A DNA stretch of 64,000 bases, taken from assembly GCA_027051165.1 (NCBI GenBank), contig JALTZZ010000029.1, forward strand, positions 9,001-73,000. The letters run 5' to 3'. Within the stretch, counting starts at the first letter, position 1. Every line of letters begins with the position of its first letter. Made by a program: the position numbers and the translations under genes. This document shows positions 1 to 64,000 of the stretch, one piece after another. Source of the stretch: an archaeon (GTDB lineage: Archaea > Hydrothermarchaeota > Hydrothermarchaeia > JALTZZ01). The notes beneath the pieces are model-generated. The model did not search any database. It saw only the letters and a list, made by a program, of their open reading frames with translations, and was not told the DNA's origin.

Positions 1-206
1 TTATAGTTAGAGAGGAGCAGGATAGACCACAGCCAAGGCTCGACAGAAATGCTGGAAGAGGGATGAGCGTTACAGTTGGAAGGATAAGAGAAGATACAAT
101 CTTCGATTTTAAGTTTGTTGTCCTCGGGCACAATACAATTAGAGGAGCAGCTGGTGCAAGCGTTCTCAATGCTGAGCTTCTATACAAACTCGATAAGCTG
201 GGGTGA
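1..206 (+). CDS. Partial CDS (5' end outside window): C-terminus of an aspartate-semialdehyde dehydrogenase-like protein
   Basis: The in-frame translation ends ...[26 protein letters not shown] at TGA 204-206. The GAAG..LNAELL C-terminal motif is typical of Asd/ArgC-type semialdehyde dehydrogenases. Confidence 0.45.
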
Positions 207-211
207 TCCTA

Positions 212-532
212 ATGTTCCTCGTGTATATAACGTGCTCAAGCTACGAAGAGGCTGAAAAGATTGCAAAAAAAATTTTAGAAGAAAGGCTGGCTGCATGTGC
301 AAACATATACAAAGAAATAAAATCAATATACTGGTGGAAAGGCAAGCTTGAAGAAGCAAAAGAATCTATTCTTATATTAAAAACCGATGAAAAAAACTTA
401 GAAAAGCTGAAAAATAGAGTTAAGGAGCTTCACAGCTATACGATCCCAGCTATACTGCCTATAAGAGTTGAAAAGCCAAACAGGGAATATCTAAATTGGC
501 TTATCGGTGAGATCTCCGAGAGAAAAGAGTGA
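212..532 (+). CDS. cutA: Divalent-cation tolerance protein CutA
   Basis: ~105 aa with ...ACANIYKEIKSIYWWKGKLEE...LILKT...HSYTIPAI, matching the CutA1 signature. The ORF opens at GTG 203; ATG 212 is the likely start. Confidence 0.7.
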   Translation: MFLVYITCSSYEEAEKIAKKILEERLAACANIYKEIKSIYWWKGKLEEAKESILILKTDEKNLEKLKNRVKELHSYTIPAILPIRVEKPNREYLNWLIGEISERKE

Positions 533-1127
533 TTTCGCATACAGGGCTATATTCGCAGAACCTGCACTCCCACTCCTCTGGCTTAACACCGTCCTCCAAA
601 TATTTCTTCAGCAAATTTTTTATGTCGATTTTTCTTTTTTTGACAAAAAAAGCCTTGAAATCACATGATATTGTATTTAAATATACCAAATAACCTCTTT
701 TTATACCCAAAAGCTCCATATAAATTAAAACCTGCTTTTCATGAATTTTCTTTGGCTTTTTTAAATCTCTTCTCGTCGTTTTGAATTCATACACAGCGTT
801 GTTGTAAACTGCATCTGCTTTTCCCTTTACAACAACATCCTTGCCATTTATATTAAATTTTTTCTCTATATAAACTCCCAAGAACTTTCCGAGCAGATTT
901 TCTATACCTCTATGAAATATCTCCCCAAAAATAACTTTGTTTTCAAAAGCTTTTTTTAACCTGAGCCACGGATACTTAACCCTTAAGTAGTGTTTTCTCG
1001 AGCAACAGCAGAGCTCTGTAACATACCAGACGTTTTCGTTTGTAATATCGTTCATCTTTAAAAACAATCTTTTTATTTTTCTTTTTCTTATAAAATCCAG
1101 AAGCTCGATGTTGCTTAGCACATCCAT
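501..1127 (-). CDS. Cas4-like / RecB-family PD-(D/E)XK nuclease with Fe-S cysteine motif (DUF83-like), not CRISPR-associated in this window
   Basis: N-terminal Cys cluster (TELCCCSRKHY). D..ExK motif (GKADAVYNNAVYEFKTT). C-terminal C-x2-C-x5-C (CRFCEYSPVC), typical of Cas4. Confidence 0.6.
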   Translation of the reverse strand: MDVLSNIELLDFIRKRKIKRLFLKMNDITNENVWYVTELCCCSRKHYLRVKYPWLRLKKAFENKVIFGEIFHRGIENLLGKFLGVYIEKKFNINGKDVVVKGKADAVYNNAVYEFKTTRRDLKKPKKIHEKQVLIYMELLGIKRGYLVYLNTISCDFKAFFVKKRKIDIKNLLKKYLEDGVKPEEWECRFCEYSPVCEITLFSRRSHR

Positions 1128-1227
1128 ATTTTAATATCAAATAAATACATTTTTGAATTTAATAATGTTTTTAAATTTTTTATGATATTAAAATGTTTTA
1201 AGTTGTGAGAGTTCTTTTCTATTAACA

Positions 1228-1479
1228 ATGCCTAAAAGAGAGATTGAAAAAGAACCTGTTTTAATAAGAATTCCAAAAAAAGTTCTTGAAAAAATAGATA
1301 GATATGCTAAGGAAAATTATATGGATAGAGCAGATTACATAAGACTTATACTTGCTCAACACGTAAAAGAGAAGGAAAAAGCTGAGATTGAGAACGTTAG
1401 GGAAAAGATTATATACTACTTAAAGCAAAACTCTAAGCTGAGAAAGGAAGTTAAAGAGCTCCTTTCAAAACTTGATTAG
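1228..1479 (+). CDS. Small ribbon-helix-helix (CopG/Arc-like) DNA-binding protein
   Basis: 83 aa; VLIRIPKKVLEKIDRYAKENYMDRADYIRLIL resembles an RHH beta-strand plus helix, followed by a coiled-coil tail. Confidence 0.4.
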   Translation: MPKREIEKEPVLIRIPKKVLEKIDRYAKENYMDRADYIRLILAQHVKEKEKAEIENVREKIIYYLKQNSKLRKEVKELLSKLD

Positions 1480-1489
1480 GGGGTTTAAA

Positions 1490-1798
1490 ATGTTCGCAGA
1501 AGCTTTGTGCCCATACTGTGGCGGGGAAATTGTTCACGAAGTTATTGTTTTTAAAGAATTTGAAAATATAAATGCCGAAATTCTAATAAAAAACAGTTGG
1601 AAAAAGGAAGATTTTCTAAGAAAAATAATAGACACATTTATTGCAAAAATAAATGGAAGAAAATCTATCCCTATTGAAGAACTCGAAGATATTATAGTAT
1701 CTCACGGAATTACTGGTAGTCTTGTTTATGATATAATAGAAAGGATAAAATTGGAATTTGGAATGTTCGAAAAAGATGGATTGCTAATATTTGCTTAA
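1490..1798 (+). CDS. Hypothetical small protein with N-terminal CxxC
   Basis: ORF with CPYCGGE motif; overlaps the upstream stop by 8 nt. No recognisable family. Confidence 0.3.
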   Translation: MFAEALCPYCGGEIVHEVIVFKEFENINAEILIKNSWKKEDFLRKIIDTFIAKINGRKSIPIEELEDIIVSHGITGSLVYDIIERIKLEFGMFEKDGLLIFA

Positions 1799-1892
1799 CC
1801 TTTAGAATATCAAAGCATGCATGCACCTATTGATTGCCTATAAATGAATATTTTGTGATTGTTAAATATAATAAACATTTAAGGGTGTAGGA

Positions 1893-3074
1893 ATGGTTGA
1901 GGTTAAAAAAGGTATATACTGGGTTGGGGCTGTTGACTGGAGTGCAAGGGACTTCCACGGATACTACATTGCAAGGGGAACAACATATAACGCTTATTTA
2001 ATAGTTGACGAAAAAATTGCTCTTGTAGATTTTGTAAAACATGGATTCGAAGACGTTTTGATAGACAGAATAAAGAAAATAGTAGATCCTAAGGAGATTG
2101 ACTATCTCGTGTGCAACCACGTTGAGATGGATCACAGCTTTGCATTAAATAAAATGGTTAAAATAGCGAAAGATGCAGAAGTAGTTACCAATTCAAGAGC
2201 AAAAGAGCACCTTAGCCTTCACTACGATACAAGCAACTGGAGCTTCAGAATAGTAAAAACTGGAGACGAAATAAGCTTGGGAAGCAAGACACTTAGGTTT
2301 ATAGAGGCTCCTATGGTGCACTGGCCGGATAGCATGTTTACGTATGTAGTCGAAGACAAGGTTCTAATGCCCAACGATGCTTTTGGGCAGCACATAGCTA
2401 CGAGCGAAAGGTTCGCTGATGAGGTTCCAGAAGACATTGTATATGAGGCTACAAAGGACTACTATGCAAATATATTAACCCACTTAGCAACTCAAATAAG
2501 AAGGAAGCTTGAAGAGCTTGAAAAGCTTGATATTGAGATAATTGCACCAAGTCACGGCTTGATATGGCGCGGAAAAGAATGGGTTGAGAAGGTGGTAAGC
2601 TGGTATAGAAGATGGGCAAACCATGAAAGCGAGGAGTATGCGGTGGTAGTCTTTGACAGCATGTGGCACAGCACAGAAACGATGGCTCAGGAGATCGCTA
2701 AGGGAATATCGGATAAAGGTGTAAAGGTGAGGGTTTTCCATTTAAGAAAAACCCCTTTGAGCTTTATAATGCGGGAAATTCTTGAAGCAAAGGCTATTGT
2801 TGTTGGAACATCCACACAGCACAACGAAATGCTTCCGAGCGTTGGAGCTTTTTTAACTTACATAAAAGGGTTTAGAATAAAAAATAAAATTGCAACAGCT
2901 TTCGGTAGCTATGGATGGGGAGGAGGCGGAGTTAGAAATGTTATGAAGGAACTTAAAGCTATGGGACTCGAAACTATAGATCCTCTTGAAATAAGGTTTG
3001 TTCCAAAAGAAAAAGAGAAAAGGCTTTGCTACGAGTTTGGGGAAAAAATCGCAGAAAAAATAAAAGAAGTCTAA
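1893..3074 (+). CDS. fprA: Flavodiiron protein (FprA / A-type flavoprotein; metallo-beta-lactamase plus flavodoxin domains)
   Basis: 393 aa; di-iron motif LVCNHVEMDHS (H-x-E-x-D-H); C-terminal flavodoxin-like domain (VVVFDSMWHSTE...); the size and architecture match FDPs. Confidence 0.85.
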   Translation: MVEVKKGIYWVGAVDWSARDFHGYYIARGTTYNAYLIVDEKIALVDFVKHGFEDVLIDRIKKIVDPKEIDYLVCNHVEMDHSFALNKMVKIAKDAEVVTNSRAKEHLSLHYDTSNWSFRIVKTGDEISLGSKTLRFIEAPMVHWPDSMFTYVVEDKVLMPNDAFGQHIATSERFADEVPEDIVYEATKDYYANILTHLATQIRRKLEELEKLDIEIIAPSHGLIWRGKEWVEKVVSWYRRWANHESEEYAVVVFDSMWHSTETMAQEIAKGISDKGVKVRVFHLRKTPLSFIMREILEAKAIVVGTSTQHNEMLPSVGAFLTYIKGFRIKNKIATAFGSYGWGGGGVRNVMKELKAMGLETIDPLEIRFVPKEKEKRLCYEFGEKIAEKIKEV

Positions 3075-3119
3075 TTTCTATTATTTTTATTTTTGTCGTT
3101 AAATTTACAGCCTAATTAT

Positions 3120-3413
3120 ATGGAAAAAATTATTATATATCCGGTTTATTTTGATATACAAAAATCAAGAAGCGATGGAAGAAAGGTAAGCGAAAAATAC
3201 GCTGTGAAGTCCCCAAAGATCGAGGAAATAGCCGAAGCAGCAAGAAGGCTTGGTTTAAATCCTGTTGTTGAGATGGATAAAAGATATCCAAAAGATTGGT
3301 TTTTCAGCAGAGGAAGGGTTCTCGTTGACAAAATTAAGCCAAAAAGTGTTATACTTAAGGAGATAGGACTTGAAATAAAGAAAATGAGAAAAGAAAACAA
3401 AAATGATGGTTAA
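3120..3413 (+). CDS. srp19: Signal recognition particle protein SRP19
   Basis: MEKIIIYPVYFDIQKSRSDGRKVSEKYAV...EIAEAARRLGL... matches the SRP19 signature (IWPVYFD..SR..GRRV). The ORF opens at TTG 3093; ATG 3120 is the likely start. Confidence 0.75.
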   Translation: MEKIIIYPVYFDIQKSRSDGRKVSEKYAVKSPKIEEIAEAARRLGLNPVVEMDKRYPKDWFFSRGRVLVDKIKPKSVILKEIGLEIKKMRKENKNDG

Positions 3414-3906
3414 ATTATTTTTGGCTGCTATTTACAGGGAGGAAGAAATATTAAAAGAAGCCCTGAAGGAGTTTAAAGATAGATACGGTAATATAGATTT
3501 GGAAAGTGAAGCCTTTGAGTTCAGCTTTACGGACTACTATTTCAGAGAAATGGGAAAGCCTCTTTTTAAGAAGCTTTTTACATTTGAAAATCTTATAGAT
3601 GCTTCTGAAATAAAGAGAGTTAAAAAATTTGCGATGGAAATTGAGGAAAAATTTTCGGAAAATGGTAGAAGAAAGGTAAACTTAGATCCCGGATACATAT
3701 CGCTGGACAACCTTGTTTTGACAACAAGAAAAAATAGATACCAGAGAATATATCTCGGAGATGGCGTATTTGCGGAGGTAACCCTTATATTAAGAAGAAA
3801 TAGGTGCGAGCATCTACACTGGACATATGCAGACTACAGAACAGACCTTGCATGCAAGTTTCTGCTTAAAGCAAGGAGTATTCTTAAAGAACAGCTTAAA
3901 TCATGA
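3403..3906 (+). CDS. Conserved hypothetical protein
   Basis: 167-aa ORF with a NLDPGYISLDNLVLTTRKNRYQRIYLGDG segment; family not recognised with confidence. Confidence 0.3.
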   Translation: MMVKLFLAAIYREEEILKEALKEFKDRYGNIDLESEAFEFSFTDYYFREMGKPLFKKLFTFENLIDASEIKRVKKFAMEIEEKFSENGRRKVNLDPGYISLDNLVLTTRKNRYQRIYLGDGVFAEVTLILRRNRCEHLHWTYADYRTDLACKFLLKARSILKEQLKS

Positions 3907-4370
3907 CATATCGAAAACCGTTGGAAGAAAGATGTGAAGGTGAACCTTCTCTTGGAACTTATAAACAAGAATGTAGATTCCTTCAAACTTTTTGGGCATG
4001 ATGTAATCTCCGTTTGTCTTGAAACTGTCCATGTTTACTCTCTGACACCTTTCCTCAGTGATTTTAAATGCATCTATTATATCAATATTCCTCGTAAGCT
4101 TACCACCAAATGAGACATACTTCGGATTGTATTTTTTTATGAGCTTTGCTATATTCAGAAAGCAATCTGCGGATGCAATAAACATGTTAGATATATGGTT
4201 ACGAACAAATATAACATTTATTATAATAAATTATGTTAAAATATTTACCGCCGCTAATAAATTAAAATTATATTACGCTGCATTGCGTATAGATAAAACA
4301 AAAATATGGAAAAATCAAAAATAAGCAGGGTATTTAATTATAAGATAATAATTTAATAATAATTTGGGGA

Positions 4371-4631
4371 TTGAGCACCATGAAAGCCAAGATATATGTT
4401 AGAAGGGAATCCTGCACATGCTCACATGATTTAATAAGAGAAATTGCTGAAAGAGCATTCGATTACTTAGAATATAAATACGGATTAAAAATAGATTATG
4501 AACTTGAGGTAAACGAGAAAAAACATTGCACAATAGAGGTAGATAATGAAGTCATCGTAGAATCCTTTAATAATCATAAAGAAATTATAGAAGGTTTTGA
4601 GAAATTTTTATTAAAAAAGATGTTAAAATAA
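4371..4631 (+). CDS. Hypothetical small protein (CxC motif)
   Basis: 86-aa ORF, KIYVRRESCTCSHDL; a plausible RBS-like GGGG lies upstream. No family assignment. Confidence 0.3.
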   Translation: MSTMKAKIYVRRESCTCSHDLIREIAERAFDYLEYKYGLKIDYELEVNEKKHCTIEVDNEVIVESFNNHKEIIEGFEKFLLKKMLK

Positions 4632-5303
4632 TTTGCCGTTTCTATATCTATCCATTTTTTTTGCTTCAACATAGAGCGTGTCAAGGACTCTCTCTATCTC
4701 TCTCGAAATCTTTTCTCCTATTCCGCTTACCTTTTCAAGTTCCCTTCTGCTCGCCATAAAAACCTTTCTTGGTGTTCCAAATCTATGAAGAAGCCTTTCT
4801 GCAAGCTTTACATTTATATTCGGCAATCCAGTTACTAAAAAGAGCTGTTTTTCTCTTAAAGTTAACATTCTTGGCTTAGATCTAATTTTGAGTTTTATCC
4901 CACTTTCTCTTTCCCGTTTTGCGAGAAGGTATATTAGTTCTGCGGTTTCCTCGCTATCTGCAGTGTGGAACACTGCAATGTTGTAGTCCAAGACAAGGCT
5001 ACTAAAGCTTCCGAGTATAGCTTTCTTTTTCGCATAGTCAAAGACGTTCCCTTCAACAATTAGAATAGGCTTTTCATAAGCTTCACTTAGCCTTTTTGCC
5101 TGATCAAATAGCCTCAAACTAAACATACTGTTTACGTAATCTTGAGCAGATTTCCTCTCTATTCCTATCCTCTCGCTGACGACGTAGTCTGCAACATCAA
5201 GGTGCTTAATCTCTATCTTTGCACCGATTCTCTCTAAGAAAAAGAGCACTGGGCTGCCTTCTTCATGAACATCAGCTATTATCCTCACAAAATTTCTCCC
5301 CAT
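4623..5303 (-). CDS. ERCC4-domain nuclease with C-terminal (HhH)2 (XPF/Hef nuclease-domain family)
   Basis: ERCC4 motif VADYVVSERIGIERKSAQD (GDY..ERK..D); C-terminal helix-hairpin-helix GLPNINVKLAERLLHRFGT ... VSGIGEKISREI. Confidence 0.7.
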   Translation of the reverse strand: MGRNFVRIIADVHEEGSPVLFFLERIGAKIEIKHLDVADYVVSERIGIERKSAQDYVNSMFSLRLFDQAKRLSEAYEKPILIVEGNVFDYAKKKAILGSFSSLVLDYNIAVFHTADSEETAELIYLLAKRERESGIKLKIRSKPRMLTLREKQLFLVTGLPNINVKLAERLLHRFGTPRKVFMASRRELEKVSGIGEKISREIERVLDTLYVEAKKMDRYRNGKLF

Positions 5304-5369
5304 AATAGCTATTTCTTTATGAAACTTTTTTAAAAAATATTTACCTCCTTACCCTTAGATAATACCACT

Positions 5370-6266
5370 ATGCCTAAATGTAGAAAATGTGATAAAAAAG
5401 CTATTTATATTAAAAAATATGCCGGAACAGCTCTCTGCAAAGAGCACTTCATTATAGATTTCGAAAAAAGGGTTTTTAGGAGTATAAGGAAGAATAAAAT
5501 GATAAAAAGGGGAGAAAAAATAGCCGTAGCTGTGAGCGGTGGAAAAGACAGCCTTTCTCTTCTATTTTTCTTAAACAAGTATAAGGAGAGGTTTGGTATA
5601 AATATATGTGCTGTTGCCGTTGATGAGGGAATAGCCGGATACAGAGACAAAACACTGGAAAAAGTCAAAAAATTTTGCAAAAATTTTGGAATAGAATATA
5701 GAATTGTCTCATTTAAGGATAAGTATGGATTTTCAATTGACGAAGTAGACAAAAAACATTCATGTGATTACTGCGGAGTTTTTAGAAGAAGAGCTTTGAA
5801 TGAAGCAGCTTTAGAGATAGGTGCAAACAAAATAGCTACTGCACATAATCTTGACGATGAGGTTCAGGTAATCCTTCTTAACTTTATAAGAGCTGATGTA
5901 AACAGATTTATAAGGCTCAAGAGGAAGAAGAAGATAATTATAGATAGAATAAAGCCTTTTTATGAGATTCCAGAAAAGGAGGTTGCTTTATATGCATTCC
6001 TAAACAATATAGACGTCAGCTTTGACGAGTGTCCTTATGTTCATGGCTCATTCAGATACGAGATCAGAAAATTTATAAATCATTTAGAGGAAAAAAGTCC
6101 CGGAATAAAATTTTCTATTTTAAGATCTTATGAAAAGATTGTGGATCTCATAGGAGAAAAAGTAGAAAAAGAGATAAAAAGATGCAAGAAATGTGGAATG
6201 CCTTCTTCAAGGGATATATGCAAAGCCTGCGAGCTTCTCTCGAAGATAAATAAGATAAACAAATAG
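5370..6266 (+). CDS. tRNA 2-thiolation PP-loop ATPase (NcsA/TtuA/Ncs6 family)
   Basis: N-terminal Zn finger CRKCDKK..C; PP-loop SGGKDS; CDYCGVFRR; C-terminal CKKCGMPSSRDICKAC zinc ribbon. Confidence 0.75.
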   Translation: MPKCRKCDKKAIYIKKYAGTALCKEHFIIDFEKRVFRSIRKNKMIKRGEKIAVAVSGGKDSLSLLFFLNKYKERFGINICAVAVDEGIAGYRDKTLEKVKKFCKNFGIEYRIVSFKDKYGFSIDEVDKKHSCDYCGVFRRRALNEAALEIGANKIATAHNLDDEVQVILLNFIRADVNRFIRLKRKKKIIIDRIKPFYEIPEKEVALYAFLNNIDVSFDECPYVHGSFRYEIRKFINHLEEKSPGIKFSILRSYEKIVDLIGEKVEKEIKRCKKCGMPSSRDICKACELLSKINKINK

Positions 6267-6296
6267 TTTAAAACGTTAATATAGATTTCAAGGTTC

Positions 6297-7352
6297 ATGG
6301 AAGTGTATATTGCCTTAGCTGTTATAGCTGTATTAACTGTTTTTCTTCTCATATTGGAGAAAAAAGGGAAGATTGAGAGAAAATTTTTATTCTTTATATA
6401 CAGAACACAGAGGTTAAAGAATTTTATAGAGAATGTTTCAAAATTTAAATTTTGGAAAGTATTTTCGAGCATAGGAGTTATTGTCGGTGTTTTATCTTTA
6501 TTCTTTATGATAGTAAATATAGCTCTCTTATTCTATTTTGCAGTAAAAAGAGAGCCGATAGAAGGAGGCGTTCAACTCGTTATACCGGGGATTACAATAC
6601 CGTTTTGGTATGGAATAATAGCACTTATAACGGTTATTCTTGCACATGAACTCATGCACGGCATCGTTGCGAGAAATGAGAATATAAGGTTGAAAAACCT
6701 CGGAGCAATTTTCTTCGCTTCAATTCCAATAGGTGCTTTTGTGGAGCCGAATGAAGAAGATTTAAACAAGAGCTCGAGCATGTCTAAGCTCAGAGTATAT
6801 GCTGCCGGCTCTTTTGCAAACATCGTTCTCGCAGTTTTTGCAACTGCTCTAATGATCCCGCTAAACGATGGTGTCGAGATAGTAGGTGTTATGGAAGGTT
6901 CTCCAGCGGATGGAATCTTGGAGAGTGGCATGGTAATAAAAAAGATAAATGGAAAAGAAATTAAGAGTTTAGCGGATTTCATGATTGAAGCGGGAAACAT
7001 AAAGCCAAATCAGGTTGTTTTTCTCGAAACAGATGAAGGTGTTTTTAAAATCGTAGCGAAAAAGAGGGAAGATGATCCAGAGAGAGGGATGATTGGAATA
7101 TACGTTAAACAGCACGTTTTCGGCGGACTCGAATTCATATACTACACTCTGCTTTGGATATCCTTTCTGAATCTCGGCATAGGGCTTATTAATCTTGCTC
7201 CGATAAACTTTGGCGTTGCAGCTACAGATGGTCATTTAATATTAAAAGAACTTTTGTCAAAACTCATCAAGGAAAAAGCAGATGAGATAAGTGGACTGTT
7301 CTCAACAACAGTAACTATGATGTTGTTATTTGCACTTATTCTTAGCAGATAG
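6297..7352 (+). CDS. Site-2 protease family membrane metalloprotease (peptidase M50) with PDZ domain
   Basis: HELMHG zinc motif; multiple TM helices; a central PDZ-like segment (VIKKINGKEIKSLADF); LNLGIGLINLAP. Confidence 0.75.
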   Translation: MEVYIALAVIAVLTVFLLILEKKGKIERKFLFFIYRTQRLKNFIENVSKFKFWKVFSSIGVIVGVLSLFFMIVNIALLFYFAVKREPIEGGVQLVIPGITIPFWYGIIALITVILAHELMHGIVARNENIRLKNLGAIFFASIPIGAFVEPNEEDLNKSSSMSKLRVYAAGSFANIVLAVFATALMIPLNDGVEIVGVMEGSPADGILESGMVIKKINGKEIKSLADFMIEAGNIKPNQVVFLETDEGVFKIVAKKREDDPERGMIGIYVKQHVFGGLEFIYYTLLWISFLNLGIGLINLAPINFGVAATDGHLILKELLSKLIKEKADEISGLFSTTVTMMLLFALILSR

Positions 7353-7354
7353 CT

Positions 7355-7924
7355 ATGTATAGCGAAACGCTAAGGCAGCTTATACATGCAAGCGGAATTT
7401 TTATGATCCCGATATCCCATGCAATTTATACGTATTTGGGCAAGGACTTCCTTCTATTCTTCTATTTATCTATGATATTATTTTTAGTTTTTCTCTCAAG
7501 GGTCATTAAAAAAAGCAGATACTTTTTTGAATTTTTTAAAATAGTTGATAGAAAGGAAGATTTAAAGGTTATGCCAGCAAAAGGAGCTATAAATTTTTTT
7601 ATCGGAATACTTTTAGTCAGTGTTTTTTTCGATATAAAAACGTTGTATATATCTATAGCGGTTCTCTCCTTAGGCGATTCTTTCTCAACAATAGTTGGAA
7701 AGAGATTTGGTAAGCATAAAATTCCTTACAATAGAAAAAAATCTGTAGAAGGGTTCTTTGCTTTTGTTGTTTTTGCTTTTATTGGAAGTATATTTTTCTG
7801 CGATATTAAAACGGCTCTACTCGTATCTATCTTTGGAGCACTTATAGAGTCTCTTCCATTAAGGGTGGATGACAACATATCTATACCCATATCCGTGGCT
7901 GTTTTTTTGAATTTTCTTTTATAG
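7355..7924 (+). CDS. Polytopic membrane protein of the CTP-dependent phosphatidate cytidylyltransferase / dolichol kinase-like family
   Basis: C-terminal SLGDSFSTIVGKRFGKHKIP motif plus hydrophobic helices. Confidence 0.4.
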   Translation: MYSETLRQLIHASGIFMIPISHAIYTYLGKDFLLFFYLSMILFLVFLSRVIKKSRYFFEFFKIVDRKEDLKVMPAKGAINFFIGILLVSVFFDIKTLYISIAVLSLGDSFSTIVGKRFGKHKIPYNRKKSVEGFFAFVVFAFIGSIFFCDIKTALLVSIFGALIESLPLRVDDNISIPISVAVFLNFLL

Positions 7925-8011
7925 CTTTGATTGGCAGCTGAGCAAATGACGGTTATTTTTGAAATTAAAATAAAAACATCATGTCAGCGAGAAATAGAAG
8001 AGTTATAAGAG
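7923..8011 (+). repeat. Direct repeat copy A (~90 bp) starting TATAGCTTTGATTGGCAG...ATGTCAGCGAGAAATAGAAGAGTTATAAGAG
   Basis: Near-identical to 8645-8741. Begins at the stop codon of the upstream gene. Confidence 0.8.
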
Positions 8012-8083
8012 CAAAATGCAGAAAAATCTTTAGCAGATTTTCCTTTATTTTTGTTTTTAATGTTAAGATAAGCAGAAAGCTAC

Positions 8084-8617
8084 ATGGTGGATTACGACAA
8101 GCTCGTTGATAAGCTCAAAGAAGCCCTGCTTGGGGATCTAAGAAAAGAGCTTAGGGAGTTTAAAAAGGAGGTTTCCGGCTTATTAGAGGGCTTTAGAATC
8201 GCTATTGAAACTATGAACAAGCGCATGGACTCCTTGGAAAAAGATTTAAGAGAGCTTAGGGATAGAATTGACAAAGTTAGAGAAGAGCTAACAAAAAGAA
8301 TTGATGAGACCAATAAACGCATAGATGAGACCAATAAAAGAATTGATGAACTCTCAGGAAGCTTAAACGCAAGGATAGATGAGACCAATAAGAGGATAGA
8401 CGAAACTAACGCAAGGATAGACAAGGTTAGGGAAGAGCTTGCGGCGATGATCATGGAGACAAACACAAGGATAAACGAGACTAACAAGAGGATTGACGAT
8501 CTTACTATGGAGATAAGCAATCTGAAAGCTGAATTTGAAAGGTTTAGAAAGGATCAGGAGGTAATAAAAGATATCTTAGTTAGGTTGAGAAAGCTTGAAG
8601 AAAAGGTATTTACTTAA
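8084..8617 (+). CDS. Coiled-coil protein with tandem heptad repeats (RIDETNK x ~6)
   Basis: 177 aa; repeats TKRIDETNKRIDETNKRIDE...ARIDETNKRIDETNARIDK; flanked by the ~90-bp direct repeats. Confidence 0.5.
   Translation: MVDYDKLVDKLKEALLGDLRKELREFKKEVSGLLEGFRIAIETMNKRMDSLEKDLRELRDRIDKVREELTKRIDETNKRIDETNKRIDELSGSLNARIDETNKRIDETNARIDKVREELAAMIMETNTRINETNKRIDDLTMEISNLKAEFERFRKDQEVIKDILVRLRKLEEKVFT
8296..8420 (+). repeat. Tandem 21-nt coding repeats (AGAATTGATGAGACCAATAAA-like units)
   Basis: Repeated nucleotide units encode the RIDETNK heptads. Confidence 0.7.
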
Positions 8618-8644
8618 GGGATTTCCGCTTAAAATTTGAATTAT

Positions 8645-8741
8645 AGCTTTGATTGGCAGTTGAAGATCGTTCAAATGGCTGTTATTTTTGAAATTAAACT
8701 AACAACGTCCATGCCAGCGAGAAATAAAAGAGTTATAAGAG
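8645..8741 (+). repeat. Direct repeat copy B (~97 bp) of the element at 7923-8011
   Basis: AGCTTTGATTGGCAGTTGAAGATCGTTCAAATGGCTGTTATTTTTGAAATTAAA...ATGCCAGCGAGAAATAAAAGAGTTATAAGAG. Differs from copy A by a small indel near the 5' end and a few substitutions. Confidence 0.8.
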
Positions 8742-8772
8742 TGTTTTCTTTTAGACATGATTTATGACCTTT

Positions 8773-9888
8773 TCAAACAATCTCTCTAACTGCAATTAAA
8801 TCGAGTTTTGACTGTGGCTTTAATATCATCTTTCTTGGGTTTAGAAAGAGGATATTTTTATCTATACACCAAGAAACCGCCTCGGTAATATCTCTGCACT
8901 CAACCTCTTCTTCAGATTTGAACTCAAGCAAAATCTCATAAACATCTCTGTAAAGCTTCTTGTTGTTTCTCTTAAGCTCGTTTAGTGCATAGATTATTAC
9001 GCTCCTCCTCTCCTCAAGAACGTTCTCGCAGAACTCTCTAAGCCTATGCCTGTTTTTAACAGCTTCTACAAGATAGATCGGCTTTCCTCCAAAGTAGTCC
9101 AGCGTGAGCTTGATCTCCTCATCGCTAAAGCCGTTTTCCCTAAGAAAGGCTTTAGCAGTCTCTAAGCTAAAGTCGTCAACGAGAATATATCTTGCTCTTC
9201 CGTGAAGCATTGCTGAGCTGTATATCTTTTCTATGAACAAGGAATCGCTTGTAACAGCAAATACATGAGCTAAGTGTAGCTCCTTTGTTAAGTGAACGAA
9301 GAAATTGAAGAGCTTGTATATCAAGAAATCGTCTATTTTAACGTCTTTTATAACCTGAAGCTCGTCGAAGATTAATATAGGGGTTTTTCCCTTATCTTTA
9401 ATGCTTTTAAGAGCATTAGTTATGTATCTGAATATCCTTCTATACTTTCTTTCGGATTCAAACATTATTTTAAAAGTTTCCCCAGCTATAGGAATTCCAA
9501 GAGATACCCTTGGTATTCTCTCCAAAATCTTTTCTAAGGTTTTCTCTTCCCTAATATCAAACATTATTTCGAAGAAATTTTCTGCACTTACAACCTCCTC
9601 GCCTCGTAGATTTATGTAGAAAGCTGCAAAATTTTCTGGAAGCTCATCAGCAACTTTTTGCATTAGCTCTGTTTTGCCTGAATTTATAGGTCCATAAACG
9701 AAAGTAATAAGATTTGGCTCCGTGCTCACAATCCTCCTTATCTCTTCCATCTCCTTCTCTCTGTTGAAGAACATCAAAACACCTCTTGAAGTTCTTCTTT
9801 TAGTCATTATTTTAACTTCATCAAGCTCCCTTTTCTTTCTTAAAAATTTGCTGCACGAAAACATATATCTTAAAGTGCAATAATTCAC
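8773..9888 (-). CDS. Archaeal ATPase family AAA+ protein (arch_ATPase-like)
   Basis: Walker A GPINSGKT; Walker B ILIFDELQ; N-terminal FFNREKEMEEI, typical of the archaeal ATPase family. Confidence 0.55.
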   Translation of the reverse strand: MNYCTLRYMFSCSKFLRKKRELDEVKIMTKRRTSRGVLMFFNREKEMEEIRRIVSTEPNLITFVYGPINSGKTELMQKVADELPENFAAFYINLRGEEVVSAENFFEIMFDIREEKTLEKILERIPRVSLGIPIAGETFKIMFESERKYRRIFRYITNALKSIKDKGKTPILIFDELQVIKDVKIDDFLIYKLFNFFVHLTKELHLAHVFAVTSDSLFIEKIYSSAMLHGRARYILVDDFSLETAKAFLRENGFSDEEIKLTLDYFGGKPIYLVEAVKNRHRLREFCENVLEERRSVIIYALNELKRNNKKLYRDVYEILLEFKSEEEVECRDITEAVSWCIDKNILFLNPRKMILKPQSKLDLIAVREIV

Positions 9889-9944
9889 AAAGTATTTTTT
9901 TCACTACTAAAGCTTTTTAAACCGATAAAACATTAATAAAAAGC

Positions 9945-11477
9945 ATGAGAAAAATTCCTGTAGCGATGGCAACACAGCATCCAGATTCTGCAAGTAAGTA
10001 TGTTCCCGTTCAGGAAGAGCCTTATGAGGCTGTGGAGAACTTCAAGCTTGGCTGCGACGAACAGATGGTTGATTATGAAGGAAAGCTGACACCATATCAT
10101 CAAACCTCACAGATAGTTCTTGAGGCTCTTTCAAATGGAATTAAGGTTGGTGAAGATGTCTTTGTAACACCGAGAGTTCCAAGTGCGAGCAAAGAGAACG
10201 TCTTCAGACAGCTAATGGCACTTCTAAGCGTTCTTGAAGCTCAGTTCATGGCAAAAGAACATACATCAGAGCTCGTTGTTTGTGAAATAATACACCCCAT
10301 GGTTGAGAGTGCGGAAGAGCTTATAAATGCAAAGAAGAGAGTCGATGAAATTATAAGGCTTGGAAAGAGGGAGCTTGGTTTAAATATAAAAGAGCTAAAT
10401 ATAATACCGCTTGTAGAGGAGGTTCCAGAGCTTATTAAAATAGGCAGTATAATTTCAAAATACATTGATGCTGCAAAACCCGAATATCTCAGAGTTCTTA
10501 TTGGGAGAAGCGATCCTGCTCTGTGCTACGGCTTGGTTCCAGCAGTTCTTTCCTGTAAGCTTGCTGTTGCGGAGTGCTGCAAATTTGAAAATGTATTCCC
10601 AATACTTGGAGCCGGTTCTCTACCATTCAGGGGGCATGTTACTCCGTATAATATAAAAAACATACTCGAAGAATTCTCTGGAATAAGAACCCTAACAATA
10701 CAGTCTGCACTCAGATACGATTATGGAAAAAATGAGACAAAAAAACTTATCAAAATTCTTAAAAAAGAAATAAAAAGAAAACCGCTGAATTTTAGCGATG
10801 AAGAAAGAGAAGAAATTATAGAAATAATAGGAATTTTCACAAGAGAATACCTGATCTCCTTCTATCAGATAGCCCACAGCAAAGTGATGGAAATTGCCGA
10901 TCTTCTACCAAATCAAAGAGATAGGCTTGCAACAAAAGGTGCGTTGGGATATGCAAGAGCATACGCAATGCCGTCTAAAATTCCGGTAAAAGATAAAGAA
11001 CTTCTAAAAGAATTAAGCAGACTTGAAATAAGGTCTGATATAAAGCTTCCAAGGGCTATAAAATTTACTGGTGCACTGTATACTATAGGTCTTCCACCAG
11101 AATTCATAGGAACTGGAAGAGGGTTAAAAAAACTTGAAAACAAGCTTGGAGAAGAGGCTTTAGATAGGTTCCTCACATACTACTATAAGACAATCATAGA
11201 TGACATAAAATTTGCATGCAGATATCTCAACTTGAAAGTAGCGAAAAGTTTTTTACCGAACTTTGTTATAAATCAGGTAAGGAGAGACGTCGAATATGTA
11301 TGCGACATGCTCGGAATAGAGCCGGAGGAAGATGAGGAATACATGGAAATTATGGAAAGGCTTGAACCTTATCTAAAATACATGATTAGGGATAAAGAGA
11401 AGCTTCTTGATATAGAAAGAGAAGTTGCACGAGTCATGACAATAAAACTCGGTATTTTGAGAAAATCCCTTGGATAA
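9945..11477 (+). CDS. ppcA: Archaeal-type phosphoenolpyruvate carboxylase
   Basis: N-terminal MATQHPD motif and ~510-aa length are characteristic of the archaeal PEPC family. Confidence 0.75.
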   Translation: MRKIPVAMATQHPDSASKYVPVQEEPYEAVENFKLGCDEQMVDYEGKLTPYHQTSQIVLEALSNGIKVGEDVFVTPRVPSASKENVFRQLMALLSVLEAQFMAKEHTSELVVCEIIHPMVESAEELINAKKRVDEIIRLGKRELGLNIKELNIIPLVEEVPELIKIGSIISKYIDAAKPEYLRVLIGRSDPALCYGLVPAVLSCKLAVAECCKFENVFPILGAGSLPFRGHVTPYNIKNILEEFSGIRTLTIQSALRYDYGKNETKKLIKILKKEIKRKPLNFSDEEREEIIEIIGIFTREYLISFYQIAHSKVMEIADLLPNQRDRLATKGALGYARAYAMPSKIPVKDKELLKELSRLEIRSDIKLPRAIKFTGALYTIGLPPEFIGTGRGLKKLENKLGEEALDRFLTYYYKTIIDDIKFACRYLNLKVAKSFLPNFVINQVRRDVEYVCDMLGIEPEEDEEYMEIMERLEPYLKYMIRDKEKLLDIEREVARVMTIKLGILRKSLG

Positions 11478-11488
11478 AGTGGGTTAGG

Positions 11489-12457
11489 GTGATGATGAAG
11501 GAAATATTTGTGCTCTTGGGAACGCTTGCATTTGTATATGCGATAAAGCCCCTACTCGGTGCTGTAGTGCTGTCGCTCTTTCTTTTTTATTTGCTCGTGC
11601 CTATAGTGGATGGATTTAAGAGAATAGTAAGATTTAGAATAATTTCTCTGATAATTTCCTATATTGTCTTTCTATTTTCAACAACAATTTTCTTATACTT
11701 CTTGTTGAATTCCCTTATAAGAGAGATAAGCAAACTTTACGTAATACTTACTGAAGAGGCTGCAAAATATTCAGATATACTAAGTGAGTTCGGTATAAGG
11801 GTTGATGAGATTATTCAATACAGAGACGTTATTCTAAAGAGCTTTGAGGTTTTGACGAAGTTTTCTATTGGCATAGGGCACGCACTTATTCAAATCGTAT
11901 TTGGAATTATTATTTCTGCCTATTTCGTTTATAAGGCTGAGGATTTGAGAAAGATAGAAATAAAGGACGAGAAGCTTAAGAGATATATTGATTTTATAAA
12001 TATGGGAATGAAAAACGTTGTATATAGCATTTTTCTTACATCAATAATAACGGGCTTTATAGCTCTGCCCATATACTATGCCTTTAATCTCCCATACCTC
12101 TCAATCCTCTTCATTCTTACAGTAATACTAACGCTCATTCCCATAGTTGGAGCGTGGCTTGTATATATACCACTGACAATATACCTCTACTACTCCCAAG
12201 GACTTACAGAAGCTCTAATTTTCTTCATTCTCTCAGTTGCATTTATAAGCGTTCTTCCAGACATCTTAGTAAGACCTCTGCTCGCTCAAACAAGGGAAGT
12301 TAATGCCGTAGTTCTCCTTATAGCATTCTTTACTGGAATACTTGCTTTTGGAGCACCGGGATTGATCTTAGGTCCACTAATTTTTATAGCAGTTATTGGA
12401 TTCTTTAAAGTATATATGTCTGAAATTTTTGTCAAAAAAGAGGAAAACGAGGATTAA
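11489..12457 (+). CDS. Polytopic membrane protein (AI-2E/UPF0118 permease-like)
   Basis: 322 aa with ~8 predicted TM helices; the family call is tentative. Confidence 0.35.
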   Translation: MMMKEIFVLLGTLAFVYAIKPLLGAVVLSLFLFYLLVPIVDGFKRIVRFRIISLIISYIVFLFSTTIFLYFLLNSLIREISKLYVILTEEAAKYSDILSEFGIRVDEIIQYRDVILKSFEVLTKFSIGIGHALIQIVFGIIISAYFVYKAEDLRKIEIKDEKLKRYIDFINMGMKNVVYSIFLTSIITGFIALPIYYAFNLPYLSILFILTVILTLIPIVGAWLVYIPLTIYLYYSQGLTEALIFFILSVAFISVLPDILVRPLLAQTREVNAVVLLIAFFTGILAFGAPGLILGPLIFIAVIGFFKVYMSEIFVKKEENED

Positions 12458-12642
12458 ATTTTTTCTGCAAATGCAAATCTCTTTAGAACCTTTGTTATTC
12501 TTATCTCTACCTCGTTGCCCTCCTGAACATTCGGAACAAAAACAACGAATCCATCGATTTTCGCTATTCCATCACCCTCTCTACCAACAGCACTTATCCT
12601 AACCTTATACGTTTCCCCAACTTTAACTGGAATTTTTCTCAA
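12454..12642 (-). CDS. TRAM-domain protein
   Basis: 62 aa; VGETYKVRISAVGREGDGIAKIDGFVVFVPNVQEGNEVEIRITKV is a typical stand-alone archaeal TRAM domain. Confidence 0.7.
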   Translation of the reverse strand: MRKIPVKVGETYKVRISAVGREGDGIAKIDGFVVFVPNVQEGNEVEIRITKVLKRFAFAEKI

Positions 12643-12696
12643 ACTTAAACCTCCTTCAGAAATTACCTATCTCTTCTCCTATATAAACCTTTCCTC

Positions 12697-13671
12697 TCAG
12701 AAGGAATATCCACTATTCTTATGCGTATCTAAAGACAAAAACGATATACCTCCTAAAATGAATACAAGCCAGTAGGATAGTAGTCTATCAACAATAGCTA
12801 AGGAAACGCTTGCCTCAATCGGTAAGCCGAGGGAGTAGTAGAGTGTTGCAATAATACCCTCTGTTATCCCAACGTTTCCCGGAAGTATAGGCAGTGTCGC
12901 TAAGGAAAGCGTTATAACGGTTACAACTGCAACTGCTAAAAAAGGAACCTCCTCGCCCAACGACTTCAATACTAAAAATGTCCTCAGAATTTCAAAAAAC
13001 CATATAATCATTGTAAAAAATAAAGATGGTATCATAATGTTTTTTCCCAGCAGAGAATATGATCTTCTCTTAAAAATTAGGAAATTCTCAAAGAAATTAA
13101 ATCTTTTTGGCAATCTGCTTCCAATCTTTTTCGCAAGCTTCTCGCTGAATATAGCCTTTATTGCCCCGGTATATAAGAGCAGAAAGAAGAGAAGGATTAG
13201 AGATATCTTGTTTCTTACAGAAGAATCAATTTCATAAATAAAGGTTATAAAGATCAATGAAGTAAATGCTATTGAGATAAAAATAAAAAAATCCGAAATT
13301 CTTTCGGCAAATATTGTAGCAGCACCTCTCGAAACTTCGATGCTAAAAATTCTATTTAAAAAATATACTCTCGAAGCATCACCACCTATCTTAGCTCCCG
13401 GAGTTAAGCAATTTATAAAATATGATACGAGGACAAGTTTTATTATGTTCTTAAATTCAACAGAGGCATTAGCTTTTTTAAGCAGGAAACTCCATCTTAC
13501 AGATGTTGCAAATATAATAACAATTTGCGAAATTAAAGCAAGAAAAACAAACTTCTTCTCCATATTTCTAATTAAATTGATAATCTTTCCCGCATCTGCA
13601 ATTTTGGACATTAAAGCTATAGCAACTATACCTGCAAGCAATACAGTTCCTATTCTTAAGCTCAGCCTCAA
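12697..13671 (-). CDS. Integral membrane protein (flippase-like/UPF0104-type)
   Basis: 324 aa and strongly hydrophobic with multiple TM helices; tentative family. Confidence 0.35.
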   Translation of the reverse strand: MRLSLRIGTVLLAGIVAIALMSKIADAGKIINLIRNMEKKFVFLALISQIVIIFATSVRWSFLLKKANASVEFKNIIKLVLVSYFINCLTPGAKIGGDASRVYFLNRIFSIEVSRGAATIFAERISDFFIFISIAFTSLIFITFIYEIDSSVRNKISLILLFFLLLYTGAIKAIFSEKLAKKIGSRLPKRFNFFENFLIFKRRSYSLLGKNIMIPSLFFTMIIWFFEILRTFLVLKSLGEEVPFLAVAVVTVITLSLATLPILPGNVGITEGIIATLYYSLGLPIEASVSLAIVDRLLSYWLVFILGGISFLSLDTHKNSGYSF

Positions 13672-13718
13672 CGAACCACCCCGTAAAGTTTTATACTACA
13701 TCGAGCTAAATATTTATC

Positions 13719-14612
13719 ATGCTTATCCCTATTAAATACGATGGTGCAAGGCTTGGAAGGTTTTTAAATATAGAAACTCCAAATTTTTTTGTTCCTCTAA
13801 ATTATAATATTGATCATGAGATATACTTGGCAAATTATGAATATTTCATCAAAAATCGTGAAACTCTAAGCGAGATTGAAGATAATGTTGTTGTTGACTA
13901 TGGAAACATATATTCCTTTAGGGGAGAAATAGATGCCTTTGGAATTCTTCCAGACTTCAGCGTTGGGCTTGATGTTCCAAGAAAATTAGCGGAAATAAGT
14001 GTTGAGAAAACGGTAGAATTTGCAAGTAAATATAGAGATTACGGAGCTGTGATAAACGGATCAAGGTTCGTTGATTTGAGGGAGAAATGTGCAAAGGCTC
14101 TCGAAGACAGACCTATTGTTGTTGTTGGGAACGGATACAAGCTGTGCAAAAATCCAAGGTTAATGATTGATATAGTTACAAAAATTAGAGAAGTCATAAG
14201 CCCAAACACTGCTCTTTACTACCCCTTCGCACCTCCATGGTATTTTCCCGTCTTAGCACTCGCTGGAGTGGACATCTTCGACATGAACTACTACATTCTA
14301 CAAGCCTCCCGCAGGAGACTGGTTGTTGATATCGGAGCCGTAAGCTTAGAGGAAACTGACGAAATCCCTTGCAGCTGCAAAGTGTGTAGCAAAAAAAGTG
14401 TAAATGAGCTTTCCTTCAGTGATATTTTAGAGCACAGCTATTACCACGCTCTCTCCGTATTAAGAAATATAAGAGAAAGCATAAAAAAAGGAAAATTTTT
14501 CGAATTTGCTGAAGCGTATTCAGGCTTTAATGAAGGAGCAACAGCTGCACTTAGAATATTATACTTCGAGAAGCAAGATTTCATAGAAAAAAGAGCTCCA
14601 ATATATTATTAA
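13719..14612 (+). CDS. tRNA-guanine transglycosylase (TGT) family protein, short form
   Basis: TGT zinc motif C-x-C-x2-C-x~22-H (PCSCKVCSKK...HSYYH); catalytic-region-like LAGVDIFDMNY. Confidence 0.5.
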   Translation: MLIPIKYDGARLGRFLNIETPNFFVPLNYNIDHEIYLANYEYFIKNRETLSEIEDNVVVDYGNIYSFRGEIDAFGILPDFSVGLDVPRKLAEISVEKTVEFASKYRDYGAVINGSRFVDLREKCAKALEDRPIVVVGNGYKLCKNPRLMIDIVTKIREVISPNTALYYPFAPPWYFPVLALAGVDIFDMNYYILQASRRRLVVDIGAVSLEETDEIPCSCKVCSKKSVNELSFSDILEHSYYHALSVLRNIRESIKKGKFFEFAEAYSGFNEGATAALRILYFEKQDFIEKRAPIYY

Positions 14613-14638
14613 ATTGTTAAAGGTATATATAACTTTCT

Positions 14639-15082
14639 ATGAAAAGTGTGAGAAGAATTGGTATAATGGCTTTTAGAAGATTAGAAAATATAATTTTATT
14701 TTTTGTTCTTATAGTTCTTTTTTCATTAATAACAATTATTATACTCACAATACTGAAGTTTATTGAGCATATAAACGGATACTTCTTGGGAAAAACACAG
14801 ATAGAGACATTAATTGGTGATGTAATGCTCGTTCTTCTGCTTATAGAGCTTATGAGAATAAGTGAGATATACATAAGAAGGAGGGAGTTCTATATTCATT
14901 ACGTCTTTGCTGCCGCACTCATAGCTGTCGCAAGGAAGATAATAGTCCTAACGGAAACGAGAGAAGTTCTACCATCTCTTATAATAGCTTATGGCGTGCT
15001 TGTCCTCGCCTTAGGTGCAACTTTCTACATCCTTCAGAAGTATCATAGAAGGAGGCAGTTTGACGGTATAAGGGAAAGGTGA
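14639..15082 (+). CDS. Small membrane protein (PsiE-like)
   Basis: 147 aa with 3-4 TM helices; IELMRISEIYIRRREF. Confidence 0.35.
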   Translation: MKSVRRIGIMAFRRLENIILFFVLIVLFSLITIIILTILKFIEHINGYFLGKTQIETLIGDVMLVLLLIELMRISEIYIRRREFYIHYVFAAALIAVARKIIVLTETREVLPSLIIAYGVLVLALGATFYILQKYHRRRQFDGIRER

Positions 15083-15086
15083 TTTT

Positions 15087-15698
15087 ATGGTAGTTGAAGA
15101 AGTAGAAGAATTTGTTAAGAGAGCTTTTAGAAGAAGTAAGATGATTTCTCATGACTATTTGCATGTTCTTAGAGTTAGGAAGCTCGCTGTCGAAATTGGT
15201 AAGAAAGAGGGAGCTGATATTGAAGTTCTCGAACTTGCTTCTCTGCTCCACGATATAGCACTTGCCCTTGGTAAAGAAAAGCATTTACATGCAGAAGAAT
15301 CGGCAAAAATTGCAAAAAAGATCCTTAAAGGAAAGATAAGTGAAGAAAAGCTGAATAAAATTATAGATGCTATAGAAAATCACAGCTATTCTAAGGGCAC
15401 CGTTCCAAGGAGCTTAGAAGGAAAAATTCTGCAAGATGCTGATAGACTCGATGCGATAGGTGCTATAGGTGTGTGCAGAGCGATAGTCTATGGAGCGTTA
15501 AAGAGTAGAGCACTCTACGATGCAGATGATCCCTTCGCAGAGAGAAGAGAGTTAAAAGAGGATGAATACACGATAGACCACTTCTTTACAAAGCTACTGA
15601 AGATTGATATGAACACAGAAACTGCAAAAAGAGAGGCTGAAAGAAGAATAAAATTTATGAAATATTTTCTTGAAGAACTAAAAAGAGAGATATTATAA
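15087..15698 (+). CDS. HD-domain phosphohydrolase
   Basis: H..HVLRV...LLHDIA ... DADRLDAIGAIG are HD motifs. Confidence 0.65.
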   Translation: MVVEEVEEFVKRAFRRSKMISHDYLHVLRVRKLAVEIGKKEGADIEVLELASLLHDIALALGKEKHLHAEESAKIAKKILKGKISEEKLNKIIDAIENHSYSKGTVPRSLEGKILQDADRLDAIGAIGVCRAIVYGALKSRALYDADDPFAERRELKEDEYTIDHFFTKLLKIDMNTETAKREAERRIKFMKYFLEELKREIL

Positions 15699-15710
15699 AA
15701 AGAAAAAAGT

Positions 15711-17360
15711 TTAGTCAAACTCGCTTCCGCCGCTTGGTGGTGTTTCTCCTGCTCCGCCCTTCTCTTCTTCTTTCTCGAGCTTCTTTGCCGCTATGACGTC
15801 ATCAATTCTGAGGATCATTATTGCAACTTCGCTTGCACTGTCAATAGCCTGTGTCTTTACTCTTAGCGGTTCTATAACTCCCTTTTCCCACATGTCGCCG
15901 ATTTTTCCTTCATAGACATCCACGCCGCATGTTTTGCAACCCTGCTCGTGCTTGCTTCTGAGCTCAACAATGATGTCTATTGGATCCATTCCAGAGTTCT
16001 CGGCTAAAGCTCTTGGAATAACCTCAAGTGCATCTGCAAACATCTCTATTGCAAGCTGCTCTCTTCCGCCAACAGTCTTAGCCCAGTCTTTAAGTCTCAG
16101 GCTTACCTCTATTTCTGGTGCACCGCCTCCTGCAAGAACCTTTTTATCTCTGAGTGCAGCAGCTACCACGCCAAGGGCATCTTCGATAGCTCTTTCAACC
16201 TCAGCTACAATGTGCTCGCTTCCTCCTCTTATAAGTATTGTAACGCTCTTTGGATCCTTGCAGTCTCTAACGAAGACCATGTTGTCCTCGCCGATCTTTA
16301 CCTCCTCAACCAAGCCAGCATAACCTAAGTCTTTCTCGCTTAAATCCTGTATGTTTGTTACGATTGTAGCACCGGTAGCTCTTGCAAGTTTCTCCATGTC
16401 GCTCTTCTTTACTCTTCTTACTGCAAATATTCCAGCCTTAGCTAAGTAGTGCTGGGCTAAATCGTCAATACCCTTCTGGCAGAAGACAACGTTTGCACCC
16501 GTGCTTGCGATTTTATCAACCATCTCCTTGAGCATCTTCTCTTCTTCGTCAATGAAAGCTTTCAGCTGGCTTGGGTCTGTAATTCTTATCTCAGCATCAA
16601 ACTCTGTCTTCTCTATTTCAAGTGGAGCGTTTATAAGAGCAATCTTTGCATTCTCTACTCTTCTTGGCATTCCTGGATGAACTCTCTCTTTGTCAATGAC
16701 AATTCCCCTTACAAGTTCAGTATCCTCTATTCCACCGCCTTCTTTCTTTTCAAGCTTTATATGATCGAGATCAACTATGTATTTATCGCCCTCTTTCTCT
16801 GCAACTGCCTTAACAGCCTTAACGACCAAGTCAGCTAAGTATTCCTTAGCCTTCTCTGCACCTTTGCCAGTCATTGAAGTTGTAGCAATTTTCTTTAATA
16901 CTTCCTCGTCCTCTATATCAATATCTCTTGCAACCTCCTTGAGAATCTCCTTAGCCTTCTCTGCAGCCATTCTGTAACCGTTTGCTATTATTGTTGGATG
17001 AACATCCTGATCGAGAAGCTCCTCAGCCTTCTTTAAAAGCTCACCGGCAAGAACAACTGCTGTCGTTGTTCCATCTCCTACTTCATCTTCCTGAGTCTTT
17101 GCAATTTCAACCATCATTTTTGCTGCTGGATGCTCAACGTCCATCTCCTTAAGTATTGTTACACCGTCGTTTGTAACCACTATGTCGCCGAGGTTGTCTA
17201 CGAGCATCTTGTCCATGCCCCTTGGTCCAAGGGTTGTCTTCACAGCTTCTGCAATTACTCTTGCAGCAAGTATATTTGTCCTCTGTGCATCTCTACCAAC
17301 AAGCCTCTGTGTTTTTTCAGAAAGCACCAATATTGGTGTTCCACCCAACTGTGCAGCCAT
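15711..17360 (-). CDS. ths: Thermosome (group II chaperonin) subunit
   Basis: 549 aa; [26 protein letters not shown] (ATP-binding), C-terminal GGAGE tail. Confidence 0.95.
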
Positions 17361-17434
17361 GGTATCACCCCATTTCTATTCTTTCTTTATCTGATTCCTT
17401 TACGTTTTTCTAACCACAAGTTACCAAAACTTAT

Positions 17435-17452
17435 GGTATAAGAACTTCTATA
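17435..17452 (-). promoter_or_regulatory. Candidate TATA box (TTCTATATAA on the minus strand) upstream of the thermosome gene
   Basis: AT-rich TATA-like element ~85 nt upstream of the thermosome ATG. Not verified. Confidence 0.25.
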
Positions 17453-17522
17453 TAAATTTTTCGGTCAATCTTTCGGGACTAAAATGTTCATATTAGATGA
17501 ACATATATAAACAAATTTGTAT

Positions 17523-18089
17523 TCATAAAACCTTCTTTAAGTTCTCACCGCTGTAGAGATAAACATCAACATCAAAATCTATGTATTTTTCTATTTTTTT
17601 AATATTTTTTAGAATATTTTCATCAACTTCATTTCCCAAAACTCCAAAGACAACCTTAACACTTCTTCCAGTAAAGATAGAATGATTTTTTATTTTTCTC
17701 TGCTTATCTTTTATATTTACTAATTTTTTTATTATATTTCTTGGATTTCTCTCTATTTCAATAAAAATTGCGTCGTTTTCCCTTAAAATAACGATATCTG
17801 GTCTGTATCCTACCCTTGAAAGCTTTGTGTCCTCAGCTTCTAAATAGTATGCATCTCCCTCTTTTATAATCTCATTAAAAAGAAGGTTCTTCATTATATA
17901 GTGCTCCATACTTTCATTGCTCTTCCTCTTTAATTTAAAATTCTGCTCTTTTATTGCAATTCTAATTTCTTTTATTGCATTCTCCAAGCTTCTGCTTTTT
18001 AAGATTCTGTTTATGCTTTCAAGCTCATCTATTATTTTCTCAAGCCTTTCTATCATAGAGAATATCCCTACTTCTCTTAACAATTTCAT
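17523..18089 (-). CDS. Hypothetical protein with PD-(D/E)XK-like motif, overlapping the 3' end of mutS
   Basis: GYRPDIVILRENDAIFIEIERN resembles a PD..ExE/K nuclease core. Overlaps the mutS stop by ~50 nt (17 nt if it starts at Met-12). Confidence 0.35.
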   Translation of the reverse strand: MKLLREVGIFSMIERLEKIIDELESINRILKSRSLENAIKEIRIAIKEQNFKLKRKSNESMEHYIMKNLLFNEIIKEGDAYYLEAEDTKLSRVGYRPDIVILRENDAIFIEIERNPRNIIKKLVNIKDKQRKIKNHSIFTGRSVKVVFGVLGNEVDENILKNIKKIEKYIDFDVDVYLYSGENLKKVL

Positions 18090-20577
18090 CGAGCTTCATA
18101 AGGGCTTTTATTGGAGTTAAATTTATGACATCTATTTCTGAAATTTCGCTCAAAAATTCAACTATAGCTCTATCTTCTGTTTTGAAGTCAATGTTGCTTG
18201 AAATTTCATAAGCTCTATTTACAACCTCCCTTGGCAAGCCAGCAAGTTCTGCAATTTTTATTCCATAGCTTTCTTTTAAGCTTCCCCTTTTTATTTTTCT
18301 ATCAAATATTATTTTATTGTCCTCCTCTTTAAGTTCAAAATGATAATTTTTAACACCGCTCAGCTTCTTTTCAAGCTCAGCAAGCTCGTGGTAATGTGTT
18401 GCGAACAACGTTTTTGCCCCAATATAGTCATGTATATATTCAACAACAGCCTGTGCTAAGCTAAGTCCATCTTTTGTGCTCGTCCCTTTTCCAACTTCAT
18501 CTAACAGTATTAAACTTCTTCTTGTGGCATTTTTCAAAATTTTTCCAACTTCAATCATTTCCACCATAAAAGTGCTGTATCCACGTGTTATATCATCAAC
18601 AGCTCCTATTCTTGTAAATATCCTGTCAACAACACCTATAACGGCATAACTTGCAGGAACAAAGCTCCCTATCTGTGCAAGCACGGTAATAAGGGCTACC
18701 TGTCTTAGATATGTTGATTTTCCAGACATGTTCGGACCAGTTACTATAAGTATTCTGCTATCTTCATCGAGAACAGCATCGTTTGCGACGAATTTTGTAG
18801 TCCTTTCTACGGTTGGATGCCTTCCGTCTCTTATTATAATTGCATAACCATTGTTTACCTTTGGTCTCGTATATCTGTATAGAGAGGCTACCTCTGCTAA
18901 GCTTGCAAGAACGTCCATCTCCGCTATAATTTTTGCACAGTTTTTAATTCTTTTACTGTGTTTAGCCACGTCATTTCTTACCTTTTCAAAAATTTCGTAT
19001 TCAAGTTTTTTTATTCTTTCTTCACATGCCAATATCTTCTCTTCCCTCTCTTTAAGCTCAGGGATTGTAAATCTCTCTGCATTAACTAAGGTCTGCTTTC
19101 TTATGTAGTATTTTGGAACGTTTTTTGCCTTTGCCTTTGAAACCTCAATATAATATCCAAAAACTGTATTGTAGCCTACCCTAAGATTTTCTATACCAGT
19201 TCTTTTTCTTTCCCTTTCTTCAAGCTTCTTAATAAATTCCTCATGCTCTTTTTTAATTTTTCTAAGATTATCGAGCTCTTTATTAAATCCACTCTTTATT
19301 ATTCCGCCTTCTTTTAAGGTTATTGGTGGATCATCAACTATTGCTTTGTCTATAAGTTCATATACCTCCTTTAGCGTGTCCAAGCTTCCAACAAGTTCCG
19401 AGAGCTTCCTTGATCTAAAGGAGAAGTTTTTAAGCTTAGAGGCGGCAAGCAGAGAATTCTTCAAAGCTACCAAATCTCTTGCATTTGCACTTTTAAAGTC
19501 TATTCTGCTTGATATTCTCTCTATATCGTAAACTTCCTTTAAAATTTCTCTAATTTCATATCTTAAATACGATTTTTCTTTAAGTTCCTCTACGGCATCG
19601 AGTCTTCTCTCTATTTCATCAACATTTATTAGTGGGCGCTGAAGCCACTTCTTTAGAAGCCTACTTCCCATTGCAGTGATCGTTTTATCAAGAATTTCTA
19701 TTAATGTTCCTTTCTGCGATCCGTCTATAAGATTTCTAAATATTTCAAGGTTTTTTAGGGTAGTTGTATCAAGAATCATGTAATCGTGTGCGGAGTATTT
19801 CTGTATTCTAAAATCAATATCCCTTAGATGCGTTTCTCTAACATAACTAACTGCTGCTCCACAAGCTCTTATGCATGCATCTTCGAGCTCCAAGCTTTCG
19901 AAGTCTCTTATGCAAGATTTCAGCAGATTTTTAGCCTCTTCTAAGGAAAACTTTTCATTTTCTATTTTATGGATAACTTTAATATTCTTTTTAAGCTCTT
20001 CAAACATCTCTTCATCAATATTTTTTGGAACTATGCATTCCACTGGGTTAAGCTTTATTATTTCAGCAAAAACCTCGTCCTTATTTTTGGCTACAGTTGC
20101 TAAAAATTCTCCAGTTGAAACATCCAAGAATGCCATGCCATATTTATTTTTATGCTCAACTAAGCTGAGAAGGAAGTTGTTTTCCCTTGTTAAAAGCTCC
20201 TCCTCAACGAGCGTTCCGGGGGTTATTACCCTCACAACCTCCCTTTTTACAAGCCCCCTTGCCTTTGATGGGTCTTCAACCTGCTCGCAGATAGCAACCT
20301 TGTATCCCTTTTCTATGAGCTTCTTTATATACGGATAGACTGCATGGTGGGGAACACCTGCCATAGGTGTTTTCTTATCCCTTGAGGTTAAAACTATACC
20401 AAGCTCCCTTGAAGCTATTTTTGCATCTTCATCAAAGAGCTCATAGAAGTCTCCAAGCCTAAAGAAAAGTAGAGCATCTTTATACTTCTCTTTTATCCTA
20501 TAATACTGCTCCATCATTGGAGTGAGCTTACCTGAATTTCCATGCCTCTTCTTTGAGCTTTTTAAATTTTGCATCAT
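18040..20577 (-). CDS. mutS: DNA mismatch repair protein MutS (MutS1)
   Basis: 845 aa; N-terminal TPMMEQY..IK..Y.DALLFFRLGDFYELF mismatch-binding motif; Walker A GPNMSGKST; DELGRGTS-like DEVGKGTS; HYHEL. Confidence 0.95.
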   Translation of the reverse strand: MMQNLKSSKKRHGNSGKLTPMMEQYYRIKEKYKDALLFFRLGDFYELFDEDAKIASRELGIVLTSRDKKTPMAGVPHHAVYPYIKKLIEKGYKVAICEQVEDPSKARGLVKREVVRVITPGTLVEEELLTRENNFLLSLVEHKNKYGMAFLDVSTGEFLATVAKNKDEVFAEIIKLNPVECIVPKNIDEEMFEELKKNIKVIHKIENEKFSLEEAKNLLKSCIRDFESLELEDACIRACGAAVSYVRETHLRDIDFRIQKYSAHDYMILDTTTLKNLEIFRNLIDGSQKGTLIEILDKTITAMGSRLLKKWLQRPLINVDEIERRLDAVEELKEKSYLRYEIREILKEVYDIERISSRIDFKSANARDLVALKNSLLAASKLKNFSFRSRKLSELVGSLDTLKEVYELIDKAIVDDPPITLKEGGIIKSGFNKELDNLRKIKKEHEEFIKKLEERERKRTGIENLRVGYNTVFGYYIEVSKAKAKNVPKYYIRKQTLVNAERFTIPELKEREEKILACEERIKKLEYEIFEKVRNDVAKHSKRIKNCAKIIAEMDVLASLAEVASLYRYTRPKVNNGYAIIIRDGRHPTVERTTKFVANDAVLDEDSRILIVTGPNMSGKSTYLRQVALITVLAQIGSFVPASYAVIGVVDRIFTRIGAVDDITRGYSTFMVEMIEVGKILKNATRRSLILLDEVGKGTSTKDGLSLAQAVVEYIHDYIGAKTLFATHYHELAELEKKLSGVKNYHFELKEEDNKIIFDRKIKRGSLKESYGIKIAELAGLPREVVNRAYEISSNIDFKTEDRAIVEFLSEISEIDVINLTPIKALMKLDEIVKRSRDILYDRKA

Positions 20578-20675
20578 TTAAATTAGAATTATTTTTCGTT
20601 CTAAAAAAATATTGTAGAATCCTACTAAACTATGCACAGTAAGAGCTTGATTATTGTAAAATATTCAGCAAAGCT

Positions 20676-22403
20676 TCATTGCTCCAGCACTTCCTCGTAA
20701 AATTTAAGTTTTAAAATATCGCTTCTTACAAGAACACCGACAAATTTTTCTTTATCAAAAACAAAGAGAACATCTTCTCCAAGCTTATCCATCTTCTCAA
20801 TTGCATTTAAAAGCGGCTCATCAATGCTAACCTTTGGTATATCTGTTCTAAGAATTCTGCTTACCTCGGCATTTAAATCGTTTACTCTTGTTATATCAGA
20901 AAGTTTAACGTATCCAATGAGCTTTCCGTAGTTAAAAACTGGTAAAGAAGTTAAACCCTGCTTCATTCCAAGCACCGCTTTTCTCAGGGAATCCTTCGGA
21001 TTAAGGACTATAAATTCCCTTCTCATTGCGTGCAAAACCTTTGGGACTTTAAGAAGCTCCAAGAAGTATTCCTTAACATGAGCCGGTGAGTTTAGCCTCG
21101 TTGAAACCTGCTCCCTGTATATCGTTTCCTCCCCGGTTAAAAGGTAGCTCGCAACAATGCTTACCATAGCTGGAAAGAGCAGTTCGTAGCTTTTCGTCAT
21201 CTCCGCAATCATAACAAGCACCGCTATTGGAGCTTTTGAAACGCCTCCAAAAAGGCTCATCATTCCTACTATAACAAAAGCTGATATATCGCTACTCGTA
21301 ACTATATCTGGAAAGAGAATATTGAATAATTTTCCTAAAAATCCTCCGAGCATTGCTCCTATAAATAGCCCCGGGGCAAAGACACCCCCGCTTCCACCGC
21401 TCCCTATAGTTAGCGATGTAAAGAGTATCTTAAGAAAAACGAGAGCAAGAAGTGCTTCAATTGCGAGCCTATTATCTATTGCGAGTTGTATAAACCCGTA
21501 TCCCATGGACAGTGCTCCGAGACTTATCTCCTTTGGTGCAGTGTAAAAAAGAACAACGACGATTACACCTACAAGCAGAGAGCCTATAGCCGGTTTTATA
21601 AACTTTGGCAGCCTAAGCCTTCTGAAGAATTCGAACGTTGTGTAGAAAGCTCTCACATATAAAACGCCTACACATGCACTTGCCACGCCAAGTATTAGAA
21701 AAAGAGGAAGATGAAGCAGATTTAAACTGTATTTTTCTTCAACTCTAAAAACTGGAGAAAATCCCATTATATATCCAAAGAGGGTATATCCGACTACACT
21801 TGCAATTATAGCTGGGATCAATGCTTCTTTTTCAAAGTCCTTCTTATATAAAATTTCGGCACTGAGCAGAGCACCGCCCAAGGGAGCTTTGAATATGCTT
21901 CCCACACCAGCCCCTATACCTACTGCAAGAGCTATCCTTCGCTCTTCAACGCTCAGCCTAAAGAGATCTGCAATAGCACTTCCAACACCAGAGCCTATAT
22001 GAGCAATAGGTCCCTCTCTTCCAGCACTTCCTCCACTGCTTATAGTAAGCGTTGAGGCGATCATTTTAACTATCGGAATCCTTCTCCTCACATACCCATT
22101 TTCTCTATGAAAAGCTCTTATCGCTGCATCGGTTCCGTGCCCTTCAGCCTCTGGAGCAAACTTATATACGATAAGCCCAGCAAAAATTCCGCCAAGAACT
22201 AAGACAAAAAGTATGCGGAACGGATTTTCTGGAGATATCCAATTAATATTTCCTTCAAATCCGGGACTCGGTGGGTAATATCCAGCAAATTCTCCTAAAA
22301 AGAAAAATGTTCCATACTTTAGCATGTTATAGAAAGCTAAGGCTGCTATACCGCATGCTATGCCTATAAATACGCTTACAACGCTTAACCTAAGAATGTT
22401 CAT
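20676..22403 (-). CDS. ClC-family chloride channel with C-terminal CBS domain pair
   Basis: GSGIP-like GSGVGSA, GREGP, GVFAPGLFIGAMLG selectivity motifs; two C-terminal CBS-like repeats. Confidence 0.85.
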   Translation of the reverse strand: MNILRLSVVSVFIGIACGIAALAFYNMLKYGTFFFLGEFAGYYPPSPGFEGNINWISPENPFRILFVLVLGGIFAGLIVYKFAPEAEGHGTDAAIRAFHRENGYVRRRIPIVKMIASTLTISSGGSAGREGPIAHIGSGVGSAIADLFRLSVEERRIALAVGIGAGVGSIFKAPLGGALLSAEILYKKDFEKEALIPAIIASVVGYTLFGYIMGFSPVFRVEEKYSLNLLHLPLFLILGVASACVGVLYVRAFYTTFEFFRRLRLPKFIKPAIGSLLVGVIVVVLFYTAPKEISLGALSMGYGFIQLAIDNRLAIEALLALVFLKILFTSLTIGSGGSGGVFAPGLFIGAMLGGFLGKLFNILFPDIVTSSDISAFVIVGMMSLFGGVSKAPIAVLVMIAEMTKSYELLFPAMVSIVASYLLTGEETIYREQVSTRLNSPAHVKEYFLELLKVPKVLHAMRREFIVLNPKDSLRKAVLGMKQGLTSLPVFNYGKLIGYVKLSDITRVNDLNAEVSRILRTDIPKVSIDEPLLNAIEKMDKLGEDVLFVFDKEKFVGVLVRSDILKLKFYEEVLEQ

Positions 22404-22822
22404 ACTTCCACCATCACGTATGCTATCAGCTTCTTCTTTGGATTCTGCATCGCCCTTCTTATCCTCTCATCTATATCTATACTTGCCTTATCCGCTTTTA
22501 TCATTAGTGTTCTGCCACATGTATATGTGCTCTTCCTAATAACGATGTCGCTCTCGTGCTCAAACGTCAAGCTCTTGCTTCCCCTACCTATTATCACGTC
22601 TCTTACTCCATCAACTTCAAGAACAACCTTAATTTTAGCATCGTCCCTTCTTGCAAGCCTCTTAAACTCCTCGCTGAAGTCTGCTAAACCTTTGTTCGCT
22701 CTAACACCTATTATGCAGTCAGCCCTCTTGCTTATCTCCGCATCCTTTGTGATCTCCAGTGTCGTTTTATGTTTAGCAGTAATATTTTTATGTCCGTAAG
22801 CAATAACCTTTTCTATCAACAC
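22400..22822 (-). CDS. Conserved hypothetical protein
   Basis: 140-aa ORF overlapping the ClC start by 4 nt (operon). Confidence 0.35.
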   Translation of the reverse strand: MLIEKVIAYGHKNITAKHKTTLEITKDAEISKRADCIIGVRANKGLADFSEEFKRLARRDDAKIKVVLEVDGVRDVIIGRGSKSLTFEHESDIVIRKSTYTCGRTLMIKADKASIDIDERIRRAMQNPKKKLIAYVMVEV

Positions 22823-22843
22823 AAAAAGAGGTTACATGATAAC

Positions 22844-23968
22844 ATGAATGAAAAGACTTATAGAAAGTTGGCAAGAAAGTTAAATAGCATATCTGATATT
22901 GAAAAATTTGAAAAAAGATATAAAAGAGGAGTATTACTCGGCATTTTAACGCAAAAAATTATAGAAAGAACTAAAAGAACAAAGATTAATAAAAAAGAAA
23001 TTGCAGAGCTTTGGAAAGAAAAGTCTATTTTAGAGATCTCTGAGGAAAAGAAAATACCACCTTTTATTGTTGCAAAAATAATCTTAGGAACGATGTGCAG
23101 GAAAGATGCTAAGAAGCTTGAGGAGAACCCTTCTTTAATAGAGGATGAAAGGCTCAGAGAAGAGGTTGAAGAAGCATATTTAAAAGATTTTGTATACTCT
23201 CCCCTTGCAGTAGAGTTCCAAAAAATAAAAGGAATTATTGGAGAAGAGCTCATAGAGGAATATTTAATAAAAAAAGGTGTGGAATTTTTTAAAGAATGCG
23301 ATTTGAAGAGCAACAAGACCCCAGATTTCTTAACAGAGGAGCAGTGGTTCGAGAGCAAGGTCTTCTTTGCAAATAGAAGCATACACAGGAACTTCTTCAA
23401 AAAGCAGTATAAACATTACTTAGATCTATTTGGCTCTGGAACTGTTGTTTACTGGCTTGGATATGTTAAAGGAGTGGAGAATTTATTTAAAAATGGAAAA
23501 AAGAAGCTTATAGTAAGAGATTATAAATACTTTAAGAGGCTTAAAAATTTCAACAAAAAGAAGCTGAACAGATTATTGGAACCTAAAATATATACAATAG
23601 GATACAGCGGAAGGAGTATAAGGAGTTTTATAAGGAAGCTTGAAGAAAATGATATCGATGCTGTTGTTGACGTCAGAAGATTTCCTACCTCGAAGATAGA
23701 TGACTTTAAGAAGGAAAATCTTAAAAAGCTGCTGGAGGAAAACGGAATAAAATACTTCCATTTAGAAAAGCTTGGGGGATATAGGAGTGGAGGATATGAA
23801 AAATACATGCTTACAAGGGACTTTAAATCTGGCATTAAGGAGCTTCTATGGATATTCAAAGACCACACCTTAGCTTTAATGTGTATGGAGAGAGATTACA
23901 GAAGATGCCACAGAAGGTTTATCTCGAAGTATATAGAAGCCCTCGGCATAAAAGTTCTCCACGTTTAA
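22844..23968 (+). CDS. Protein with C-terminal DUF488 domain and uncharacterised N-terminal extension
   Basis: C-terminal IYTIGYSGRS...VVDVRRFPTSK...GIKYFHLEKLGGYR...CMERDYRRCHRRF matches the DUF488 pattern. The ORF opens at 22769; ATG 22844 is the likely start. Confidence 0.5.
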   Translation: MNEKTYRKLARKLNSISDIEKFEKRYKRGVLLGILTQKIIERTKRTKINKKEIAELWKEKSILEISEEKKIPPFIVAKIILGTMCRKDAKKLEENPSLIEDERLREEVEEAYLKDFVYSPLAVEFQKIKGIIGEELIEEYLIKKGVEFFKECDLKSNKTPDFLTEEQWFESKVFFANRSIHRNFFKKQYKHYLDLFGSGTVVYWLGYVKGVENLFKNGKKKLIVRDYKYFKRLKNFNKKKLNRLLEPKIYTIGYSGRSIRSFIRKLEENDIDAVVDVRRFPTSKIDDFKKENLKKLLEENGIKYFHLEKLGGYRSGGYEKYMLTRDFKSGIKELLWIFKDHTLALMCMERDYRRCHRRFISKYIEALGIKVLHV

Positions 23969-24011
23969 CCATACTTCAGCTATGCTTATGTTAAAATTTG
24001 TTGATCATAGT

Positions 24012-24203
24012 ATGATCGGAACCGGCGAGATGATCGTAATACTTGTGCTTATACTCATACTCTTCGGTCCAGATAAGATACCAGAGCTCGCACGTGCACT
24101 CGGAAAAGCCTATGTGGAGTATAGAAAAGCGGTTATAGAGGCTGAGATGGGAATAAAAAGGGAGCTCGAAAATAGGGTTGAAGAGGAAGAAAAAAAGAAT
24201 TAA
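24012..24203 (+). CDS. tatA: Twin-arginine translocase subunit TatA/E
   Basis: MIGTGEMIVILVLILILFGPDKIPELARALGKA is the canonical TatA TM plus amphipathic helix (G..E....V..FGP.K.PEL.R.LGKA). Confidence 0.7.
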   Translation: MIGTGEMIVILVLILILFGPDKIPELARALGKAYVEYRKAVIEAEMGIKRELENRVEEEEKKN

Positions 24204-25684
24204 TCTTTTTTAACCACAACGGCTTCGTTTAGGGATTTCCATACTATTTTAAATCCCAACCTTTCTAAAATTGAAACTGAATCTATTCCTTCTTTTTTAA
24301 GATATTCCTTCACTTCATCAAGGCTGCATTCTTTTTTTATTATTTTATCAAGCTTCTTCTTTAAATCCTGCAGGAAATCTTCTTTTACTGCACTGCTACC
24401 TATTAAAACATATTTGCTGCTTTTCTTAATCTCTTCTTTAATAACATCCTCGCAAACACCAAGTTTCTCTGAAATATCCCTTAAATTGAGAACTTCTTCT
24501 CTTTCACTGTAAAAGTTAATCTTAGAAATTCTGCTTAAGCTTTTCCTCCTCTCATACTCCCTTAGTATCCTCACAACCTCCCTTACTGGTATCCTTTTCT
24601 TAAAAAAGATTATATCTCCTTTAACATCTTCTGTTGAGCATGAAAGCTCTTTATTTACTGCTATAATAAAGTTCTCATCCTTTAATCTTTGAAGTTTATA
24701 TATTTTCTTCCTTAAATATTCAGGAGTCCAAAATCCAACTATTTCCATATAAAACTCCATATTACCTTTTATAAATTTAAAATCCGGTATAAAAACGTGC
24801 GTTTTATCAATAACTATGGGCTCGGGTTCTCTAATAATCTCCCAGCCCGTTTCCATAGATTTAAATCTTATATAAAAATCTTTCTCAACTGTGCTGTCGA
24901 ATTTCGTTTCTTCTTCTTTTACATTAAGAATGTTCTTCTTTTTGCTGTCAAGGAAAAATATATATGTTTTATTTTTATTTCTAAAGAATATATAAGCCTT
25001 TATCCACCATCTGTTAGCCCTTGCAATCTCAGGAAAAACTTTTGCTATGCTTGTTCCATATTTCTCGGTAAGCTTTAATATGCTTGCTGGACCTTCGATT
25101 TCTACAATAAAATTTCCGTTTTTTCTTGCAACATACATTAATCCAAGTTTTTTTATTGCTCTGAAAATTCTCTGAAAGTTTCCGGAAAAATGAGCTTCTA
25201 TTTTTGTAGCTTTGAAGAGTAGAGTCTGGACAATAGAGAGATTGTATGCTTTTACAAGCTCCTCTGCATCTATTTCTCTAAAATCTTTAATTATTTTTTC
25301 TTCTTCTAAATCGGCTAAAAAACTTTCTTCAACATCTTTCTGTGGGATTTTAAATTCTTCTGCAACTTCTTTTATAATTTTTTCTCTCTCCTTTTCATTT
25401 ATAACAAAACCCTTTTCAAACAGCCTTCTTCTCAAAATTCTCGGTTCAATTTTTGCGTTTGTTTCAAGCGTGCATCTCCTAAGAAGGAGGGTTGAAAGCC
25501 CCCTTACAAGCTTGTAGTCTATTTCTTCGTATTCTTCTATCTCCCTTTTCAGCTCTTTTAATTTTTTCCCCACGTTCCTTTTAAAAATTCTTATCAGCTC
25601 TTCCGCAAGCTCCTTATCTCTAAGAAAAACAGGATAAACTCTATCTTTTACAAGTTTAACTCTGAGCAGTTCGCTTGGTAGCAT
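24200..25684 (-). CDS. DUF790-family protein (Bax1-like nuclease)
   Basis: N-terminal MLPSELLRVK...VYPVFL and ~490 aa resemble the Bax1/DUF790 family. No XPB helicase gene is adjacent. Confidence 0.45.
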   Translation of the reverse strand: MLPSELLRVKLVKDRVYPVFLRDKELAEELIRIFKRNVGKKLKELKREIEEYEEIDYKLVRGLSTLLLRRCTLETNAKIEPRILRRRLFEKGFVINEKEREKIIKEVAEEFKIPQKDVEESFLADLEEEKIIKDFREIDAEELVKAYNLSIVQTLLFKATKIEAHFSGNFQRIFRAIKKLGLMYVARKNGNFIVEIEGPASILKLTEKYGTSIAKVFPEIARANRWWIKAYIFFRNKNKTYIFFLDSKKKNILNVKEEETKFDSTVEKDFYIRFKSMETGWEIIREPEPIVIDKTHVFIPDFKFIKGNMEFYMEIVGFWTPEYLRKKIYKLQRLKDENFIIAVNKELSCSTEDVKGDIIFFKKRIPVREVVRILREYERRKSLSRISKINFYSEREEVLNLRDISEKLGVCEDVIKEEIKKSSKYVLIGSSAVKEDFLQDLKKKLDKIIKKECSLDEVKEYLKKEGIDSVSILERLGFKIVWKSLNEAVVVKKD

Positions 25685-25748
25685 TTTAAAATATTTGAAA
25701 ATTTAACACGGTAAAGCTTTTATCCTCGAAGGGCGATAACTACTAAGC

Positions 25749-27734
25749 ATGGAGCTGAAGGAGTTCCACGAGGTAGTGAGCATAGAGGAAGCAAAGAAAA
25801 GACTTTATGCGAACTACAGGCCAAAGAGGAAGGTTGAGGAGGTTTCTATTGAAGATGCTCTCGGAAGGGTTCTTGCAGAGAACGTTATAGCAAATGTTGA
25901 CGTCCCGCCCTTTGATAGAGCTGCTATGGATGGCTATGCTGTTGTTGCAAAGGATACCTTTTATGCGGATGAAGAAAATCCAGTGGAGCTTGAGGTTCTC
26001 GGATATATAAGGGCTGGAGATACAAAGATGTATGAAATAAGCTCAGGAAAGTGCTATGGAATAGCAACTGGAGCTCCTATGCCTAAAGGAGCTAACGCCG
26101 TTGTAATGGTCGAGTATACAACAAGGGAGAACAACAGGGTAAAGATCTACAGACCAGTTGCACCCGGTGAAAACGTAACATCTGCTGGAAACGATATAAT
26201 GCGTGGTGAGCTTGTTTTAAGAGAAGGAACTCTTTTATCTCCAAGAGAAACAGGCGTTTTAGCAGCTTTAGGTATAAAAAAGGTTAAAGTTTATGCAAAA
26301 CCTAAGGTAGCTATAATATCTACGGGTGATGAAATAATACCCGTTGGAGAGGAGCTTAAATTTGGTAAAATTTACGATATTAATTCAAGAACAATTGCAG
26401 ATAGTGTTAGGGAGAACGGTGGCATACCATATTTCTTAGGCATTGTTAAAGATGAACCTGAAGAACTTAAAGAAAAGCTTCTTGAAGCCCTTAATAAGGA
26501 TTTCGATGTTATAATAACATCTGGCGGAACGAGTGCTGGAGTTGGAGACCTAAGCTATAGGGTGATAGACGAGCTTGGAAGCCCCGGCATACTCGTTCAT
26601 GGCATTGCAATAAGACCGGGTAAGCCTACTATTATAGCTGTTGTTGATAATAAGCCAATATTTGGCTTGCCCGGATATCCAACATCCGCTATGATAATAT
26701 TCGACGTGTTCGTCGCACCTCTACTTAGAGAACTCGCTGGTATGCCAATGCCGACGAGAAAGAAGGTTAAGGCTAAGACCGCTATGAAGTTCTTCTCCGC
26801 AAAGGGTCGCTATGAGTATGCACTCGTAAACCTCGTAAGCGGAGAAACAGGGGAGCTGAGCGCTTATCCTATATTAACGGGCTCAGGTGCAATAACAACG
26901 CTTGCATTTGCAGACGGCTACGTAGAGATTCCAGAAAATGTTGAGCTTTTGCAGGCAAATGAAGAAGTAGAAGTAACTCTTTTAAGCGATACGATAAGGC
27001 TTGCAGACCTAACAATTATAGGGAGCCATTGCATAGGTGTTGATTTACTGCTTACAACAATGAACAAATACTATCCAGTTCAAGCTAAGGTTATAAACGT
27101 TGGATCAAGCGGAGGCTTGGCTGCAGTTAGACGTGGTGAGAGTGATATCTCAGGAACACACCTCATAGACGAGGAAACTGGCGAATACAACATACCGTTT
27201 TTAAAGAGGCTTGGAATAGATAAAAAAGCCTATCTTGTAAGGGGTTACGACAGAGAACAAGGTTTAGTTGTTAAAAAAGGCAATCCAAAGAAAATAAAAG
27301 GCATAGAGGATTTGCTCAGAGAGGATGTCCATATAATTAACAGAAACGCCGGTTCTGGAACAAGGATACTGCTCGACTTAGAGCTCAAAAAAATTGCTGA
27401 AAGAGAAGGTGTTTCCCTTGAAGAGCTTACAAAAAACATAAAAGGCTATGAGATAGAGGCTAAGAGTCACAGTGCAGTTGCTGCTGCTGTAGCCCTCGGC
27501 AGAGCAGATGTTGGTGTCGCAATAAAGACTGTTGCAGTGCAGTATGATTTGGACTTCATACCACTCAGAGAAGAAAAATACGATTTTGCAATTCCAAAAA
27601 CGAAATTTAATAAGGAAGCTGTTCAGAAATTTATCGAAACTTTGAGAAGCGACGAATTTAAGGAAATTTTAAAGAAAACTCCAGGATTAAAACCTAATAA
27701 GGAGACTGGCGAAATAATACATAGCCCATGCTAA
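25749..27734 (+). CDS. moeA: Molybdopterin molybdenumtransferase MoeA with C-terminal periplasmic-binding-like domain
   Basis: MoeA N/linker/MPT-binding pattern (GGTSAGVGDL, GLPGYP); an extra ~250-aa C-terminal PBP-like domain; 661 aa. Confidence 0.8.
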   Translation: MELKEFHEVVSIEEAKKRLYANYRPKRKVEEVSIEDALGRVLAENVIANVDVPPFDRAAMDGYAVVAKDTFYADEENPVELEVLGYIRAGDTKMYEISSGKCYGIATGAPMPKGANAVVMVEYTTRENNRVKIYRPVAPGENVTSAGNDIMRGELVLREGTLLSPRETGVLAALGIKKVKVYAKPKVAIISTGDEIIPVGEELKFGKIYDINSRTIADSVRENGGIPYFLGIVKDEPEELKEKLLEALNKDFDVIITSGGTSAGVGDLSYRVIDELGSPGILVHGIAIRPGKPTIIAVVDNKPIFGLPGYPTSAMIIFDVFVAPLLRELAGMPMPTRKKVKAKTAMKFFSAKGRYEYALVNLVSGETGELSAYPILTGSGAITTLAFADGYVEIPENVELLQANEEVEVTLLSDTIRLADLTIIGSHCIGVDLLLTTMNKYYPVQAKVINVGSSGGLAAVRRGESDISGTHLIDEETGEYNIPFLKRLGIDKKAYLVRGYDREQGLVVKKGNPKKIKGIEDLLREDVHIINRNAGSGTRILLDLELKKIAEREGVSLEELTKNIKGYEIEAKSHSAVAAAVALGRADVGVAIKTVAVQYDLDFIPLREEKYDFAIPKTKFNKEAVQKFIETLRSDEFKEILKKTPGLKPNKETGEIIHSPC

Positions 27735-27773
27735 TGTTAAATTTCTCTATATTTCTTTAAGGATTTTTCAAGG

Positions 27774-28304
27774 GTGCGTAATATGGACAACGGCTACAAG
27801 CTACTTAACAATGCGGACGTAAAGAAGTTTCTAATAGAGAACATAGGTGAGGAAAGTATAGATGTTATAAAAACGCTTTTAAAGAAGGAAAACGTAACAG
27901 ATGAGGTAATATCAGAGGAAACAGGGATAAAGCTGAATACTGTGAGAAAGATACTATATAAGCTCTATGACTACAGACTTGCGAGCTATGAAAAAAGCAA
28001 GGACAAAGAAATAGGCTGGTATATATATACATGGAAGATAGACATTTCAAGAATAAAAAGCATAATAAAGGAAAACAAAAAAAGAATATTAAGGGAACTT
28101 GAGAAAAGATTGGAATATGAAGAAAATCATGTGTTCTTTTACTGTAAAAAAGATAATATGAAACTAACGTTTGAGGAGGCAAGTGAAAGGAACTTTGTTT
28201 GTCCAAAGTGTGGTAGCATGCTTGAATATAGTGAAAACAACGAAAGTGTTGAAAAGCTCAGAAAGGAGATTGAAAAGCTTAAAAGAGAGATAGAAGAACT
28301 ATGA
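27774..28304 (+). CDS. tfe: Transcription factor E (TFE, TFIIE-alpha homologue)
   Basis: N-terminal winged helix (GIKLNTVRKILYKLYD) plus a zinc ribbon F..C..C...FVCPKCGSML. Confidence 0.7.
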   Translation: MRNMDNGYKLLNNADVKKFLIENIGEESIDVIKTLLKKENVTDEVISEETGIKLNTVRKILYKLYDYRLASYEKSKDKEIGWYIYTWKIDISRIKSIIKENKKRILRELEKRLEYEENHVFFYCKKDNMKLTFEEASERNFVCPKCGSMLEYSENNESVEKLRKEIEKLKREIEEL

Positions 28305-28864
28305 ATAATATGAATAATAATATGAATGAGGATTTTGAATATATTTTAAAAAATGTAGAAAAAATCTATGAGAAACTAAATTGCGATAAAAAAATTTTTG
28401 AGCACTGTAAAGAAGTTGCAAAGTTAGCCTCAGAAATAGCTGAAAAAATTAGCAGAAATGGAATTAAGCTTGACAAAAAAGCCATTATTTTTGGGGCGTT
28501 TCTTCATGATATTGGAAGGTGCAAAACGCATGGAATAGAACATGGTATAGTAGGAGCGGAGATTGCAAAAAAACTTGGGATTGATGAAAAAATAGTTAGA
28601 ATTATAGAGAGGCATATAGGTGCGGGAATAGATAGAAATGAGGCAAAAAAGCTTGGACTTCCAGAAAAAGACTATATACCGGAATGCTTGGAAGAAAAGA
28701 TTGTTGCATATGCTGATAAGCTTTTATATGGAGTTAAGAGAATAACATTTGAAGAAGCCTTGAGTAGATTTAAAAAAATGCTCGGAGAAAATCACAGCTC
28801 CATAAAGAGGCTTGTTGAGCTCCACAGAGAGATCGAAAGTCTAATGAAAAACAATAAACTATAA
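28301..28864 (+). CDS. HD-superfamily hydrolase
   Basis: H..EVAKLA...AFLHDIGR...HG..GA....IERHIG...AYADKL are HD motifs. Confidence 0.7.
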   Translation: MNNMNNNMNEDFEYILKNVEKIYEKLNCDKKIFEHCKEVAKLASEIAEKISRNGIKLDKKAIIFGAFLHDIGRCKTHGIEHGIVGAEIAKKLGIDEKIVRIIERHIGAGIDRNEAKKLGLPEKDYIPECLEEKIVAYADKLLYGVKRITFEEALSRFKKMLGENHSSIKRLVELHREIESLMKNNKL

Positions 28865-28903
28865 GCATGGTAAAAATGGAAAAGGAAAAGTAAAAATTAA
28901 AAA

Positions 28904-28976
28904 GGGCCCGTAGCTCAGCAGGCAGAGCGCCGCCTTCGCAAGGCGGAGGCCTCGGGTTCGAATCCCGACGGGTCCA
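28904..28976 (+). tRNA. tRNA-Ala (anticodon CGC); its 3' part (28935-28976) is the provirus att core
   Basis: Cloverleaf: acceptor GGGCCCG/CGGGUCC with the G3:U70 Ala identity pair; anticodon stem CCGCC/GGCGG with loop UUCGCAA; T-arm UCGGG-UUCGAAU-CCCGA; followed by an oligo-T. Confidence 0.95.
28935..28976 (+). repeat. attL core (42 bp; 3' part of tRNA-Ala)
   Basis: Identical to 63294-63335. Confidence 0.9.
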
Positions 28977-29186
28977 TTTTGATCGTTTTGCACAAAAGAG
29001 GCTTGAGTTAAGCTTATTTTTTACAACAATTTTTTCATTTACAAATTTGTTTTCATTTACGCTATTTTTTGCGTATTTTAAAATATTTTCGAATACTTTC
29101 CGTTTAGCTCTTTTGTCTTTATATACACTATTGATGAATTCTTCAACCCTGCTCATTGTCCTAAGCGAATTTCCAGTATTATACAA
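28935..29186 (-). CDS. int: Integrase N-terminal fragment int(N) of an SSV-type split tyrosine integrase (with in-frame att core)
   Basis: Minus-strand ORF MYNTGNSLRTMSRVEEFINSV...CAKRSK followed by core-encoded WTRRDSNPRPPPCE. The same 14 aa are encoded in the same frame in the int(C) ORF at the other end. The listed 138-aa ORF 28770-29186 is a read-through across the tRNA. Confidence 0.7.
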
Positions 29187-29526
29187 CGATTTTTATCTCA
29201 TCTTTCTTTTCTATTAGAACTATGTTCTCCGCTTCCAGTTTTCTCTTGACTCTTTCGAAAACGAGTTCTCTTAGTGTTTTTCCAACTATACCGTGCTCCC
29301 GCATTATTGCTTTTAACTCTTCCTTGCTCAGGTGCTCGCTGTTTCGTGATATTATTTCAAATGCTACTTCTCTCGCTTTCTCGTCGATCCACTCGTATTT
29401 CTTCATTACATTTACTACTCTTGCCGAAGCTTCCAAATCCTCTAAAGTTACATAGTGATATATGTCAACCTCAGCTATATTCTCCCCACCACAAAATTGG
29501 CAAGTAACTTCCAGCCCCACGAGCAT
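29179..29526 (-). CDS. Hypothetical protein with N-terminal CxxC; upstream gene of the int operon
   Basis: 115 aa, CQFCGGE; overlaps the int(N) start by 8 nt. Confidence 0.35.
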   Translation of the reverse strand: MLVGLEVTCQFCGGENIAEVDIYHYVTLEDLEASARVVNVMKKYEWIDEKAREVAFEIISRNSEHLSKEELKAIMREHGIVGKTLRELVFERVKRKLEAENIVLIEKKDEIKIVV

Positions 29527-29527
29527 T

Positions 29528-29887
29528 TTACTCCTCCCCTAATAATTTGTCAAGAAAAATCTTCCTTAATTCTTTGTCTTTCTTAATTTTCTCAGCGAAT
29601 TCTTCGAGAAGTTCCTCGTCTTCTGCAAGTTCATGAAGCGCTCTCTCGGTTATTAGTTTTTCCCGCTGTTTTTCTCGCTCTATTTTTTCAAAGAACATTG
29701 CTAAAGCTGTGCGGACAATATCACTCATGCTTCCATATATTCCCGTTCTTTCAAGCTCTTTGAGCTTATTGTAGAAATATTCTGGCAGTCTTATATTTAT
29801 TCGTGCTATCTTTTTTCCACTACTTCTTTTTTCAAAGTTCTTTTTTATCATGTTTTTCTCCTCAATATTTGTTAATACATTTTTCAT
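29528..29887 (-). CDS. Ribbon-helix-helix (CopG/Arc-type) regulator
   Basis: KKIARINIRLPEYFYNKLKELERTGIYGSMSDIVRTALAMFFEKIE is an RHH fold signature; first gene of the minus-strand RHH-ZnF-int operon. Confidence 0.5.
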   Translation of the reverse strand: MKNVLTNIEEKNMIKKNFEKRSSGKKIARINIRLPEYFYNKLKELERTGIYGSMSDIVRTALAMFFEKIEREKQREKLITERALHELAEDEELLEEFAEKIKKDKELRKIFLDKLLGEE

Positions 29888-30006
29888 GACAATTATAATT
29901 ACATTCGTGCTATATAAAACTTGTCATTATATTTGTTCATACATTAATACATACAAAAATTTTTGCGAATGATTATTTTTCTTTTTGTATATACAAATGT
30001 ATGTAG

Positions 30007-30450
30007 GTGATCAACATGACCGAGGTTGTGGGTAAGGACTTGAAGACCGTGTGGATGGCTGTGGACATTTTGAGGCATGAAGGATTTGAGGTTGATGCCA
30101 AGAGAGCGATGAGAGCGGTAAAGCAGAAAATGAAGCTTGTAGAGTGCTTGAAAGATAAAAACGGCAGAGTTTGGGCAATAGTTAAGAACGGAGAAGGAAA
30201 AGAGTATGAAGTAAGGATAAGCGTAAGCGAGAAGATAGTTAGGTGCTCCTGCGAAGACCACAAATACAGAAAAACTGTCTGCAAGCATGCAATTTTCGTT
30301 TTTCTTAACTGCTTTGAAGAAGCCCAAGAAAAAGCCAAGAAAAAACAAGACGATCTAAGCGAGGAAGAAGTTTCACAGGATACTGCTAAAATGCTCAGCG
30401 AAATGGAAGGCCCAGAAAAAGAAGAAGTTGAAGCTTTCTACGGGTGGTGA
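30007..30450 (+). CDS. SWIM-type zinc finger protein (paralogue of 41910-42320)
   Basis: C-x-C-x(n)-C-x-H: RCSCEDHKYRKTVCKHAIFV; the C-terminus ...EAFYGW is shared with the paralogue. Confidence 0.5.
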   Translation: MINMTEVVGKDLKTVWMAVDILRHEGFEVDAKRAMRAVKQKMKLVECLKDKNGRVWAIVKNGEGKEYEVRISVSEKIVRCSCEDHKYRKTVCKHAIFVFLNCFEEAQEKAKKKQDDLSEEEVSQDTAKMLSEMEGPEKEEVEAFYGW

Positions 30451-30674
30451 AGATGTCAGAAAAAATATTACCGTGTATTTTGCCCACAAACCACTGCGAC
30501 GATGCAAGGGATTGTGTTTCAAACATAATTGGCGAGGATATACCATATTTTTATCATCCAGAAAAACATGGTTTGTGCCACGTAGATTCTGTGAAACTGA
30601 TAAAAGAGCTTGAAAAGAAATTTGGCTGGGATTTTAGGCATTATAAAAATCCTGTAGGTGAGAGAAATGACTGA
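30444..30674 (+). CDS. Hypothetical small Cys/His-rich protein
   Basis: 76 aa; overlaps the SWIM gene end; CILPTNHCDDARDC...HGLCH. Confidence 0.3.
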   Translation: MVKMSEKILPCILPTNHCDDARDCVSNIIGEDIPYFYHPEKHGLCHVDSVKLIKELEKKFGWDFRHYKNPVGERND

Positions 30675-30864
30675 TATAACTGTTAGAGTGAAGGAGGACG
30701 AGATTTTGCTCATAAGAAACAATGAACCAATAATGATAATTGATAGAGAGGCTTATGAGAAGCATAAAGACATTAGAAAACTTTTAAACGTTTTTTTCGT
30801 TGATATGATATTAGCAGAGGTGAAAAAGCACAGATACTCTATTAAAGAAGAACAAAAAAGATAA
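30658..30864 (+). CDS. Hypothetical protein
   Basis: 68-aa ORF translationally coupled to the upstream ORF. Confidence 0.3.
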   Translation: MREMTDITVRVKEDEILLIRNNEPIMIIDREAYEKHKDIRKLLNVFFVDMILAEVKKHRYSIKEEQKR

Positions 30865-30933
30865 GATAAAACATCTTTTTTCTTTTATTTATATTATATA
30901 ATGTATATTACAGCCCTCGTTTTTCCACACATT

Positions 30934-30946
30934 TAAAAAGTCTATT
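30934..30946 (+). promoter_or_regulatory. Provirus promoter motif TTTAAAAAGTCTA (AAAGTCT 25-26 nt upstream of ATG 30963)
   Basis: Member of the recurrent TTTTTAAAGTCT family. Confidence 0.45.
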
Positions 30947-30962
30947 CAAGAATTCGCAAAAC

Positions 30963-31223
30963 ATGGCCGAGGAAAAGAAGGAAGAAAAGTTATGTTTAAT
31001 TTTGAACATGGTGAACTGGAGCGATTTTGAAGTTACAAACTTAAGGCTCGTAGAAGGAACTTTCGAAGGAACGCTAATAAACAAAAAAACGGGAAAAGAA
31101 GTATCAAAAGTTAAGTTTACTGTAGAGTTCAACAATCCCCAAACAGCAAAAACATACATCCCTGCGGACACTATACTCCAGCTATTTCTGAATAGCCAGC
31201 GTAAGCAGCCCCCCGACCAGTAG
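30963..31223 (+). CDS. Hypothetical protein
   Basis: 86-aa ORF preceded by the conserved promoter motif. Confidence 0.35.
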   Translation: MAEEKKEEKLCLILNMVNWSDFEVTNLRLVEGTFEGTLINKKTGKEVSKVKFTVEFNNPQTAKTYIPADTILQLFLNSQRKQPPDQ

Positions 31224-31247
31224 ATTTTTCGTATTTTTCTTTATCGG

Positions 31248-31787
31248 CTATTTGGCAATATATTTCTGTAAAAAAGAACCATCCAGAAATATAGGTAATT
31301 CATCTACATTTTTAAGTTTTTTAATAATCTCCTGTTTAATAATAGCTTTTATATCTTTTCTTTTTAAAATACCATCAAAAATCAATTTTACATCTGTATG
31401 AATTGTATAAAAAGACTTTCTTGTAACAATATTAAAATTACATGCTGGACATCTCCATTTTACTAAAAAAATTAATCTTAATCTTGAAAGTAGATGTTCA
31501 CTTTCTTTCAGTTTGCTCGAGCAATTAGGACAATAAGGCGTTTCTTCTATTAGAAAATTTTCTAAATTTAAATTGATTTCGTCTACCATTGGACTTGGAA
31601 TAGAAAAGACGTTGTAGAAATTAACATGCCAAATTACTGGTTTTGTTAGTGGATGTGGAAATTTTATAATAATATCTGGAGCACTATCATATAATGCTCT
31701 ATCATAAGTTGAACCTAAAACAATTGGTGGATAGTTTTTATTATAGTCTTCTTTATACTTTTTCATTAAAACACCTATAAAAATCAT
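31248..31787 (-). CDS. Hypothetical membrane-anchored zinc-ribbon protein
   Basis: N-terminal hydrophobic segment; CPNCSSK...CPACNF zinc ribbon. Confidence 0.3.
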   Translation of the reverse strand: MIFIGVLMKKYKEDYNKNYPPIVLGSTYDRALYDSAPDIIIKFPHPLTKPVIWHVNFYNVFSIPSPMVDEINLNLENFLIEETPYCPNCSSKLKESEHLLSRLRLIFLVKWRCPACNFNIVTRKSFYTIHTDVKLIFDGILKRKDIKAIIKQEIIKKLKNVDELPIFLDGSFLQKYIAK

Positions 31788-32075
31788 TGTAAAAATAACA
31801 AGTATAAGAAATTTATAATTATTTTGGAGAATTTTTCTTCTCTATAATTTAATATATAAAAACCGAGTGTAGGAACAGAAACTGGCATAACAAAGAAAAT
31901 TTCAATTAGTTTTTTTATTATGGCAGTAGCCATAAAAACAAAAAATCCATTAAAAAACAAAAATCTTGTCTGAACATTTGTATTTATATTCTAAAATAAA
32001 ACAGTTATAAATGTATGTATATTTGTTCAACTATTTTTTATGTTGCTACGTTTGTATATACATTTGGGTGGTAAA

Positions 32076-32504
32076 ATGTGCCCAACAGTTTTACAAAAGA
32101 AAGAGGAAACAATAAGTATAAGAATACCTACAAAAACAAAAGAAGAATTTAAATTGGCTGTGAAAGAGTTAGGGGAGTTTACTTCTATAAGTGATGCGAT
32201 AGAACACTTTATAAGAATGTATATAGAGAAATGGAAAGTTTTAACAGGTAAAGCAGATAAGGACATTATTTTTAAGCAATTACAAGGAGAACCTAACGAG
32301 CCTGCCGAGCCTCAGAGCGAAAGCAACCTTGAAAAAGACATAGAGGACTATGCAAAGTTATACATAGAATACAAGAGCGGTAAAGTGTCTCCAGAAGCTG
32401 TTGACAAGAAATATGCAGAGATTATTGAAAAACACGGAATAACAAGAGAAGAATTCGGGAAGCTGGTTTTCAAGAAGCTTAAGGAACTTGGCTGGGAGGG
32501 TTAA
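32076..32504 (+). CDS. Putative RHH-type DNA-binding protein
   Basis: ISIRIPTKTKEEFKLAVKELGEFTSISDAIEHFIRMYIEK is an RHH-like N-terminus; ATG 32076 is the likely start. Confidence 0.35.
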   Translation: MCPTVLQKKEETISIRIPTKTKEEFKLAVKELGEFTSISDAIEHFIRMYIEKWKVLTGKADKDIIFKQLQGEPNEPAEPQSESNLEKDIEDYAKLYIEYKSGKVSPEAVDKKYAEIIEKHGITREEFGKLVFKKLKELGWEG

Positions 32505-32507
32505 GCG

Positions 32508-32750
32508 ATGCTAAGAACAGAAATCGAAATTTCATGCGAGCACGCTATCAAAAGTCTTCTTTTGCAAATGCTAAGCGATGATATTAAGTGTTTAACATGC
32601 AAATCACCGCTACCAAGAGACGATATACGTAGCACGGGCTTACACGATCCAGACTGCCTGTGGAACTACTACATCGAGTGCCCAAAATGCGGCTACCAGA
32701 ATAACTTAGCGAAGCTACTGAAAATCTGGGAGTGTACCTGCAGGAGATAG
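32508..32750 (+). CDS. Small zinc-finger protein
   Basis: CLTCKSP...CPKCGYQ. Confidence 0.3.
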   Translation: MLRTEIEISCEHAIKSLLLQMLSDDIKCLTCKSPLPRDDIRSTGLHDPDCLWNYYIECPKCGYQNNLAKLLKIWECTCRR

Positions 32751-32754
32751 AAAA

Positions 32755-33408
32755 ATGGTAGAAGAGGAAATAAAAGACAAGGTAAACAGAATGCTTGGCA
32801 CGGAGCAGGCAAAGCTCAGCGAGATACAAATTGTTGATGACATGGACGAAGATTTAATAATCAAGGAGAAGGTAGAGGGAACAGATGCATTAGTTTACAA
32901 AATCAAGGATAAATACTACCTGAGCATTCAGGGAGTGATGTATGCCGCACTGAGGCGAGGAAACATTCACATAGTAACCGTAGACATCAGAAAATTCGGC
33001 GATAAAGAAGTTGGCTACTGCGAGGCAATGGATTTAAAGAGAAACGTGAAGATAGCAGCAATAGCGGAGAGATACACAAACGAGCAGTATAAAGTAACAA
33101 CGCTGATAAACAACTTCAAGAAACAAGAGAAAAAGAGAGAATACGATCATTTCGCAGAGAAGATAGTTGAGCACTTTCACAAAGACGTAAAAGAGCGAAA
33201 TCTTGCTATAAACCTCGAAACATACGTTGAGATCAGAAAGCTAAGGGAACTAATGACGATAAGAAAGCTGCTCGGAAAGCTGATAGACACGATAGAAGAG
33301 ACAGACAGCTACAGCAGCTTAAGAAAAAGAGTAAAGTCGCTTGAGGGGCAGATGAAAGCAGTAAGACAGATAGTGCTTGCTTTGGCAGAGAAGGAGGCAC
33401 ATGGATGA
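32755..33408 (+). CDS. Hypothetical protein
   Basis: 217-aa ORF within a colinear + strand block. Confidence 0.35.
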   Translation: MVEEEIKDKVNRMLGTEQAKLSEIQIVDDMDEDLIIKEKVEGTDALVYKIKDKYYLSIQGVMYAALRRGNIHIVTVDIRKFGDKEVGYCEAMDLKRNVKIAAIAERYTNEQYKVTTLINNFKKQEKKREYDHFAEKIVEHFHKDVKERNLAINLETYVEIRKLRELMTIRKLLGKLIDTIEETDSYSSLRKRVKSLEGQMKAVRQIVLALAEKEAHG

Positions 33409-33953
33409 AACTTTCGGTAAAATACCACCCGCCAGAGATCATTATCACAGAAAACATGAGAAAAAGAGCGGACAGAGAGGCAAAAAAGATAGTTAAGGCA
33501 TGTAAAGAAGCCGGCATGAAGCCGAGATTTGGCGGAGACTACAGGTCGCACTACATAGGAAAGCTCGGCGAGCAGGCTTTTCTACTATTTCTCAAAAACA
33601 AGGGTATAAAAAATGTAGAGATCCCAGCGATAAGAAGCGACTACAGAATATTGGACCACAGACCAGATTTCATAGTTAACGGTAGGGAGATTGAGGTAAA
33701 AACTCAGATAAAGAGCGGCAAGTCTTATTTCCTCTATCCAATCAGTCAGTTCCAGAAGTATTATCCAGATCTCGTTGTTTTCATAGATTACAGAGTAAGA
33801 GAAAACAAGTGCGTCCTGTATGGGTATATCCAAGGGTGGAGAATAGAGTTCATGAAAAAAGACTATTCGGTTAGGTATCCAGCCTACAGGATACCGGAGA
33901 GCGAGCTCAGTAAAATGGAGAAGCTACTTCTTTTGCTTGGTGGAGTAGCATGA
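33405..33953 (+). CDS. PD-(D/E)XK-type nuclease-like protein
   Basis: DHRPDFIVNGREIEVKTQ gives D-x(n)-E-x-K. Confidence 0.4.
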   Translation: MKLSVKYHPPEIIITENMRKRADREAKKIVKACKEAGMKPRFGGDYRSHYIGKLGEQAFLLFLKNKGIKNVEIPAIRSDYRILDHRPDFIVNGREIEVKTQIKSGKSYFLYPISQFQKYYPDLVVFIDYRVRENKCVLYGYIQGWRIEFMKKDYSVRYPAYRIPESELSKMEKLLLLLGGVA

Positions 33954-34450
33954 CGGTGTTCACGTGTCCTTGGTGTCCAATAACGACAAAAACTCTCTAC
34001 GGGCTCAGAGTTCACGTTAAGACTATACACAAAGACAAAATAATTGACAAGCGAAAAGCCGTTGCCATTCTTGTTAGAACAATGAAAAGCATCGTTCTCA
34101 CAGCGAACGAAAAGAAAAAAGAAGAACTGCTTAAAGCAAGCTTCTCAGTATCGCATAACAACAGCTTAACTGGAAAACGTGCGAAAGCGATCGCATACTT
34201 TTTCTGCAGCAGCAAAGATGCAAGGAAAATGCTCGATGAAGCGTTTAAGCTCAGGGTTAACTATGGTAGACCTAACGGTTCGAGCAATAACGGTGAGAAA
34301 ATAAGAGAATTGAAAAAGCAGATAGAAAACGGCGGAAAAGTTAAAACTGACTTGTTCACTCTCGTAGAGCTACTAAACAGCGAGAAAGACAGCACGACAG
34401 CGAGAAAAGTGAGAGAAGCAATAAAAGCGGAGAGGTATAAGCTAACATGA
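33950..34450 (+). CDS. C2H2-like zinc-finger protein
   Basis: CPWCPITTKTLYGLRVHVKTIH. Confidence 0.35.
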   Translation: MTVFTCPWCPITTKTLYGLRVHVKTIHKDKIIDKRKAVAILVRTMKSIVLTANEKKKEELLKASFSVSHNNSLTGKRAKAIAYFFCSSKDARKMLDEAFKLRVNYGRPNGSSNNGEKIRELKKQIENGGKVKTDLFTLVELLNSEKDSTTARKVREAIKAERYKLT

Positions 34451-34453
34451 ACG

Positions 34454-34619
34454 GTGTCAAGAACAACCTTGACACTAATAATAATGTGTCAAGCTCCAAC
34501 TTGACACATAGAAGAAGAACAACATATAGTGAGCACGGTGTCAACAACAAGATTGATGACGACACCGTAAAAAACAGTAGTGGTAATACATCTAATGTGT
34601 CAACTTTCAGCTTGACACC
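34454..34619. promoter_or_regulatory. Array of three palindromic sites GTGTCAAG-N6-CTTGACAC, plus a half-site (candidate origin/iteron or regulator-binding array)
   Basis: Palindromes at 34454-34475, 34486-34507 and 34598-34619 lie inside the low-complexity (N/S/T-rich) N-terminal part of ORF 34447-35211. Confidence 0.5.
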
Positions 34620-34635
34620 AGAAGAAGCAGCAGAC

Positions 34636-35211
34636 ATGGTTGATATATTAGCAGAATTAAAATATAATAAAAACAAGCTGAAGCTTGCTTATTTTCTTGT
34701 AAAAAACAGAAACTATATAAGCGTAACAGAGGCGGCGAAGCTATTAAAAGTGAAAAGACAGGCAATCCATCAAATGCTTGAGAATTCAGAGATATTTAAC
34801 TACGCTGTTATAAAAACAAAATTTTCTGAAGGTTATAAAAGCAAAAAAATAACATTATCAGCATTCTGCGAAAAATATGCAGCAGTTATAGAAAAATTGG
34901 CAACGAAAAAACTAAGTCTCGAAGAAATTTTAAAAATTGAGAAATTTAAACCAGCGATACAAATGAAAGCTGAGAAATACTTTCAAAACAATGGAAAAGA
35001 GTTTGTAAAACGTGGTATAGAAATATACATTAATGAAGGTGAACGAGGGCTCAACAAATATTTACAGGGTCTTTCTACCAAGCCGTTTTGGACTCAAGAA
35101 AAAGTAACAGTTCTAAAAGAAATTATCATGGAAAAGATCAGAAAAAAAATGAATTCTACTTATTTTTTAATTAAAATGAAAATTTATGAAAAATTAGAAG
35201 GGGAGGAATAA
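34636..35211 (+). CDS. Hypothetical protein with HTH-like segment
   Basis: ISVTEAAKLLKVKRQAIHQMLEN is HTH-like. The ORF formally opens at 34447, but its first ~60 codons are low-complexity and carry the palindrome array, so Met at 34636 is the more plausible start. Confidence 0.3.
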   Translation: MVDILAELKYNKNKLKLAYFLVKNRNYISVTEAAKLLKVKRQAIHQMLENSEIFNYAVIKTKFSEGYKSKKITLSAFCEKYAAVIEKLATKKLSLEEILKIEKFKPAIQMKAEKYFQNNGKEFVKRGIEIYINEGERGLNKYLQGLSTKPFWTQEKVTVLKEIIMEKIRKKMNSTYFLIKMKIYEKLEGEE

Positions 35212-35214
35212 AGA

Positions 35215-35736
35215 ATGGAAAGAATAGTTAAATGCAAGCTTGACTGCTGCGATACCAGAGCTTTCGAGTGCGACGAGGAAAATTGCAAAACACAGATGCT
35301 GTGCTGCAAATGTCCAAGTGGAACACCTGAGTTACCAAAAGTAGAGTGTCCAAACTGCGGGGCTATTGCAGACATGGGCGAGCTTTTCGAAGTCGAGACA
35401 TTCCCAGAAACGAGCTTACAAAAGATTTACAACAAAATAGCAGGAATAATAAACGATTTCATTTTATTTTTAAGGGACGTATTAAGTGGCGGAGTGTATT
35501 GCTCTAAATGGCCAAAAATCATAAACAAAATAACGGGAAGATCAAGGTTTAGAGTTCCCTACAAGATAGTTGATAAGCTACTGCCAACACTTCCATACTG
35601 GAGACTAAAATATTTTGATCATTTTATTTGGATCTGTAAAAAATGCGGAATGAAGTATTTAGACCCGGATCCTTATACTTTTCTAACTTTTGATTATAAA
35701 AAAGAGGAGTGTGTGGAAAATGAAGGCCGTTTGTGA
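35215..35736 (+). CDS. Cys-rich hypothetical protein
   Basis: Multiple CxxC pairs (CKLDCCD, CCKCPSG, CPNCG, CKKCGM); GGAGG Shine-Dalgarno sequence upstream. Confidence 0.35.
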   Translation: MERIVKCKLDCCDTRAFECDEENCKTQMLCCKCPSGTPELPKVECPNCGAIADMGELFEVETFPETSLQKIYNKIAGIINDFILFLRDVLSGGVYCSKWPKIINKITGRSRFRVPYKIVDKLLPTLPYWRLKYFDHFIWICKKCGMKYLDPDPYTFLTFDYKKEECVENEGRL

Positions 35737-36466
35737 AGGAAAATACCTACGGGGAGTATTTGAGGCGGTAGGAAAGATAGTGAACACAGCAATACTGAAA
35801 GCAAGCGAGGACGGCATGAAACTGAGAGCAATGAACTCAGAGCATACAATACTCGTTGACATGGAACTTGAAAAAAGTTTGTTCGAAGACTACGAAATAG
35901 AAGAAGACGAAAGCATAGGCATAGACATTAGCCAGCTGCTGAAGATACTGAAAAGAGCGAAAAAAGACGACAACATTACATTAGAAACAAGCAAAGAAAC
36001 AATAAAAATAACAATTGACGGCACTGCAGAGAGGACGTTTGAGTTCCCAGCATTAGCAGACGTCGAAGAAGATGAAATAAAGTTCCCAGAGCTTAACTAT
36101 GAAGCGGAAATATCCATTGAGGATCCAAGTGTCCTTAAGGAAATCATGAAAGACGTGGAGATAGTAGGCAACGCTGCTGTGCTTAAGGCAACAAAAGAGG
36201 AGTTTATAATACAAGCTCAAGGAAACGGATATGCATTCTCGAGCTACAAAGCGGCTCCCAGCAACATAAGCCTAAACCTTGATGAAGAGGCTGAAGAGGT
36301 AAAAAGTGCGTTCTCCGTCGAGCTCCTGAAGGATGTTCTGAGAGCGGACAAGTTCATATATAATGCTAAGGTCCATCTTGGCAACGACATCCCACTTAAG
36401 CTTGAGTATACAGGGCCGGGAATAAAGCTGACATACCTAATAGCCCCAAGAATCGAAAACGAATAA
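35720..36466 (+). CDS. Virus-encoded PCNA (DNA polymerase sliding clamp) homologue
   Basis: MKAVCEGKYLRGVFEAVGKIVNTAILKASEDGMKLRAMNSEHTILVDMELEKSLFEDYEIEEDESIGIDISQLLKILKR ... LGNDIPLKLEY ... LIAPRIE matches the PCNA topology and motifs over ~248 aa. Confidence 0.7.
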   Translation: MKAVCEGKYLRGVFEAVGKIVNTAILKASEDGMKLRAMNSEHTILVDMELEKSLFEDYEIEEDESIGIDISQLLKILKRAKKDDNITLETSKETIKITIDGTAERTFEFPALADVEEDEIKFPELNYEAEISIEDPSVLKEIMKDVEIVGNAAVLKATKEEFIIQAQGNGYAFSSYKAAPSNISLNLDEEAEEVKSAFSVELLKDVLRADKFIYNAKVHLGNDIPLKLEYTGPGIKLTYLIAPRIENE

Positions 36467-36518
36467 TTTTTTATTATTTTTTATTTTTTAAGAGAAAAGA
36501 AAAAACGGGTGAATAAAA

Positions 36519-37142
36519 ATGGATAAAAAAACATATTATCAGACCAGAAACAAAATATTTAATGTCATTTGGATATCAATAATCCCACCAAGGGGGTACA
36601 ACAGAAGGAAGAAGATAGTAATTCTGCCGAGCGAGCTACATAAATTCGTTTTCTGTCCAAAACAATTTTTATTCGACAAAAAATTAAAGAGAAAACCGCC
36701 ATTAAAGAGAAGGATTCTTATTCTTATAGGAAAGATAAAACATTATTTATATATAAAGAGAGGCTACAAGAAAGAGCACCTGCTCGAGGCCGAAATACCA
36801 TGGCTTAACGCAGTGCTGATAGGCAAACCAGATGCTTTCAAAGTTAAAGATAATGTAATAATTCTGGAAGAACTAAAAAATAGGAATGGGCCACTTAATG
36901 GTGCATGGGATTCTGATGTAATTCAAGCATTAGCTTACGCATATCTTTTAAAAGAAAACTATGGCAAAAACGTTAAGATAACTATAATATATAAGAACAG
37001 AAAAGTCGAAGTTCCTTATAACGAGGCTCTTTTAAAGCTATGTTTAGCGGACTATGTAGCCGTAGCAATCGGAGCAAGCGTCCCCATAGCCAAGAAAAGC
37101 GGAAAGTGCAGATGGTGCCAATATCAAGCGGAGTGCAAATAA
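36519..37142 (+). CDS. Cas4-like PD-(D/E)XK nuclease with Fe-S cysteine motif (viral Cas4-like)
   Basis: N-terminal Cys (FVFCPKQF); D..ExK (GKPDAFKVKDNVIILEELK); C-terminal C-x2-C-x5-C (CRWCQYQAEC). Confidence 0.55.
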   Translation: MDKKTYYQTRNKIFNVIWISIIPPRGYNRRKKIVILPSELHKFVFCPKQFLFDKKLKRKPPLKRRILILIGKIKHYLYIKRGYKKEHLLEAEIPWLNAVLIGKPDAFKVKDNVIILEELKNRNGPLNGAWDSDVIQALAYAYLLKENYGKNVKITIIYKNRKVEVPYNEALLKLCLADYVAVAIGASVPIAKKSGKCRWCQYQAECK

Positions 37143-37260
37143 TACAAATTTTTTTATTTAATTCTACCCCTATAGAATTGATATACTTGATCTTTTTCTA
37201 ATAATGATACACAAACATTGTAGGAAAAACTATATAAAGCCTAAATAAAAACTAAATATT

Positions 37261-37929
37261 ATGAGTAAATTAAGAGAGCTAAGAGAGGTATTTAATAAAC
37301 CGAAGAATATACTAAAATTCATAATTTTTGGTATTTGGGTGCTTATTTCGTTAATCCCTACACTTGCAACTCTAAATAATTGGAGTTATATATCCGTTAT
37401 GTTTCCCTATGTTATAGGGTACATGATATGGTTTTTAAGTCACAACTTATTAGGTCCCAATCGTTACTGGTGGTTATTATCATTTTTTTGGGTAGTTTCT
37501 TATGCTATACTATTTATATTTATAATTAGTAATATTGTGCTATCTAATCCTGTAGAATTCAGCAAGGGTCCACATTACCTTCCTCTCGCAATTCCTCTTG
37601 TCATTGCCATTACTGCTTTTCTTACTAACATTATCCACGAGGAAAAAATAAGCGAAAAAGAGATTTTAGAAGGACTTAAATATAGTGCCTATCCAGCGAC
37701 ATTAGCAGCTTTATCTGTGGGTCTTCATGCATTACTTGAAAATAAAGAGCTAACACGAATTGCAACAGTATTTTTTATAGTATCTTCTTTTTTTGTTTTA
37801 GTCTATTATTGGTATATAAATATTAAAGAAGAAAAAGATGATAGTCTCCTAACACTCTTAAGAATATTTTCTGTTGGATTCTTTTTTGGAGGTCTTGTTT
37901 CTCTACTATCTGCAATTATGCCAATATAA
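37261..37929 (+). CDS. Polytopic membrane protein
   Basis: 222 aa with ~6 TM helices. Confidence 0.4.
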   Translation: MSKLRELREVFNKPKNILKFIIFGIWVLISLIPTLATLNNWSYISVMFPYVIGYMIWFLSHNLLGPNRYWWLLSFFWVVSYAILFIFIISNIVLSNPVEFSKGPHYLPLAIPLVIAITAFLTNIIHEEKISEKEILEGLKYSAYPATLAALSVGLHALLENKELTRIATVFFIVSSFFVLVYYWYINIKEEKDDSLLTLLRIFSVGFFFGGLVSLLSAIMPI

Positions 37930-37982
37930 AGTCCTACAGCCCAAGCACCTTAGTAATATATGCTTCAAAACAAGCAGAGTGT

Positions 37983-38198
37983 TTAACTTTCTAGTCTTAA
38001 TACTATACCAACAGAAACCAGAAAAACGCCCGTAATAAAAAGAAGTGCCGAAACGGATTTTACACCAGTCACCTTAGCATCAACAATAGGAGTGCTTACT
38101 TCTATCGTAGCCATAGGTGCAGCTTCATATCCAATCGAAGCAAACAATGATAATAACCCAAGGAGTATTAATATATTACCGAGTTTTTTATTACCCAT
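37983..38198 (-). CDS. Small membrane protein (2 TM)
   Basis: 71 aa, hydrophobic. Confidence 0.3.
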   Translation of the reverse strand: MGNKKLGNILILLGLLSLFASIGYEAAPMATIEVSTPIVDAKVTGVKSVSALLFITGVFLVSVGIVLRLES

Positions 38199-38256
38199 AT
38201 TTGATACTTATAAATGCTACATATATAAAAGTTGTGGTAGAAGATCCATCATATAG

Positions 38257-38268
38257 TTTTAAAGTCTT
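38257..38268 (+). promoter_or_regulatory. Provirus promoter motif TTTTAAAGTCTT (AAAGTCT 26 nt upstream of ATG 38287)
   Basis: Member of the recurrent motif family. Confidence 0.45.
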
Positions 38269-38286
38269 TAATTTTATCAAGGTTTC

Positions 38287-38787
38287 ATGAAGCTTGACAA
38301 ACTTGACGCCACTAAGGAAAAGCTTGACAACCTTGACGAGCTTGACGCTGTGACCGTGCCCAATCCCCGCTGCAAAATCTGCCGCTCGCCATATTTGCAC
38401 GAGATAAACAGGATGCTTATTGAAGGCAAGCCATACAGCGAGATAATAGCCAAGTTCCCAGATCTCAATCTAAACAAGCAGAACATAAGCAACCATAAAA
38501 AACACTTTAATTTCATTAGACGAGGGATAGAAAAATATTACCAACAGCTTGAGGAGGGGGCTGACAAGATCGTTGACACTATAAAAATCCTCGACGATGT
38601 AATAATGAGGAGCTACGTTTTTTTAGCTGAAACGAACCCAAAAGAAAAGCCAAGAGTTTGGGAAGTTCTAACAAATGCAATATACAGGGCAGCAAGTTTA
38701 AAACATAAAATAATGGGAGACTATGATGAAGAAGAAGGTTTACTCGAAGAAATATTTGGAAAAGCTGAGGATATTGAAGAAAAATAA
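38287..38787 (+). CDS. Putative terminase small subunit (position-based) with N-terminal CTTGAC repeat cluster
   Basis: Immediately upstream of, and overlapping, terL. The 5' 75 nt contain five CTTGAC hexamers (KLDKLD..KLDNLDELD). Confidence 0.35.
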   Translation: MKLDKLDATKEKLDNLDELDAVTVPNPRCKICRSPYLHEINRMLIEGKPYSEIIAKFPDLNLNKQNISNHKKHFNFIRRGIEKYYQQLEEGADKIVDTIKILDDVIMRSYVFLAETNPKEKPRVWEVLTNAIYRAASLKHKIMGDYDEEEGLLEEIFGKAEDIEEK

Positions 38788-40087
38788 AGAATTGAAAGAA
38801 AAAATTAAAAAAGATCCAGTTATATTTTCAAAATTTCTTCTTAATTTTGACCCTCATGAAGCACAGCAACAAATAATGAGAGATACACACAAATTTATAA
38901 CAGTAGTTGCAGGAAGAAAGTTTGGTAAAACAAAATGCATGGCAGCATATGCTTTATTTTACGCTTTAACAAATCCTAAGCATAGAATACTCGTCGTTGC
39001 ACCAAGCTATTCCCAAGCGTCAATAATGTTTAGGGAAATGTATAATTTTATAAGAAGATCAATTATAAACAAATATGTGTCAAAAATACTAAAAACTCCG
39101 TTTCCACAGATATATTTCAAGAACGATGCTGAAATACATGCAAGATCAACACAAAATCCGGACCTACTGAGAGGTGAGGAAGCAAATCTAATAATAATGG
39201 ATGAAGCTGCATATATTAAAGACGATGTAGTAACCAACGTTCTTGAGCCAATGCTACTTGTAACAAATGGCAGGTGGATAAAAATATCTACACCAGCTGG
39301 TCATAATCATTTTTATGATACCTTCCTTAAGGGACTAAGTGAAGAGTTCCCAGAATATTCAAGTTATCACTTCACATCAACGGCTAATCCTTATGTAAGC
39401 GAAGACTTTATTGAACTAAAAAAGAAAGAGCTTGGAGAAAATTCAATTGCTTTTAGAACAGAATATTTAGCTGAGTTCGTAGAGGATCATAATGCAGTTT
39501 TCAGATGGTCAGATATTCAGAAAAATGTTGCAGATATTGAGCTAATTGACGGGGCTGAGCATATAAGCCGCAGCTATGTTATAGGAGTTGATTTAGCTAA
39601 ATATCAAGATTATACTGTTATCTGCGTTCTCGATGCAACTGAAAAGCCCTATCGCTTAGTTCATTTTGAGAGGTTTAACAGAAGACCTTACGCAGAGGTT
39701 ATTGAGAGAGTTAAGGATCTACATCGCAGGTTCAACGGTGCCAAGGTTCTAATAGACAGCACTGGTGTAGGAGACCCTATCCTGGAGGAACTGCAAGCTT
39801 CTATAGGAGCCGAGGGATACGTATTTACGAGTAAGAGCAAGGTGCAACTTATTCAGAAATTACAAGCTGTTATGGAGAATGGGGAAATAAAATACCCGTA
39901 TATCGAGCCGTTGGTCAAGGAACTACAATTTTTCGAATACCAATTGACGAGAACAGGCGTAAAAATGGAAGCAAGGCAAGGAATGCACGACGACTGTGTG
40001 ATAGCACTTGCATTAGCCGTGTGGGCGGCGGAGCAGTATTCAGGCTCTGCGGGTGGGGAGATCTATCTTGGCTACTCATTTTTATAA
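38723..40087 (+). CDS. terL: Terminase large subunit
   Basis: Walker A VVAGRKFGKTK; Walker B LIIMDEAAYI; C-terminal RNaseH-like nuclease segment (VIGVDLAKYQDYTVICVLD ... HDDCVIALALA). Confidence 0.7.
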   Translation: MMKKKVYSKKYLEKLRILKKNKELKEKIKKDPVIFSKFLLNFDPHEAQQQIMRDTHKFITVVAGRKFGKTKCMAAYALFYALTNPKHRILVVAPSYSQASIMFREMYNFIRRSIINKYVSKILKTPFPQIYFKNDAEIHARSTQNPDLLRGEEANLIIMDEAAYIKDDVVTNVLEPMLLVTNGRWIKISTPAGHNHFYDTFLKGLSEEFPEYSSYHFTSTANPYVSEDFIELKKKELGENSIAFRTEYLAEFVEDHNAVFRWSDIQKNVADIELIDGAEHISRSYVIGVDLAKYQDYTVICVLDATEKPYRLVHFERFNRRPYAEVIERVKDLHRRFNGAKVLIDSTGVGDPILEELQASIGAEGYVFTSKSKVQLIQKLQAVMENGEIKYPYIEPLVKELQFFEYQLTRTGVKMEARQGMHDDCVIALALAVWAAEQYSGSAGGEIYLGYSFL

Positions 40088-40153
40088 CATTTATAGCCCT
40101 CCCCACAGCATCCAGCACGCATCAGGTGTTAGACCCACATCTGCGTGCCGCTT

Positions 40154-40921
40154 TCACGGAGATGAGCTCAAATACAAGTTAACCATCAGCAGCAAATGCC
40201 TTCTAAGGCTCGTAAAGCCATACTCCAAGCTCTCGGTTATCACCTCCAGTTCTTTTGAATTATAAACATACGAATAAAGACTATAGGGCGAGTATTGCCT
40301 AAACTCTATTTCTTTTTTCAACTTCTCAAAATCAATTTTGCTTTTTGCTTTAAGGCTATATCTGCTAAAACTTTTGAACCTAACTCTTCTCGTGATCATG
40401 GCAGACAATCTATCGAACTTCTGCAGGGTTTTAAGCTCCTCATCCTCAATTTCATCATGATGGTGAACGCAGAGCCATCTTACCCTATCGTCCTTAATCT
40501 CGACATCAAAGTAAATTTTGCTCTGATGCTTAGGCGTAGAGACGAAATCATGAAGCAACATAGCTAAAACCATTCTTTCCTGAGCAGGAGAGAGCTTTGG
40601 CAAGCACCTCATTATTTTTATCTTTTTTCTTGGCTTTGGCGGAGCAACATTCTCCTCAACTTTAAGCCAGCGAACTCTACCCATACCTTCGCTTTGGAAC
40701 CTTCCTAAAGAATCAAGTAACAAAACCTTCTCAGGCTCGTTTGTATAATACTCAACAATGCCGAAAAAAGCCTTAAAACTGCTTGGAAACATTCTAACAT
40801 CCTTCTTTATCTTCCCGTAGAATCTTTCAACACCCTTAATTATAACGAGACCGTAATCATGTCCAAATCTTCTTTCCTTGGTAACAATAGGCGTTATAGT
40901 TTTGCCGACTACCTTAAACAT
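40154..40921 (-). CDS. Hypothetical protein with an N-terminal RAMP-like G-rich-loop segment and a C-terminal His-rich (HD-like?) region
   Basis: N-terminal ~90 aa end in LGRFQSEGMGRVRW (G-x5-G-h-G loop). The C-terminal part carries LLHDF and CVHHHDEIED. Last gene of the 4-gene minus-strand cassette. Confidence 0.3.
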   Translation of the reverse strand: MFKVVGKTITPIVTKERRFGHDYGLVIIKGVERFYGKIKKDVRMFPSSFKAFFGIVEYYTNEPEKVLLLDSLGRFQSEGMGRVRWLKVEENVAPPKPRKKIKIMRCLPKLSPAQERMVLAMLLHDFVSTPKHQSKIYFDVEIKDDRVRWLCVHHHDEIEDEELKTLQKFDRLSAMITRRVRFKSFSRYSLKAKSKIDFEKLKKEIEFRQYSPYSLYSYVYNSKELEVITESLEYGFTSLRRHLLLMVNLYLSSSP

Positions 40922-41669
40922 TTAGAACCCTCACCTTCTCCTTATACTCGACCTTATAGCCGTCTATCGTTTTAACAAGCTTTCTGATCTCCTCAACCTC
41001 TTCAAGAACTATTTTCCTCAGCATAACTTTACCGTAGCCAGCATTGACCCCGCCGCCAAGCTCTTCTATATAAAGCAAAGATTCAAGAATGAAATTAAGT
41101 TCCTCATCGTTAAGCTTGGTCACATCAATGAAAAAAGTAAAGTCTCCGCTTATATATCCCTCCTTGAAGTCCTGTATTGGTTTCTTGTCGTAGCTTAGAG
41201 CAATTCTGTTTTCCGTTGCGATGTGCATTTTTACAATAGGAATATCTGACCTATACTCCGCATGCTTTATATTTGCTATCGGGGGACTCCATACTCTTAT
41301 TTTGCTTGGAACATGCATAGAGCCAAATATTTTATGAATTATGCACTCGTTTAGCGGATAGCAGCTTCCAAGCGGATGGAATCCCTCAGGTATAAGCTTG
41401 TTTCCGTGCTTATCCTCTTCTTTGTCAGATGTATGGCAGACCTCTATACCCTTGGCTCTGGCACATCTCATAGCTGCATGCCTTAGCAAGCCCTTGAGCC
41501 CCTTGATGTAGTAAGCTTCCGCCTTGTGCTCCTTACCGTTGTTCGTGTAGGGAACCGGAGCAAGCTTAAGCAAAACCTTAGATTTTTGAACCGTTCCGTT
41601 GCTCGGCTTTGCTATGGGAGTATAGGCTTCAACTCTTATTCTTTTATATTTCTTCTTTATCTCAAACAT
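40914..41669 (-). CDS. RAMP-like (Cas7/Csm3- or Cas6-like) protein encoded in the provirus, with no CRISPR locus in the window
   Basis: YYIKGLKGLLRHAAMR resembles the (S/G)xxKGxLR RAMP motif. A four-Cys cluster (C-x8-C...C-x6-C) is followed by IIHKIFGS (cf. the Csm3 CxxC-RLFGS). C-terminal G-rich loop ELGGGVNAGYGKV. Confidence 0.35.
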   Translation of the reverse strand: MFEIKKKYKRIRVEAYTPIAKPSNGTVQKSKVLLKLAPVPYTNNGKEHKAEAYYIKGLKGLLRHAAMRCARAKGIEVCHTSDKEEDKHGNKLIPEGFHPLGSCYPLNECIIHKIFGSMHVPSKIRVWSPPIANIKHAEYRSDIPIVKMHIATENRIALSYDKKPIQDFKEGYISGDFTFFIDVTKLNDEELNFILESLLYIEELGGGVNAGYGKVMLRKIVLEEVEEIRKLVKTIDGYKVEYKEKVRVLNV

Positions 41670-41916
41670 GTTTATCCCTCTCAGGCGTTATAGTCATTGC
41701 AACCTCATTCTCATCTTCCATAAGTTCCGAAAACTTCATCGTGAAGAGAACTTTTAATTTTACGTTTGAAATAAATTTCTTCTTTGCGAGGTCTTTAACT
41801 GCGGTTATTATGACTATATTCTCTCCACAGCACGGGCATTTGGTTTTTGTCGCTTGTATCATTCTGCTCTTTATGGCTTCGTGAAAAATCTTAAGATATT
41901 CTTCCATTTTCACCAC
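41662..41916 (-). CDS. Small zinc-ribbon protein (cassette gene 2)
   Basis: 84 aa, CPCCGEN; overlaps both neighbours. Confidence 0.3.
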   Translation of the reverse strand: MVKMEEYLKIFHEAIKSRMIQATKTKCPCCGENIVIITAVKDLAKKKFISNVKLKVLFTMKFSELMEDENEVAMTITPERDKHV

Positions 41917-42320
41917 CCGTAGAAAGCCTTAACTTCTTCCTCAAGTTCTTTATCAACGTTTTCGGTAAGGCTCTTTTTATCCCCGTCTCTTAAACTTCTG
42001 AAAAGAACAAAGAGGATGTGTTTGCAGATTGTTTTTCTGAACTTATGATCTTCGCAAGAGCACCAGAAGTATTTGTTTTCAGTATCAATCCTTACCTCAT
42101 ATTTTTTCTTCTTTTCTTTGTTTTCAACGACTGCCCAAACAATCTCCTCGGCTCTTATCATCTCTTTTATCTTTAGCTTGTTGTTAACAGCTCTTATGGC
42201 TCTTTCCGCATCTATCTCCAATCCTATAGCTCTTAGCCAATCCACAACTCCCCAAATCTCCCTCACAAGCTTCTTATAAACCTTGAAGGTTGCAACCACA
42301 CGAGCCATCTTGACCACCAA
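41910..42320 (-). CDS. SWIM-type zinc finger protein (paralogue of 30007-30450; cassette gene 1)
   Basis: WCSCEDHKFRKTICKHILFV; C-terminal KAFYGW. Confidence 0.5.
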   Translation of the reverse strand: MVVKMARVVATFKVYKKLVREIWGVVDWLRAIGLEIDAERAIRAVNNKLKIKEMIRAEEIVWAVVENKEKKKKYEVRIDTENKYFWCSCEDHKFRKTICKHILFVLFRSLRDGDKKSLTENVDKELEEEVKAFYGW

Positions 42321-42414
42321 CCACTTTCATTGACCGTCATTATAATAAATGACCTTCACAATTGAAAATAAATTTGTAACGAAAGATTTAAATATAATTA
42401 TCAATACATGTATA

Positions 42415-42606
42415 TACATGACCGAAAAGTTTGAATTTGAACTTAAGGGACAAATTGAAGAAATCTTTAAAAAAAAGATTTGGAAAAGCGGTGGAGCTAA
42501 AACACCCTCAATAACAATACCTAAAAAGTATCTTGAAGGAAAAGAAGAAGTCCAATTAATAATAGTAAAAAAGCCTGATGGCAATTATGCAATTGTGATT
42601 CAATAA
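42415..42606 (+). CDS. SpoVT/AbrB-like small DNA-binding protein
   Basis: KIWKSGGAKTPSITIPKKYLEGKEEV is a swapped-hairpin-like motif. Confidence 0.35.
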   Translation, partial: YMTEKFEFELKGQIEEIFKKKIWKSGGAKTPSITIPKKYLEGKEEVQLIIVKKPDGNYAIVIQ

Positions 42607-42712
42607 CATGATTATAAAAATATTTTATAATGATATTTTTATTTTACATAAATGCCTGTTATATATCTCAGCCTATCTCATCCGATAAACAAAATTACTA
42701 TAAAAAACTTAT

Positions 42713-42725
42713 TTTTAAAGTCTAT
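42713..42725 (+). promoter_or_regulatory. Provirus promoter motif TTTTTAAAGTCTA (AAAGTCT 25 nt upstream of portal ATG 42743)
   Basis: Member of the recurrent motif family. Confidence 0.5.
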
Positions 42726-42742
42726 CAGATACTGATTTTTTC

Positions 42743-43882
42743 ATGAGAATTATAAAGAAAATAGTTCAAAATTTTACAAGAAAACAAGCAAAGTACGAGG
42801 CGGAGAAGGTTGAGATTTTTCCATTCAGCAACTTGGACAACAGCATAGCCTTCAGCTCAGGGGTTTTAGCAAACTACAGCGATTACGAGAGGCTTTATTT
42901 TACCAGCGTTGATGCAGCAACTGCGATTGATCTCATAGCCCATTATGCGATCACGGAGATCAGCTTTAGCGGTGACGAGAAAGACGTTGAAATAGCAGAA
43001 GAATTTGCTAAACGTGTTAATTTGAGATCAAGGCTTATCAATGATGTGCGAATGATGCTGATTTATGGAAATAGCTACGAATACATAGCAAACGACGAAA
43101 ATGGAGAAATAGTGTTGCAGAACCTGAACCCAAAAATGGTTACAATTAAGGTTGACAAATACGGCGAGATCCAAGCTTACAGATACCAGCCGAGCAAGGG
43201 CGTTGATCTGCCACCAGAGCGAATCATGCACTTCGCCTATGGAAGGCTTGGCAATTCACCTTACGGCTATTCGTTGGTGCACCAAGTATATGGCGACATA
43301 GTCCTTAAGCAGGCGATAGAAAAAGTTCTTGCGTATATTGCACACAGAATGAGCCACCCGCTTTTGCATGCTCGAGTGAAGAATCCTCAAAAGATCAAAG
43401 ATGTCGCAAATCTGCTTGCAAGCAGAATAAAAGACAACAGTTCAAGTGTAGAAAAAATCCAAATTTTAAACGAAATAGTGACCGATGAGGGAGTAGAGCT
43501 TCAGGTTCTCAACCCACAGTTAGATATCAGCGGAATTGTCAGAGCTTTAGAATATCTGCAGAACAAAGTTGACAAGGCTCTCAAGGTTCCCCGAATATTT
43601 TACGGTGAGCCTGAGGGAAGCAATAGGGCAAGCTCCTACAACCAGATCAGAATTTTTAGATTGTTTTTGGATTCATTAAGGGCTATTGTGAAAGAAGAAA
43701 TGGAAAAGAAGCTTTTCCCAGCTTTGAACATAGATGTAGAGATAGAATTTGAAGAGATTACAACAGAGGAAGAGATGGCATGGGCTGACATCGCAGCGAA
43801 ATTATACGAAGCAGGCATAGTGGCCACGGACGAAGCAAGAGAAATGATTGGTCTTCCACCGAGAGAAGAGGCTGAAGAATGA
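42743..43882 (+). CDS. Putative portal protein
   Basis: 379 aa; position between terL and the MuF-like gene (canonical terS-terL-portal-MuF order). No motif-level confirmation. Confidence 0.45.
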   Translation: MRIIKKIVQNFTRKQAKYEAEKVEIFPFSNLDNSIAFSSGVLANYSDYERLYFTSVDAATAIDLIAHYAITEISFSGDEKDVEIAEEFAKRVNLRSRLINDVRMMLIYGNSYEYIANDENGEIVLQNLNPKMVTIKVDKYGEIQAYRYQPSKGVDLPPERIMHFAYGRLGNSPYGYSLVHQVYGDIVLKQAIEKVLAYIAHRMSHPLLHARVKNPQKIKDVANLLASRIKDNSSSVEKIQILNEIVTDEGVELQVLNPQLDISGIVRALEYLQNKVDKALKVPRIFYGEPEGSNRASSYNQIRIFRLFLDSLRAIVKEEMEKKLFPALNIDVEIEFEEITTEEEMAWADIAAKLYEAGIVATDEAREMIGLPPREEAEE

Positions 43883-45141
43883 CAGATCCAACGAGAACAA
43901 AAATCTTAAGAGAGGAATTTGCTTCACTGCTCAAAAAACTTCCAGAAAAAGCTAAGAAAAGAGTCAAAGAGATCATAGAAACAGCATATAAAATTGATGA
44001 GGATCTTATAGAGGAAATAAAAAAAGTTATAGAAGAAGAGATGGGACCAGAAGCAGCAGAGAAAATTATAAACAAATATACAGATATATTTTGGCAGCGA
44101 GGGGCGAGTTTTGCATCAAGACAACTAAAAAAGTTTGGAATTGAAATAATTATACCAACACACCTAACGATTCTTGATGAAGAAACTATAAACCAACTGA
44201 AAAATTTGCAGTTAGAACTTGTCAGGGGATTAAGCGAAGAAACAAAGAAAAAAGTTGTTTTTCATATACGTGAGGGGCTTCTTAGAGGGGAATCAATACA
44301 GCAGATCACAAAGAGGATTACAGAGGTTCTTGGAGACGATGCGAAGAAAAGAGCGGAAAAAATAGCACGAACAGAAGCAACAAGAGTGTTTAACAAAGCT
44401 GCAGAAAGCAGATACAGCAAGGCAGGTATAAAATACTGGAGATGGCTTGCAGCGAAAGACGAGCGTTCGTGCAGCATCTGCGGATCAAGGCACGGGAAGA
44501 TATTTAAAATTGGTGATCCAACACCACCTGCACATCCAAACTGCAGGTGCACAATGGTTCCCATCTTAAGCCTAAAGAGTAAAGAGGCGAGGATTTCTAT
44601 CAAAAGAGAATCCAAGGAAATAGCTTTGCAACACTATGCAAGAGTTGTATCAAAAATACCTACGGGTAAGTTTGTTCCTGATGAGGAAAACATTAGAAAA
44701 GTTGCTCAAGCACTTAGGAGAGATGAGAGATTTAAACAGCTTGCCGAAATGTTGGAAATAGACGCTAAAGAATTCGCTAAAAGATATGCACAAGAAGCTT
44801 TGCAAATATTGAGGGAGAACTTCACAAAACATGGTATTGATCGAGCCGTTGAACTCGAAAAGCATGGCATTGTGGTCGTGAACATTTTGAGGCTAAAGAA
44901 AAGAGGGAAGCGATACATCAGCAAAAGAGGACAAGTGAACGTTCTCGCAAAAATTGGAGGTAAACATGATCCAAAATATATAAGAATTGTGCTTGATGAA
45001 AATGATAAAATAATTACTGTTCATAGAATAAGTAAAAGAAAATATGAGAAATATAAGGAGAGGTGGAAAGAAGTTGAAACTAAAAGTTCGAAAAAACGAG
45101 TTCAAAAGATCTGGATTAAAAGAAGGCTTATATTTTATTGA
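43879..45141 (+). CDS. Phage head morphogenesis protein (Mu gpF / SPP1 gp7 family)
   Basis: ARTEATRVFNKAAESRYSKAGIKYWRWLAAKDERSCSICGSRHGKIF is the conserved Mu F-like core. Confidence 0.65.
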   Translation: MTDPTRTKILREEFASLLKKLPEKAKKRVKEIIETAYKIDEDLIEEIKKVIEEEMGPEAAEKIINKYTDIFWQRGASFASRQLKKFGIEIIIPTHLTILDEETINQLKNLQLELVRGLSEETKKKVVFHIREGLLRGESIQQITKRITEVLGDDAKKRAEKIARTEATRVFNKAAESRYSKAGIKYWRWLAAKDERSCSICGSRHGKIFKIGDPTPPAHPNCRCTMVPILSLKSKEARISIKRESKEIALQHYARVVSKIPTGKFVPDEENIRKVAQALRRDERFKQLAEMLEIDAKEFAKRYAQEALQILRENFTKHGIDRAVELEKHGIVVVNILRLKKRGKRYISKRGQVNVLAKIGGKHDPKYIRIVLDENDKIITVHRISKRKYEKYKERWKEVETKSSKKRVQKIWIKRRLIFY

Positions 45142-45340
45142 AATAGATGAAGATATGGATGAGCTCAGAATAGTAGAAAAATCTGATATTCCAATTAGAT
45201 TTTACTCTGAAAACGGAAAGATATTTGCTGATGTGCCTGATGATATTGCAGAGAAGCATAAACTTTTGGATGGAGAAGAACTTGAGATTATAAGCCCTAA
45301 AGATTCTGGCTGGAAATATATTGCTATGTATATTATTTGA

Positions 45341-45353
45341 TTTTTAAAGTCTA
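45341..45353 (+). promoter_or_regulatory. Provirus promoter motif TTTTTAAAGTCTA (AAAGTCT 25 nt upstream of ATG 45371)
   Basis: Member of the recurrent motif family. Confidence 0.5.
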
Positions 45354-45370
45354 ACAGTTGGCTCTTTTTC

Positions 45371-46651
45371 ATGGAAATGCTATTGAAGAACTTAGAGCTT
45401 AATGAGAATAAGAACGTTTTCGTAGAGGGATATGCATCTGCAAACGTGAAAGATCTGGACGGGGACATCATAACAGAGGAAGCACTGCAGCAGGCGGCTA
45501 AGGAACTCACACAGGAGCCGTATAACAAGGTCTTCATAAACCACGATATCAGGGATATCCCGATAGGCAAGATTGTTGCTGCAGAAGTTAGGGACGGCAA
45601 GCTATGGGTTAGGCTGATGCTAAACAAAGCACACCCACAGTTTGAAACCATTTATAACAGCCTAAAAGACGGTTTTTTGGATGCTTTTTCTATTGGATTC
45701 AGAGTTCTTGAACGCAGAGGAAACAAGATAACCCGTTTAAAAATTTTAGAGGTGTCTATAGTGGGAGTTCCCGCAAATCCAGAAGCGGTTGTTGAAAACG
45801 TGTATGAGAAGGGAGCAAAGCTCATTGAAGAAATGGAAACTAAGGGCGTAGTTCCTGGACACCCGTTCAAGTATGGCAAGGATGAGCAGTCAGCATGGAA
45901 GAAGCCAACGTTAAGAGATTTCACAAACAAAAGCTGGGATGAATTAAGTGACGAGGAAAAACGCAGAATAGCAGGACATTTTGCTTGGAGCCCAAAGATG
46001 CCGCCAGAACGTTTCAGCGATCTCAAGCTCCCGCATCACGATCCCAAGACTCATAACGTAGTTTGGAGAGGAGTAGTAGCAGCGATGGCAGCATTGTTCG
46101 GTGCTCGTGGAGGCGTTGACATTCCAAGCGAGGATCGCAAAAAAGTATACAATCACTTGGCAAAGCACTACAGAGAATTCGACAGAGAGCCACCAGAGTT
46201 CAAAACACTTGAAGAGTTTGCAAGAGAATTCCTTGAGCCTGATTTTGAAGATTTAAAAAGTCCAGAGCCTCAGGAAGAAGCAGGTGATAGCATGACTGAA
46301 GAGCTTGAACGTCTGAAAAAAGAAAATGAAGAGCTTAGAAGAAAAGTGGCAGAATACGAGCAAAGAGAAAAAGAGAGATTAATAGATAAAGTGATTTTCG
46401 CAGAAACAAAGCTATACGGCAAAATAGACAAAGAAAAGAGAACTGAAGAGCTTAAAAACAAGACTGTCGTTGAGCTTAAGGATCTGTATCTCGATGTTCT
46501 TGAAAAACTTGCAGAAAAGCAGGAAAAACAGGTTACAGGCAAGGTCGAGGTTCCTCTCGAAGATTCAGAATACATTGAAACAAAATGGGGTAAAGCAGAC
46601 AAGAAAACCCTCGAAGAGCTTAGAAAAATGGTCGGTCTAACAGGTGATTAA
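45371..46651 (+). CDS. HK97-family prohead protease fused to a C-terminal coiled-coil scaffold-like domain
   Basis: N-terminal FVEGYASANVKDLDGDIITEEALQ...IGKIV...LWVRLML resembles the Peptidase_U35/S78 pattern. The C-terminal 150 aa are a charged coiled coil (ELERLKKENEELRRK). Confidence 0.6.
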   Translation: MEMLLKNLELNENKNVFVEGYASANVKDLDGDIITEEALQQAAKELTQEPYNKVFINHDIRDIPIGKIVAAEVRDGKLWVRLMLNKAHPQFETIYNSLKDGFLDAFSIGFRVLERRGNKITRLKILEVSIVGVPANPEAVVENVYEKGAKLIEEMETKGVVPGHPFKYGKDEQSAWKKPTLRDFTNKSWDELSDEEKRRIAGHFAWSPKMPPERFSDLKLPHHDPKTHNVVWRGVVAAMAALFGARGGVDIPSEDRKKVYNHLAKHYREFDREPPEFKTLEEFAREFLEPDFEDLKSPEPQEEAGDSMTEELERLKKENEELRRKVAEYEQREKERLIDKVIFAETKLYGKIDKEKRTEELKNKTVVELKDLYLDVLEKLAEKQEKQVTGKVEVPLEDSEYIETKWGKADKKTLEELRKMVGLTGD

Positions 46652-47060
46652 AATGGTTCTTGAATATATAGAAGGTAAGGCTATACCCATGAAAGCTGCC
46701 CAAGCCATAACGGCTGGGCAGGTGGTGGAGCTTACAGGCGACGAGCAGGTTGCACCTACCGCAGGGGCTTCAGCTAAAGTGCTCGGTGTAGCATTAATGG
46801 ATGCTCAGGCTGGCGAGAAAGTAACTGTGATCACCGAAGGTGTCGTAGAGGTAACAGCTGCAGGTGCTATAGCTGCAGGAGATAAAGTCGTTGCAGCTGC
46901 AAACGGACAGGTAGCTAAGTATACGCCATACGACGTTCCTACAACATTTGCAGATACAGACGTGGAAGCTGCGGTTGCAGAGGCACAGAAAGTCATAGGC
47001 ATTGCCTTAACAAGTGCCACGGCAAGCGGAGATAAAATAAAAATAAAGCTTCAGTTGTGA
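46644..47060 (+). CDS. Head decoration-like protein (DUF2190-like)
   Basis: 138 aa, Gly/Ala/Val-rich with GQVVELTGDEQVAP...KVLGVAL; located between the protease and the MCP. Confidence 0.4.
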   Translation: MIKMVLEYIEGKAIPMKAAQAITAGQVVELTGDEQVAPTAGASAKVLGVALMDAQAGEKVTVITEGVVEVTAAGAIAAGDKVVAAANGQVAKYTPYDVPTTFADTDVEAAVAEAQKVIGIALTSATASGDKIKIKLQL

Positions 47061-47071
47061 GGTGGTGAGAA

Positions 47072-47869
47072 ATGCCCGTTATAACCTCTCAGATTTTACC
47101 CGCAGAAGTTTTGCAGGTAATAAGCGAGGTAATAATACAGGAAGCGGAGAACAGGAGGGTGGGCAGAAACATCGCCACAGTCGAGAAGATAGACAGCGGA
47201 GCACAGGTCTACAAATACAGAAAGTTCACAGGATTTAGCAAAGTTGATGTTATACCAGAGGGATCCGAGTTCCCATTAGAGGGTGTGCAGTTCGAAGAGG
47301 CAAGCGTAGAAATACAGAAGATAGGTAAGGCTTTTGCCGTGACAAGAGAGGAGAACCTTGCAAACAAGATAGTAAGCATCGCTCAGCTTGCTAAGGATGC
47401 TGCAAGAGTAGTGGCTCTCAAGGAAGACGAGCTTATAATAAATGCATTGATACAGGATGCCGGTGCTACTGTAACAGCTGCTGCTCCATGGAGCGGAACG
47501 GGAGATCCATACGACGACGTAAGTGCAGCTATGGCCAAGCTTGAGGAGTATGCATATACCCCAAACGCCCTCGTGCTGCATCCAAACGAAGCTGCTGATC
47601 TAAGAAGGATAGATGCCGATGCAAAGTCCACATACAACGATCTCATCAAGGGCTTGGGAATTAAAATATACGTATCGCCAAAAGTTCCAACAGGCACAGG
47701 TATACTGCTTGATGCAAAGCAGGCTGCTGTGCTCGCAGTTGCAGAGGATATAACAGTTGAAGGTCCAACATATGACCAGAAGACCCAGACATACTTGGTC
47801 AACGTCTTCGAGAGGATCGGTGCAGCGGTCTGGAGACCAAACGCAGTGGTCAAGCTCAGCGGAATCTAA
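47072..47869 (+). CDS. Putative major capsid protein
   Basis: Position immediately after the protease and decoration genes; 265 aa; no motif-level confirmation. Confidence 0.45.
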   Translation: MPVITSQILPAEVLQVISEVIIQEAENRRVGRNIATVEKIDSGAQVYKYRKFTGFSKVDVIPEGSEFPLEGVQFEEASVEIQKIGKAFAVTREENLANKIVSIAQLAKDAARVVALKEDELIINALIQDAGATVTAAAPWSGTGDPYDDVSAAMAKLEEYAYTPNALVLHPNEAADLRRIDADAKSTYNDLIKGLGIKIYVSPKVPTGTGILLDAKQAAVLAVAEDITVEGPTYDQKTQTYLVNVFERIGAAVWRPNAVVKLSGI

Positions 47870-47883
47870 CTCTTATTTTTCAG

Positions 47884-48081
47884 GTGGTGGCAATGATCAA
47901 AGTAAAAAACATGAGTAAAAGCAGAATCTGGATAGGAGACAGAGTTATAAAACCAAACGAAGTTGCAGAGATTGCGAAAGAGGAGCTTGAATACAGCGGT
48001 GTCAAAGCTCTCATAAAATCAGGGGAATTGAAAATAATCAAAGAAAAAGAAGAAAAGAAAAAGCAAGAGAAAAAGAAATAA
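47884..48081 (+). CDS. Small lysine-rich protein
   Basis: 65 aa, GTG start, KEKEEKKKQEKKK tail. Confidence 0.3.
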   Translation: MVAMIKVKNMSKSRIWIGDRVIKPNEVAEIAKEELEYSGVKALIKSGELKIIKEKEEKKKQEKKK

Positions 48082-48106
48082 TTTTTATTTTTTAAAGTGA
48101 TGAACA

Positions 48107-48328
48107 ATGAACCCAGAAGAACTTTTGCCAAGGATTGCAAGGATTGACGAAAGAACAAAACTAATTTTGCAGAGGCTCGACAAGATAAATGGAAAAATAG
48201 AGGATCATGAAAAGCGAATCGAAAGCTTAGAGAAAGAACAAGAGAAGCATAAAAGCTATTTCAAAATGATCGGTGCTGTCTTAGGTTCAGCACTAACAGC
48301 GATTGTAGGGGTAATTTTCGGTAAGTAG
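48107..48328 (+). CDS. Small protein with C-terminal TM helix
   Basis: 73 aa; coiled-coil N-terminus plus MIGAVLGSALTAIVGVIFG. Confidence 0.3.
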   Translation: MNPEELLPRIARIDERTKLILQRLDKINGKIEDHEKRIESLEKEQEKHKSYFKMIGAVLGSALTAIVGVIFGK

Positions 48329-48330
48329 CC

Positions 48331-48714
48331 ATGATCACGGTTAGCGACGTTAGAAATGCACTTGGCAAAGCATATGAAACGTATCCAAGCGATACAGTTA
48401 TACAAAACTATATTGATCAGCGAACAAAAGAGCTCAAGGAACTCATAGGGCTTGAGGATCTCGCACAGGCTCCTTATCAGCAGCTACTTAAAAAGTGGCT
48501 GCTGAACAAGGTTTGCATAGACGTTCTACGCTATGATCTTTTGGGAACGGATTCGGCAGACGCTTTGGAATATACAATCGGGGATCTCAGAGAAAGCAAG
48601 AGCGAAAATATAAAACTAAAGTTACAATGGATCGAAATCTTGGAAGAGACCGCTAACAAGGCCATTGAAGAATACTTCGCAAGAACGATCAACTACGAGG
48701 CAGTATCACCTTAA
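48331..48714 (+). CDS. Putative head-tail connector (gp6-like)
   Basis: 127 aa; MITVSDVRNALG...D..IQNYIDQRTKELKELIG resembles the N-termini of gp6-type connector proteins. Confidence 0.35.
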   Translation: MITVSDVRNALGKAYETYPSDTVIQNYIDQRTKELKELIGLEDLAQAPYQQLLKKWLLNKVCIDVLRYDLLGTDSADALEYTIGDLRESKSENIKLKLQWIEILEETANKAIEEYFARTINYEAVSP

Positions 48715-48925
48715 CTTTGTAAGTTTTATAAACTTTTCAAAACCAAAATAAAAACAATGAAAGAATACAGAAGCTTAAAAGTTTTAAAGATGTTGAAAAA
48801 TCTCGTTGAAGAAAAGTTAAGTGATTATGTTACAGTTGAACAACAGGGTCTCATTCTTGTTATCAAGCCAATTAACATTGATGAACTTAAGGATAAAATA
48901 GCAAAACAGCTTGAGGAGGAACTAA

Positions 48926-49426
48926 ATGCCTTCACAAGAGGAAGTTCACAGAGCAATTAACGAACTTGGCGGTTTTGCAGATTTTAATGATTTAAAAGAG
49001 TATTTTGGCATGGAACATCTGAAGGGAAATAGTTGTCTGCCTCAGAGAATCAGAGCTTTAGAGAGAGATGGTAAAATTACGAGGTTGAGGCTTGGCAACA
49101 AAAGTATTTTCATAAGTCTTGATTTCTCTTGTTCGAGAGAAGAAGCAATTAAAATTTTAAAAGAGTTTGGAATACTGAAGGAACAAAAGAAAGAACAAAG
49201 AAAAAGAGGAAGACCACGAGGAACTTACGTTTACAATGATGAAATGATCTACAAGATTATGGATTTTATTAGAGAAAAGAAAGTTGTAACAAGATGGCAA
49301 ATAAGAAAACATTTGAAGATTAATGATAAAACCGTAAATAAATATCTGAATAAACTTCTTTCTGATGGTGCGATTTTTAAGATTAATTCTGGTGGGTGGG
49401 AGCTTTACACGATATTTAATCTCTAA
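48926..49426 (+). CDS. Winged-helix DNA-binding protein (candidate regulator)
   Basis: 166 aa with two HTH-like segments (LKGNSCLPQRIRALERDGKI; VTRWQIRKHLKINDKTVNKYLNKL). Confidence 0.35.
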   Translation: MPSQEEVHRAINELGGFADFNDLKEYFGMEHLKGNSCLPQRIRALERDGKITRLRLGNKSIFISLDFSCSREEAIKILKEFGILKEQKKEQRKRGRPRGTYVYNDEMIYKIMDFIREKKVVTRWQIRKHLKINDKTVNKYLNKLLSDGAIFKINSGGWELYTIFNL

Positions 49427-49441
49427 GACTTGCCTGATTCT

Positions 49442-49486
49442 TTGTCAATATATTTCAAAATTTTAATTTTTGAAATATATTGACAA
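49442..49486. promoter_or_regulatory. Perfect 19-bp-arm palindrome TTGTCAATATATTTCAAAA-N7-TTTTGAAATATATTGACAA
   Basis: Carries the 17-mer TTGAAATATATTGACAA in both orientations, in the convergent intergenic region downstream of ORF 49490-50044. Confidence 0.6.
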
Positions 49487-49489
49487 ACT

Positions 49490-50044
49490 CTAAAGCCTAT
49501 AGAAACTTTCATACAGAATTCTGGAGTAAAGTTTTATCGCATTTAAATAGTTATACTTATTACGAAAATTGAGTTTCTTATAAGCTTCACAGTTTTTTAA
49601 ATCCTGATCGATATCTTTTAGACGATTAGTAATTATACTAAATGCTATATTTCTAACTGAGAAATCTATACCCAACTTCATAAAACGTTCAGAAATTTTA
49701 TTTACCAAGTACTGCAACATTCTCAGGAATGTTTTTAATGTGTTCTGTCGTATTCCCTTAAAATCATCAAAACTCTTTCTGTAAAGTAGTATCAATTTTG
49801 CATAGTAAAGTGTATTTGCTATATCATAGCTTTTTCTTTCGTTTTTCAGTTGTTCATAAGCTATGTGCTGATAATCATAAAGTTCAGTTTTCTCTAAATA
49901 CTCTGCAATTTTATCATCATTTTTTAATGCATAGGGTCTCAAACTTCTTGTTTCAGTGCCATTCCACCCATACTTATATTCATATATGTCTTCCTGTAAA
50001 ACTTCCAACATTTCTCTGAGAATTTTTGTCTGAATACCTCGCAT
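49490..50044 (-). CDS. Hypothetical protein, oppositely oriented inserted (moron-like) gene flanked by repeated 17-mers
   Basis: 184-aa AT-rich ORF antisense to the structural module, with no recognisable motifs. Confidence 0.4.
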   Translation of the reverse strand: MRGIQTKILREMLEVLQEDIYEYKYGWNGTETRSLRPYALKNDDKIAEYLEKTELYDYQHIAYEQLKNERKSYDIANTLYYAKLILLYRKSFDDFKGIRQNTLKTFLRMLQYLVNKISERFMKLGIDFSVRNIAFSIITNRLKDIDQDLKNCEAYKKLNFRNKYNYLNAIKLYSRILYESFYRL

Positions 50045-50057
50045 GGTTGCTCACCTA

Positions 50058-50110
50058 TTGAAATATATTGACAGTTCATCAGGTAAACAATTGTTGAAAT
50101 ATATTGACAA
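50058..50110. promoter_or_regulatory. Two direct copies of TTGAAATATATTGACA(A/G) upstream of the minus-strand ORF 49490-50044 (operator/promoter candidates)
   Basis: Copies at 50058-50074 and 50095-50110, 14 and 51 nt upstream of the minus-strand ATG; they contain an AATATAT TATA-like core. Confidence 0.5.
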
Positions 50111-50169
50111 CATTGCAGCGATAACATTACAATTTCTGGTGCGGTTTCCGCACCGAAAATTCTTTCAGC

Positions 50170-50182
50170 TTTTTAAAGTCTA
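50170..50182 (+). promoter_or_regulatory. Provirus motif TTTTTAAAGTCTA (37 nt upstream of ATG 50212)
   Basis: Member of the recurrent family with non-canonical spacing. Preceded by hairpin GTGCGGTTTCCGCAC (50139-50153). Confidence 0.35.
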
Positions 50183-50211
50183 TTGGCTGGTCTCATTCTC
50201 GGTGATGCAAA

Positions 50212-50433
50212 ATGTTGGAATACTATGCTCTGGGAGCTACGGTCCTATCAGCGGCGTTAATTTGGGCGACGAGGAAGTATGGTAAGCAGATCGAAATGTT
50301 CAGAAAGAAGATCAGAACGGCTAAGGAATTGCTTGAAGAGATAGAGAAAGCAATGAAAGACAACAAAATAACAGAAGAAGAGCTTAGAGATATTGTAAGA
50401 CAAACAAAGAAACTTTTGAGTGATGATAGATGA
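50212..50433 (+). CDS. Small protein with N-terminal TM helix
   Basis: 73 aa; YALGATVLSAALIWAT. Confidence 0.3.
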   Translation: MLEYYALGATVLSAALIWATRKYGKQIEMFRKKIRTAKELLEEIEKAMKDNKITEEELRDIVRQTKKLLSDDR

Positions 50434-50753
50434 GCTTTGCGAAGATCCTTGAAAAACACGGAGTTAATGTAACGCTAAAAAAAGTGATAAGCGTAGAAGA
50501 AGACGAAATATATGGAACTGTTGACGAAACTTATCAAGATACAACTATAAAAGCGATTGTTCAGGATTTGAAAGAAGAAATTAAGCTTGAGAGGCAGGGA
50601 CAAGTTATAACAGCGGAAGCGGTTGCATACGTATCGCCAGACGAGCAGATCAGCGAGCAGGATTACATATTATATAATAACGTATTATATGCTATCGCAA
50701 GGATCAGTTACACGGGAGCTTACAAAAAGCTGTTTTTGTATAGGGTAGAATGA
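50430..50753 (+). CDS. Hypothetical virion-module protein
   Basis: 107 aa; position between the connector and gp10-like genes. Confidence 0.3.
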   Translation: MSFAKILEKHGVNVTLKKVISVEEDEIYGTVDETYQDTTIKAIVQDLKEEIKLERQGQVITAEAVAYVSPDEQISEQDYILYNNVLYAIARISYTGAYKKLFLYRVE

Positions 50754-51160
50754 TCGAAATAAAAATTCTGAATGCAAATGAAGTTGAAAGAGCGATAGAA
50801 AAGTATGGTGCAGAAGCTTTAACAAAAATAGAACTGACACTGAAACAGGCTGGAGCACTCGTTGAAGGAGTTGCAAAACTCAATATACAGAGAGGTCGTC
50901 CAGAGTGGCCGCCATTAAAACCGGAAACCATCAAGCGAAAGAAGAGCATTAAGCCATTAATAGACACTGGAACCCTGCTCAACAGCATCACACATAAAAT
51001 TGAAGGGAATGCTTGCCTTGTCGGGCCGTTTGGTGTTAAGTATGCAGTTTATCAAGAGTTTGGAACTTCACGTATCCCAGCAAGACCATTCTTAAGACCA
51101 GCGTTGCTTGAAAACGAAGAAAAAATAAAAGCATTATTTAAGCAAGCTCTCAAACTCTAA
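50750..51160 (+). CDS. HK97 gp10-family tail-completion/head-tail joining protein
   Basis: LIDTGTLLNSITHKIEGNACLVGPFGVKYAVYQEFGTSRIPARPFLRPAL is the conserved gp10-family C-terminal motif. Confidence 0.65.
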   Translation: MIEIKILNANEVERAIEKYGAEALTKIELTLKQAGALVEGVAKLNIQRGRPEWPPLKPETIKRKKSIKPLIDTGTLLNSITHKIEGNACLVGPFGVKYAVYQEFGTSRIPARPFLRPALLENEEKIKALFKQALKL

Positions 51161-51173
51161 TTTTTTGTTGAGC

Positions 51174-51186
51174 TTTTTAAAGTCTA
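51174..51186 (+). promoter_or_regulatory. Provirus motif TTTTTAAAGTCTA upstream of 51215/51239
   Basis: Member of the recurrent family. A small hairpin GGCCCT-AAGTG-AGGGCC (51207-51223) follows. Confidence 0.35.
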
Positions 51187-51238
51187 ATGCTTCGCTTTTT
51201 TCTCAAGGCCCTAAGTGAGGGCCGAGGAGAGATTTATC

Positions 51239-51688
51239 ATGATAAGAGAAGTGCTTGAAAGCTTGGTAAGGCTACTTAGGGATAACATAGCTGATCCTGA
51301 TCAAGACAGAGCAAATGCTGGCAAAAACTTTATTTTTCCCGGTTGGGTTAGAGAAGATGCCAAAATGCCTCGTATTAGCATAATTTCTGTCGGCACAACT
51401 GAGCAAGAAAGAACGCTTGAAGGTTATTCGCTTTTTGCAATGCAGTATCAAATAGACGTCTGGGTAGATACAAAACGTAGCTTTACGATTAACAATGAAA
51501 AATACAGCGGTGCAAAGCTTCGTGACTATTTAGCTGATCAGGTAATTAAGGTTTTGAGAAAAAATCGCAATTTTATGGAGAACGTAGTTGATGTGGAAAT
51601 TAGAAACGTTCAGGATTTTGAGGAGCGGGAATTTAATCTTTTACGCAAATCTATCACGATCACGGTAAAATATCTGGAGGTTAGCTGA
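51239..51688 (+). CDS. Hypothetical tail-module protein
   Basis: ~150 aa (ORF opens at GTG 51215; ATG 51239 is the likely start), between the gp10-like and major tail genes. Confidence 0.3.
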   Translation: MIREVLESLVRLLRDNIADPDQDRANAGKNFIFPGWVREDAKMPRISIISVGTTEQERTLEGYSLFAMQYQIDVWVDTKRSFTINNEKYSGAKLRDYLADQVIKVLRKNRNFMENVVDVEIRNVQDFEEREFNLLRKSITITVKYLEVS

Positions 51689-51690
51689 AA

Positions 51691-52161
51691 ATGGCTGAAA
51701 TAGCTTATGAAAAGATGTTGAAAGAAGATTTGATTAGATTATGCTACGAAAAAGATGAACAGATAGCAAGTTTACAAGCACAGGTTAACGAGAAGGACGA
51801 GCAGATAGCGAGCCTGCAGGCACAATTGCAGGAATACAGCACTGTGAAGCAGGAACTTGAAAACATGAAAACGCTTGTAAATACACTATTTTCAAAAGAA
51901 GAGATTAAATTTAGGTTAAATGAGAAAATAAGTATTTTAGAAGAGCAAAAACAGAACATCAAGCAGAGGATAAAAGAAATACAGAATACCATAAATTTAA
52001 CAGATTCTGAAAAAACAAAGCTGGTAGCTGGTTATAATAAGCAAATAGCACAGATAGATGACGAAATAACAAAACTCAGGATTATTTTAGATTTATATTA
52101 TTCGGAAGGGGTGAAACTGCATGACTGCACTTATAGGAAATCAGGTTTTGGAGTATGTTGA
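51691..52161 (+). CDS. Coiled-coil protein with duplicated EKDEQIASLQAQ unit
   Basis: 156 aa; tandem 39-nt duplication at ~51750-51830. Confidence 0.3.
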   Translation: MAEIAYEKMLKEDLIRLCYEKDEQIASLQAQVNEKDEQIASLQAQLQEYSTVKQELENMKTLVNTLFSKEEIKFRLNEKISILEEQKQNIKQRIKEIQNTINLTDSEKTKLVAGYNKQIAQIDDEITKLRIILDLYYSEGVKLHDCTYRKSGFGVC

Positions 52162-53017
52162 GGAAGCGAGCGAAGGACAGACGCCAGCAGATCCAGCGAT
52201 GCAGTGGATAGGCATACTTAACAATGTAAGCTTGAAGCTGCCGCAGAAATACACAACATCCCGCTATCTTGCCGACAATGCAAGCACAAACAAGCTCGGA
52301 GCTTTAATAAACGTAAAGCACAGCGAAGAGATAGAACTTAGTTTCACGGTGGAGCTACAGAGTCTCGATTTTTGGGCGAAATATTGTTTGGGAAGTGCAA
52401 CAGGAACGGCAGACAACCTACCAAGCCTATCGTTTGGCATAATCGTTGACGTGGCAGGAACTAAGCATTACGCACTTGTGAAGGGTGCAAAGTGCAAAGA
52501 GGCTAAAATTTCGATAGAAGAAGATGGCACACTGAAACTTGAAGCTACATTTAGGGCTATGGACTTTACAGGCTTCAGCACAACGGACTACATAGGTTTA
52601 GGTTCACATGCAACGGCTAATACAGCACCGCCGTTGAAGTGGAAAGATATTAGCGGTGTGCAATGGGGAGCAGCCCCTATGGATAATTACGGTTGCTACG
52701 TCAAGGGTATAAGCATAAACGTGAGCTACGATCTTAAGGAAGTTAAGGACGTCGGAGCTACCACGAGCACAGGCATAGTAACTATAGTTCCCGTTAAGAG
52801 GGAAATCAAGGTTGGATTAGTAGCAGATTTCCTAAACGTGGACATGGTAAGCAATGTAAGGAATGGAAGCAAAGCGGATCTCGCTATTACAGTTGGAGCA
52901 CAGACTATAACAGTCAAAGACGTTATCTTCCCAGAGGTTGATTTTGAATTGAAACCAGATGATCTCATAGAATACGAGTTTGAATCTCTTGAATGCACAG
53001 GAATAGCAATCGCATAA
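52121..53017 (+). CDS. Putative major tail protein
   Basis: 298 aa; position upstream of the chaperone/frameshift gene; beta-rich composition. Confidence 0.4.
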   Translation: MTALIGNQVLEYVEEASEGQTPADPAMQWIGILNNVSLKLPQKYTTSRYLADNASTNKLGALINVKHSEEIELSFTVELQSLDFWAKYCLGSATGTADNLPSLSFGIIVDVAGTKHYALVKGAKCKEAKISIEEDGTLKLEATFRAMDFTGFSTTDYIGLGSHATANTAPPLKWKDISGVQWGAAPMDNYGCYVKGISINVSYDLKEVKDVGATTSTGIVTIVPVKREIKVGLVADFLNVDMVSNVRNGSKADLAITVGAQTITVKDVIFPEVDFELKPDDLIEYEFESLECTGIAIA

Positions 53018-53029
53018 CGGTGATTCGGT

Positions 53030-53494
53030 ATGAAAATAAAGTATCGCAAGGATCCGCTTCATAAAGATGTCAAAAAAGTAAGAAAACTACAGAAGCAGAT
53101 ATTTTTCAAAGTTTTAAACCTAAGCGAAATCAGCAAAGAAGACAAGAATAAGAGCGTAGAGGAGTTTATCGCTGAGAAGTTAGCCAAAAATCCTGAGAAA
53201 TTAGCAGAGTTACAGGATGAGCTTGAGGAGTTCAACTACATTGCAACGATAATTCTTGCTACAGGGCTTGAACCTGAAGAGATTGAAAAGCTCAGTGAGG
53301 AGCAGTTCTGGGAGGTTTACGAGAAAAGCAAGGAGGCTTTAGGAGGTAAAACTGCTGAGGATTTTTTAAGTCGCTACACAAACGTTACTTCGTTGATGCA
53401 GGCGAAAACAAGCTTAGAATCGCCGACCTTATCGAGCCAGATGGAAGAGAATTCACCAGATCAGTTAAAAGAGCCCTCAAGGGTAAAGAAGTAA
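53030..53494 (+). CDS. Putative tail assembly chaperone (gpG-like)
   Basis: 154-aa acidic protein downstream of the major tail gene. It overlaps a -1 frame ORF that stays open to 53664. Confidence 0.4.
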   Translation: MKIKYRKDPLHKDVKKVRKLQKQIFFKVLNLSEISKEDKNKSVEEFIAEKLAKNPEKLAELQDELEEFNYIATIILATGLEPEEIEKLSEEQFWEVYEKSKEALGGKTAEDFLSRYTNVTSLMQAKTSLESPTLSSQMEENSPDQLKEPSRVKK

Positions 53495-53664
53495 GGAACG
53501 AGTGGCTGGAAGAGTATGCTTTGTGCAAAGAATTCGGGTGGACCTATGAACAACTGCAAAATACGCCTGAGGAAGTTGTCATTGCGTTTTCAAGGATCAT
53601 GAGCATAAAAGCGAGATATGAAGAATTAGAGATGAAAAAACTTGAGAAGGAGGTTAAAAAATGA
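53359..53664 (+). CDS. -1 frame extension ORF (gpT-like part of a putative G-T frameshift fusion)
   Basis: 101 codons open in the -1 frame with no internal ATG start. The translation GFFKSLHKRYFVDAGENKLRIADLIEPDGREF...EVKK* is protein-like. Slippery heptamer T_TTT_TTA at 53362-53368 in the 0 frame. The stop overlaps the ATG of the next gene (ATGA). Confidence 0.4.
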   Translation, partial: GFFKSLHKRYFVDAGENKLRIADLIEPDGREFTRSVKRALKGKEVRNEWLEEYALCKEFGWTYEQLQNTPEEVVIAFSRIMSIKARYEELEMKKLEKEVKK

Positions 53665-55430
53665 AAATCGGAAGGGTTGAAATCCCTGCAATCACTAAAA
53701 TTGAAAAGAAACCTCTCAAGGGCGGAGTATATGAAATTAGCATAGATGGAGTATGCTTTAAGAATTCTACATTTAAAGATGAGCTTGACGTTCAGATAGA
53801 GAATATTCACAGTTTAAAGAGCGATGACTTGAGCGAGCCGAAGCTTATTCATGCGGTAGGTGTGAAATCACCTATAATCGTTGACAGTAAAGCTGGTTAT
53901 AACTTCATTGACTATGCAGGTCTGAGAGGCTTCATTGCTGTTAAAGAAATAAACGAGAATAAAGACGCTGAGAGGCTTAATATTAGGGAAGTAAGCATAT
54001 CAGGGTTCTATATGCCTGATACGATTTACAAGCGAGCTTTAAAGCTCAGCATCACAGACCTTCAAAACGACTGGGGCATAACAGGGAGAACTCTCGTAGC
54101 TCTTCCGCCAAACAGCAAGAATATAGGAGGGGCAACTGAGCTATACACGATTGACAGCGAGGACGGGCAGATAGGCATATACGAGGCAAGCGGAGATGAG
54201 GTGGCTTTTGACTGCGAATTGAGCGATGAAGAGCTCGGGGCGGTGACGGTGTGGGATACCAACAGCACTACAGCGCCTACAGAGACCGATTTAGCTAATA
54301 AATCAACAGGTGGAGTAGCATGGAGCAAAGTGTTAAACAAGGAGCATGATTTCGGGGATAATTGGATAGTAATAGAAAATGGATTAATAGCTATAGCAAT
54401 AAAAGATAACACACCAGAGGCTAAAGTGTTTTACTATAATACTGGGTGGAAAGAGTTAGGAGTTCTTACACTTAGATTTCCAAATTGGGGATTTATAGAT
54501 AGGGTAAGAATAACGTATATTAGCCCAGATATAGTAAAAATGAAAGTGTTCTTCACAGGAGATGCAGTAAATAACCCAGATGAATATGAGACAACAATTA
54601 TAAGCATATTTAGAGGAAAGAGTATCATAAATATAGAAACAATAGATAGAAATCCAGATAATGATTATTCAGTATGTCTTACAGTTTATGGAGATTTCTT
54701 TGTTTCAGATACTTATGTGAAGGATAGAACACTATTTCCATCTATATATACGGATGGAACAAACCAATATGCTATTCAATTTAAAAAGAACAGCGATTTT
54801 ATAGCATTAATATATAATACTAAGCAGAGACTACTAAACGTTTCTTTTGGATTAAGAGTTGGAATTCCAAACATGAAATACTATGGTTTTGCTATAATTC
54901 CGTTTGATACAACTAAATTATTTGCAGAAGCTGAGAATGGAACAATAAGTGGTGATACTACAAATGTTTTCGTAGATTCTGATGTAGATGCAAGCAACGG
55001 ACAGGCAGTTAAATTTCAGCCCGTAACAGCTAATAGCTATATAGTAATAGCAAATATGACAGGACTACCAGCTGGCAAGTATAGAATCTTCTATAGAATA
55101 AAAGTTGATGATAATACTGATACCAACTATGTAGTAAGAATATATACAGTTAACGTTGATACAGGAGAATATCCTAACAGCACAATACTAACGGGAACAG
55201 ATTTTACGAGTGCTAATACGTATGAGTATAAGTATTTTGACATAGATTATGATGGAGTTAGCAATATAAGCATAAGAGCAAGCAGAGCAACCACATACAG
55301 CTCTACAACAAGTGCGTGGATAGATTATGTGCTCATAGTTCCAATCACCAACGGCAAAAACTTCCCGCAAGACATAGCACATGATGCAATGAGGCTTGTG
55401 GAACCGAGAAGAGTTTTAAAAGTGAGATAA
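53661..55430 (+). CDS. Large hypothetical virion protein (possible tail fibre/receptor-binding; AT-rich C-terminal half)
   Basis: 589 aa, beta-rich and Asn/Thr/Tyr-rich C-terminal half; translationally coupled to the chaperone extension. Confidence 0.35.
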   Translation: MKIGRVEIPAITKIEKKPLKGGVYEISIDGVCFKNSTFKDELDVQIENIHSLKSDDLSEPKLIHAVGVKSPIIVDSKAGYNFIDYAGLRGFIAVKEINENKDAERLNIREVSISGFYMPDTIYKRALKLSITDLQNDWGITGRTLVALPPNSKNIGGATELYTIDSEDGQIGIYEASGDEVAFDCELSDEELGAVTVWDTNSTTAPTETDLANKSTGGVAWSKVLNKEHDFGDNWIVIENGLIAIAIKDNTPEAKVFYYNTGWKELGVLTLRFPNWGFIDRVRITYISPDIVKMKVFFTGDAVNNPDEYETTIISIFRGKSIINIETIDRNPDNDYSVCLTVYGDFFVSDTYVKDRTLFPSIYTDGTNQYAIQFKKNSDFIALIYNTKQRLLNVSFGLRVGIPNMKYYGFAIIPFDTTKLFAEAENGTISGDTTNVFVDSDVDASNGQAVKFQPVTANSYIVIANMTGLPAGKYRIFYRIKVDDNTDTNYVVRIYTVNVDTGEYPNSTILTGTDFTSANTYEYKYFDIDYDGVSNISIRASRATTYSSTTSAWIDYVLIVPITNGKNFPQDIAHDAMRLVEPRRVLKVR

Positions 55431-55523
55431 TTTTATTTATTTGTTTTTGTTTAAGTGTAAAATGTTGCAACACTATTACTATTATCTATTGTAACGCTTA
55501 TAGCTATTGTTTTGAAGTAATTT

Positions 55524-56657
55524 TTATTTAATTTCGATTATAATTTTAATTCTTTCTTTCTTCGAATCCAAGATGTAATAATCTTCGGGTATAAACTTCC
55601 AGCCATCAGGAATTCTCTCTTTTATTTTATTAGCACTATTTTCTTCTTTCTGTGCTTCGCTTAATTTACGTTCATGTTCTAACAATAAACTACCCCAATT
55701 TTTACACGAACCCGTAATTCTGCAATTTTGTATGTATAAATACCAATATGCTTCTTTATACTTTCTGCAAGCCCATTTCATTTTGTTTGTCCATTCTCTT
55801 AGCTTTCTTAAGTTTTCTTTGTCAATGCTTCCCAAATATCTACCTTCCTCGCTTAGAATACTGTTCAAACGCTTCTCGGCTGATGAGAAATGCTCTTCGC
55901 ATTTCCTTGCATCATAATATATATCATATACACTTTCGTTGACGATCCTTATTCTTGGTCTAAATGCGTTGTAACTTTTTAGGGCATTGTCAATATCTTC
56001 TTTCGCATACATGTATTTATAAACTGCTTTCTCTGAAATTAATAAACAATTTCTTAAAAATGGTGGTTCCTCGTATAATAACCATTCATTACCTTCTTTT
56101 TTAAGAGTGTAGTGTCTTTTTATCAACAACTTCGGAGATTCGAGTTTAAAATAAACTTCTGCAGTATTATCCTTCACTTTCGTTTTAATTATCTCAACGT
56201 CAAAGCCTTCTTCCTCAGATAAAAGAAGCTCAGCGTTTCTTTCTATTATTCTGTCTGCTGTCCAGTCAAGCCCTCTTTCCTCTCTACATTTTTCTTCTAT
56301 ACGGTTTTTTATATCTTTATGGACGTATTTCGGAACTTCATTAAAATCTTTATACGCTATAGCGTCGAAAAATGCTTTTATTGTTTTTGCTGGTTCTGGA
56401 GAGTTTTCTTTACTTTTATTTCTGCTTGAATTTTGTTTACTTAAATTCTGTTGAACGTTTTTCTGTTCTTCAATTTCTTTTGTTTTATTTTCTACTTTGG
56501 CTGGTTTAGGAACTTCAATTTTTTCTTCCTGTTTAGTTATATTTTGTTTTTCGAGCTCTTTTACTTGTAGTTGTTGTTCTTCTTGTATTTTTTGAACCTG
56601 CTCACATCCTGTTAACAATATTACTAAAAGCATGAAAACCATAAGTTTGTGCTTCAT
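55524..56657 (-). CDS. Lipoprotein (signal peptide plus lipobox LLTGC), oppositely oriented inserted gene
   Basis: MKHKLMVFMLLVILLTGCEQ is a signal peptide with a lipobox; a Lys/Glu-rich linker follows, then a globular domain; lies in an AT-rich island between tail genes. Confidence 0.45.
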   Translation of the reverse strand: MKHKLMVFMLLVILLTGCEQVQKIQEEQQLQVKELEKQNITKQEEKIEVPKPAKVENKTKEIEEQKNVQQNLSKQNSSRNKSKENSPEPAKTIKAFFDAIAYKDFNEVPKYVHKDIKNRIEEKCREERGLDWTADRIIERNAELLLSEEEGFDVEIIKTKVKDNTAEVYFKLESPKLLIKRHYTLKKEGNEWLLYEEPPFLRNCLLISEKAVYKYMYAKEDIDNALKSYNAFRPRIRIVNESVYDIYYDARKCEEHFSSAEKRLNSILSEEGRYLGSIDKENLRKLREWTNKMKWACRKYKEAYWYLYIQNCRITGSCKNWGSLLLEHERKLSEAQKEENSANKIKERIPDGWKFIPEDYYILDSKKERIKIIIEIK

Positions 56658-56692
56658 TGTTATATTATCTTCTTTCTCATCATTTTTAAAGT

Positions 56693-56705
56693 CTTCGTTT
56701 TAAAG
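56693..56705 (+). promoter_or_regulatory. Provirus motif TTTTTAAAGTCTT upstream of the TMP gene (only 8 nt from ATG 56714)
   Basis: Member of the recurrent family with atypically short spacing. Confidence 0.3.
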
Positions 56706-56713
56706 CAAAAAAT

Positions 56714-59455
56714 ATGCCAACCGTAGAGGAACTAATCGTAAAAATAAAAGCTGATGTGGCGAGTTTACAAGCTGGTTTAGTCAAAGCTCGTGAAATGCTC
56801 AGCGATTTCACAGATAAGGTTGAAAAACTAAGCAAAAGCATGCGAAGCATGGCACTAAAAATGATGGCTGTAGGCGGGGCAGTTTCAGCAGGATTCGGTT
56901 TAGCAATCAAGGAAGGAATGGAACTCGAGCAACAAATGGCATACGTAGCAAAAACGACGGGTTTAGCAGGAGAACAGCTTATAGAGCTTAGAGATAGCTT
57001 GCTCGCATTGAGCACACAGATGCCTACATCAGTTGAAGAACTCGCACAGATAGCACAGATAGCAGGTCAGCTTGGTATACAGGGTAGAGCAGCAATCCTC
57101 GAGTTCACGAAAACAGTTGCACAGATGAGCGTAGCTTTTGATATGACTGCTGAAGATGCTACAATAAACATGGCAAAAATTGCAGGTGCTTTTGCATTGC
57201 CCATTAAACAAGTTAAAAATCTCGCAAGCGCTATAAACGTTTTGGGTAATACAACAGCAGCTGCAGAGAGAGAAATTTTAAACGCTCTAAGAAGGTTTGC
57301 AGGTGTAGCCTCTCAGTTTAATATAACGGCTGACTCAGCTTCTGCACTTGTTGCAACGTTAATTGCCCTTGGTGAAGAGCCAGAAAGAGCTGGCTATCGC
57401 TTGTCATCAGCTATTCTCGATCTCACGGACAATTTAGATAAACTTGCACTACAAATGAGGACAACTGTTGAGGAACTTAAGAAACGTTTAGATATGGGTG
57501 ATGCTTTAGGGGTCCTTCTCGACTATTTGAACTACTTGAGACGTATACCAAGCGAAACAGAAAGAGCGGCACTGGCACAGGAAGTATTTTCAGCAGATGC
57601 ATACAGGGCAGTAGCTAAGCTTATAACAGCTTACGACACTCTTCAAGTAAACTTAAAAAATGCTCAGCAAGGCTTTATAGAAGGAACAGCACTTGCGAAG
57701 GAGTATGAGAACGCAACAGCAACGTTGGCGGCACAATTCCAGAGATTAAAGAATGCTATGAAGCTAATAATGATTAAGGTTTTTGATAAAATAAAACCTG
57801 ATTTGGACAATTTTGTAACAAGTATCGAGAGAGCGCTTCCACAGATTTACGCTTTTGCGATAGTATTTGCTAAAACGCTAATTCCAACGTTAAAGCAGTT
57901 TGGTCAGGCTTTATTATCACTTATGAAGTGGTTCATGAACTTGTCTCCGGCTCAGAGAGAGGCATTAATAAAGTTTACTGCGATAGGCACGGCTGTAACC
58001 ATGCTTTTAGGACCGTTGCTACTATTAGCATCGTTTACACTTCCGCTTTTAGCGAAAAGCTTTAAAATGGTTGCTGGAGCTGCATTGTTCAGCACAAGGG
58101 CATTGTTAGCTTTCAGAAGCGGTGCGATATCGGCGAGAATGGTGAGCATAGCAACAGCTATAAGTTTAGCAAGACTCAGAGCAGCTTTATTTGCAGTTTC
58201 AAGGGTAGCAGGAGTTATAGGTCTAATAACAGGTGCTTTGTGGGCTATAAACAAGGGCGTTGAGAAATTTACAGGTAAGGCACTAACAACAAGAATAATG
58301 GAGAGGATCGAAGGAACATGGTTCGGCAAAGCAATATCGAGCTTAAAAGAAAAACTTGGATTACAAAAGCAAATTACAGATGAAAAGAAAGAGGAACTTG
58401 AGATAGAAAGAGAAATGAAAGAATTTGAGGATATTATGAAAAAGATAAAAGAAGAACAGCTTAAAATAGAAACTGCAATAAAAAATATTAAACAAGAAAC
58501 GTTAGAATACACGTTTGAGCAATCAAAACAAGAAAAAATAAACTTAGACTTGCTAACTAAAGCTGTTGAAATTTACAATAAACTCATAGCTCTTAAGGTT
58601 AAGGGCAAGGAACTAACAGTTAGGGAGCAGGCAGAACTGGCTTGGGCTTCTGATATTATAAGCGAAGCTAAAAAGCTATACGAGGATCTCGTAGCTAAGC
58701 AAATGCAAGGTGAACAGCTTACAAGTTCGCAGGTGACAACCTTATCGCAACTACAGGCGATTTTGAGCGGTGTTGTTAGCGAAGCAGAGTTATTAAGTAA
58801 TGCTTTCGGTAAAGCAGGTTTTAAAATAGATGAAATAAGAGAGAAAGCAAGACAGCTTGCTGAGGAAGCACATAGATACTTACAGGAAATCGGAGCAGAA
58901 GAAAAGCCAGCACCGCCAAAGCCATATATACCGCATAAACTCGAAGATACCGTGCAAGAGTTCGTTAGAAGATTTAGAGAAGAGCTTGGAATCGACAAGG
59001 CAAGAGAGTTGGCAGTCAAGTTCTATGAGGAGTTCTGGCATGTAACTGTTAGCGAGGAGAAGAAGCGTGAGCTCGGTATAAAAGTCAAAGCTAAGGTTGA
59101 CAAAACAGAATTAGAGGAATTTTTAAATCAAAAAGTAGAAAAAGTTATTGACATAGTTCCAAATATGGAAAACTTAAAAATACAAGATTTAACAGCTAAT
59201 TTAAAGATAAATACAGATACGACAGTTTTACAAACAGTTAATGATATGCTTACAAATATACAGACAAAAATAAATAATTTGAATGCCATTGTGTTGAGTC
59301 CACTTATAACACAATTTTCAAGCTTGGCTGGTGCAATAAACAACGTATATAACAAACTTGAAGCTGTTGAAGCTAAGTTAAACTCTTTGCAAGGAAAAAG
59401 AATTGATGTTTACATAGACTTACACAACGACCTCGCAAGGAGGGGTGTATTCTAA
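56714..59455 (+). CDS. Tail tape measure protein
   Basis: 913 aa; TMP-family N-terminal region (AVGGAVSAGFGLA...LAGEQLIELRDSLLALSTQMPTSVEELAQIAQIAGQLG); central hydrophobic helices; long coiled coils. Confidence 0.75.
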   Translation: MPTVEELIVKIKADVASLQAGLVKAREMLSDFTDKVEKLSKSMRSMALKMMAVGGAVSAGFGLAIKEGMELEQQMAYVAKTTGLAGEQLIELRDSLLALSTQMPTSVEELAQIAQIAGQLGIQGRAAILEFTKTVAQMSVAFDMTAEDATINMAKIAGAFALPIKQVKNLASAINVLGNTTAAAEREILNALRRFAGVASQFNITADSASALVATLIALGEEPERAGYRLSSAILDLTDNLDKLALQMRTTVEELKKRLDMGDALGVLLDYLNYLRRIPSETERAALAQEVFSADAYRAVAKLITAYDTLQVNLKNAQQGFIEGTALAKEYENATATLAAQFQRLKNAMKLIMIKVFDKIKPDLDNFVTSIERALPQIYAFAIVFAKTLIPTLKQFGQALLSLMKWFMNLSPAQREALIKFTAIGTAVTMLLGPLLLLASFTLPLLAKSFKMVAGAALFSTRALLAFRSGAISARMVSIATAISLARLRAALFAVSRVAGVIGLITGALWAINKGVEKFTGKALTTRIMERIEGTWFGKAISSLKEKLGLQKQITDEKKEELEIEREMKEFEDIMKKIKEEQLKIETAIKNIKQETLEYTFEQSKQEKINLDLLTKAVEIYNKLIALKVKGKELTVREQAELAWASDIISEAKKLYEDLVAKQMQGEQLTSSQVTTLSQLQAILSGVVSEAELLSNAFGKAGFKIDEIREKARQLAEEAHRYLQEIGAEEKPAPPKPYIPHKLEDTVQEFVRRFREELGIDKARELAVKFYEEFWHVTVSEEKKRELGIKVKAKVDKTELEEFLNQKVEKVIDIVPNMENLKIQDLTANLKINTDTTVLQTVNDMLTNIQTKINNLNAIVLSPLITQFSSLAGAINNVYNKLEAVEAKLNSLQGKRIDVYIDLHNDLARRGVF

Positions 59456-61938
59456 TGCTTCCAATGCAGGGAGAAGTTAAGGTTTATATTGCTAACAAGC
59501 TTATAGACAAAGTTAAACGTTGTGAAGTAAGGCAAGCTGTAAGCATAGCAAATGGTGAAGCGGTAATTGAACTTGAAAACATAACAGAGGAATACAACGA
59601 CATTAATGTCAATGATACAGTTGAAATATATGCAAGCGATGCATGGGCTACAGACAAGTTAATTTTCAAGGGATACGTAAGAAGCATAAAGCATATTATA
59701 AGAAATGAGGAAAATATTATACAGATAAGAGCAGTTGACGACACGAACAAGCTCCATTATCGTTTTGTCAATGCAGAAGAGTTCTACGTCTGGGAAATCG
59801 GCGATTTGGTTAAGGAGATAGTTAAAGATTTAGGATTTGACACGAGCAACGTAAATAGCAGTTTTATAGCAACAGAAGCGGGGCCAACTGCAAGCTACAA
59901 CTCCGGAGCAGCAACAATGCTAAATGGTGGAGTAACATTCACATGCACATGGAGCGACCTTGATAGCTACATTTACGTAAAGCTGAGAGGCGGAAGCTAC
60001 GAGTTCAGGATGGGCAAAAGTGGTAATGGTGCATATTTTGAGTTCTGGAAGGGTTCAACAAGACTGAGCTACTTCACACTAAACGATTTCATCTTTTCTC
60101 AAGACTTTGAAGTAAGGCTTGTTGCAAGAGGCTCTGAGTTTAGGGTATACGTAAAAGACGCTCAAATGCAAACGTATACTAAAGTGCTTGATGTTGTGGA
60201 TGAGGAATTTCAGAACGCAGGTTATGTTGAGATAGGTAGTGATGCTGGCAATTCTGCTTTCTCAAATATCAAAATTATAGACGAAAACAACATGATTGAG
60301 CATATACAAGTTAAGGGCCGTAGTTTGTTTGATGTTTTACAAGAATTAGCTGAAGCTAAAGCAATTCATGACGAGTATCACGACTTTTGGGTTGATGACG
60401 GAAAATTATATTTTGTTAGACGTGGCTGGCAGGATACAGGCATAACATTGACGCAAACAACCAATATAAATAAAAATACATGTACTATTCTCGAAAGCGA
60501 GTTTGAGAAATCGCTCTTAGAGGTAAGAAATAAAATAATTGTAAACGGGGCAACGGTGGAGAGGTATTATCCTTGGGATGGAGACATGTTTACAGAAAAA
60601 GCAGCAAACCTATGGATAGGATGGCTTACATGGCAAAAATTAAGGAATTTAGAAGGTTATAACTTAGCAGATAGCAATGATGCAATGGTTGGATTAGCAA
60701 GTATATATATGGCTGCAAGCGGTCTTTCTACAAATTATGGCACCGCACATTTTTGGTTTAATCTTCCAAAGACCATTAATTTAAATATTTTTAAAAGTTT
60801 AAAGTTATGGAAAAAAGCTGTTGGTTATGGTTCTGGTAATATACAGTATATCATGCTGGCATCTGATTATGCATTGAAAAAATATCATGGAAACGCAAAT
60901 GCTACAGAAAATATTGTTTCTGGTAGATATTATGCAATGCCATTTATTGCAAGTTCTGACAGAATAACGCTTTTAGCAGTAAAAGTTGATTATTCTGCAG
61001 ATAGTATAACCGGTGGGAACGTTGAATTTTATTTATATGATGATAATAATGGTATACCGGGTAATTTAATAGCATCTGCTTCATGGAGCTATGCAAATAT
61101 ACAGCTTGGAGGTTGGTGGTGGGTAGAATTCAACGTTTCTGTAGTTCCGGGACAAAAATACTGGCTTGTTTTTAGATCAACACTAACATTTTCTGTATTA
61201 AACTATTATTACTTATATTATGACAGCTCTGGTAACGGAATGCTGTATAGTGACGATGGTACAACATGGAACAATTTTACAGGTGGAACAGCACTCATAG
61301 AAATACGTGAGCCACAAGATTATTTCTATAAAAGTATAGGAGCTAATGAGAGTTGGAATGAAAAAGAGCTTGAAATAGGACCGTTATCTTCATGGAATGT
61401 CGTTGGAAATCCAGACTGGAATAATATAAAAAGTATAGGCATAACATGGACGGATACTGGTGGGACAAGTTATACTGATATTGTATATATTGACGGTCTT
61501 CATTTTGTAAAGCCAAGCGAAAAAGTAACAGTTGTAGCCGAAGACGCTAACTCTCAAGCTCGGTATGGTGTTAGAGAGTTGATAATAAACGATGCAAGTA
61601 TAGCAAGTGAGCAGAGGGCGAGAGACGTTGCGAAAGCAAAGTTAGCGTTGCTTAGGGACGTGAAGAGGCGTGGACGTGTAATTTGTAACGGTAACGTAAA
61701 CCTGCAAGCTGGAAAAATTGTTACTGTTAATATCCCATTACAGGGAATAAACAATGAAAAACTGAGAATTCTTGAAGCTGTGCATAGATTTAACCTTGAA
61801 ACAAAAGAATACCTGTGTGAGTTAAACCTCGATGAAGATTATCCGGCTTTAGATGCAATTTTAAAGAAACAGAAAAAAGAGCTTGACGAAGTAAGAGCAA
61901 GAGTTGCGGCATTAGAGAGTCTTATTGTCAAAACATAA
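59455..61938 (+). CDS. Putative distal tail/baseplate protein with large C-terminal extension
   Basis: 827 aa; starts at the TMP stop (ATGCTTCC overlap), the typical Dit position; the C-terminal ~500 aa are Gly/Asn/Tyr/Trp-rich and beta-rich (receptor-binding-like). Confidence 0.4.
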   Translation: MLPMQGEVKVYIANKLIDKVKRCEVRQAVSIANGEAVIELENITEEYNDINVNDTVEIYASDAWATDKLIFKGYVRSIKHIIRNEENIIQIRAVDDTNKLHYRFVNAEEFYVWEIGDLVKEIVKDLGFDTSNVNSSFIATEAGPTASYNSGAATMLNGGVTFTCTWSDLDSYIYVKLRGGSYEFRMGKSGNGAYFEFWKGSTRLSYFTLNDFIFSQDFEVRLVARGSEFRVYVKDAQMQTYTKVLDVVDEEFQNAGYVEIGSDAGNSAFSNIKIIDENNMIEHIQVKGRSLFDVLQELAEAKAIHDEYHDFWVDDGKLYFVRRGWQDTGITLTQTTNINKNTCTILESEFEKSLLEVRNKIIVNGATVERYYPWDGDMFTEKAANLWIGWLTWQKLRNLEGYNLADSNDAMVGLASIYMAASGLSTNYGTAHFWFNLPKTINLNIFKSLKLWKKAVGYGSGNIQYIMLASDYALKKYHGNANATENIVSGRYYAMPFIASSDRITLLAVKVDYSADSITGGNVEFYLYDDNNGIPGNLIASASWSYANIQLGGWWWVEFNVSVVPGQKYWLVFRSTLTFSVLNYYYLYYDSSGNGMLYSDDGTTWNNFTGGTALIEIREPQDYFYKSIGANESWNEKELEIGPLSSWNVVGNPDWNNIKSIGITWTDTGGTSYTDIVYIDGLHFVKPSEKVTVVAEDANSQARYGVRELIINDASIASEQRARDVAKAKLALLRDVKRRGRVICNGNVNLQAGKIVTVNIPLQGINNEKLRILEAVHRFNLETKEYLCELNLDEDYPALDAILKKQKKELDEVRARVAALESLIVKT

Positions 61939-61943
61939 TATTA

Positions 61944-61956
61944 TTTTTAAAGTCTT
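61944..61956 (+). promoter_or_regulatory. Provirus promoter motif TTTTTAAAGTCTT (AAAGTCT 26 nt upstream of ATG 61975)
   Basis: Member of the recurrent family. Confidence 0.45.
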
Positions 61957-61974
61957 CTCTTCCCGAAGATAAGC

Positions 61975-62211
61975 ATGGGAAGAATAAAAAGATTCATAAT
62001 ATTCCTAAGTTTCGTGATAGCTTATTTTTACTTCATATTGCTCGTAGCGACTTTTTTAGCAGCTTATGGAAGCGAAACAAAACAAGTTATAGTAGATATA
62101 AACAGCTTCGGAGAAGCAAACTTTGAGTATATTCTGTTTACGATTCTCGTGGCGATCACTACGGTTGGGTTTTACTATTTCTTTGAATGGCTTGATGAAC
62201 GTTTACAGTAA
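61975..62211 (+). CDS. Small 2-TM membrane protein (holin-like candidate)
   Basis: 78 aa with two hydrophobic helices and a charged C-terminus; last gene of the + strand module. Confidence 0.3.
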   Translation: MGRIKRFIIFLSFVIAYFYFILLVATFLAAYGSETKQVIVDINSFGEANFEYILFTILVAITTVGFYYFFEWLDERLQ

Positions 62212-62270
62212 GATTTATATGCTTTTCACGACATAATAACGTATGTAGACGCCTTCGTGATCACCGGTGA

Positions 62271-62341
62271 ATAAGTGATTTGGGCCCGGGCAGTGACGGC
62301 AGCGACGGGCCAGCAAGAGCGCCCGGGCCCACCTTCTTGTT
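62271..62341. other. GC-rich island with an 11-bp-arm hairpin TGGGCCCGGGC-N29-GCCCGGGCCCA and palindrome TCACCGGTGA
   Basis: Stands out against the AT-rich background; lies between the 3' end of int(C) and the holin-like gene. Confidence 0.6.
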
Positions 62342-62417
62342 AAACTATAAAACTCGAGATAATAAGTTATAAGTCCCGGTAGTGAGATCCTGCTGCACAC
62401 TGTTTATAATTTATAAA

Positions 62418-63335
62418 CTAACTCACCAGTATAGGGAACTTGTCCACAACTTTCTTGTAGTGCTCTATAGCTTGCATCCTCAGAAACAAATAATGCTTGC
62501 TCCCTACTTTAACGCTCGCCCTTCCTTGCATAAAATCGGCCACACTTTCAGGGATATTATGCAAAACGAAAAAATTATCAACCCATTTTCTTATAGCATT
62601 TGCATCAATACGTGAGTTAACAGGAGGCCTCCATTTTCTTGGGTTAAGTCTCGCATACCATGATTTATATTTAAGCTTTTTATTTATAGATCTCAACTTC
62701 TCAGCAAACTCCGAAGGAAAGACTGCTATAAAACTTCTTTTTGTTCCTCTTGAAAATTCTACCATAGGATATGCCGCCACGTTGCCGTGATATTCTATTT
62801 TATTCTTGTCAAAATTTCGGAGAGCCAATATGGAAGGTTTTGCTCTCAATCCTGTAAAAACAAGCCATTGGTATAGAATTAAAGTATCTTCATCCCACTT
62901 CTCTTTGATTAAATAGTAACCTTGTTTTATCTCTTCATTAGTTAGATAAACTTCTCTTACACCAGATTTTGGGATTTTAAGAAAGCTTGAAGATAGAATA
63001 TCCATTGCTATCCATCTGTTCATCATCTCTCTTTCAACGAGATAGTGAATTAAGTTCCTCACGGCTCTAACGAAACGTTCTTTATCCGTGCATTTATAGA
63101 AAGCCTTCCTAAGATCTTCTTTTGATTTAATGGGTTTATCTAAGTATTTATCAAGGATTTTTATTATTTCGTTAAGATATTCTTTACTCGTTATTTTTGG
63201 CTTCTTTTCTATTGTTAGGTAGTTTATGAAGTCTTTTTCATCAACATCATACCAATTTATTATGTATCCTTCTATTTGAATTATATTTTCATTTTCGCAA
63301 GGCGGAGGCCTCGGGTTCGAATCCCGACGGGTCCA
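62418..63335 (-). CDS. int: Integrase C-terminal fragment int(C) of an SSV-type split tyrosine integrase (with in-frame att core)
   Basis: The minus-strand ORF encodes the core peptide WTRRDSNPRPPPCE, then NENIIQIEGY...FTGLRAKP...HNIPESVADFMQGRASVKVGSKHY (recombinase R / H..R / Y residues). Upstream of the core, the listed ORF start MLILCKTNKK is host-derived read-through. Confidence 0.75.
   Translation of the reverse strand, partial: WTRRDSNPRPPPCENENIIQIEGYIINWYDVDEKDFINYLTIEKKPKITSKEYLNEIIKILDKYLDKPIKSKEDLRKAFYKCTDKERFVRAVRNLIHYLVEREMMNRWIAMDILSSSFLKIPKSGVREVYLTNEEIKQGYYLIKEKWDEDTLILYQWLVFTGLRAKPSILALRNFDKNKIEYHGNVAAYPMVEFSRGTKRSFIAVFPSEFAEKLRSINKKLKYKSWYARLNPRKWRPPVNSRIDANAIRKWVDNFFVLHNIPESVADFMQGRASVKVGSKHYLFLRMQAIEHYKKVVDKFPILVS
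63294..63335 (+). repeat. attR core (42 bp partial tRNA-Ala copy)
   Basis: Identical to 28935-28976. Its flank 63336-~63400 is ~80% similar to 28977-~29045. Confidence 0.9.
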
Positions 63336-63552
63336 CTTTTTATTTGTTTTACACAAAATAAGCATGAATTAAGCTTATTTTTTGCAAAATTATTTTCATT
63401 TTTAACATTATTTTTGCACTTTTCTATAGATTCTAAATAATCCTCTTACAGAAAGCATAAATATTACTGGAGTATAGAAAAGATAAATTTATCAAAATTT
63501 TTATGCGTTGGAAAGATTGATCCCTTAATCTCAAGCCACATCTTACAAGAGA

Positions 63553-63783
63553 TTATATCTTCTCCTTCAAAAGGTTTATTATGTCGCTCTTTATCGACAT
63601 AACCTCCTGCCTTAAGAATTTGATCTCATCCTTTAAATCTTTCATCTCGCTTTCTATACGCTCGAACCTCTTCCCAACGTATCCCCCAAATTCGTCAAAT
63701 CTCTTATCCATAACCCCCTTGCGGGATGAGTGATGCAAGAGGGTTAGTTTTTCTATAAAAACTAATTTTCCAAGAGAAAACAA
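63553..63783 (-). CDS. Hypothetical coiled-coil protein (host side)
   Basis: 76-aa ORF; EMKDLKDEIKFLRQEVMSIK. Confidence 0.3.
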   Translation of the reverse strand: MFSLGKLVFIEKLTLLHHSSRKGVMDKRFDEFGGYVGKRFERIESEMKDLKDEIKFLRQEVMSIKSDIINLLKEKI

Positions 63784-64000
63784 GTTTTCTTATAAAAGGA
63801 CATTTGCATTAGAAACGAAGCAAAATTTTCCAGACGAAACGCAGAAAGATTTATATAGGGGAAGGGGTATTAACCCCTTCTCCGGTGATAGGCATGAAAC
63901 AGCCACTAATTCCATATTTAGCTCATCCTACGTGGATAATCTTCAAACAAATCTTTTTAGTAGAAAAGTTGTGAAGAAGGAGATGGCTAAAGCAGGGATA

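Follow-up and report, generated by a model that had tools for sequence, protein, structure and literature searches.

A direct repeat pair around a single coiled-coil gene in an archaeon as a possible scar of recombination

We describe two imperfect direct repeats of about 95 nt, copies A and B, that lie on either side of a single paREP15-like coiled-coil gene in an archaeon. The host locus is part of a 64-kb stretch of DNA, here called the window, whose positions are used throughout (Table 1). We give an even chance to the reading that A and B are a recombination scar, i.e., an attL/attR-like duplicated junction around an acquired gene. The locus does not look like a new RNA gene or a new family of mobile elements.

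Table 1. Features of the repeat-bracketed locus, in window coordinates.
Feature	Position	Strand	Length, evidence and remarks
Dolichol kinase-like gene (DolK)	7355-7924	+	Last gene syntenic with related genomes
Repeat copy A	7919-8011	+	93 nt; alignments, shuffle-tested pattern searches, end of synteny at ~7912-7921
AU-only hairpin TTATTTT-TGAAATT-AAAATAA	7953-7973	either	In copy A; counterpart at 8682-8702 in copy B with one stem mismatch
Unique AT-rich spacer	8012-8083	+	26% GC; separates copy A from the start of the coiled-coil gene; sequence and composition
Coiled-coil gene, paREP15-like	8087-8617	+	176 aa from GTG 8087; ATG 8084 also possible
Repeat copy B	8641-8741	+	101 nt; alignments; present in contig L006 of a second strain
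Archaeal ATPase gene	8773-9774	-	PF01637 and MJ1010-like C-terminal domain; convergent with the coiled-coil gene; start uncertain, ORF to 9888

The two copies have the same orientation and share 84 of 93 aligned bases in a global alignment. They differ by nine mismatches (C/T, G/A, A/G, G/T, A/C, A/C, A/G, T/C and G/A) and eight gap columns, corresponding to indels of 7 nt and 1 nt where a single indel had been predicted. Identity over the ungapped columns is 90%. Exact blocks of 19, 18, 14 and 12 nt are common to both copies; the 19-nt block forms their left end and is followed by ~75-80 nt at ~88%. Pattern searches gave two matches for the 27-nt 3' block against 0.00 expected from 100 shuffles, and two for the 18-nt 5' block against 0.12 expected, which rules out a chance origin for both outer blocks. 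By itself, the AT-rich 18-mer in the centre does not stand out from chance, as 23 of 100 shuffles also gave two matches. A possible leftward extension of the pair to 7907/8629 is weak, with 10 of 20 positions identical (p ~0.03), and may be due to chance. Alignment and shuffles thus confirm the original prediction of a direct repeat pair bracketing a coiled-coil gene, with true edges slightly wider than the 7923-8011 and 8645-8741 first proposed.

Copy A starts with TTATAG, the final sense codon and TAG stop (7922-7924) of DolK. The notion that each copy begins right after a stop codon is therefore exact for A, with the stop inside the repeat, but holds only roughly for B. Copy B begins 24 nt past the coiled-coil stop, and the convergent ATPase gene has its own stop 31 nt downstream of B. 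The copies are non-coding. Six-frame translation yields no reading frame through both of them because the 1-nt indel shifts the frame. A 43-aa ORF in copy B has no homologue among 1.84 billion representative proteins and its peptide has no Pfam match. The non-coding character that had been predicted for the conserved 3' part is upheld by this loss of frame and lack of homologues.

The sole substantial ORF between the copies is, as predicted, 8084-8617 with its 21-nt tandem units, which form two arrays of 2.7 copies each. Comparison with homologues makes GTG 8087 a likelier start than 8084, and the stop codon occupies 8615-8617. Both termini of the encoded protein are conserved, and a run of RIDETNK heptads lies between them. 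It belongs to a conserved family labelled paREP15, in which the heptads are variable. Its best matches are only 45-52% identical, and many of the named ones come from thermophilic bacteria (e.g., Sulfurihydrogenibium, Caldimicrobium and Thermodesulfovibrio) or from bacterial-type contigs. Pfam matches are of coiled-coil type only, and PDB, NCBIfam and PADLOC returned just generic coiled-coil matches. There are no relatives of the gene in viral contigs. An exact protein look-up of the coiled-coil protein, with its two candidate starts, and of the ATPase gave no record. The paREP15-like coiled-coil family is widespread and uncharacterised, and we found nothing on paREP15 in the literature. The flanking genes have orthologues that are 61-96% identical in the sister lineage GCA_054046405.1. 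An insert with no close orthologue and with mostly thermophilic-bacterial homologues, next to neighbours conserved at this level, fits an acquired gene.

Gene order supports a junction at the left repeat. It matches two related loci (L002 and L003) from ~200 and a third (L004) from ~6339, in each case up to the stop of DolK, which ends two codons before its L004 orthologue. Synteny with all three stops at ~7912-7921, the left edge of copy A. In these loci an ATP-grasp gene follows DolK at once, with neither the repeat nor the coiled-coil gene. Their whole right flank differs as well (ATP-grasp, CysRS), so they do not represent a clean empty site. The ATP-grasp and CysRS genes of this species are on another contig. 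We looked for the element there too, at what would be the opposite side of the rearrangement, and the 166 nt covered at the ATP-grasp/CysRS locus from the same sample contain no copy. A protein-based search of the genome contigs found no PEPC relatives. The synteny break could be a larger rearrangement unrelated to the repeat.

A second strain, 98.2% identical, provides a further observation at the right repeat. Its contig L006 begins at window position 8640, one base before copy B, and carries a copy B that is identical save for the last base. Such a start suggests that this edge of the element is again a junction, and the contig break hints at a further copy or a haplotype. The break is left unexplained by A and B themselves, because their left ends have only 19 exact nt in common, which is too short.

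Apart from A and B, the 64 kb contain just one long dispersed direct repeat. It consists of the att sites of a provirus in tRNA-Ala, in which a 46-nt stretch at 98% leads into 77 nt at 78%. A and B resemble the attL/attR sites of archaeal integrative elements with SSV-type tyrosine recombinases, such as this provirus, in that direct repeats of ~100 nt bracket an insert, the pair begins at the 3' end of a host gene and a near-exact core gives way to a diverged extension. The identical core expected of att sites is represented by the 19-nt exact block, within copies that are 90% identical overall. In contrast to such elements, the exact core is short, the target is the end of a protein gene rather than a tRNA gene, and the insert is a single gene of ~630 bp with no integrase. 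The coiled-coil ORF is all that lies between the copies. Against a scar, then, stand the dissimilar right flank of the related loci and the unexplained L006 break noted above, the small insert, the lack of a recombinase between or next to the copies, and the 90% identity, which requires either age or unequal partners. An SSV-type integrase at 62418-63365, that of the provirus 54 kb away, is the sole integrase seen among the genes examined, and Pfam assigns the genes up to ~5 kb to the left and right to other families. Insertion of a gene by recombination between repeats was one of two interpretations originally offered, and it is the one that fits best, since synteny ends at the edge of A, the insert has no close orthologue and the provirus, a proven integration in the window, left a similar pair. 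The other interpretation, a duplicated small-RNA or regulatory element, fared worse, as set out below.

We propose that the paREP15-like gene, together with a promoter of its own, may have arrived as the single gene of a circular or foreign DNA that recombined into the short region just after DolK. A single crossover, site-specific or between short homologous or near-homologous stretches, would duplicate the crossover sequence, hence a ~95-nt stretch on both sides in the same orientation. The 90% identity could then stem from later divergence or from donor and recipient versions that were already unlike. With the insert in place, DolK and the new gene would each keep a terminator-like signal before the convergent ATPase gene. 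Recombination between the direct repeats could also delete the gene and so give rise to strains with and without it. In this the proposed event resembles Campbell-type single-crossover insertion, where the recombining segment is duplicated as direct repeats and the insertion is reversible between them, except that here we infer the mechanism from its end product alone.

The terminator-like signal is the AU-only hairpin (Table 1). Intrinsic termination in archaea relies on an oligo-T run of at least five T shortly after the stop codon. On the + strand the hairpin holds a T5 tract, located 31-35 nt after the DolK stop in A (7955-7959) and 67-71 nt after the coiled-coil stop in B (8684-8688), and on the - strand it holds T5/T4 tracts. 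Since each copy has a T5 within an AU hairpin, a terminator-like signal would follow both DolK and the new gene. The hairpin and its T tracts are a candidate bidirectional oligo-T terminator. As in archaeal oligo-T terminators or duplicated 3' UTRs, a T5 comes soon after the stop of each upstream + strand gene, and the T-rich runs of the opposite strand face the convergent gene. However, A and B are far longer than a terminator needs, and their best-conserved blocks lie outside the T tract. The spacer downstream of copy A may be the coiled-coil gene's own promoter. It includes a run rich in T, and ~26 nt upstream of the start codon there is a TATA-like TTTTTAAT; such a promoter would produce a leaderless or short-leader mRNA.

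A and B are the only copies found. Searches with blastn-short and nhmmer detected no third copy in the 64-kb window or the fetched loci, nor in a further contig of the same sample, of which 2.8 kb were covered. The conserved blocks are absent from 185,579 species-representative genomes and from the viral contigs of IMG/VR in exact-pattern scans, and blastn found no match in plasmids and phages. JGI metagenomes gave 25 pattern matches, all attributable to chance, as none extends past the 18-mer seed with a two-copy profile. The search for additional copies proposed with the original prediction was thus run on ~64 kb plus ~7 kb of the species' sequence and on public collections, and it added none.

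This result counts against the foremost alternative, that the element belongs to a dispersed repeat family (MITE- or REP-like) or is the site of a cassette system, with the coiled-coil gene as the unit between two sites. We consider it unlikely, though the start of L006 at the left edge of B and the synteny break at the same edge of A do make one and the same element end a junction twice. The termini are weakly complementary (TTATAGCTTT versus AAGAGTTATAA), but only at ~10 of 13-14 positions by Watson-Crick pairing and in AT-rich sequence. Also on the side of this reading, an Archaeoglobus MAG has a homologue of the enclosed gene within a variable, toxin-antitoxin-rich island. Homologues elsewhere (L005, L033 and L034), however, are not flanked by similar repeats or by any long direct repeats. 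Repeats within the Archaeoglobus island were rejected as sites because they look like paralogous gene fragments. Like MITE and REP repeats, A and B are short, intergenic, AT-rich and non-coding, and their ends show some complementarity. They differ in being known from two adjacent copies rather than many, and they lack both a target-site duplication and convincing terminal inverted repeats.

More doubtful is the proposal that A and B are two selected non-coding units, either an sRNA gene present twice or a cis-regulatory 3' module made up of a terminator and a protein-binding site. The exact blocks (19, 18 and 12+14 nt) are parted by more variable stretches, which speaks for it; the differences number only ~11 and their clustering is not significant, the chance that none falls in the first 19 nt being ~0.08 by our own estimate. 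Copy B is the same, save its last base, in two strains that differ by 1.8% overall. At the left end of the copies there is a TATA-like TTTTATAG/AATTATAG, but a transcript from the predicted start would be stopped early by the T5 ~10 nt past it, and no + strand gene lies downstream of copy B to be regulated.

In favour of such units, a closing stem of 10-13 bp with G-U pairs forms in both copies and on the + strand only, and one double change (TGAC/GTCA to TGGC/GCCA) preserves a 4-bp helix. Against this, copy A folds better than shuffles (z -2.8) and copy B does not (z +0.1), the interior folds differ, and no fold is common to both. Single-sequence and consensus folds of both strands are not convincing, and the + strand consensus fold of A and B contains no compensatory pair. 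Rfam 15 covariance models, including those for archaeal C/D and H/ACA sRNAs and for riboswitches, have no gathering-score match in the region; at E<=10 the repeats match no family, and just two chance miRNA matches appear. Visual inspection shows no conserved C/D or ACA boxes common to A and B, and C/D-box, H/ACA, replication-origin (ORB) and partition-site readings were dropped on inspection. The duplicated small-RNA or regulatory element of the original prediction is therefore unsupported, there being no Rfam match, a fold signal in copy A only, no compensation and no more copies. The covariation and structure check suggested for it revealed neither a shared fold nor a compensatory change in the + strand consensus.

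A more speculative variant of the cassette idea, which we regard as a long shot, makes the ~95-nt element the site of a novel archaeal single-gene cassette system, integron-like in layout but not attC-based, with crossover at the left-end TTATAGC. Such a system would shuttle paREP15-type and perhaps other genes among thermophiles of both domains, archaeal and bacterial. Its activity would then have left two traces here, the break in synteny at A and the break in the assembly at B.

It is highly improbable that the copies are genes for very small leaderless proteins, starting at 7946 in A (MTVIFEIKIKTSCQREIEEL) and at 8675 in B (MAVIFEIKLTTSMPARNKRVIRVFSFRHDL). An ATG does lie ~26-33 nt after the TATA-like motif in both copies, and the first 12 codons are similar between them. 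However, the 1-nt indel alters the whole C-terminal half while the DNA there is still 30/32 identical, so that conservation is at the DNA level. The T5 tract also falls within the ORF. Together with six-frame translation, Pfam and the search of representative proteins, all of which speak against it, we reject this reading.

We give almost no credence to the last alternative, a two-site integron-type cassette array (CALIN) with the repeats as attC sites. The core motifs of attC are R'' RYYYAAC and R' GTTRRRY. The locus has the outline of such an array: one ORF of 176-177 aa is bracketed by two sites of ~100 nt, within the ~60-140-nt range and in the ORF's own orientation, and their termini are partly complementary. 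Close to the 3' end, GTTATAA is similar to the R' core. By inspection, though, it fits R' at 5/7 positions and TTATAGC fits R'' at 4/7, the conserved AAC/GTT pair is broken (AGC versus GTT), and the candidate R-L box spacers differ in length (6 and 13 nt). When the two copies are folded as single-stranded DNA, with DNA parameters, neither strand of either copy does better than shuffles (z +0.10 to -1.25, -5.8 to -8.4 kcal/mol). These folds contain only a terminal stem of 10-13 bp that needs G-T pairs, in place of the long imperfect attC hairpin, in which R''-L'' pairs with L'-R'. Archaeal integrons have been reported, most of them CALINs (Ghaly et al. 2022, PMC9668308), for which a nearby IntI is optional. 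No IntI-type integrase is found among the genes examined here, and the sites number only two. With no stable single-stranded hairpin, no match to the core consensus and no IntI among those genes, the attC reading is largely refuted. A template/variable repeat (TR/VR) pair of a diversity-generating retroelement was likewise discarded, as the mismatches are not confined to adenines of one copy and the neighbours examined include no reverse transcriptase.

No new kind of RNA or mobile element emerges from this locus, which would indicate a new family of recombination sites only if more copies were found at other gene boundaries. If the pair is indeed a recombination scar, it would be a small, clean case of an uncultivated thermophilic archaeon gaining a single gene, probably across lineages. 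The gene would have been placed at a rearrangement-prone gene end, where the duplicated junction marks the event and permits the gene to be lost again. Such a case would be of use for genome annotation and for the study of gain and loss in the paREP15-like coiled-coil family.

The archaeal chromosome in the window (~36% GC; genes for a short ERCC4/XPF nuclease, SRP19, an archaeal-type PEP carboxylase, a thermosome and PF01637 ATPases) carries two copies, A and B, of a ~95-nt direct repeat that bracket a coiled-coil gene (Table). Aligned, the copies agree at 84 positions, differ by 9 substitutions and contain two indels, of 7 nt and 1 nt; the exact blocks measure 19, 18, 14 and 12 nt. The window has exactly two occurrences of a 27-nt outer block and two of an 18-nt outer block (0.00 and 0.12 expected from shuffles, respectively), and the central AT-rich block by itself is not significant against shuffles. 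Alignment and block counts thus confirm the repeat pair of the original prediction, with slightly corrected limits; its single indel becomes two. Copy A overlaps the stop codon of the dolichol kinase-like gene DolK, as proposed, but copy B begins 24 nt past the coiled-coil stop rather than directly after it.

Coordinates of the repeat locus and of the provirus used as a yardstick
Feature	Position	Strand	Length	Remarks
DolK, dolichol kinase-like gene	7355-7924			directly before copy A
Repeat copy A	7919-8011		93 nt	
AT-rich spacer			72 nt	between copy A and coiled-coil gene
Coiled-coil gene	8084/8087-8617		176-177 aa	
Spacer			23 nt	coiled-coil gene to copy B
Repeat copy B	8641-8741		101 nt	
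Convergent ATPase gene	8773-9774/9888	-		stop 31 nt beyond copy B
4-bp helix arms, copy A	7947-7950/7983-7986			
4-bp helix arms, copy B	8676-8679/8713-8716			
Tailed archaeal provirus	28904-63414		~34.4 kb	integrated in tRNA-Ala (28904-28976)
att core repeats	28935-28980 and 63294-63339		46 nt	98% identity
att extension	28977-29053 and 63338-63414		77 nt	78% identity
Terminase	38723-40087			provirus
Portal	42743-43882			provirus
Mu-F-like	43879-45141			provirus
Prohead protease	45371-46651			provirus
Tail tube	52121-53017			provirus
SSV-type 'Archaeal phage integrase'	62418-63365	-		overlaps right att

Synteny breaks at the left edge of copy A. Sequences of the sister lineage are L002/L003 (GCA_054046405.1) and L004, a 2.7-kb contig that spans M50-DolK only. 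The gene order CutA1 ... ERCC4-TtuA-M50-DolK is conserved in L002/L003 (protein identity 61-96%; sister-lineage DolK 72-76%). The match to the window ends at the DolK stop, which in the sister lineage is followed at once by a convergent ATP-grasp gene and then, in L002/L003, by CysRS. The window's own species has ATP-grasp and CysRS on a different contig, L037, where no element copy occurs in the 166 nt past the ATP-grasp stop. The left edge of copy A therefore coincides with a junction, specific to this lineage, of a rearrangement or an insertion. DolK takes its stop TAG from the first bases of the repeat, which places the junction within the last codons of the gene. The window DolK ends two codons before its L004 orthologue (window 7907-7924, L004 1570-1591). 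Repeat and coiled-coil gene are both absent from L002, L003 and L004, but the right flank also differs, and these loci are not a clean empty site.

Within the enclosed gene a 21-nt unit forms two short arrays, in keeping with the original prediction. The well-defined but uncharacterised family of this gene (proteins P0066-P0073), some members of which are labeled 'paREP15, putative coiled-coil protein', has a conserved N-terminus (MDxEKIxEKLK...GEIREEFREFK...G.L.GF.LAIE) and C-terminus (...R.xxLExKVF) separated by a variable number of RIDETNK heptads. PDB, NCBIfam and PADLOC returned generic coiled-coil matches only. Members occur in thermophilic bacteria (Sulfurihydrogenibium, Thermodesulfovibrio, Caldimicrobium, Thermodesulfatator) and archaea (Archaeoglobus, Pyrobaculum), a distribution that suggests transfer between domains. 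One of the closest homologues lies on a bacterial-type contig adjoining ClpS and ClpA/B genes, and none was found in viral contigs. The best matches are only 45-52% identical, and the search database lacks a close orthologue although it includes proteins of the sister archaeal genome (P0003, P0188). This fits acquisition of the gene within the lineage of the window, but coiled coils diverge fast. The homologues examined elsewhere have no comparable flanking repeats. On bacterial contigs with homologues, neighbouring intergenic regions contain repeated REP-like palindromes (CATTGCGAGC...GCGAAGCAATC) that have no sequence relationship to the element (L005 4687-4860, L033 ~960-1110). An Archaeoglobus sp. 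MAG (GCA_017656475.1, L034 1-9496) has two paralogues (L034 3074-3496 and 7999-8658) within an island packed with toxin-antitoxin pairs (VapBC, ParE, HicAB); repeated segments of ~80-150 nt there resemble paralogous gene fragments.

The only other long dispersed direct repeat in the whole window is the att pair of a provirus. Its integration into tRNA-Ala is proven and produced a ~120-nt direct repeat in which the core is near-exact and the extension has diverged. Copies A and B have the same layout on a smaller scale. With the synteny break and the missing close orthologue, this makes a recombination scar, close to the gene insertion that was one of two original proposals, the best-supported account of the repeat pair, and we give it about an even chance of being correct.

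The pair could instead be part of a repeat family, dispersed or made up of cassette sites, whose other copies went unseen; we consider this unlikely. There is no third copy in the 64-kb window, and exact-block scans of 185,579 species-representative genomes and of IMG/VR gave no match, nor did plasmid and phage collections; the 25 matches in JGI metagenomes are all confined to the seed. For the window's species, these searches covered ~71 kb. Elsewhere the element occurs only in same-species sequences. Copy A is present in L001, a Logan contig from the window's own sample (SRR10312489) with 100% identity to the window; the contig stops at 8038, 27 nt past this copy. A contig of a 98.2% identical second strain (L006, GCA_027059345.1) carries copy B unchanged but for the last base and begins at 8640, a single base ahead of the sequence that the copies share. 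Copies A and B have only 19 exact nt in common at the left end. A match of this length should not break a normal assembly, and we infer a further context for a B-type copy in the second-strain sample, perhaps an additional copy, perhaps a haplotype that has a different left flank. Within the ATPase gene, L006 has a run of N at ~9096-9140 and L007 begins at 9140. Breaks at one place in two independent assemblies, both of closely related strains, suggest that strains are heterogeneous or that paralogues interfere within the PF01637 ATPase gene.

That the copies are an RNA or a regulatory module kept twice by selection is more doubtful still. Plus-strand RNA of both copies folds with a 10-13 bp closing stem (UUAUAGCUUU paired with AAGAGUUAUAA, G-U pairs included), whose bases are identical in both copies and hence uninformative on selection. 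The interiors fold differently, and the fold is better than shuffles for copy A (z -2.8) and no better for copy B (z +0.1). The plus-strand consensus fold of the two copies has 17 pairs and zero compensatory changes. Rfam yielded no match at its gathering threshold; at E<=10 just two miRNA matches appeared, both due to chance. These results lend no support to the originally suggested small-RNA or regulatory element. Two of the nine substitutions are complementary (TGAC/GTCA to TGGC/GCCA) and keep a 4-bp helix that encloses an AU-only hairpin (TTATTTT-TGAAATT-AAAATAA); a single helix-keeping double change is too little evidence to build on.

Two independent junctions at the same left edge of the element hint at a non-attC single-gene cassette system with its crossover point there, which we regard as very unlikely. 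Tiny protein genes in the copies are more improbable again: as originally noted, no reading frame is kept across the two copies, which the 1-nt indel puts out of frame while the DNA beyond it remains identical at 30/32 positions, and the 43-aa ORF of copy B has no Pfam match or homologue among 1.84 billion representative proteins. Integron attC sites, considered because archaeal integrons have been described, mostly without integrases (PMC9668308), are scarcely credible, since single-stranded DNA folding beats shuffles on 0/4 strands, the core motifs do not fit and no integron integrase (IntI) was found among the genes examined.

The element matches no described family, and direct repeats that bracket an acquired gene at a rearrangement junction are a well-known phenomenon. 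As a recombination scar, the locus would have arisen when a DNA segment with the coiled-coil gene and its own promoter, suggested by a TATA-like TTTTTAAT ~26 nt before the start codon, entered just after DolK by a single crossover at the ~95-nt sequence, thereby duplicating it on both sides. Each copy has a T5 tract within the AU hairpin, and the other strand has T-rich runs. Given general knowledge of archaeal oligo-T termination, DolK and the coiled-coil gene would each still precede a putative terminator-like signal ahead of the convergent ATPase. Recombination between the direct repeats could also remove the coiled-coil gene again, a possible reason for the assembly break in the second strain.

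Follow-up and report, generated by a model that had tools for sequence, protein, structure and literature searches.

The locus described here raises the question of whether two gene fragments at the ends of a provirus are the halves of one integrase gene cut by integration and, if so, which type of integrase it encodes and what kind of virus carries it. The window analyzed is a 64,000-nucleotide stretch of archaeal DNA, with all positions counted from its first letter. A head-tailed provirus occupies 34.4 kb of the window (28935-63335) and is inserted in tRNA-Ala; the host is an uncultured archaeon from a hydrothermal vent. The observation as a whole, a provirus with a split integrase gene, was confirmed as a real feature. 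Its boundaries are as follows.

28904-28976, plus strand: intact tRNA-Ala(CGC) called by ARAGORN, whose 3' 42 nt are the attL core
28935-28976, no strand: attL core, perfect 42-bp copy (repeat search)
63294-63335, no strand: attR core, perfect 42-bp copy (repeat search)

The core 42-mer, TTCGCAAGGCGGAGGCCTCGGGTTCGAATCCCGACGGGTCCA, is the 3' part of tRNA-Ala(CGC), the sole tRNA called by ARAGORN. It occurs exactly twice, with no mismatch between the copies and 34,359 bp from start to start, while 100 shuffles gave no match. The perfect 42-bp direct repeat that the initial annotation placed around the element was recovered at both positions. A search of JGI metagenomes with the exact core sequence gave no matches, and no empty tRNA-Ala site was found.

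Two minus-strand ORFs (28770-29186 and 62418-63365) read the core in one shared frame as WTRRDSNPRPPPCE, in agreement with the initial annotation. They comprise the following parts, all by translation.

28977-29156, minus strand: int(N), 60 codons from ATG 29156, reading into the core antiparallel to the tRNA
62418-63293, minus strand: int(C), 291 codons and a stop (translated from 63293 to 62421), with core-binding and catalytic domains
63336-63365, minus strand: ten-codon leader with in-frame ATG 63365, giving a 315-aa ORF through the core into int(C)

An AGGA lies 4-7 nt upstream of the int(N) ATG, and the alternative start at TTG 29186 gives the 70 codons counted earlier. The join of int(N), core and int(C) has an unbroken frame of 365 aa from the ATG, in which the core supplies codons 61-74, or 375 aa from the TTG; the lengths first proposed (70, about 291 and about 375 aa) therefore hold from the TTG start. 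An intact 365-aa integrase gene was absent from all contigs and predicted proteins of the protein collections searched.

SSV-type suicidal integrases are well known from spindle-shaped viruses, pleomorphic viruses and plasmids, and the type is expected to integrate and excise with no directionality factor. The joined ORF, which had been predicted to show integrase homology in an open frame, matched Pfam PF16795 over residues 189-359 (E 6.3e-34; 117.6 bits against a cut-off of 27), and phmmer aligned it with the SSV1 integrase PDB chains 3VCF, 4DKS and 3UXU (E 1e-5). The AF2 model of the joined integrase (pLDDT 82) had its best Foldseek matches in 3UXU and 3VCF (TM 0.72-0.82 on target), 3UXU being the top match (TM 0.82 on target, rmsd 2.9). 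In the model, int(N) residues 1-33 form a helical hairpin, and the core-encoded peptide is within a low-confidence linker (residues 34-82) between the hairpin and the DNA-binding/catalytic body, a predicted position that would explain why an in-frame tRNA sequence is tolerated. Residues R224, K259, R309, H341 and Y342 of int(C) (joined-protein numbering) are, along with K310 and G331, invariant in an alignment with the SSV1 integrase, the pT26-2 integrase and intact homologues. The SSV-type active-site signature is R..KxxR..Y (PMC5861418). R224, R309 and Y342 are present, and the signature lysine is N306. Since the pT26-2 integrase, which is active in experiments, has N in this column too, the wider class does not always carry the KxxR lysine.

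Two features of SSV-type integrases were found, namely the catalytic domain (PF16795, SSV1 fold) and an attP core inside the ORF, in frame within 365 open codons. In a classical integrase (type II, pNOB8- or XerC/D-like) att lies outside an intact gene, whereas here the core is internal and the gene is split. Sequence and predicted fold support the joined ORF as an SSV-type ("suicidal," type I) integrase. The nearest characterized relatives are the pT26-2 and Archaeoglobus pleomorphic provirus integrases at 32-34% identity, for example 33.7% over 68% of the query for pT26-2 t26-1p (tblastn, E 2e-29), with 33.6% for the P. abyssi plasmid integrase; fusellovirus integrases are about 28% identical. 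This kinship refines the fusellovirus-type reading proposed initially.

Homologues of the integrase bear on whether int(N) is a genuine part of the gene. An exhaustive HMMER search found intact relatives with an embedded tRNA-like peptide, namely P0027 (377 aa), P0033 (344 aa, "WRARRDSNPRLPAPKA"), P0139 and P0029. The first, second and third of these, all that were checked, match PF16795, and the intact full-length relatives have the tRNA-derived peptide at the same place as the core peptide here. The clear ribbon-helix-helix motif of several intact relatives was not seen in int(N). If int(N) were spurious, int(C) or the 315-aa ORF would be the whole integrase in a classical att-beside-gene layout. 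The 315-aa ORF does include every confidently folded domain of the AF2 model, and the closest head-module relatives, described below, do use a classical integrase beside a tRNA gene. However, ATG 63365 lies in a degraded remnant outside the element and so is not part of the viral genome. In addition, the int(N) DNA is 95% identical in a sister element (L020) from the same metagenome, where int(N) reads into another tRNA, tRNA-Leu(TAA), after the same 60 codons; the similarity extends beyond the gene, with 92% identity over bases 29180-29429. In the intact relatives and the SSV1 and pT26-2 integrases, too, an N-terminal segment precedes a tRNA-derived peptide, and the SSV1 integration site occupies the same codon position. 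A spurious int(N) has hardly any probability, and the split-gene reading is retained.

The genes between the two cores indicate the kind of virus involved.

29179-30348, minus strand: leftward early/regulatory genes adjoining int(N), among them a weak ribbon-helix-helix protein at 29528-29887 (Pfam RHH_1 E 9e-4, below cut-off)
35690-36466, plus strand: virus-encoded PCNA sliding clamp (PF00705, PF02747; TIGR00590 105 bits)
36519-37142, plus strand: Cas4-family nuclease (TIGR00372 65.4 bits, cut-off 65; PADLOC Cas4 1e-18)
38287-38787, plus strand: probable small terminase subunit, by position (53-63% aa identity in IMG/VR relatives)
38723-40087, plus strand: large terminase subunit, terL (PF03237 1e-19, PF17289 4e-17)
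40154-42320, minus strand: cassette inserted between terL and portal, with RAMP and SWIM proteins
40914-41669, minus strand: Csm3-like RAMP protein (PF03787 1e-11; PADLOC Csm3 1.5e-10)
41910-42320, minus strand: SWIM zinc-finger protein, within the same cassette
42743-43882, plus strand: portal protein (PF04860 4e-19)
43879-45141, plus strand: MuF-like minor head protein (PF04233 7e-22)
45371-46651, plus strand: prohead serine protease, S78 (PF04586 1.5e-12, residues 9-147 of 426)
46644-47060, plus strand: cement/decoration protein (PF09956 3e-13)
47072-47869, plus strand: HK97-fold major capsid protein (PF25209 6e-18, PF05065 3e-13)
50750-51160: weak HK97-gp10-like match (E 0.002, below Pfam cut-off)
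52121-53017, plus strand: tail tube protein (PF18906 6e-14)
56714-59455, plus strand: tape measure protein (PF10145 1.5e-24)
59455-61938, plus strand: distal tail protein (PF24032 YQBQ-like 1.6e-9; phrog_400 tail protein 2e-10)

The HK97-fold capsid, large terminase and portal expected of Caudoviricetes (Duplodnaviria) are all present. The probable small terminase gene received no assignment in a Pfam search and is kept beside terL in relatives. The long C-terminal extension of the S78 protease is possibly a scaffold. No tail sheath gene was found in the provirus, and the tail is for this reason predicted to be siphovirus-like. As judged from its genes, the interior of the provirus is a complete head-tailed, siphovirus-like module. 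Most of the caudoviral module listed initially was thereby recovered by Pfam (terL, MuF, the HK97-type protease and the tape measure protein); the gp10 match is weak.

The closest relatives of the head module are two head-tailed proviruses in IMG/VR, UViG_646311906_000001 and UViG_2634166507_000001. Both have genomes of 31-34 kb, a syntenic head module with 55-70% aa identity and a like-oriented integrase gene at the same end; past the head-tail connectors, the tail module is not conserved. They encode a classical PF00589 integrase (E 3e-11) that scores 19 bits with PF16795, below cut-off, and in UViG_2634166507_000001 the integrase ORF continues into a complete same-strand tRNA-Leu(TAA) gene. 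Given this difference from the closest head-module relatives, the integration module appears to have been swapped.

The right flank of the element contains a second copy of part of int(N).

63338-63414, minus strand: degraded int(N)-like stretch (..NKLNSCLFCVKQIK), 78% identical to 28977-29053

This stretch is out of frame with the core by +2 nt and has no start codon. We infer that a related element with a suicidal integrase had inserted in tRNA-Ala earlier and left the int(N) remnant that now borders attR. The 77 nt might instead be DNA that natively follows the tRNA, sharing an extended but imperfect att homology with the virus. In favor of a native flank, the alignment with int(N) fades after about 80-115 nt, and 63415-64000 has no other match to the provirus, other loci or PHROGs. 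However, the codon pattern of int(N) is kept (KLNSCLFCVKQIK against KLNSSLFCAKRSK, NVKNENNF against NSVNENKF), and the 2-nt indel falls exactly at the core boundary, as in hybrid junctions (PMC7253208). Moreover, 28977-29053 is by far the best match to the flank in the window, with a score of 43 against a background of 8.9 +/- 2.2. A native flank is therefore considered unlikely, and the remnant of an earlier element is preferred. The interpretation given in the initial annotation is supported overall; it had missed this second int(N) remnant, the tRNA-Leu sister element and the different integrase of the relatives.

An independent assembly supports attL and points to a possible circular form. 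In ENA scaffold_1302, host DNA is followed by the tRNA, the core and 13 nt of int(N), in that order and at 100% identity. Scaffold_36708, which opens with the first base of the core, has an overlap of exactly 55 nt with scaffold_1302, and the final base of the attR core is also that of scaffold_4189. If these come from a k=55 graph, the 55-nt overlap and core-edge ends are branch nodes expected only when int(C)-core-int(N) reads are present. On this contig-end geometry, with k=55 assumed, a circular or tandem form (attP junction) probably coexists in the sample; no attP contig was recovered. Two further assemblies of the sample are interrupted at the cores, which could also mean that the virus is purely episomal and that the MAG contig was wrongly joined to the host through the 42 bp common to the integrase gene and the tRNA. 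Such an artefact is very improbable. Scaffold_1302 requires attL-specific 55-mers in the reads, and it passes 28976, where it would stop if host versus virus were the sole branch. In addition, all 15 of the close public homologues are int(C) only (at most 315 aa), and several open with tRNA-derived peptides, for example RRDLNPRPPGYE and GFEP. The integrated state is thus the norm for this integrase family.

The element is very probably a 34,359-bp temperate, siphovirus-like Caudoviricetes virus integrated in tRNA-Ala(CGC) by its own SSV-type integrase, in an uncultured archaeon (putatively a euryarchaeon) of a deep-sea hydrothermal deposit. The attP core would lie inside the integrase gene of the virus, antiparallel to the tRNA, and recombine with the same 42 bp in the tRNA gene. 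This would restore an intact tRNA at attL and cut the integrase gene, such that int(N) (60 codons and core) stays at attL with the start and promoter side and int(C) (core and 291 codons, all catalytic residues) ends up 34 kb away at attR. Excision across both cores would rebuild the gene. The provirus alone would make no full-length integrase and would have to rely on a copy that is episomal or arrives by superinfection, or on weak activity of Int(C) translated from ATG 63365. Int(C) of SSV1 and SSV2 shows weak recombination in vitro (review PMC8371274). Given this activity and the 315-aa ORF, the earlier statement that the integrase is inactive while integrated is likely but not certain.

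The split gene could alternatively mark a trapped or domesticated provirus that has lost excision and persists as a fossil or co-opted particle producer. Entrapment is the default expectation for suicidal integrases (review PMC8371274), the protein collections searched held no intact copy, and neither an empty site nor an attP contig was recovered. However, both cores remain perfect 42-mers, int(N) and int(C) are uninterrupted, share a frame and retain every catalytic residue, every hallmark virion gene is full length, and the contig overlaps of 55 nt at the two nodes that contain the core agree with a coexisting attP junction. Entrapment is decidedly unlikely, and the temperate virus remains the preferred reading.

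A broader reading has two parts, both previously undocumented: a tailed virus with a swapped-in suicidal module and an intermediate of successive insertion in one tRNA gene. We regard it as possible but doubtful. If it is true, a tailed virus has traded a classical integrase for an "all-in-one" suicidal module and lives like SSV1, with integrated and circular copies together, unlike lambda. The attR flank would then be the intermediate that the hybrid-integrase model of Badel et al. requires and that was not observed by them, in which successive related insertions leave a hybrid, frameshifted int(N)_B-core-int(C)_A junction. The sister with the same int(N) head would have moved from an Ala tRNA (no variable arm) to a Leu tRNA (variable arm), across a class boundary thought to restrict target switching.

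The IntpT26-2 family comprises suicidal integrases of Thermococcales/Archaeoglobales plasmids and integrated elements (Badel et al. 2020, PMC7253208). It shares with the present integrase an attP inside the ORF, an antiparallel orientation of gene and tRNA, insertion into the 3' part of a tRNA gene, a core of 40-50 bp, and separate int(N)/int(C) histories with target switching. The pT26-2 integrase also has N before Arg II (ANTLRKW in pT26-2, ANAIRKW here). Data set 1 of that study used BlastP similarity >25% over 60% of the protein, and the present integrase falls within it at 33.7% over 68%, with the tRNA on the plus strand and the integrase on the minus strand. The stricter data set 2 used >35% over 60%, above the 33.7% and 33.6% obtained here in comparisons with two members only. 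The core frame differs (WTRRDSNPRPPPCE here, GGPGGIRTRDLRLRS in pT26-2). The study reported no tandem events among 73 integrases, whereas here a second int(N) remnant lies at the same tRNA. Its carriers were pT26-2 plasmids, pAMT11/TKV1, fuselloviruses and unclassified elements, in contrast to a head-tailed virus, and no earlier case of an SSV-type suicidal integrase in a tailed virus was found.

The SSV1 integrase shares PF16795, the catalytic-domain fold (3UXU, TM 0.82 on target) and partition into int(N) and int(C) by integration. The annotated 44-bp SSV1 integration site covers codons about 64-78 of a 335-aa gene, compared with 61-74 here. The two differ in sequence (about 28% identity) and active site (KxxR in SSV1, NxxR here), and SSV1 is a 15-kb spindle-shaped, non-lytic Sulfolobales virus that persists in episomal and integrated forms. 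Among deposited virus genomes, the best match was the integrase of Archaeoglobus profundus pleomorphic provirus 1 (BK065154), with 31.9% identity (E 1e-33) over query residues 64-362. The gene for that integrase is at the end of the provirus record, and the similarity continues upstream of the CDS as annotated. The carrier is a 14.7-kb pleolipovirus-like element of Monodnaviria, not a tailed virus. The provirus integrase is a further member of an already known integrase type.

tRNA-Ala(CGC), at 28904-28976 on the plus strand, is the sole tRNA gene that ARAGORN detects in the window. The 42 nt at its 3' end (28935-28976), which reach from the anticodon loop to the discriminator base, recur as a perfect second copy at 63294-63335. 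No third copy with three or fewer mismatches was found in the window, and none occurred in 100 shuffles. The core-to-core spacing of 34,359 bp would be the size of the excised circle. Two minus-strand ORFs, 28770-29186 and 62418-63365, read the core in the same frame as the peptide WTRRDSNPRPPPCE. The integrase gene half at attL, int(N), supplies 60 codons upstream of the core from an ATG at 29156, with AGGA 4-7 nt before the ATG, and the half at attR, int(C), supplies 291 codons past the core. Joined through the core, the halves give an uninterrupted ORF of 365 codons, or 375 if started at TTG 29186. The initial annotation had described a perfect 42-bp repeat of the 3' part of tRNA-Ala, translation of the core in one frame by both minus-strand end ORFs and a joined integrase of about 375 aa, all of which these results bear out. 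A run of T follows the core at both junctions, and it would also supply a terminator to the rebuilt tRNA gene.

The joined protein matches Pfam PF16795 ('Archaeal phage integrase') over residues 189-359 (E 6.3e-34) and three PDB entries of the SSV1 integrase catalytic domain (E 1e-5). These matches support the earlier interpretation of the joined gene as an SSV-type integrase. An AlphaFold2 model of the joined protein has a mean pLDDT of 82, and Foldseek searches with this model placed SSV1 entries on top (3UXU, TM 0.82 on target, rmsd 2.9 A), followed by Xer, lambda and Cre recombinases. In an alignment of the joined protein with the SSV1 integrase, the pT26-2 integrase and four intact homologues, the invariant residues are R224, K259, R309, K310, G331, H341 and the nucleophile Y342. 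The signature of SSV integrases is R..KxxR..Y (PMC5861418). The position of the KxxR lysine is N306 in the joined protein, and the experimentally active pT26-2 integrase also has N at this column. The model has a helical hairpin at residues 1-33 and is confident over residues 83-365; between these parts, at residues 34-82, pLDDT is <50. The core-encoded peptide falls within the low-pLDDT segment and therefore probably sits in a flexible linker, a placement that fits the free variation of the translated att site (PMC8371274).

The features annotated inside the provirus, and one gene of its host, are as follows.

18040-20577 (minus strand), full-length bacterial-type MutS1 (host; NF003810, 1043 bits)
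35690-36466, PCNA sliding clamp
36519-37142, Cas4-family nuclease (TIGR00372, just over cut-off)
38723-40087, TerL (Pfam)
40154-42320 (minus strand), four-gene cassette inserted between terL and portal
40914-41669 (minus strand), stand-alone Csm3/Cas7-like RAMP protein (PF03787 1e-11, PADLOC Csm3 1.5e-10)
42743-43882, portal (Pfam)
43879-45141, MuF (Pfam)
45371-46651, S78 protease with a long C-terminal extension (Pfam)
46644-47060, cement protein (Pfam)
47072-47869, HK97-fold capsid protein (Pfam)
52121-53017, tail tube (Pfam)
56714-59455, tape measure (Pfam)
59455-61938, distal tail protein (Pfam)

All hallmark virion genes are full length, and the interior is a complete tailed virus; the caudoviral module proposed earlier is confirmed by Pfam matches to TerL, MuF, S78 protease and tape measure, among others, with a weak HK97-gp10-like match at 50750-51160 (E 0.002, below the Pfam cut-off). 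The provirus yielded no sheath gene, so its tail is siphovirus-like. Small regulators, the PCNA and the Cas4 nuclease lie in the left third, and no polymerase, primase or MCM gene was recognised in the provirus. The minus-strand cassette also encodes a SWIM zinc-finger protein, and its first gene (40154-40921) has a 76%-identical partial match (140/255 aa) at a different position in a related provirus (locus L013, 15535-15954). As a type III backbone subunit that stands alone in a virus, the RAMP protein could serve as an anti-CRISPR decoy. A search of the provirus for an excisionase gave no convincing candidate, and a sub-threshold HTH_17 match at 34447-35211 was left unused. A sigma-70 promoter scan stayed at background level, the motif being irrelevant to archaea. 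ARAGORN detected no internal tRNA in the provirus. Related tailed (pro)viruses carry tRNA-Gln(TTG) in the structural region (L012, 10328-10402; L013, 14232-14307, the same gene as L024, 6116-6191).

The archaeal host genes in the window include thermosome, Bax1, TFE and an archaeal-type PEP carboxylase, and the bacterial-type MutS1 is also present. Against PDB chains the thermosome scored 759 bits with Thermococcus, 713 with M. maripaludis and 683 with Thermoplasma, and such sequence scores would place the host no finer than a euryarchaeon. MutS1 is, to our knowledge, absent from most hyperthermophilic archaea, and here it may inform the placement of the host lineage or be a sign of horizontal transfer.

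The window belongs to a GenBank MAG contig of 73,785 bp. Its DNA recurs at 100% identity in an independent ENA assembly (SAMN12239309, hydrothermal-deposit metagenome) and in the Logan assembly of SRR10312489. ENA scaffold_1302 leads from host genes across the complete tRNA and the core and reaches 13 nt into int(N), so attL is supported independently of the MAG contig. This scaffold ends at 28989 (core plus 13 nt), scaffold_36708 starts at 28935, the first core base, and overlaps it by exactly 55 nt, and the final base of scaffold_4189 is 63335, where the attR core ends. A 42-bp repeat with different flanking bases gives no branch in a k=55 de Bruijn graph. The core plus 13 nt on the int(N) side, and 13 nt on the int(C) side plus the core, branch only if reads of the order int(C)-core-int(N), the attP junction, exist. 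With an empty site as the extra junction, 28976 would be the last base of the host contig and 28922 the first of the viral contig, and neither was observed. Thus, assuming a k=55 graph, we infer from the contig-end geometry that the SAMN12239309 sample contains, beside the provirus, a circular or tandem form in which the integrase gene is rebuilt. In the early region, scaffold_36708 and Logan SRR10312489_68390 both end exactly at 31836, which suggests a second branch point, for example sequence common to a sister element, or a strain variant.

A second int(N)-like stretch, 63338-63414, lies immediately to the right of attR and shares 78% identity with the int(N) DNA that adjoins attL on its right side. 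It outscores every other match in the window to the attL-side flank (43 vs a background of 8.9 +/- 2.2; the next, unrelated match scores 22). The stretch keeps the int(N) codon pattern (KLNSCLFCVKQIK vs KLNSSLFCAKRSK), has a 2-nt insertion at the core boundary and is without a start codon. A homology of the att site extended into the native tRNA flank remains a rival explanation of this identity; the simplest reading is that the attR flank is the relic of an earlier, related suicidal-integrase element (element B) in the same tRNA. Element B may be a short relic or a whole second element, both being compatible with a window that stops at 64000. If the relic reading holds, the attR junction would be a frameshifted hybrid of int(N) of element B, the core and int(C) of the present provirus. 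Badel et al. reported 0 tandem events in 73 such integrases and proposed such hybrid junctions as intermediates of hybrid-integrase evolution (PMC7253208). Exact-protein look-ups of ORF 63553-63783 (two versions) and of P0001 returned no match.

A contig of the same metagenome, L020 (ENA ERZ23495399 scaffold_6739, 1-1004), holds 736 nt of a sister element that shares the int(N) head but has another target. The contig matches 29180-29429 at 92% identity over its bases 1-250, and bases 746-880 show 95% identity to int(N) at 29013-29147 (approximately codons 4-48) and diverge beyond. Between the two conserved blocks are two small ORFs absent from the window element. The L020 int(N) also comprises 60 codons, after which it runs antiparallel into tRNA-Leu(TAA). 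The G+C content of its host flank is 37%, vs 36% for the host region of the window. Target switching is described as limited by the boundary that separates tRNAs with a variable arm from those lacking one (PMC8371274), and the Ala-to-Leu difference between the window provirus and L020 crosses that boundary.

The head module shares 55-70% protein identity with four IMG/VR contigs, two of which are 31-34-kb proviruses from isolate genomes. Both isolate proviruses carry a different integrase at the same end and in the same orientation (PF00589, E 3e-11; PF16795 under cut-off). Since related head modules occur with different integrases, the integration module has been exchanged between otherwise related tailed viruses. 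In one of the two (L024, UViG_2634166507_000001) the integrase ORF continues into a complete tRNA-Leu(TAA) on the same strand. This PF00589 ORF (18134-19057) is open across the whole tRNA, with no ATG ahead of the catalytic domain. The initial annotation overlooked these different integrases, as well as the int(N) stretch beside attR and the L020 sister element. A tblastn search of the INPHARED deposited virus genomes with the capsid protein found no match.

A word-indexed search for relatives of the integrase returned only 15 proteins, all of 315 aa or less and covering the int(C) part alone, several of which begin with tRNA-derived peptides (for example WARRDLNPRPPGYE and PPGFEP). Thus, this integrase family is mostly seen integrated and split. 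An exhaustive HMMER search returned 306 proteins at E <=1e-3. Among them are intact ones of 328-405 aa, which have an N-terminal segment that often resembles a ribbon-helix-helix, then a tRNA-like peptide and then a body that aligns with int(C). Examples are P0027, P0033 ('WRARRDSNPRLPAPKA'), P0139 and P0029, and all three intact homologues tested (P0027, P0033 and P0139) match PF16795. In IMG/VR the A2 profile found no relatives of the window integrase. In JGI metagenomes the exact core gave 0 hits and the A2 profile gave 13 loci, every one int(C) only, at which provirus proteins matched nothing besides the integrase. P0006 and P0003 adjoin restriction-modification, TIR or PIN islands, and the neighbours of P0004 are genes without Pfam assignment; the P0011 contig stops short of any informative neighbour. 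The nearest int(C) homologues, at L005 / L003 (Archaeoglobaceae MAG JALSOQ010000005, 10001-20879) and L021 (1-6807), border defence-type islands, not viruses, with type I restriction-modification, TIR and PIN/AF2212-like genes. Thus, the link to tailed viruses is not general in the integrase clade, which serves very different cargo. The joined integrase has matches in 30 of 50,697 deposited phage and archaeal-virus records, namely Sulfolobus fuselloviruses and relatives, TPV1 and two Archaeoglobus pleomorphic (pro)viruses, with ApPV1 as the top match (31.9% identity, E 1e-33); none of the 30 is a tailed virus. PLSDB matches are pT26-2 (33.7%), a P. abyssi plasmid, pTN3 and a Saccharolobus plasmid.

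By analogy with the family (PMC8371274, PMC7253208), full-length integrase expressed from the circular genome would recombine attP with the tRNA gene without accessory factors, and insertion would part int(N) and the promoter side from int(C). Excision would then need full-length integrase in trans, supplied by an episomal or superinfecting relative, and residual Int(C) activity may add to it. The earlier claim that the integrase is inactive while integrated is probable, and it falls short of certain because the relic outside the element contains an in-frame ATG at 63365, from which a 315-aa ORF extends across the core and continues as int(C).

An element whose insertion destroys its integrase ought to stay trapped, which is a paradox, and a tailed virus, it is commonly assumed, has to be out of the chromosome before packaging of its genome can occur. 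The provirus is therefore a concrete system for asking how induction works. Until now, suicidal integrases were associated with plasmids and with non-lytic archaeal viruses of spindle-shaped, pleomorphic or PRD1-like type. The open-access literature searched gave no case of a tailed virus with an SSV-type integrase: none is mentioned in a review on archaeal tyrosine recombinases (PMC8371274), by Badel et al. 2020 (PMC7253208), in the arTV taxonomy paper (PMC8651126) and in the accessible part of a 2026 Thermococcales virus preprint (PMC12934983), and the paper on 38 head-tailed proviruses (PMC11705971) mentions no SSV-type integrase. The finding is real, its mechanism is already known and, within this literature, its carrier, a tailed virus, is new. 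Also new are the naturally occurring cases of a swapped module, a switched target and one tRNA used repeatedly. The remnant and the tRNA-Leu sister give natural cases for the model by which reshuffling of int(N), core and int(C) changes target specificity. In SSV1 the annotated 44-bp integration site corresponds to approximately codons 64-78 of 335 (RefSeq), and the core here corresponds to codons 61-74; the pT26-2 integrase gene is antiparallel to its tRNA (PMC7253208), as is the gene described here. A suicidal integrase in a complete tailed virus extends the reach of such integrases to the realm Duplodnaviria and, the mechanism being already known, widens the existing picture without changing it.

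What the first reader, a model, noticed from the sequence alone, without database searches (positions are those of the whole stretch)
30934..61956. Recurrent promoter-like motif TTTTTAAAGTCT with fixed 25-26 nt spacing to start codons, suggesting leaderless mRNAs in the provirus
The 12-13-mer occurs upstream of ORFs 30963, 38287 (terS candidate), 42743 (portal), 45371 (protease) and 61975 (holin-like). In each case AAAGTCT begins 25-26 nt before the ATG. If TTTTTAAA is the TATA box, the TSS falls at or within 1-2 nt of the ATG, so these would be leaderless transcripts. Variant copies with other spacings sit before 48107 (TTTTTTAAAGTGA, 13 nt), 50212 (37 nt), 51215/51239 and the TMP gene (16 nt). 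I did not notice the motif upstream of the host genes in the first 29 kb. The conserved GTCT(A/T) downstream of the TATA element may be a virus-specific promoter determinant, for example for a virus-encoded regulator such as the wHTH protein at 48926.
Basis: seen in the sequence. Interest (0 to 1): 0.55.

Follow-up and report, generated by a model that had tools for sequence, protein, structure and literature searches.

The report
Late promoter motif of archaeal provirus
A tailed provirus integrated in an archaeal genome starts each block of its virion genes with the same short promoter, a TATA box followed by GTCT, placed so that the mRNA should begin at the start codon; ten related viruses carry the same signal but the host DNA sampled here does not.

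Summary
TTTTTAAAGTCT occurs 6 times in the window (0.12 expected), always on the + strand. With two TTTAAAAAGTC variants there are nine sites inside a 34.4-kb provirus (att repeats at 28935-28976 and 63294-63335).

At six sites AAAGTCT starts 25-26 nt before an ATG that has no Shine-Dalgarno (SD) sequence. The two sites with 37- and 60-nt spacing have an SD instead.

Ten related viral contigs carry the same element. Their capsid proteins are 61-66% identical where present, and their named hosts are Archaeoglobi. Across the window provirus and these ten (205 kb), 68 sites lie on the gene strand and 61 have an ATG 23-28 nt downstream. At the protease gene the 11-mer is 97% identical between viruses; the flank is 28%.

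73 kb of host-type DNA (probably Hydrothermarchaeota) holds no such promoter. Host genes often show the same leaderless geometry, but with A-rich BRE-like sequence upstream and no GTC. So being leaderless is a host trait, and AAAGTCT is the virus-specific part.

The closest analogue is the GTC element downstream of the TATA box in rudiviruses SIRV1/2; I found its G at the same position in SIRV2. A conserved two-winged-helix protein (48926-49426) is the best, untested, candidate reader. I rate this a new variant of a known kind. No transcription start sites have been mapped.

The parts
28935..28976 (+). attL: 42-bp direct repeat, the 3' part of tRNA-Ala(CGC) (28904-28976); left provirus boundary
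   Evidence: Exact 42-bp repeat with 63294-63335; tRNA
30932..30943 (+). Variant promoter element TTTAAAAAGTCT; AAAGTCT starts 26 nt before ATG 30963 (86-aa ORF, no SD)
   Evidence: PWM score 17.8
38257..38267 (+). TTTTAAAGTCT, 26 nt before ATG 38287 (terS candidate, followed by terL 38723-40087); first late transcription unit
   Evidence: orthologous terS genes in relatives carry AAAGTCA/AAAGTCC variants 25-26 nt before the ATG
42712..42723 (+). TTTTTAAAGTCT, 26 nt before ATG 42743 (portal, followed by the Mu-F-like gene 43879-45141)
   Evidence: portal orthologs in L001, L004 and L006 carry the exact motif
45341..45352 (+). TTTTTAAAGTCT, 25 nt before ATG 45371 (prohead protease/scaffold fusion; the unit continues through the decoration protein, MCP 47072-47869 and small head genes)
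   Evidence: at this orthologous position in 11 viruses the motif is 97% identical against 28% for the 40 nt upstream
46252..46263 (+). Internal variant TTTAAAAAGTCC inside the protease/scaffold ORF, 35 nt before in-frame ATG 46292 (119 codons remain): presumed promoter of a nested scaffold gene
   Evidence: A variant copy lies at the matching place inside the protease ORF in every related locus that includes this gene; it is 26 nt before the internal ATG in the seven where I counted (L001, L004, L005, L006, L134, L137, L140); PWM score 14.7
48724..48732 (+). Host-type TATA box (TTTTATAAA, no GTC) 25-33 nt before ATG 48757; separate promoter for the small ORF 48757-48960 and the wHTH gene
   Evidence: five of the seven relatives examined (L001, L002, L003, L005, L007) show a TATA-like A/T block without GTC 20-35 nt before the small ORF's ATG; L004 has none at that distance and L006 was not clearly read
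48926..49426 (+). Conserved 166-aa protein: a Pfam-supported C-terminal winged helix, a probable N-terminal one, and an RG-P-G linker (KRGRPRGT here); candidate reader of the AAAGTCT element
   Evidence: Pfam HTH_24 7.6e-5 and other weak wHTH hits; PHROG transcription-regulator hits; weak PDB wHTH hits; present in all related contigs at 30-50% identity; R94, G95, P97, G99 invariant
50170..50181 (+). TTTTTAAAGTCT, 37 nt before ATG 50212; predicted leader of about 11 nt carrying the SD GGTGAT (head-tail joining genes 50212-51160)
51174..51185 (+). TTTTTAAAGTCT, 60 nt before ATG 51239; predicted leader of about 34 nt with SD GAGGAGAG (tail genes 51239-55430, including a tail-tube protein)
56683..56694 (+). 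TTTTTAAAGTCT, 26 nt before ATG 56714 (tape-measure protein, followed by the 827-aa tail protein 59455-61938). The same A/T block lies 26 nt from the divergent ATG at 56657 of the minus-strand gene 55524-56657
61944..61955 (+).
   Evidence: a 46%-identical homolog lies on the contig of L049/L137
63294..63335 (+). attR: second copy of the 42-bp repeat, lying inside the integrase ORF 62418-63365 (minus strand, Pfam archaeal phage integrase)

Best explanation
The motif is the core promoter of the provirus's late (virion and lysis) transcription units.

How I think it works:
- TTTTAAAG acts as the TATA box. It lies about 22-30 nt upstream of the ATG.
- Host RNA polymerase with TBP and TFB would then start at, or within a nucleotide of, the A of the ATG. 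Six of the nine units would be leaderless mRNAs.
- At the other three sites the ATG lies further downstream: 37 and 60 nt, both with an SD in the short leader, and 35 nt at the internal scaffold promoter.
- The invariant GTC(T) directly after the TATA box (G about 22-23 nt upstream of the ATG) is specific to this virus family. It marks the late regulon.
- These promoters have no purine-rich BRE upstream. I therefore think they depend on GTC(T) for strength and direction.

Shown here: the motif is real and enriched; it sits only on the gene strand; its spacing is fixed; SD is absent at 25-26 nt spacing and present elsewhere; it is conserved in 11 viruses; it is absent from the sampled host DNA.

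Inferred: My preferred reader, at roughly 0.35-0.4, is a virus-encoded late activator: the conserved two-winged-helix protein at 48926-49426. In the window and five of the seven relatives examined it appears to be expressed from its own host-type promoter inside the late module.
For: Enrichment and strand bias:
- 6 exact copies against 0.12 expected, all on the + strand.
- Across 11 virus loci (205 kb), 68 TT[TA]AAAGTC sites lie on the gene strand and 2 on the other. 61 of the 68 have an ATG 23-28 nt downstream (42 at 25 nt, 14 at 26 nt).
- 73 kb of host-type DNA has 3 sites on both strands together, none with an ATG (Fisher p = 1.4e-6).

Conservation:
- Upstream of the protease gene in 11 viruses, pairwise identity is 97% for the 11-mer, 28% for the 40 nt upstream and 45% for the spacer.
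- Non-homologous tail modules still carry the motif.

Leaderless geometry:
- Genes with 25-26 nt spacing have no SD match of 5 nt or more.
- 11 of the 16 other late genes checked have one, including the 37-nt site (50212). The 60-nt site (51239) has a 4-nt match within a longer GAGGAGAG run.
- C or T precedes the ATG in most sites.
- Host genes in the window and in L132 often have a TATA-like block 27-35 nt upstream and no SD: 13 of 30 by strict criteria.

Nested gene: a TTTAAAAAGTC[TC] copy lies inside the protease ORF before the in-frame internal ATG of a coiled-coil scaffold in every related locus that includes the gene, 26 nt upstream in the seven where I counted.

No BRE: positions -9 to -1 upstream of the motif are pyrimidine-rich. 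Host promoters show AAA-rich BRE-like sequence there.

Candidate reader:
- Of the window's predicted DNA-binding proteins, the wHTH protein is the only one found across the related contigs; one RHH protein (29528-29887) has a single weak hit.
- Searching from it found three more viral contigs, each with 6-9 motif copies.
- In the window and five of the seven relatives examined, its small operon has a TATA-like block without GTC at the right distance.
Against: - No transcription start site or expression data exist, so promoter function and timing are inferred.
- Co-occurrence of the wHTH gene with the motif is confounded by common descent. All these viruses share a head module that contains the gene.
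- The wHTH structure model was unusable (pLDDT 52), and its family matches are weak.
- The same GTC at the same position occurs in the unrelated rudivirus SIRV2. This argues for a host basal factor rather than a virus-specific reader.
- The host sample is small (73 kb, partly redundant) and contains no Archaeoglobi host DNA.
- The internal scaffold site in the window is 35 nt from its ATG, not 26.
Confidence: 0.75

Rival explanations
1. It is the same promoter, but the host basal machinery reads GTC(T) and no virus factor is involved. GTC(T) would act as an extended TATA box or a downstream TFB contact, like BREd. That contact would replace the missing upstream BRE and set the direction of transcription.
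For: - GTC sits at the same position in SIRV2, an unrelated virus of a host from another phylum. 20 of 54 SIRV2 genes have W5-GTC upstream, and in the leaderless-looking ones the G lies 21-23 nt before the ATG.
- The GTC element is described for SIRV1/2 in PMC5569661.
- The motif is kept in viruses whose hosts appear to belong to two phyla.
- TFB and TFIIB are described as contacting DNA on both sides of the TATA box (PMC4581349).
Against: - None of the host promoters sampled has it. One would expect strongly expressed host genes to use an element that the basal machinery favours.
- As I recall it, the eukaryotic BREd consensus (RTDKKKK) is loose and excludes C at its third position. Here 7 or more bases are almost invariant.
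Confidence: 0.3
2. TTTTAAAGTCT is an operator. A virus repressor, the wHTH protein or another, sits on the TATA box plus GTCT of every late promoter in the lysogen and blocks TBP. The late genes are released on induction.
For: - The element overlaps the TATA box at every late unit.
- The wHTH operon has a host-type promoter that could be active in the lysogen.
- The conserved RG-P-G linker resembles an AT-hook, which could compete with TBP for the minor groove of TTTAAA. The AT-hook reading is my inference.
Against: - The site is asymmetric and has no dyad or tandem half-sites, unlike the archaeal virus operators listed in PMC5569661.
- Promoters without a BRE look weak by default, which fits activation better.
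- In temperate phages I know of, such as Mu and P2, late genes are usually switched on by activators.
Confidence: 0.15
3. It is not a promoter. The element would instead be an RNA-level signal on long polycistronic transcripts, such as a processing or translation signal 25 nt before the AUG, or a conserved junction sequence at which modules recombine.
For: - The motif sits exactly at module borders, and non-homologous tail modules keep it.
- A T4-6 run could also act as an archaeal terminator signal (my knowledge).
Against: - The geometry is that of the TATA boxes at host leaderless genes.
- When the ATG is further away an SD appears, which only makes sense if transcription starts about 25 nt after AAAG.
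- 11 bp is very short for homologous recombination.
- An internal copy precedes a nested in-frame gene.
Confidence: 0.05

Closest known systems
Virus-specific GTC element downstream of the TATA box in rudiviruses SIRV1/SIRV2 (Kessler et al. 2004, as cited in PMC5569661 and PMC1635249)
   Same: - A conserved GTC follows directly after an A-rich TATA box at many viral promoters and is said to be absent from host promoters.
- In SIRV2 I found W5-GTC upstream of 20 of 54 genes. In the leaderless-looking ones the G is 21-23 nt before the ATG, the same position as here.
   Different: - The viruses are unrelated: a rod-shaped virus of Sulfolobus against tailed proviruses of Hydrothermarchaeota and Archaeoglobi.
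- The SIRV2 consensus is ATAAAAATGTCAT, and in the examples I inspected it has a purine-rich BRE-like stretch upstream. Here the consensus is TTTTAAAGTCT(A/G) with no BRE.
- Here the element is confined to the late, structural units.
- The function of the SIRV element is itself unknown.
Canonical archaeal core promoter (BRE plus TATA box, TBP/TFB) driving leaderless mRNAs
   Same: An A/T-rich octamer centred about 26 nt upstream, a pyrimidine-then-purine start, no SD, and the same geometry as neighbouring host genes.
   Different: There is no purine-rich BRE. Instead there is an invariant GTC(T) on the downstream side of the TATA box.
Eukaryotic downstream TFIIB recognition element (BREd)
   Same: It lies immediately downstream of the TATA box, where the first cyclin repeat of TFIIB/TFB contacts DNA (PMC4581349).
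   Different: The consensus as I recall it (RTDKKKK) does not allow the C of GTC. No archaeal BREd has been defined as far as I know, and binding was not tested.
Factor-dependent late promoters of temperate phages and herpesviruses (phage Mu C-dependent promoters; the herpesvirus late pre-initiation complex with its own TATA variant)
   Same: One unusual core-promoter variant is repeated before every late unit. A normal upstream recognition element is missing. A small viral DNA-binding protein is available as reader. The herpesvirus late complex is mentioned in PMC5113994 and PMC6713331.
   Different: This is an analogy only. No homology exists, no viral TBP or TFB homolog was found in the provirus, and no binding data exist.

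Membership tests
Archaeal TBP/TFB core promoter | A/T-rich TATA box centred about 26-27 nt upstream of the transcription start | tested here: met
   TTTTAAAG lies about 22-30 nt upstream of the ATG at 61 of 68 sites. This is measured against the ATG, not against a mapped start site.
Archaeal TBP/TFB core promoter | Purine-rich BRE immediately upstream of the TATA box | tested here: not met
   Positions -9 to -1 are T/C-rich and G is depleted. Host promoters nearby do show AAA-rich BRE-like sequence.
Archaeal TBP/TFB core promoter | Transcription actually initiates there | not testable with these tools
   This needs 5'-end mapping or in vitro transcription.
Leaderless mRNA | No Shine-Dalgarno sequence before the start codon | tested here: met
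   None of the 6 genes with 25-26 nt spacing has an SD match of 5 nt or more. 11 of the 16 other late genes checked do, including the 37-nt site; the 60-nt site has a 4-nt match in a longer GAGGAGAG run.
Leaderless mRNA | Transcription start within a few nucleotides of the start codon | not testable with these tools
   Inferred from the TATA-to-ATG distance.
Rudivirus-type GTC promoter element | GTC directly downstream of the TATA box at many viral promoters | tested here: met
   AAAGTC is the common core of the 81 ATG-linked sites in relatives and of 9 window sites. SIRV2 has W5-GTC at 20 of 54 genes.
Rudivirus-type GTC promoter element | Absent from host promoters | tested here: met
   No promoter-positioned copies in 73 kb of host-type DNA. 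The sample is small and no whole host genome was scanned.
Rudivirus-type GTC promoter element | Common descent with the rudivirus element | not tested
   I made no sequence comparison with SIRV2. The two belong to different virus realms (SIRV2 taxonomy; HK97-type tailed-virus genes here), so I treat the likeness as functional, not as membership by descent.
BREd (downstream TFIIB/TFB recognition element) | Match to the consensus RTDKKKK immediately 3' of the TATA box | tested here: inconclusive
   G-T-C-T-(A/G)-(T/C)-T fits at 5-6 of 7 positions, but the invariant C violates D at position 3. The consensus is quoted from memory.
Dimeric repressor operator | Dyad symmetry or tandem half-sites | tested here: not met
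   Only TTTAAA is palindromic. The upstream flank is unconserved (28% identity) and AGAC does not mirror GTCT.

The most novel reading that the evidence does not exclude
This family of tailed archaeal viruses carries its own promoter-specificity factor, the conserved two-winged-helix protein with an AT-hook-like linker. The factor reads TATA plus GTCT and stands in for the BRE-TFB contact, giving a virus-specific late initiation complex that works in hosts of different phyla. More broadly, GTC 21-23 nt upstream of the start would be a recurrent promoter element of archaeal viruses, shared with rudiviruses, whose reader has never been identified.
Probability: 0.3. Interest if true: 0.8.

Novelty: new variant of a known kind. 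Interest (0 to 1): 0.55.

Why it matters
- Little is known about how tailed archaeal viruses time their gene expression. Here a single 11-bp element defines the whole late regulon of an uncultured virus family, which allows operon maps to be drawn from sequence alone.
- The element matches, in sequence core and in position, the unexplained GTC element of rudiviruses. That makes an old open question testable in a second system: what reads the DNA just downstream of the archaeal TATA box?
- Two likely hosts, Archaeoglobus profundus and Geoglobus acetivorans, are cultured, so 5'-end mapping and in vitro transcription are feasible.
- The nested scaffold gene with its own internal promoter shows how a host that relies on leaderless mRNAs can do what bacteriophages do by starting translation inside a gene.

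Tried and rejected
- **Motif scan of viral contigs.** Nearly all hits were single chance matches. Only one contig (L049, 3 to 4 copies) proved to be a relative.
- **Homolog search with the wHTH protein.** It returned only itself and one fragment, so no deep alignment was available.
- **Structure prediction of the wHTH protein.** The single-sequence model had pLDDT 52, so I ran no fold search.
- **Profile search of the wHTH alignment against solved structures.** Only weak winged-helix hits came back (E about 0.03).
- **Kessler 2004 paper on SIRV transcription.** It could not be opened. I relied on two papers that cite it and on my own look at SIRV2.
- **MCP search of phage records.** No match.
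- **Literature search for the motif string.** Nothing relevant.
- **Reverse-orientation promoter (AGAC as a BRE).** Rejected as the main function. Nothing is conserved upstream of the motif, while the ATG downstream is fixed. One divergent gene may still share the TATA box.
- **A viral TBP or TFB homolog.** None was found among the provirus ORFs I scanned against Pfam.
Full report

TTTTTAAAGTCT occurs six times in the 64-kb window. All copies are on the + strand and lie between 42.7 and 62 kb. Dinucleotide-preserving shuffles give a mean of 0.12 and never more than one.

The 10-mer TTTAAAGTCT adds a copy at 38258 and one at 19492. Two variants, TTTAAAAAGTCT at 30932 and TTTAAAAAGTCC at 46252, complete the set.

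I trained a weight matrix only on related viruses and scanned the window with it. It recovered exactly these nine provirus sites. It also scored the 19492 copy. That copy lies inside the host mutS gene on the antisense strand, has no ATG at the right distance, and the same sequence lies inside mutS in a close relative, L132. I regard it as a coincidence of coding sequence.

The distances from the first A of AAAGTCT to the start codon are as follows:

| ATG | Gene | Distance (nt) |
|---|---|---|
| 30963 | 86-aa ORF | 26 |
| 38287 | terS candidate | 26 |
| 42743 | portal | 26 |
| 45371 | protease/scaffold | 25 |
| 46292 | nested scaffold (internal ATG) | 35 |
| 50212 | head-tail genes | 37 |
| 51239 | tail genes | 60 |
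| 56714 | tape measure | 26 |
| 61975 | 78-aa ORF | 26 |

**2. What is the setting?**

The host is an archaeon. The first 29 kb encode a thermosome, TFE-alpha, an archaeal-type PEP carboxylase and MutS. The best named relatives of the thermosome are Candidatus Pyrohabitans and Hydrothermarchaeales, both in the phylum Hydrothermarchaeota.

The provirus is bounded by an exact 42-bp direct repeat. One copy (28935-28976) is the 3' end of tRNA-Ala. The other (63294-63335) lies inside an archaeal-type integrase ORF. The provirus spans about 34.4 kb.

It has two parts:
- An early region encodes RHH, zinc-finger and HTH proteins, a PCNA homolog and a Cas4-like nuclease.
- A tailed-virus morphogenetic region encodes TerL, portal, a Mu-F-like protein, an S78 protease, a decoration protein, an HK97-type capsid protein, a tail tube protein and a tape-measure protein.

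**3. Is the motif conserved in relatives?**

The capsid protein has 22 homologs at 56-100% identity. Named ones come from Geoglobus acetivorans, Archaeoglobus profundus and Archaeoglobaceae MAGs.

I fetched loci around these homologs and around homologs of the wHTH protein. Together with the window provirus this gave 11 distinct viruses and 205 kb.

Counts across these 205 kb:
- 68 copies of TT[TA]AAAGTC lie on the gene strand and 2 on the other strand.
- 61 of the 68 have an ATG 23-28 nt after the first A: 42 at 25 nt and 14 at 26 nt.
- 73 kb of host-type DNA (the window outside the provirus, plus L131 and L132) has 3 copies on both strands together. None has an ATG at that distance (Fisher p = 1.4e-6).

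At one orthologous position, upstream of the protease gene, I compared all 11 viruses:
- The 11-mer is 97% identical pairwise.
- The 40 nt upstream are 28% identical, which is the random level.
- The 17-nt spacer is 45% identical.

Degenerate copies keep the AAAGTC core, for example TTTAATAAAGTCT, CTCTTAAAGTCC and AAAGTCA.

The tail modules of the window and of its relatives are not homologous, yet both carry the motif.

**4. Why a promoter for leaderless mRNAs?**

*Geometry.* TTTTAAAG lies about 22-30 nt upstream of the ATG. This is the standard distance between an archaeal TATA box and the transcription start (established knowledge).

*SD pattern.* I tested for SD matches in the window.
- The six genes with 25-26 nt spacing have no SD match of 5 nt or more.
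- 11 of the 16 other late genes checked have one, for example GAGGTG before the capsid gene and GGAGGT before 51691 and 53661.
- The 37-nt site (50212) has the 6-nt match GGTGAT.
- The 60-nt site (51239) has only a 4-nt core match, within a longer GAGGAGAG run.

This pattern is what one expects if transcription always starts about 25 nt after AAAG.

*Host behaviour.* Of 30 host genes with at least 35 nt of upstream intergenic DNA, 13 have an all-A/T TATA-like octamer 27-35 nt upstream and no SD. Five have only an SD (sequences). So the leaderless design is the host's normal practice, not a viral peculiarity.

*Nested gene.* Every related locus that includes the protease/scaffold gene has a TTTAAAAAGTC[TC] copy inside that ORF, before an in-frame internal ATG. 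In the seven where I counted, the spacing is 26 nt. In the three relatives whose products I translated, that ATG opens a coiled-coil protein of about 120 residues. This looks like a nested scaffold gene served by its own internal promoter. In the window the spacing is 35 nt.

**5. What is virus-specific?**

Host promoters have an A-rich, BRE-like stretch before the TATA box, such as aaagcTTTTTAAA, gaaacTTTTTT and gtaaaaTATTTAA. None has GTC after it.

The viral sites are the reverse. The nine positions upstream are pyrimidine-rich with almost no G. AAAGTC is invariant, the next base is usually T, and the spacer is G-poor.

The element is found only before late units. Early genes and the small operon containing the wHTH gene use ordinary TATA boxes.

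**6. Who reads GTC(T)?**

This step is inference. There are two serious candidates.

*(a) A virus-encoded factor.* The 166-aa protein at 48926-49426 has these properties:
- A Pfam-supported winged helix at residues 105-150.
- A probable second winged helix at the N-terminus, judged from the sequence pattern and the alignment.
- A linker in which R94, G95, P97 and G99 are invariant (KRGRPRGT here), which resembles an AT-hook.
- It is found in all ten related contigs, plus an N-terminal fragment at the end of a more distant contig, L141. Of the window's other predicted DNA-binding proteins, only the RHH protein 29528-29887 has any relative there, a single 35% hit.
- Three more viruses found by searching from it each have 6-9 motif copies.
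- In the window and in five of the seven relatives examined, its small operon is preceded by a TATA-like A/T block without GTC 20-35 nt before the ATG. L004 shows none at that distance and L006 was not clearly read.

An asymmetric site made of an A/T tract plus GTCT would suit a two-domain monomer.

The weak points are three. Co-occurrence is confounded by shared ancestry. The family matches are weak. The structure model was unusable.

*(b) The host basal machinery.* The rudiviruses SIRV1 and SIRV2 are reported to have a virus-specific GTC downstream of the TATA box (PMC5569661; PMC1635249).

I checked SIRV2 directly. 20 of 54 genes have W5-GTC upstream, with consensus ATAAAAATGTCAT. Where the gene looks leaderless, the G is 21-23 nt before the ATG, the same position as here.

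Two unrelated viruses in hosts of different phyla using the same trinucleotide at the same place suggests a conserved target. One such target is the TFB contact downstream of the TATA box (PMC4581349). Against this, neither host appears to use the element, and the conservation here covers far more bases than a loose basal contact would require.

I favour an activator over a repressor for two reasons. The promoters lack a BRE, so they should be weak by default. The site also has no dyad symmetry.

**7. Comparison with what is known, and verdict**

I found no description of this motif. Integrated elements with integrases of this type are known in Archaeoglobales (PMC7253208).

The finding is a new variant of a known kind: a virus-specific extension of the archaeal core promoter. 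It is closest to the rudivirus GTC element. Here it occurs in tailed viruses, is restricted to the late regulon, lacks a BRE, and is conserved in viruses whose hosts appear to span two phyla.

Everything about actual transcription remains to be shown experimentally.

Noticed in passing
window 46252-46292, inside ORF 45371-46651; also L001 ~9220, L002 ~5470, L003 ~3712, L004 ~8244, L005 ~1037, L006 ~9181, L007 ~9178, L134 5537, L137 7151, L140 3536: A nested in-frame scaffold gene (about 120 residues, coiled-coil in the three relatives whose products I translated) inside the protease gene has its own internal TTTAAAAAGTC promoter-like element. It would be the archaeal, transcription-level counterpart of the nested scaffold genes that bacteriophages such as lambda (C/Nu3) express by starting translation inside a gene.
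   Followed up: partly
window 56657-56714; host pairs 5303/5370, 9888/9945 and 25684/25749: Divergent gene pairs are separated by only 56-66 nt with a single near-palindromic TATA block (TTTTTAAA or TTTTTTAAAAAA) in the middle. The block lies about 24-26 nt from both ATGs at the 56-nt pairs I measured. One TATA box may serve two leaderless genes in opposite directions.
   Followed up: partly
window 40154-42584, minus strand: A block of four minus-strand genes lies between terL and the portal gene. It includes a RAMP-superfamily (CRISPR-Cas-like) protein (40914-41669, Pfam 9.8e-12) and a SWIM zinc-finger protein. The neighbouring 40154-40921 has a 74%-identical homolog in the L006 provirus (probably Geoglobus acetivorans). 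This could be a defence or counter-defence cargo.
   Followed up: no
L003 10328-10402; L006 14232-14307; L002 1525-1599: Related proviruses carry a tRNA-Gln(TTG) gene. In L003 and L006 it lies inside the late region directly upstream of a motif copy. The window provirus has none.
   Followed up: partly
window 63294-63335 within ORF 62418-63365 (minus strand): The attR repeat lies inside the 5' part of the integrase ORF. This recalls the SSV-type 'suicidal' integrases, whose recombination site is inside the gene. I did not check whether the gene is split or intact here.
   Followed up: no
window 50138-50154: A perfect 7-bp stem with a 3-nt loop (GGTGCGG TTT CCGCACC) lies 16 nt upstream of the 50170 motif, in the 167-nt gap between the minus-strand gene 49490-50044 and 50212. 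Its function is unknown.
   Followed up: no
window 35690-36466 and 36519-37142: The early region of the provirus encodes a PCNA homolog and a Cas4-like PD-(D/E)XK nuclease.
   Followed up: no
L134, L137/L049 and L140 compared with the window: Three viruses share the portal, Mu-F-like, protease, head-completion and wHTH genes and the motif with the window. No homolog of its capsid (47072-47869) or decoration protein (46644-47060) was detected in them at E below 1e-3. The capsid gene may have been replaced within an otherwise conserved head module.
   Followed up: no
window 19492-19501, antisense to mutS 18040-20577; L132 ~7394: An exact TTTTAAAGTCT lies inside the host mutS gene on the antisense strand, and the same sequence lies inside mutS in a close relative. 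No ATG follows at 25 nt. It is probably a coding coincidence, though an antisense start was not excluded.
   Followed up: partly
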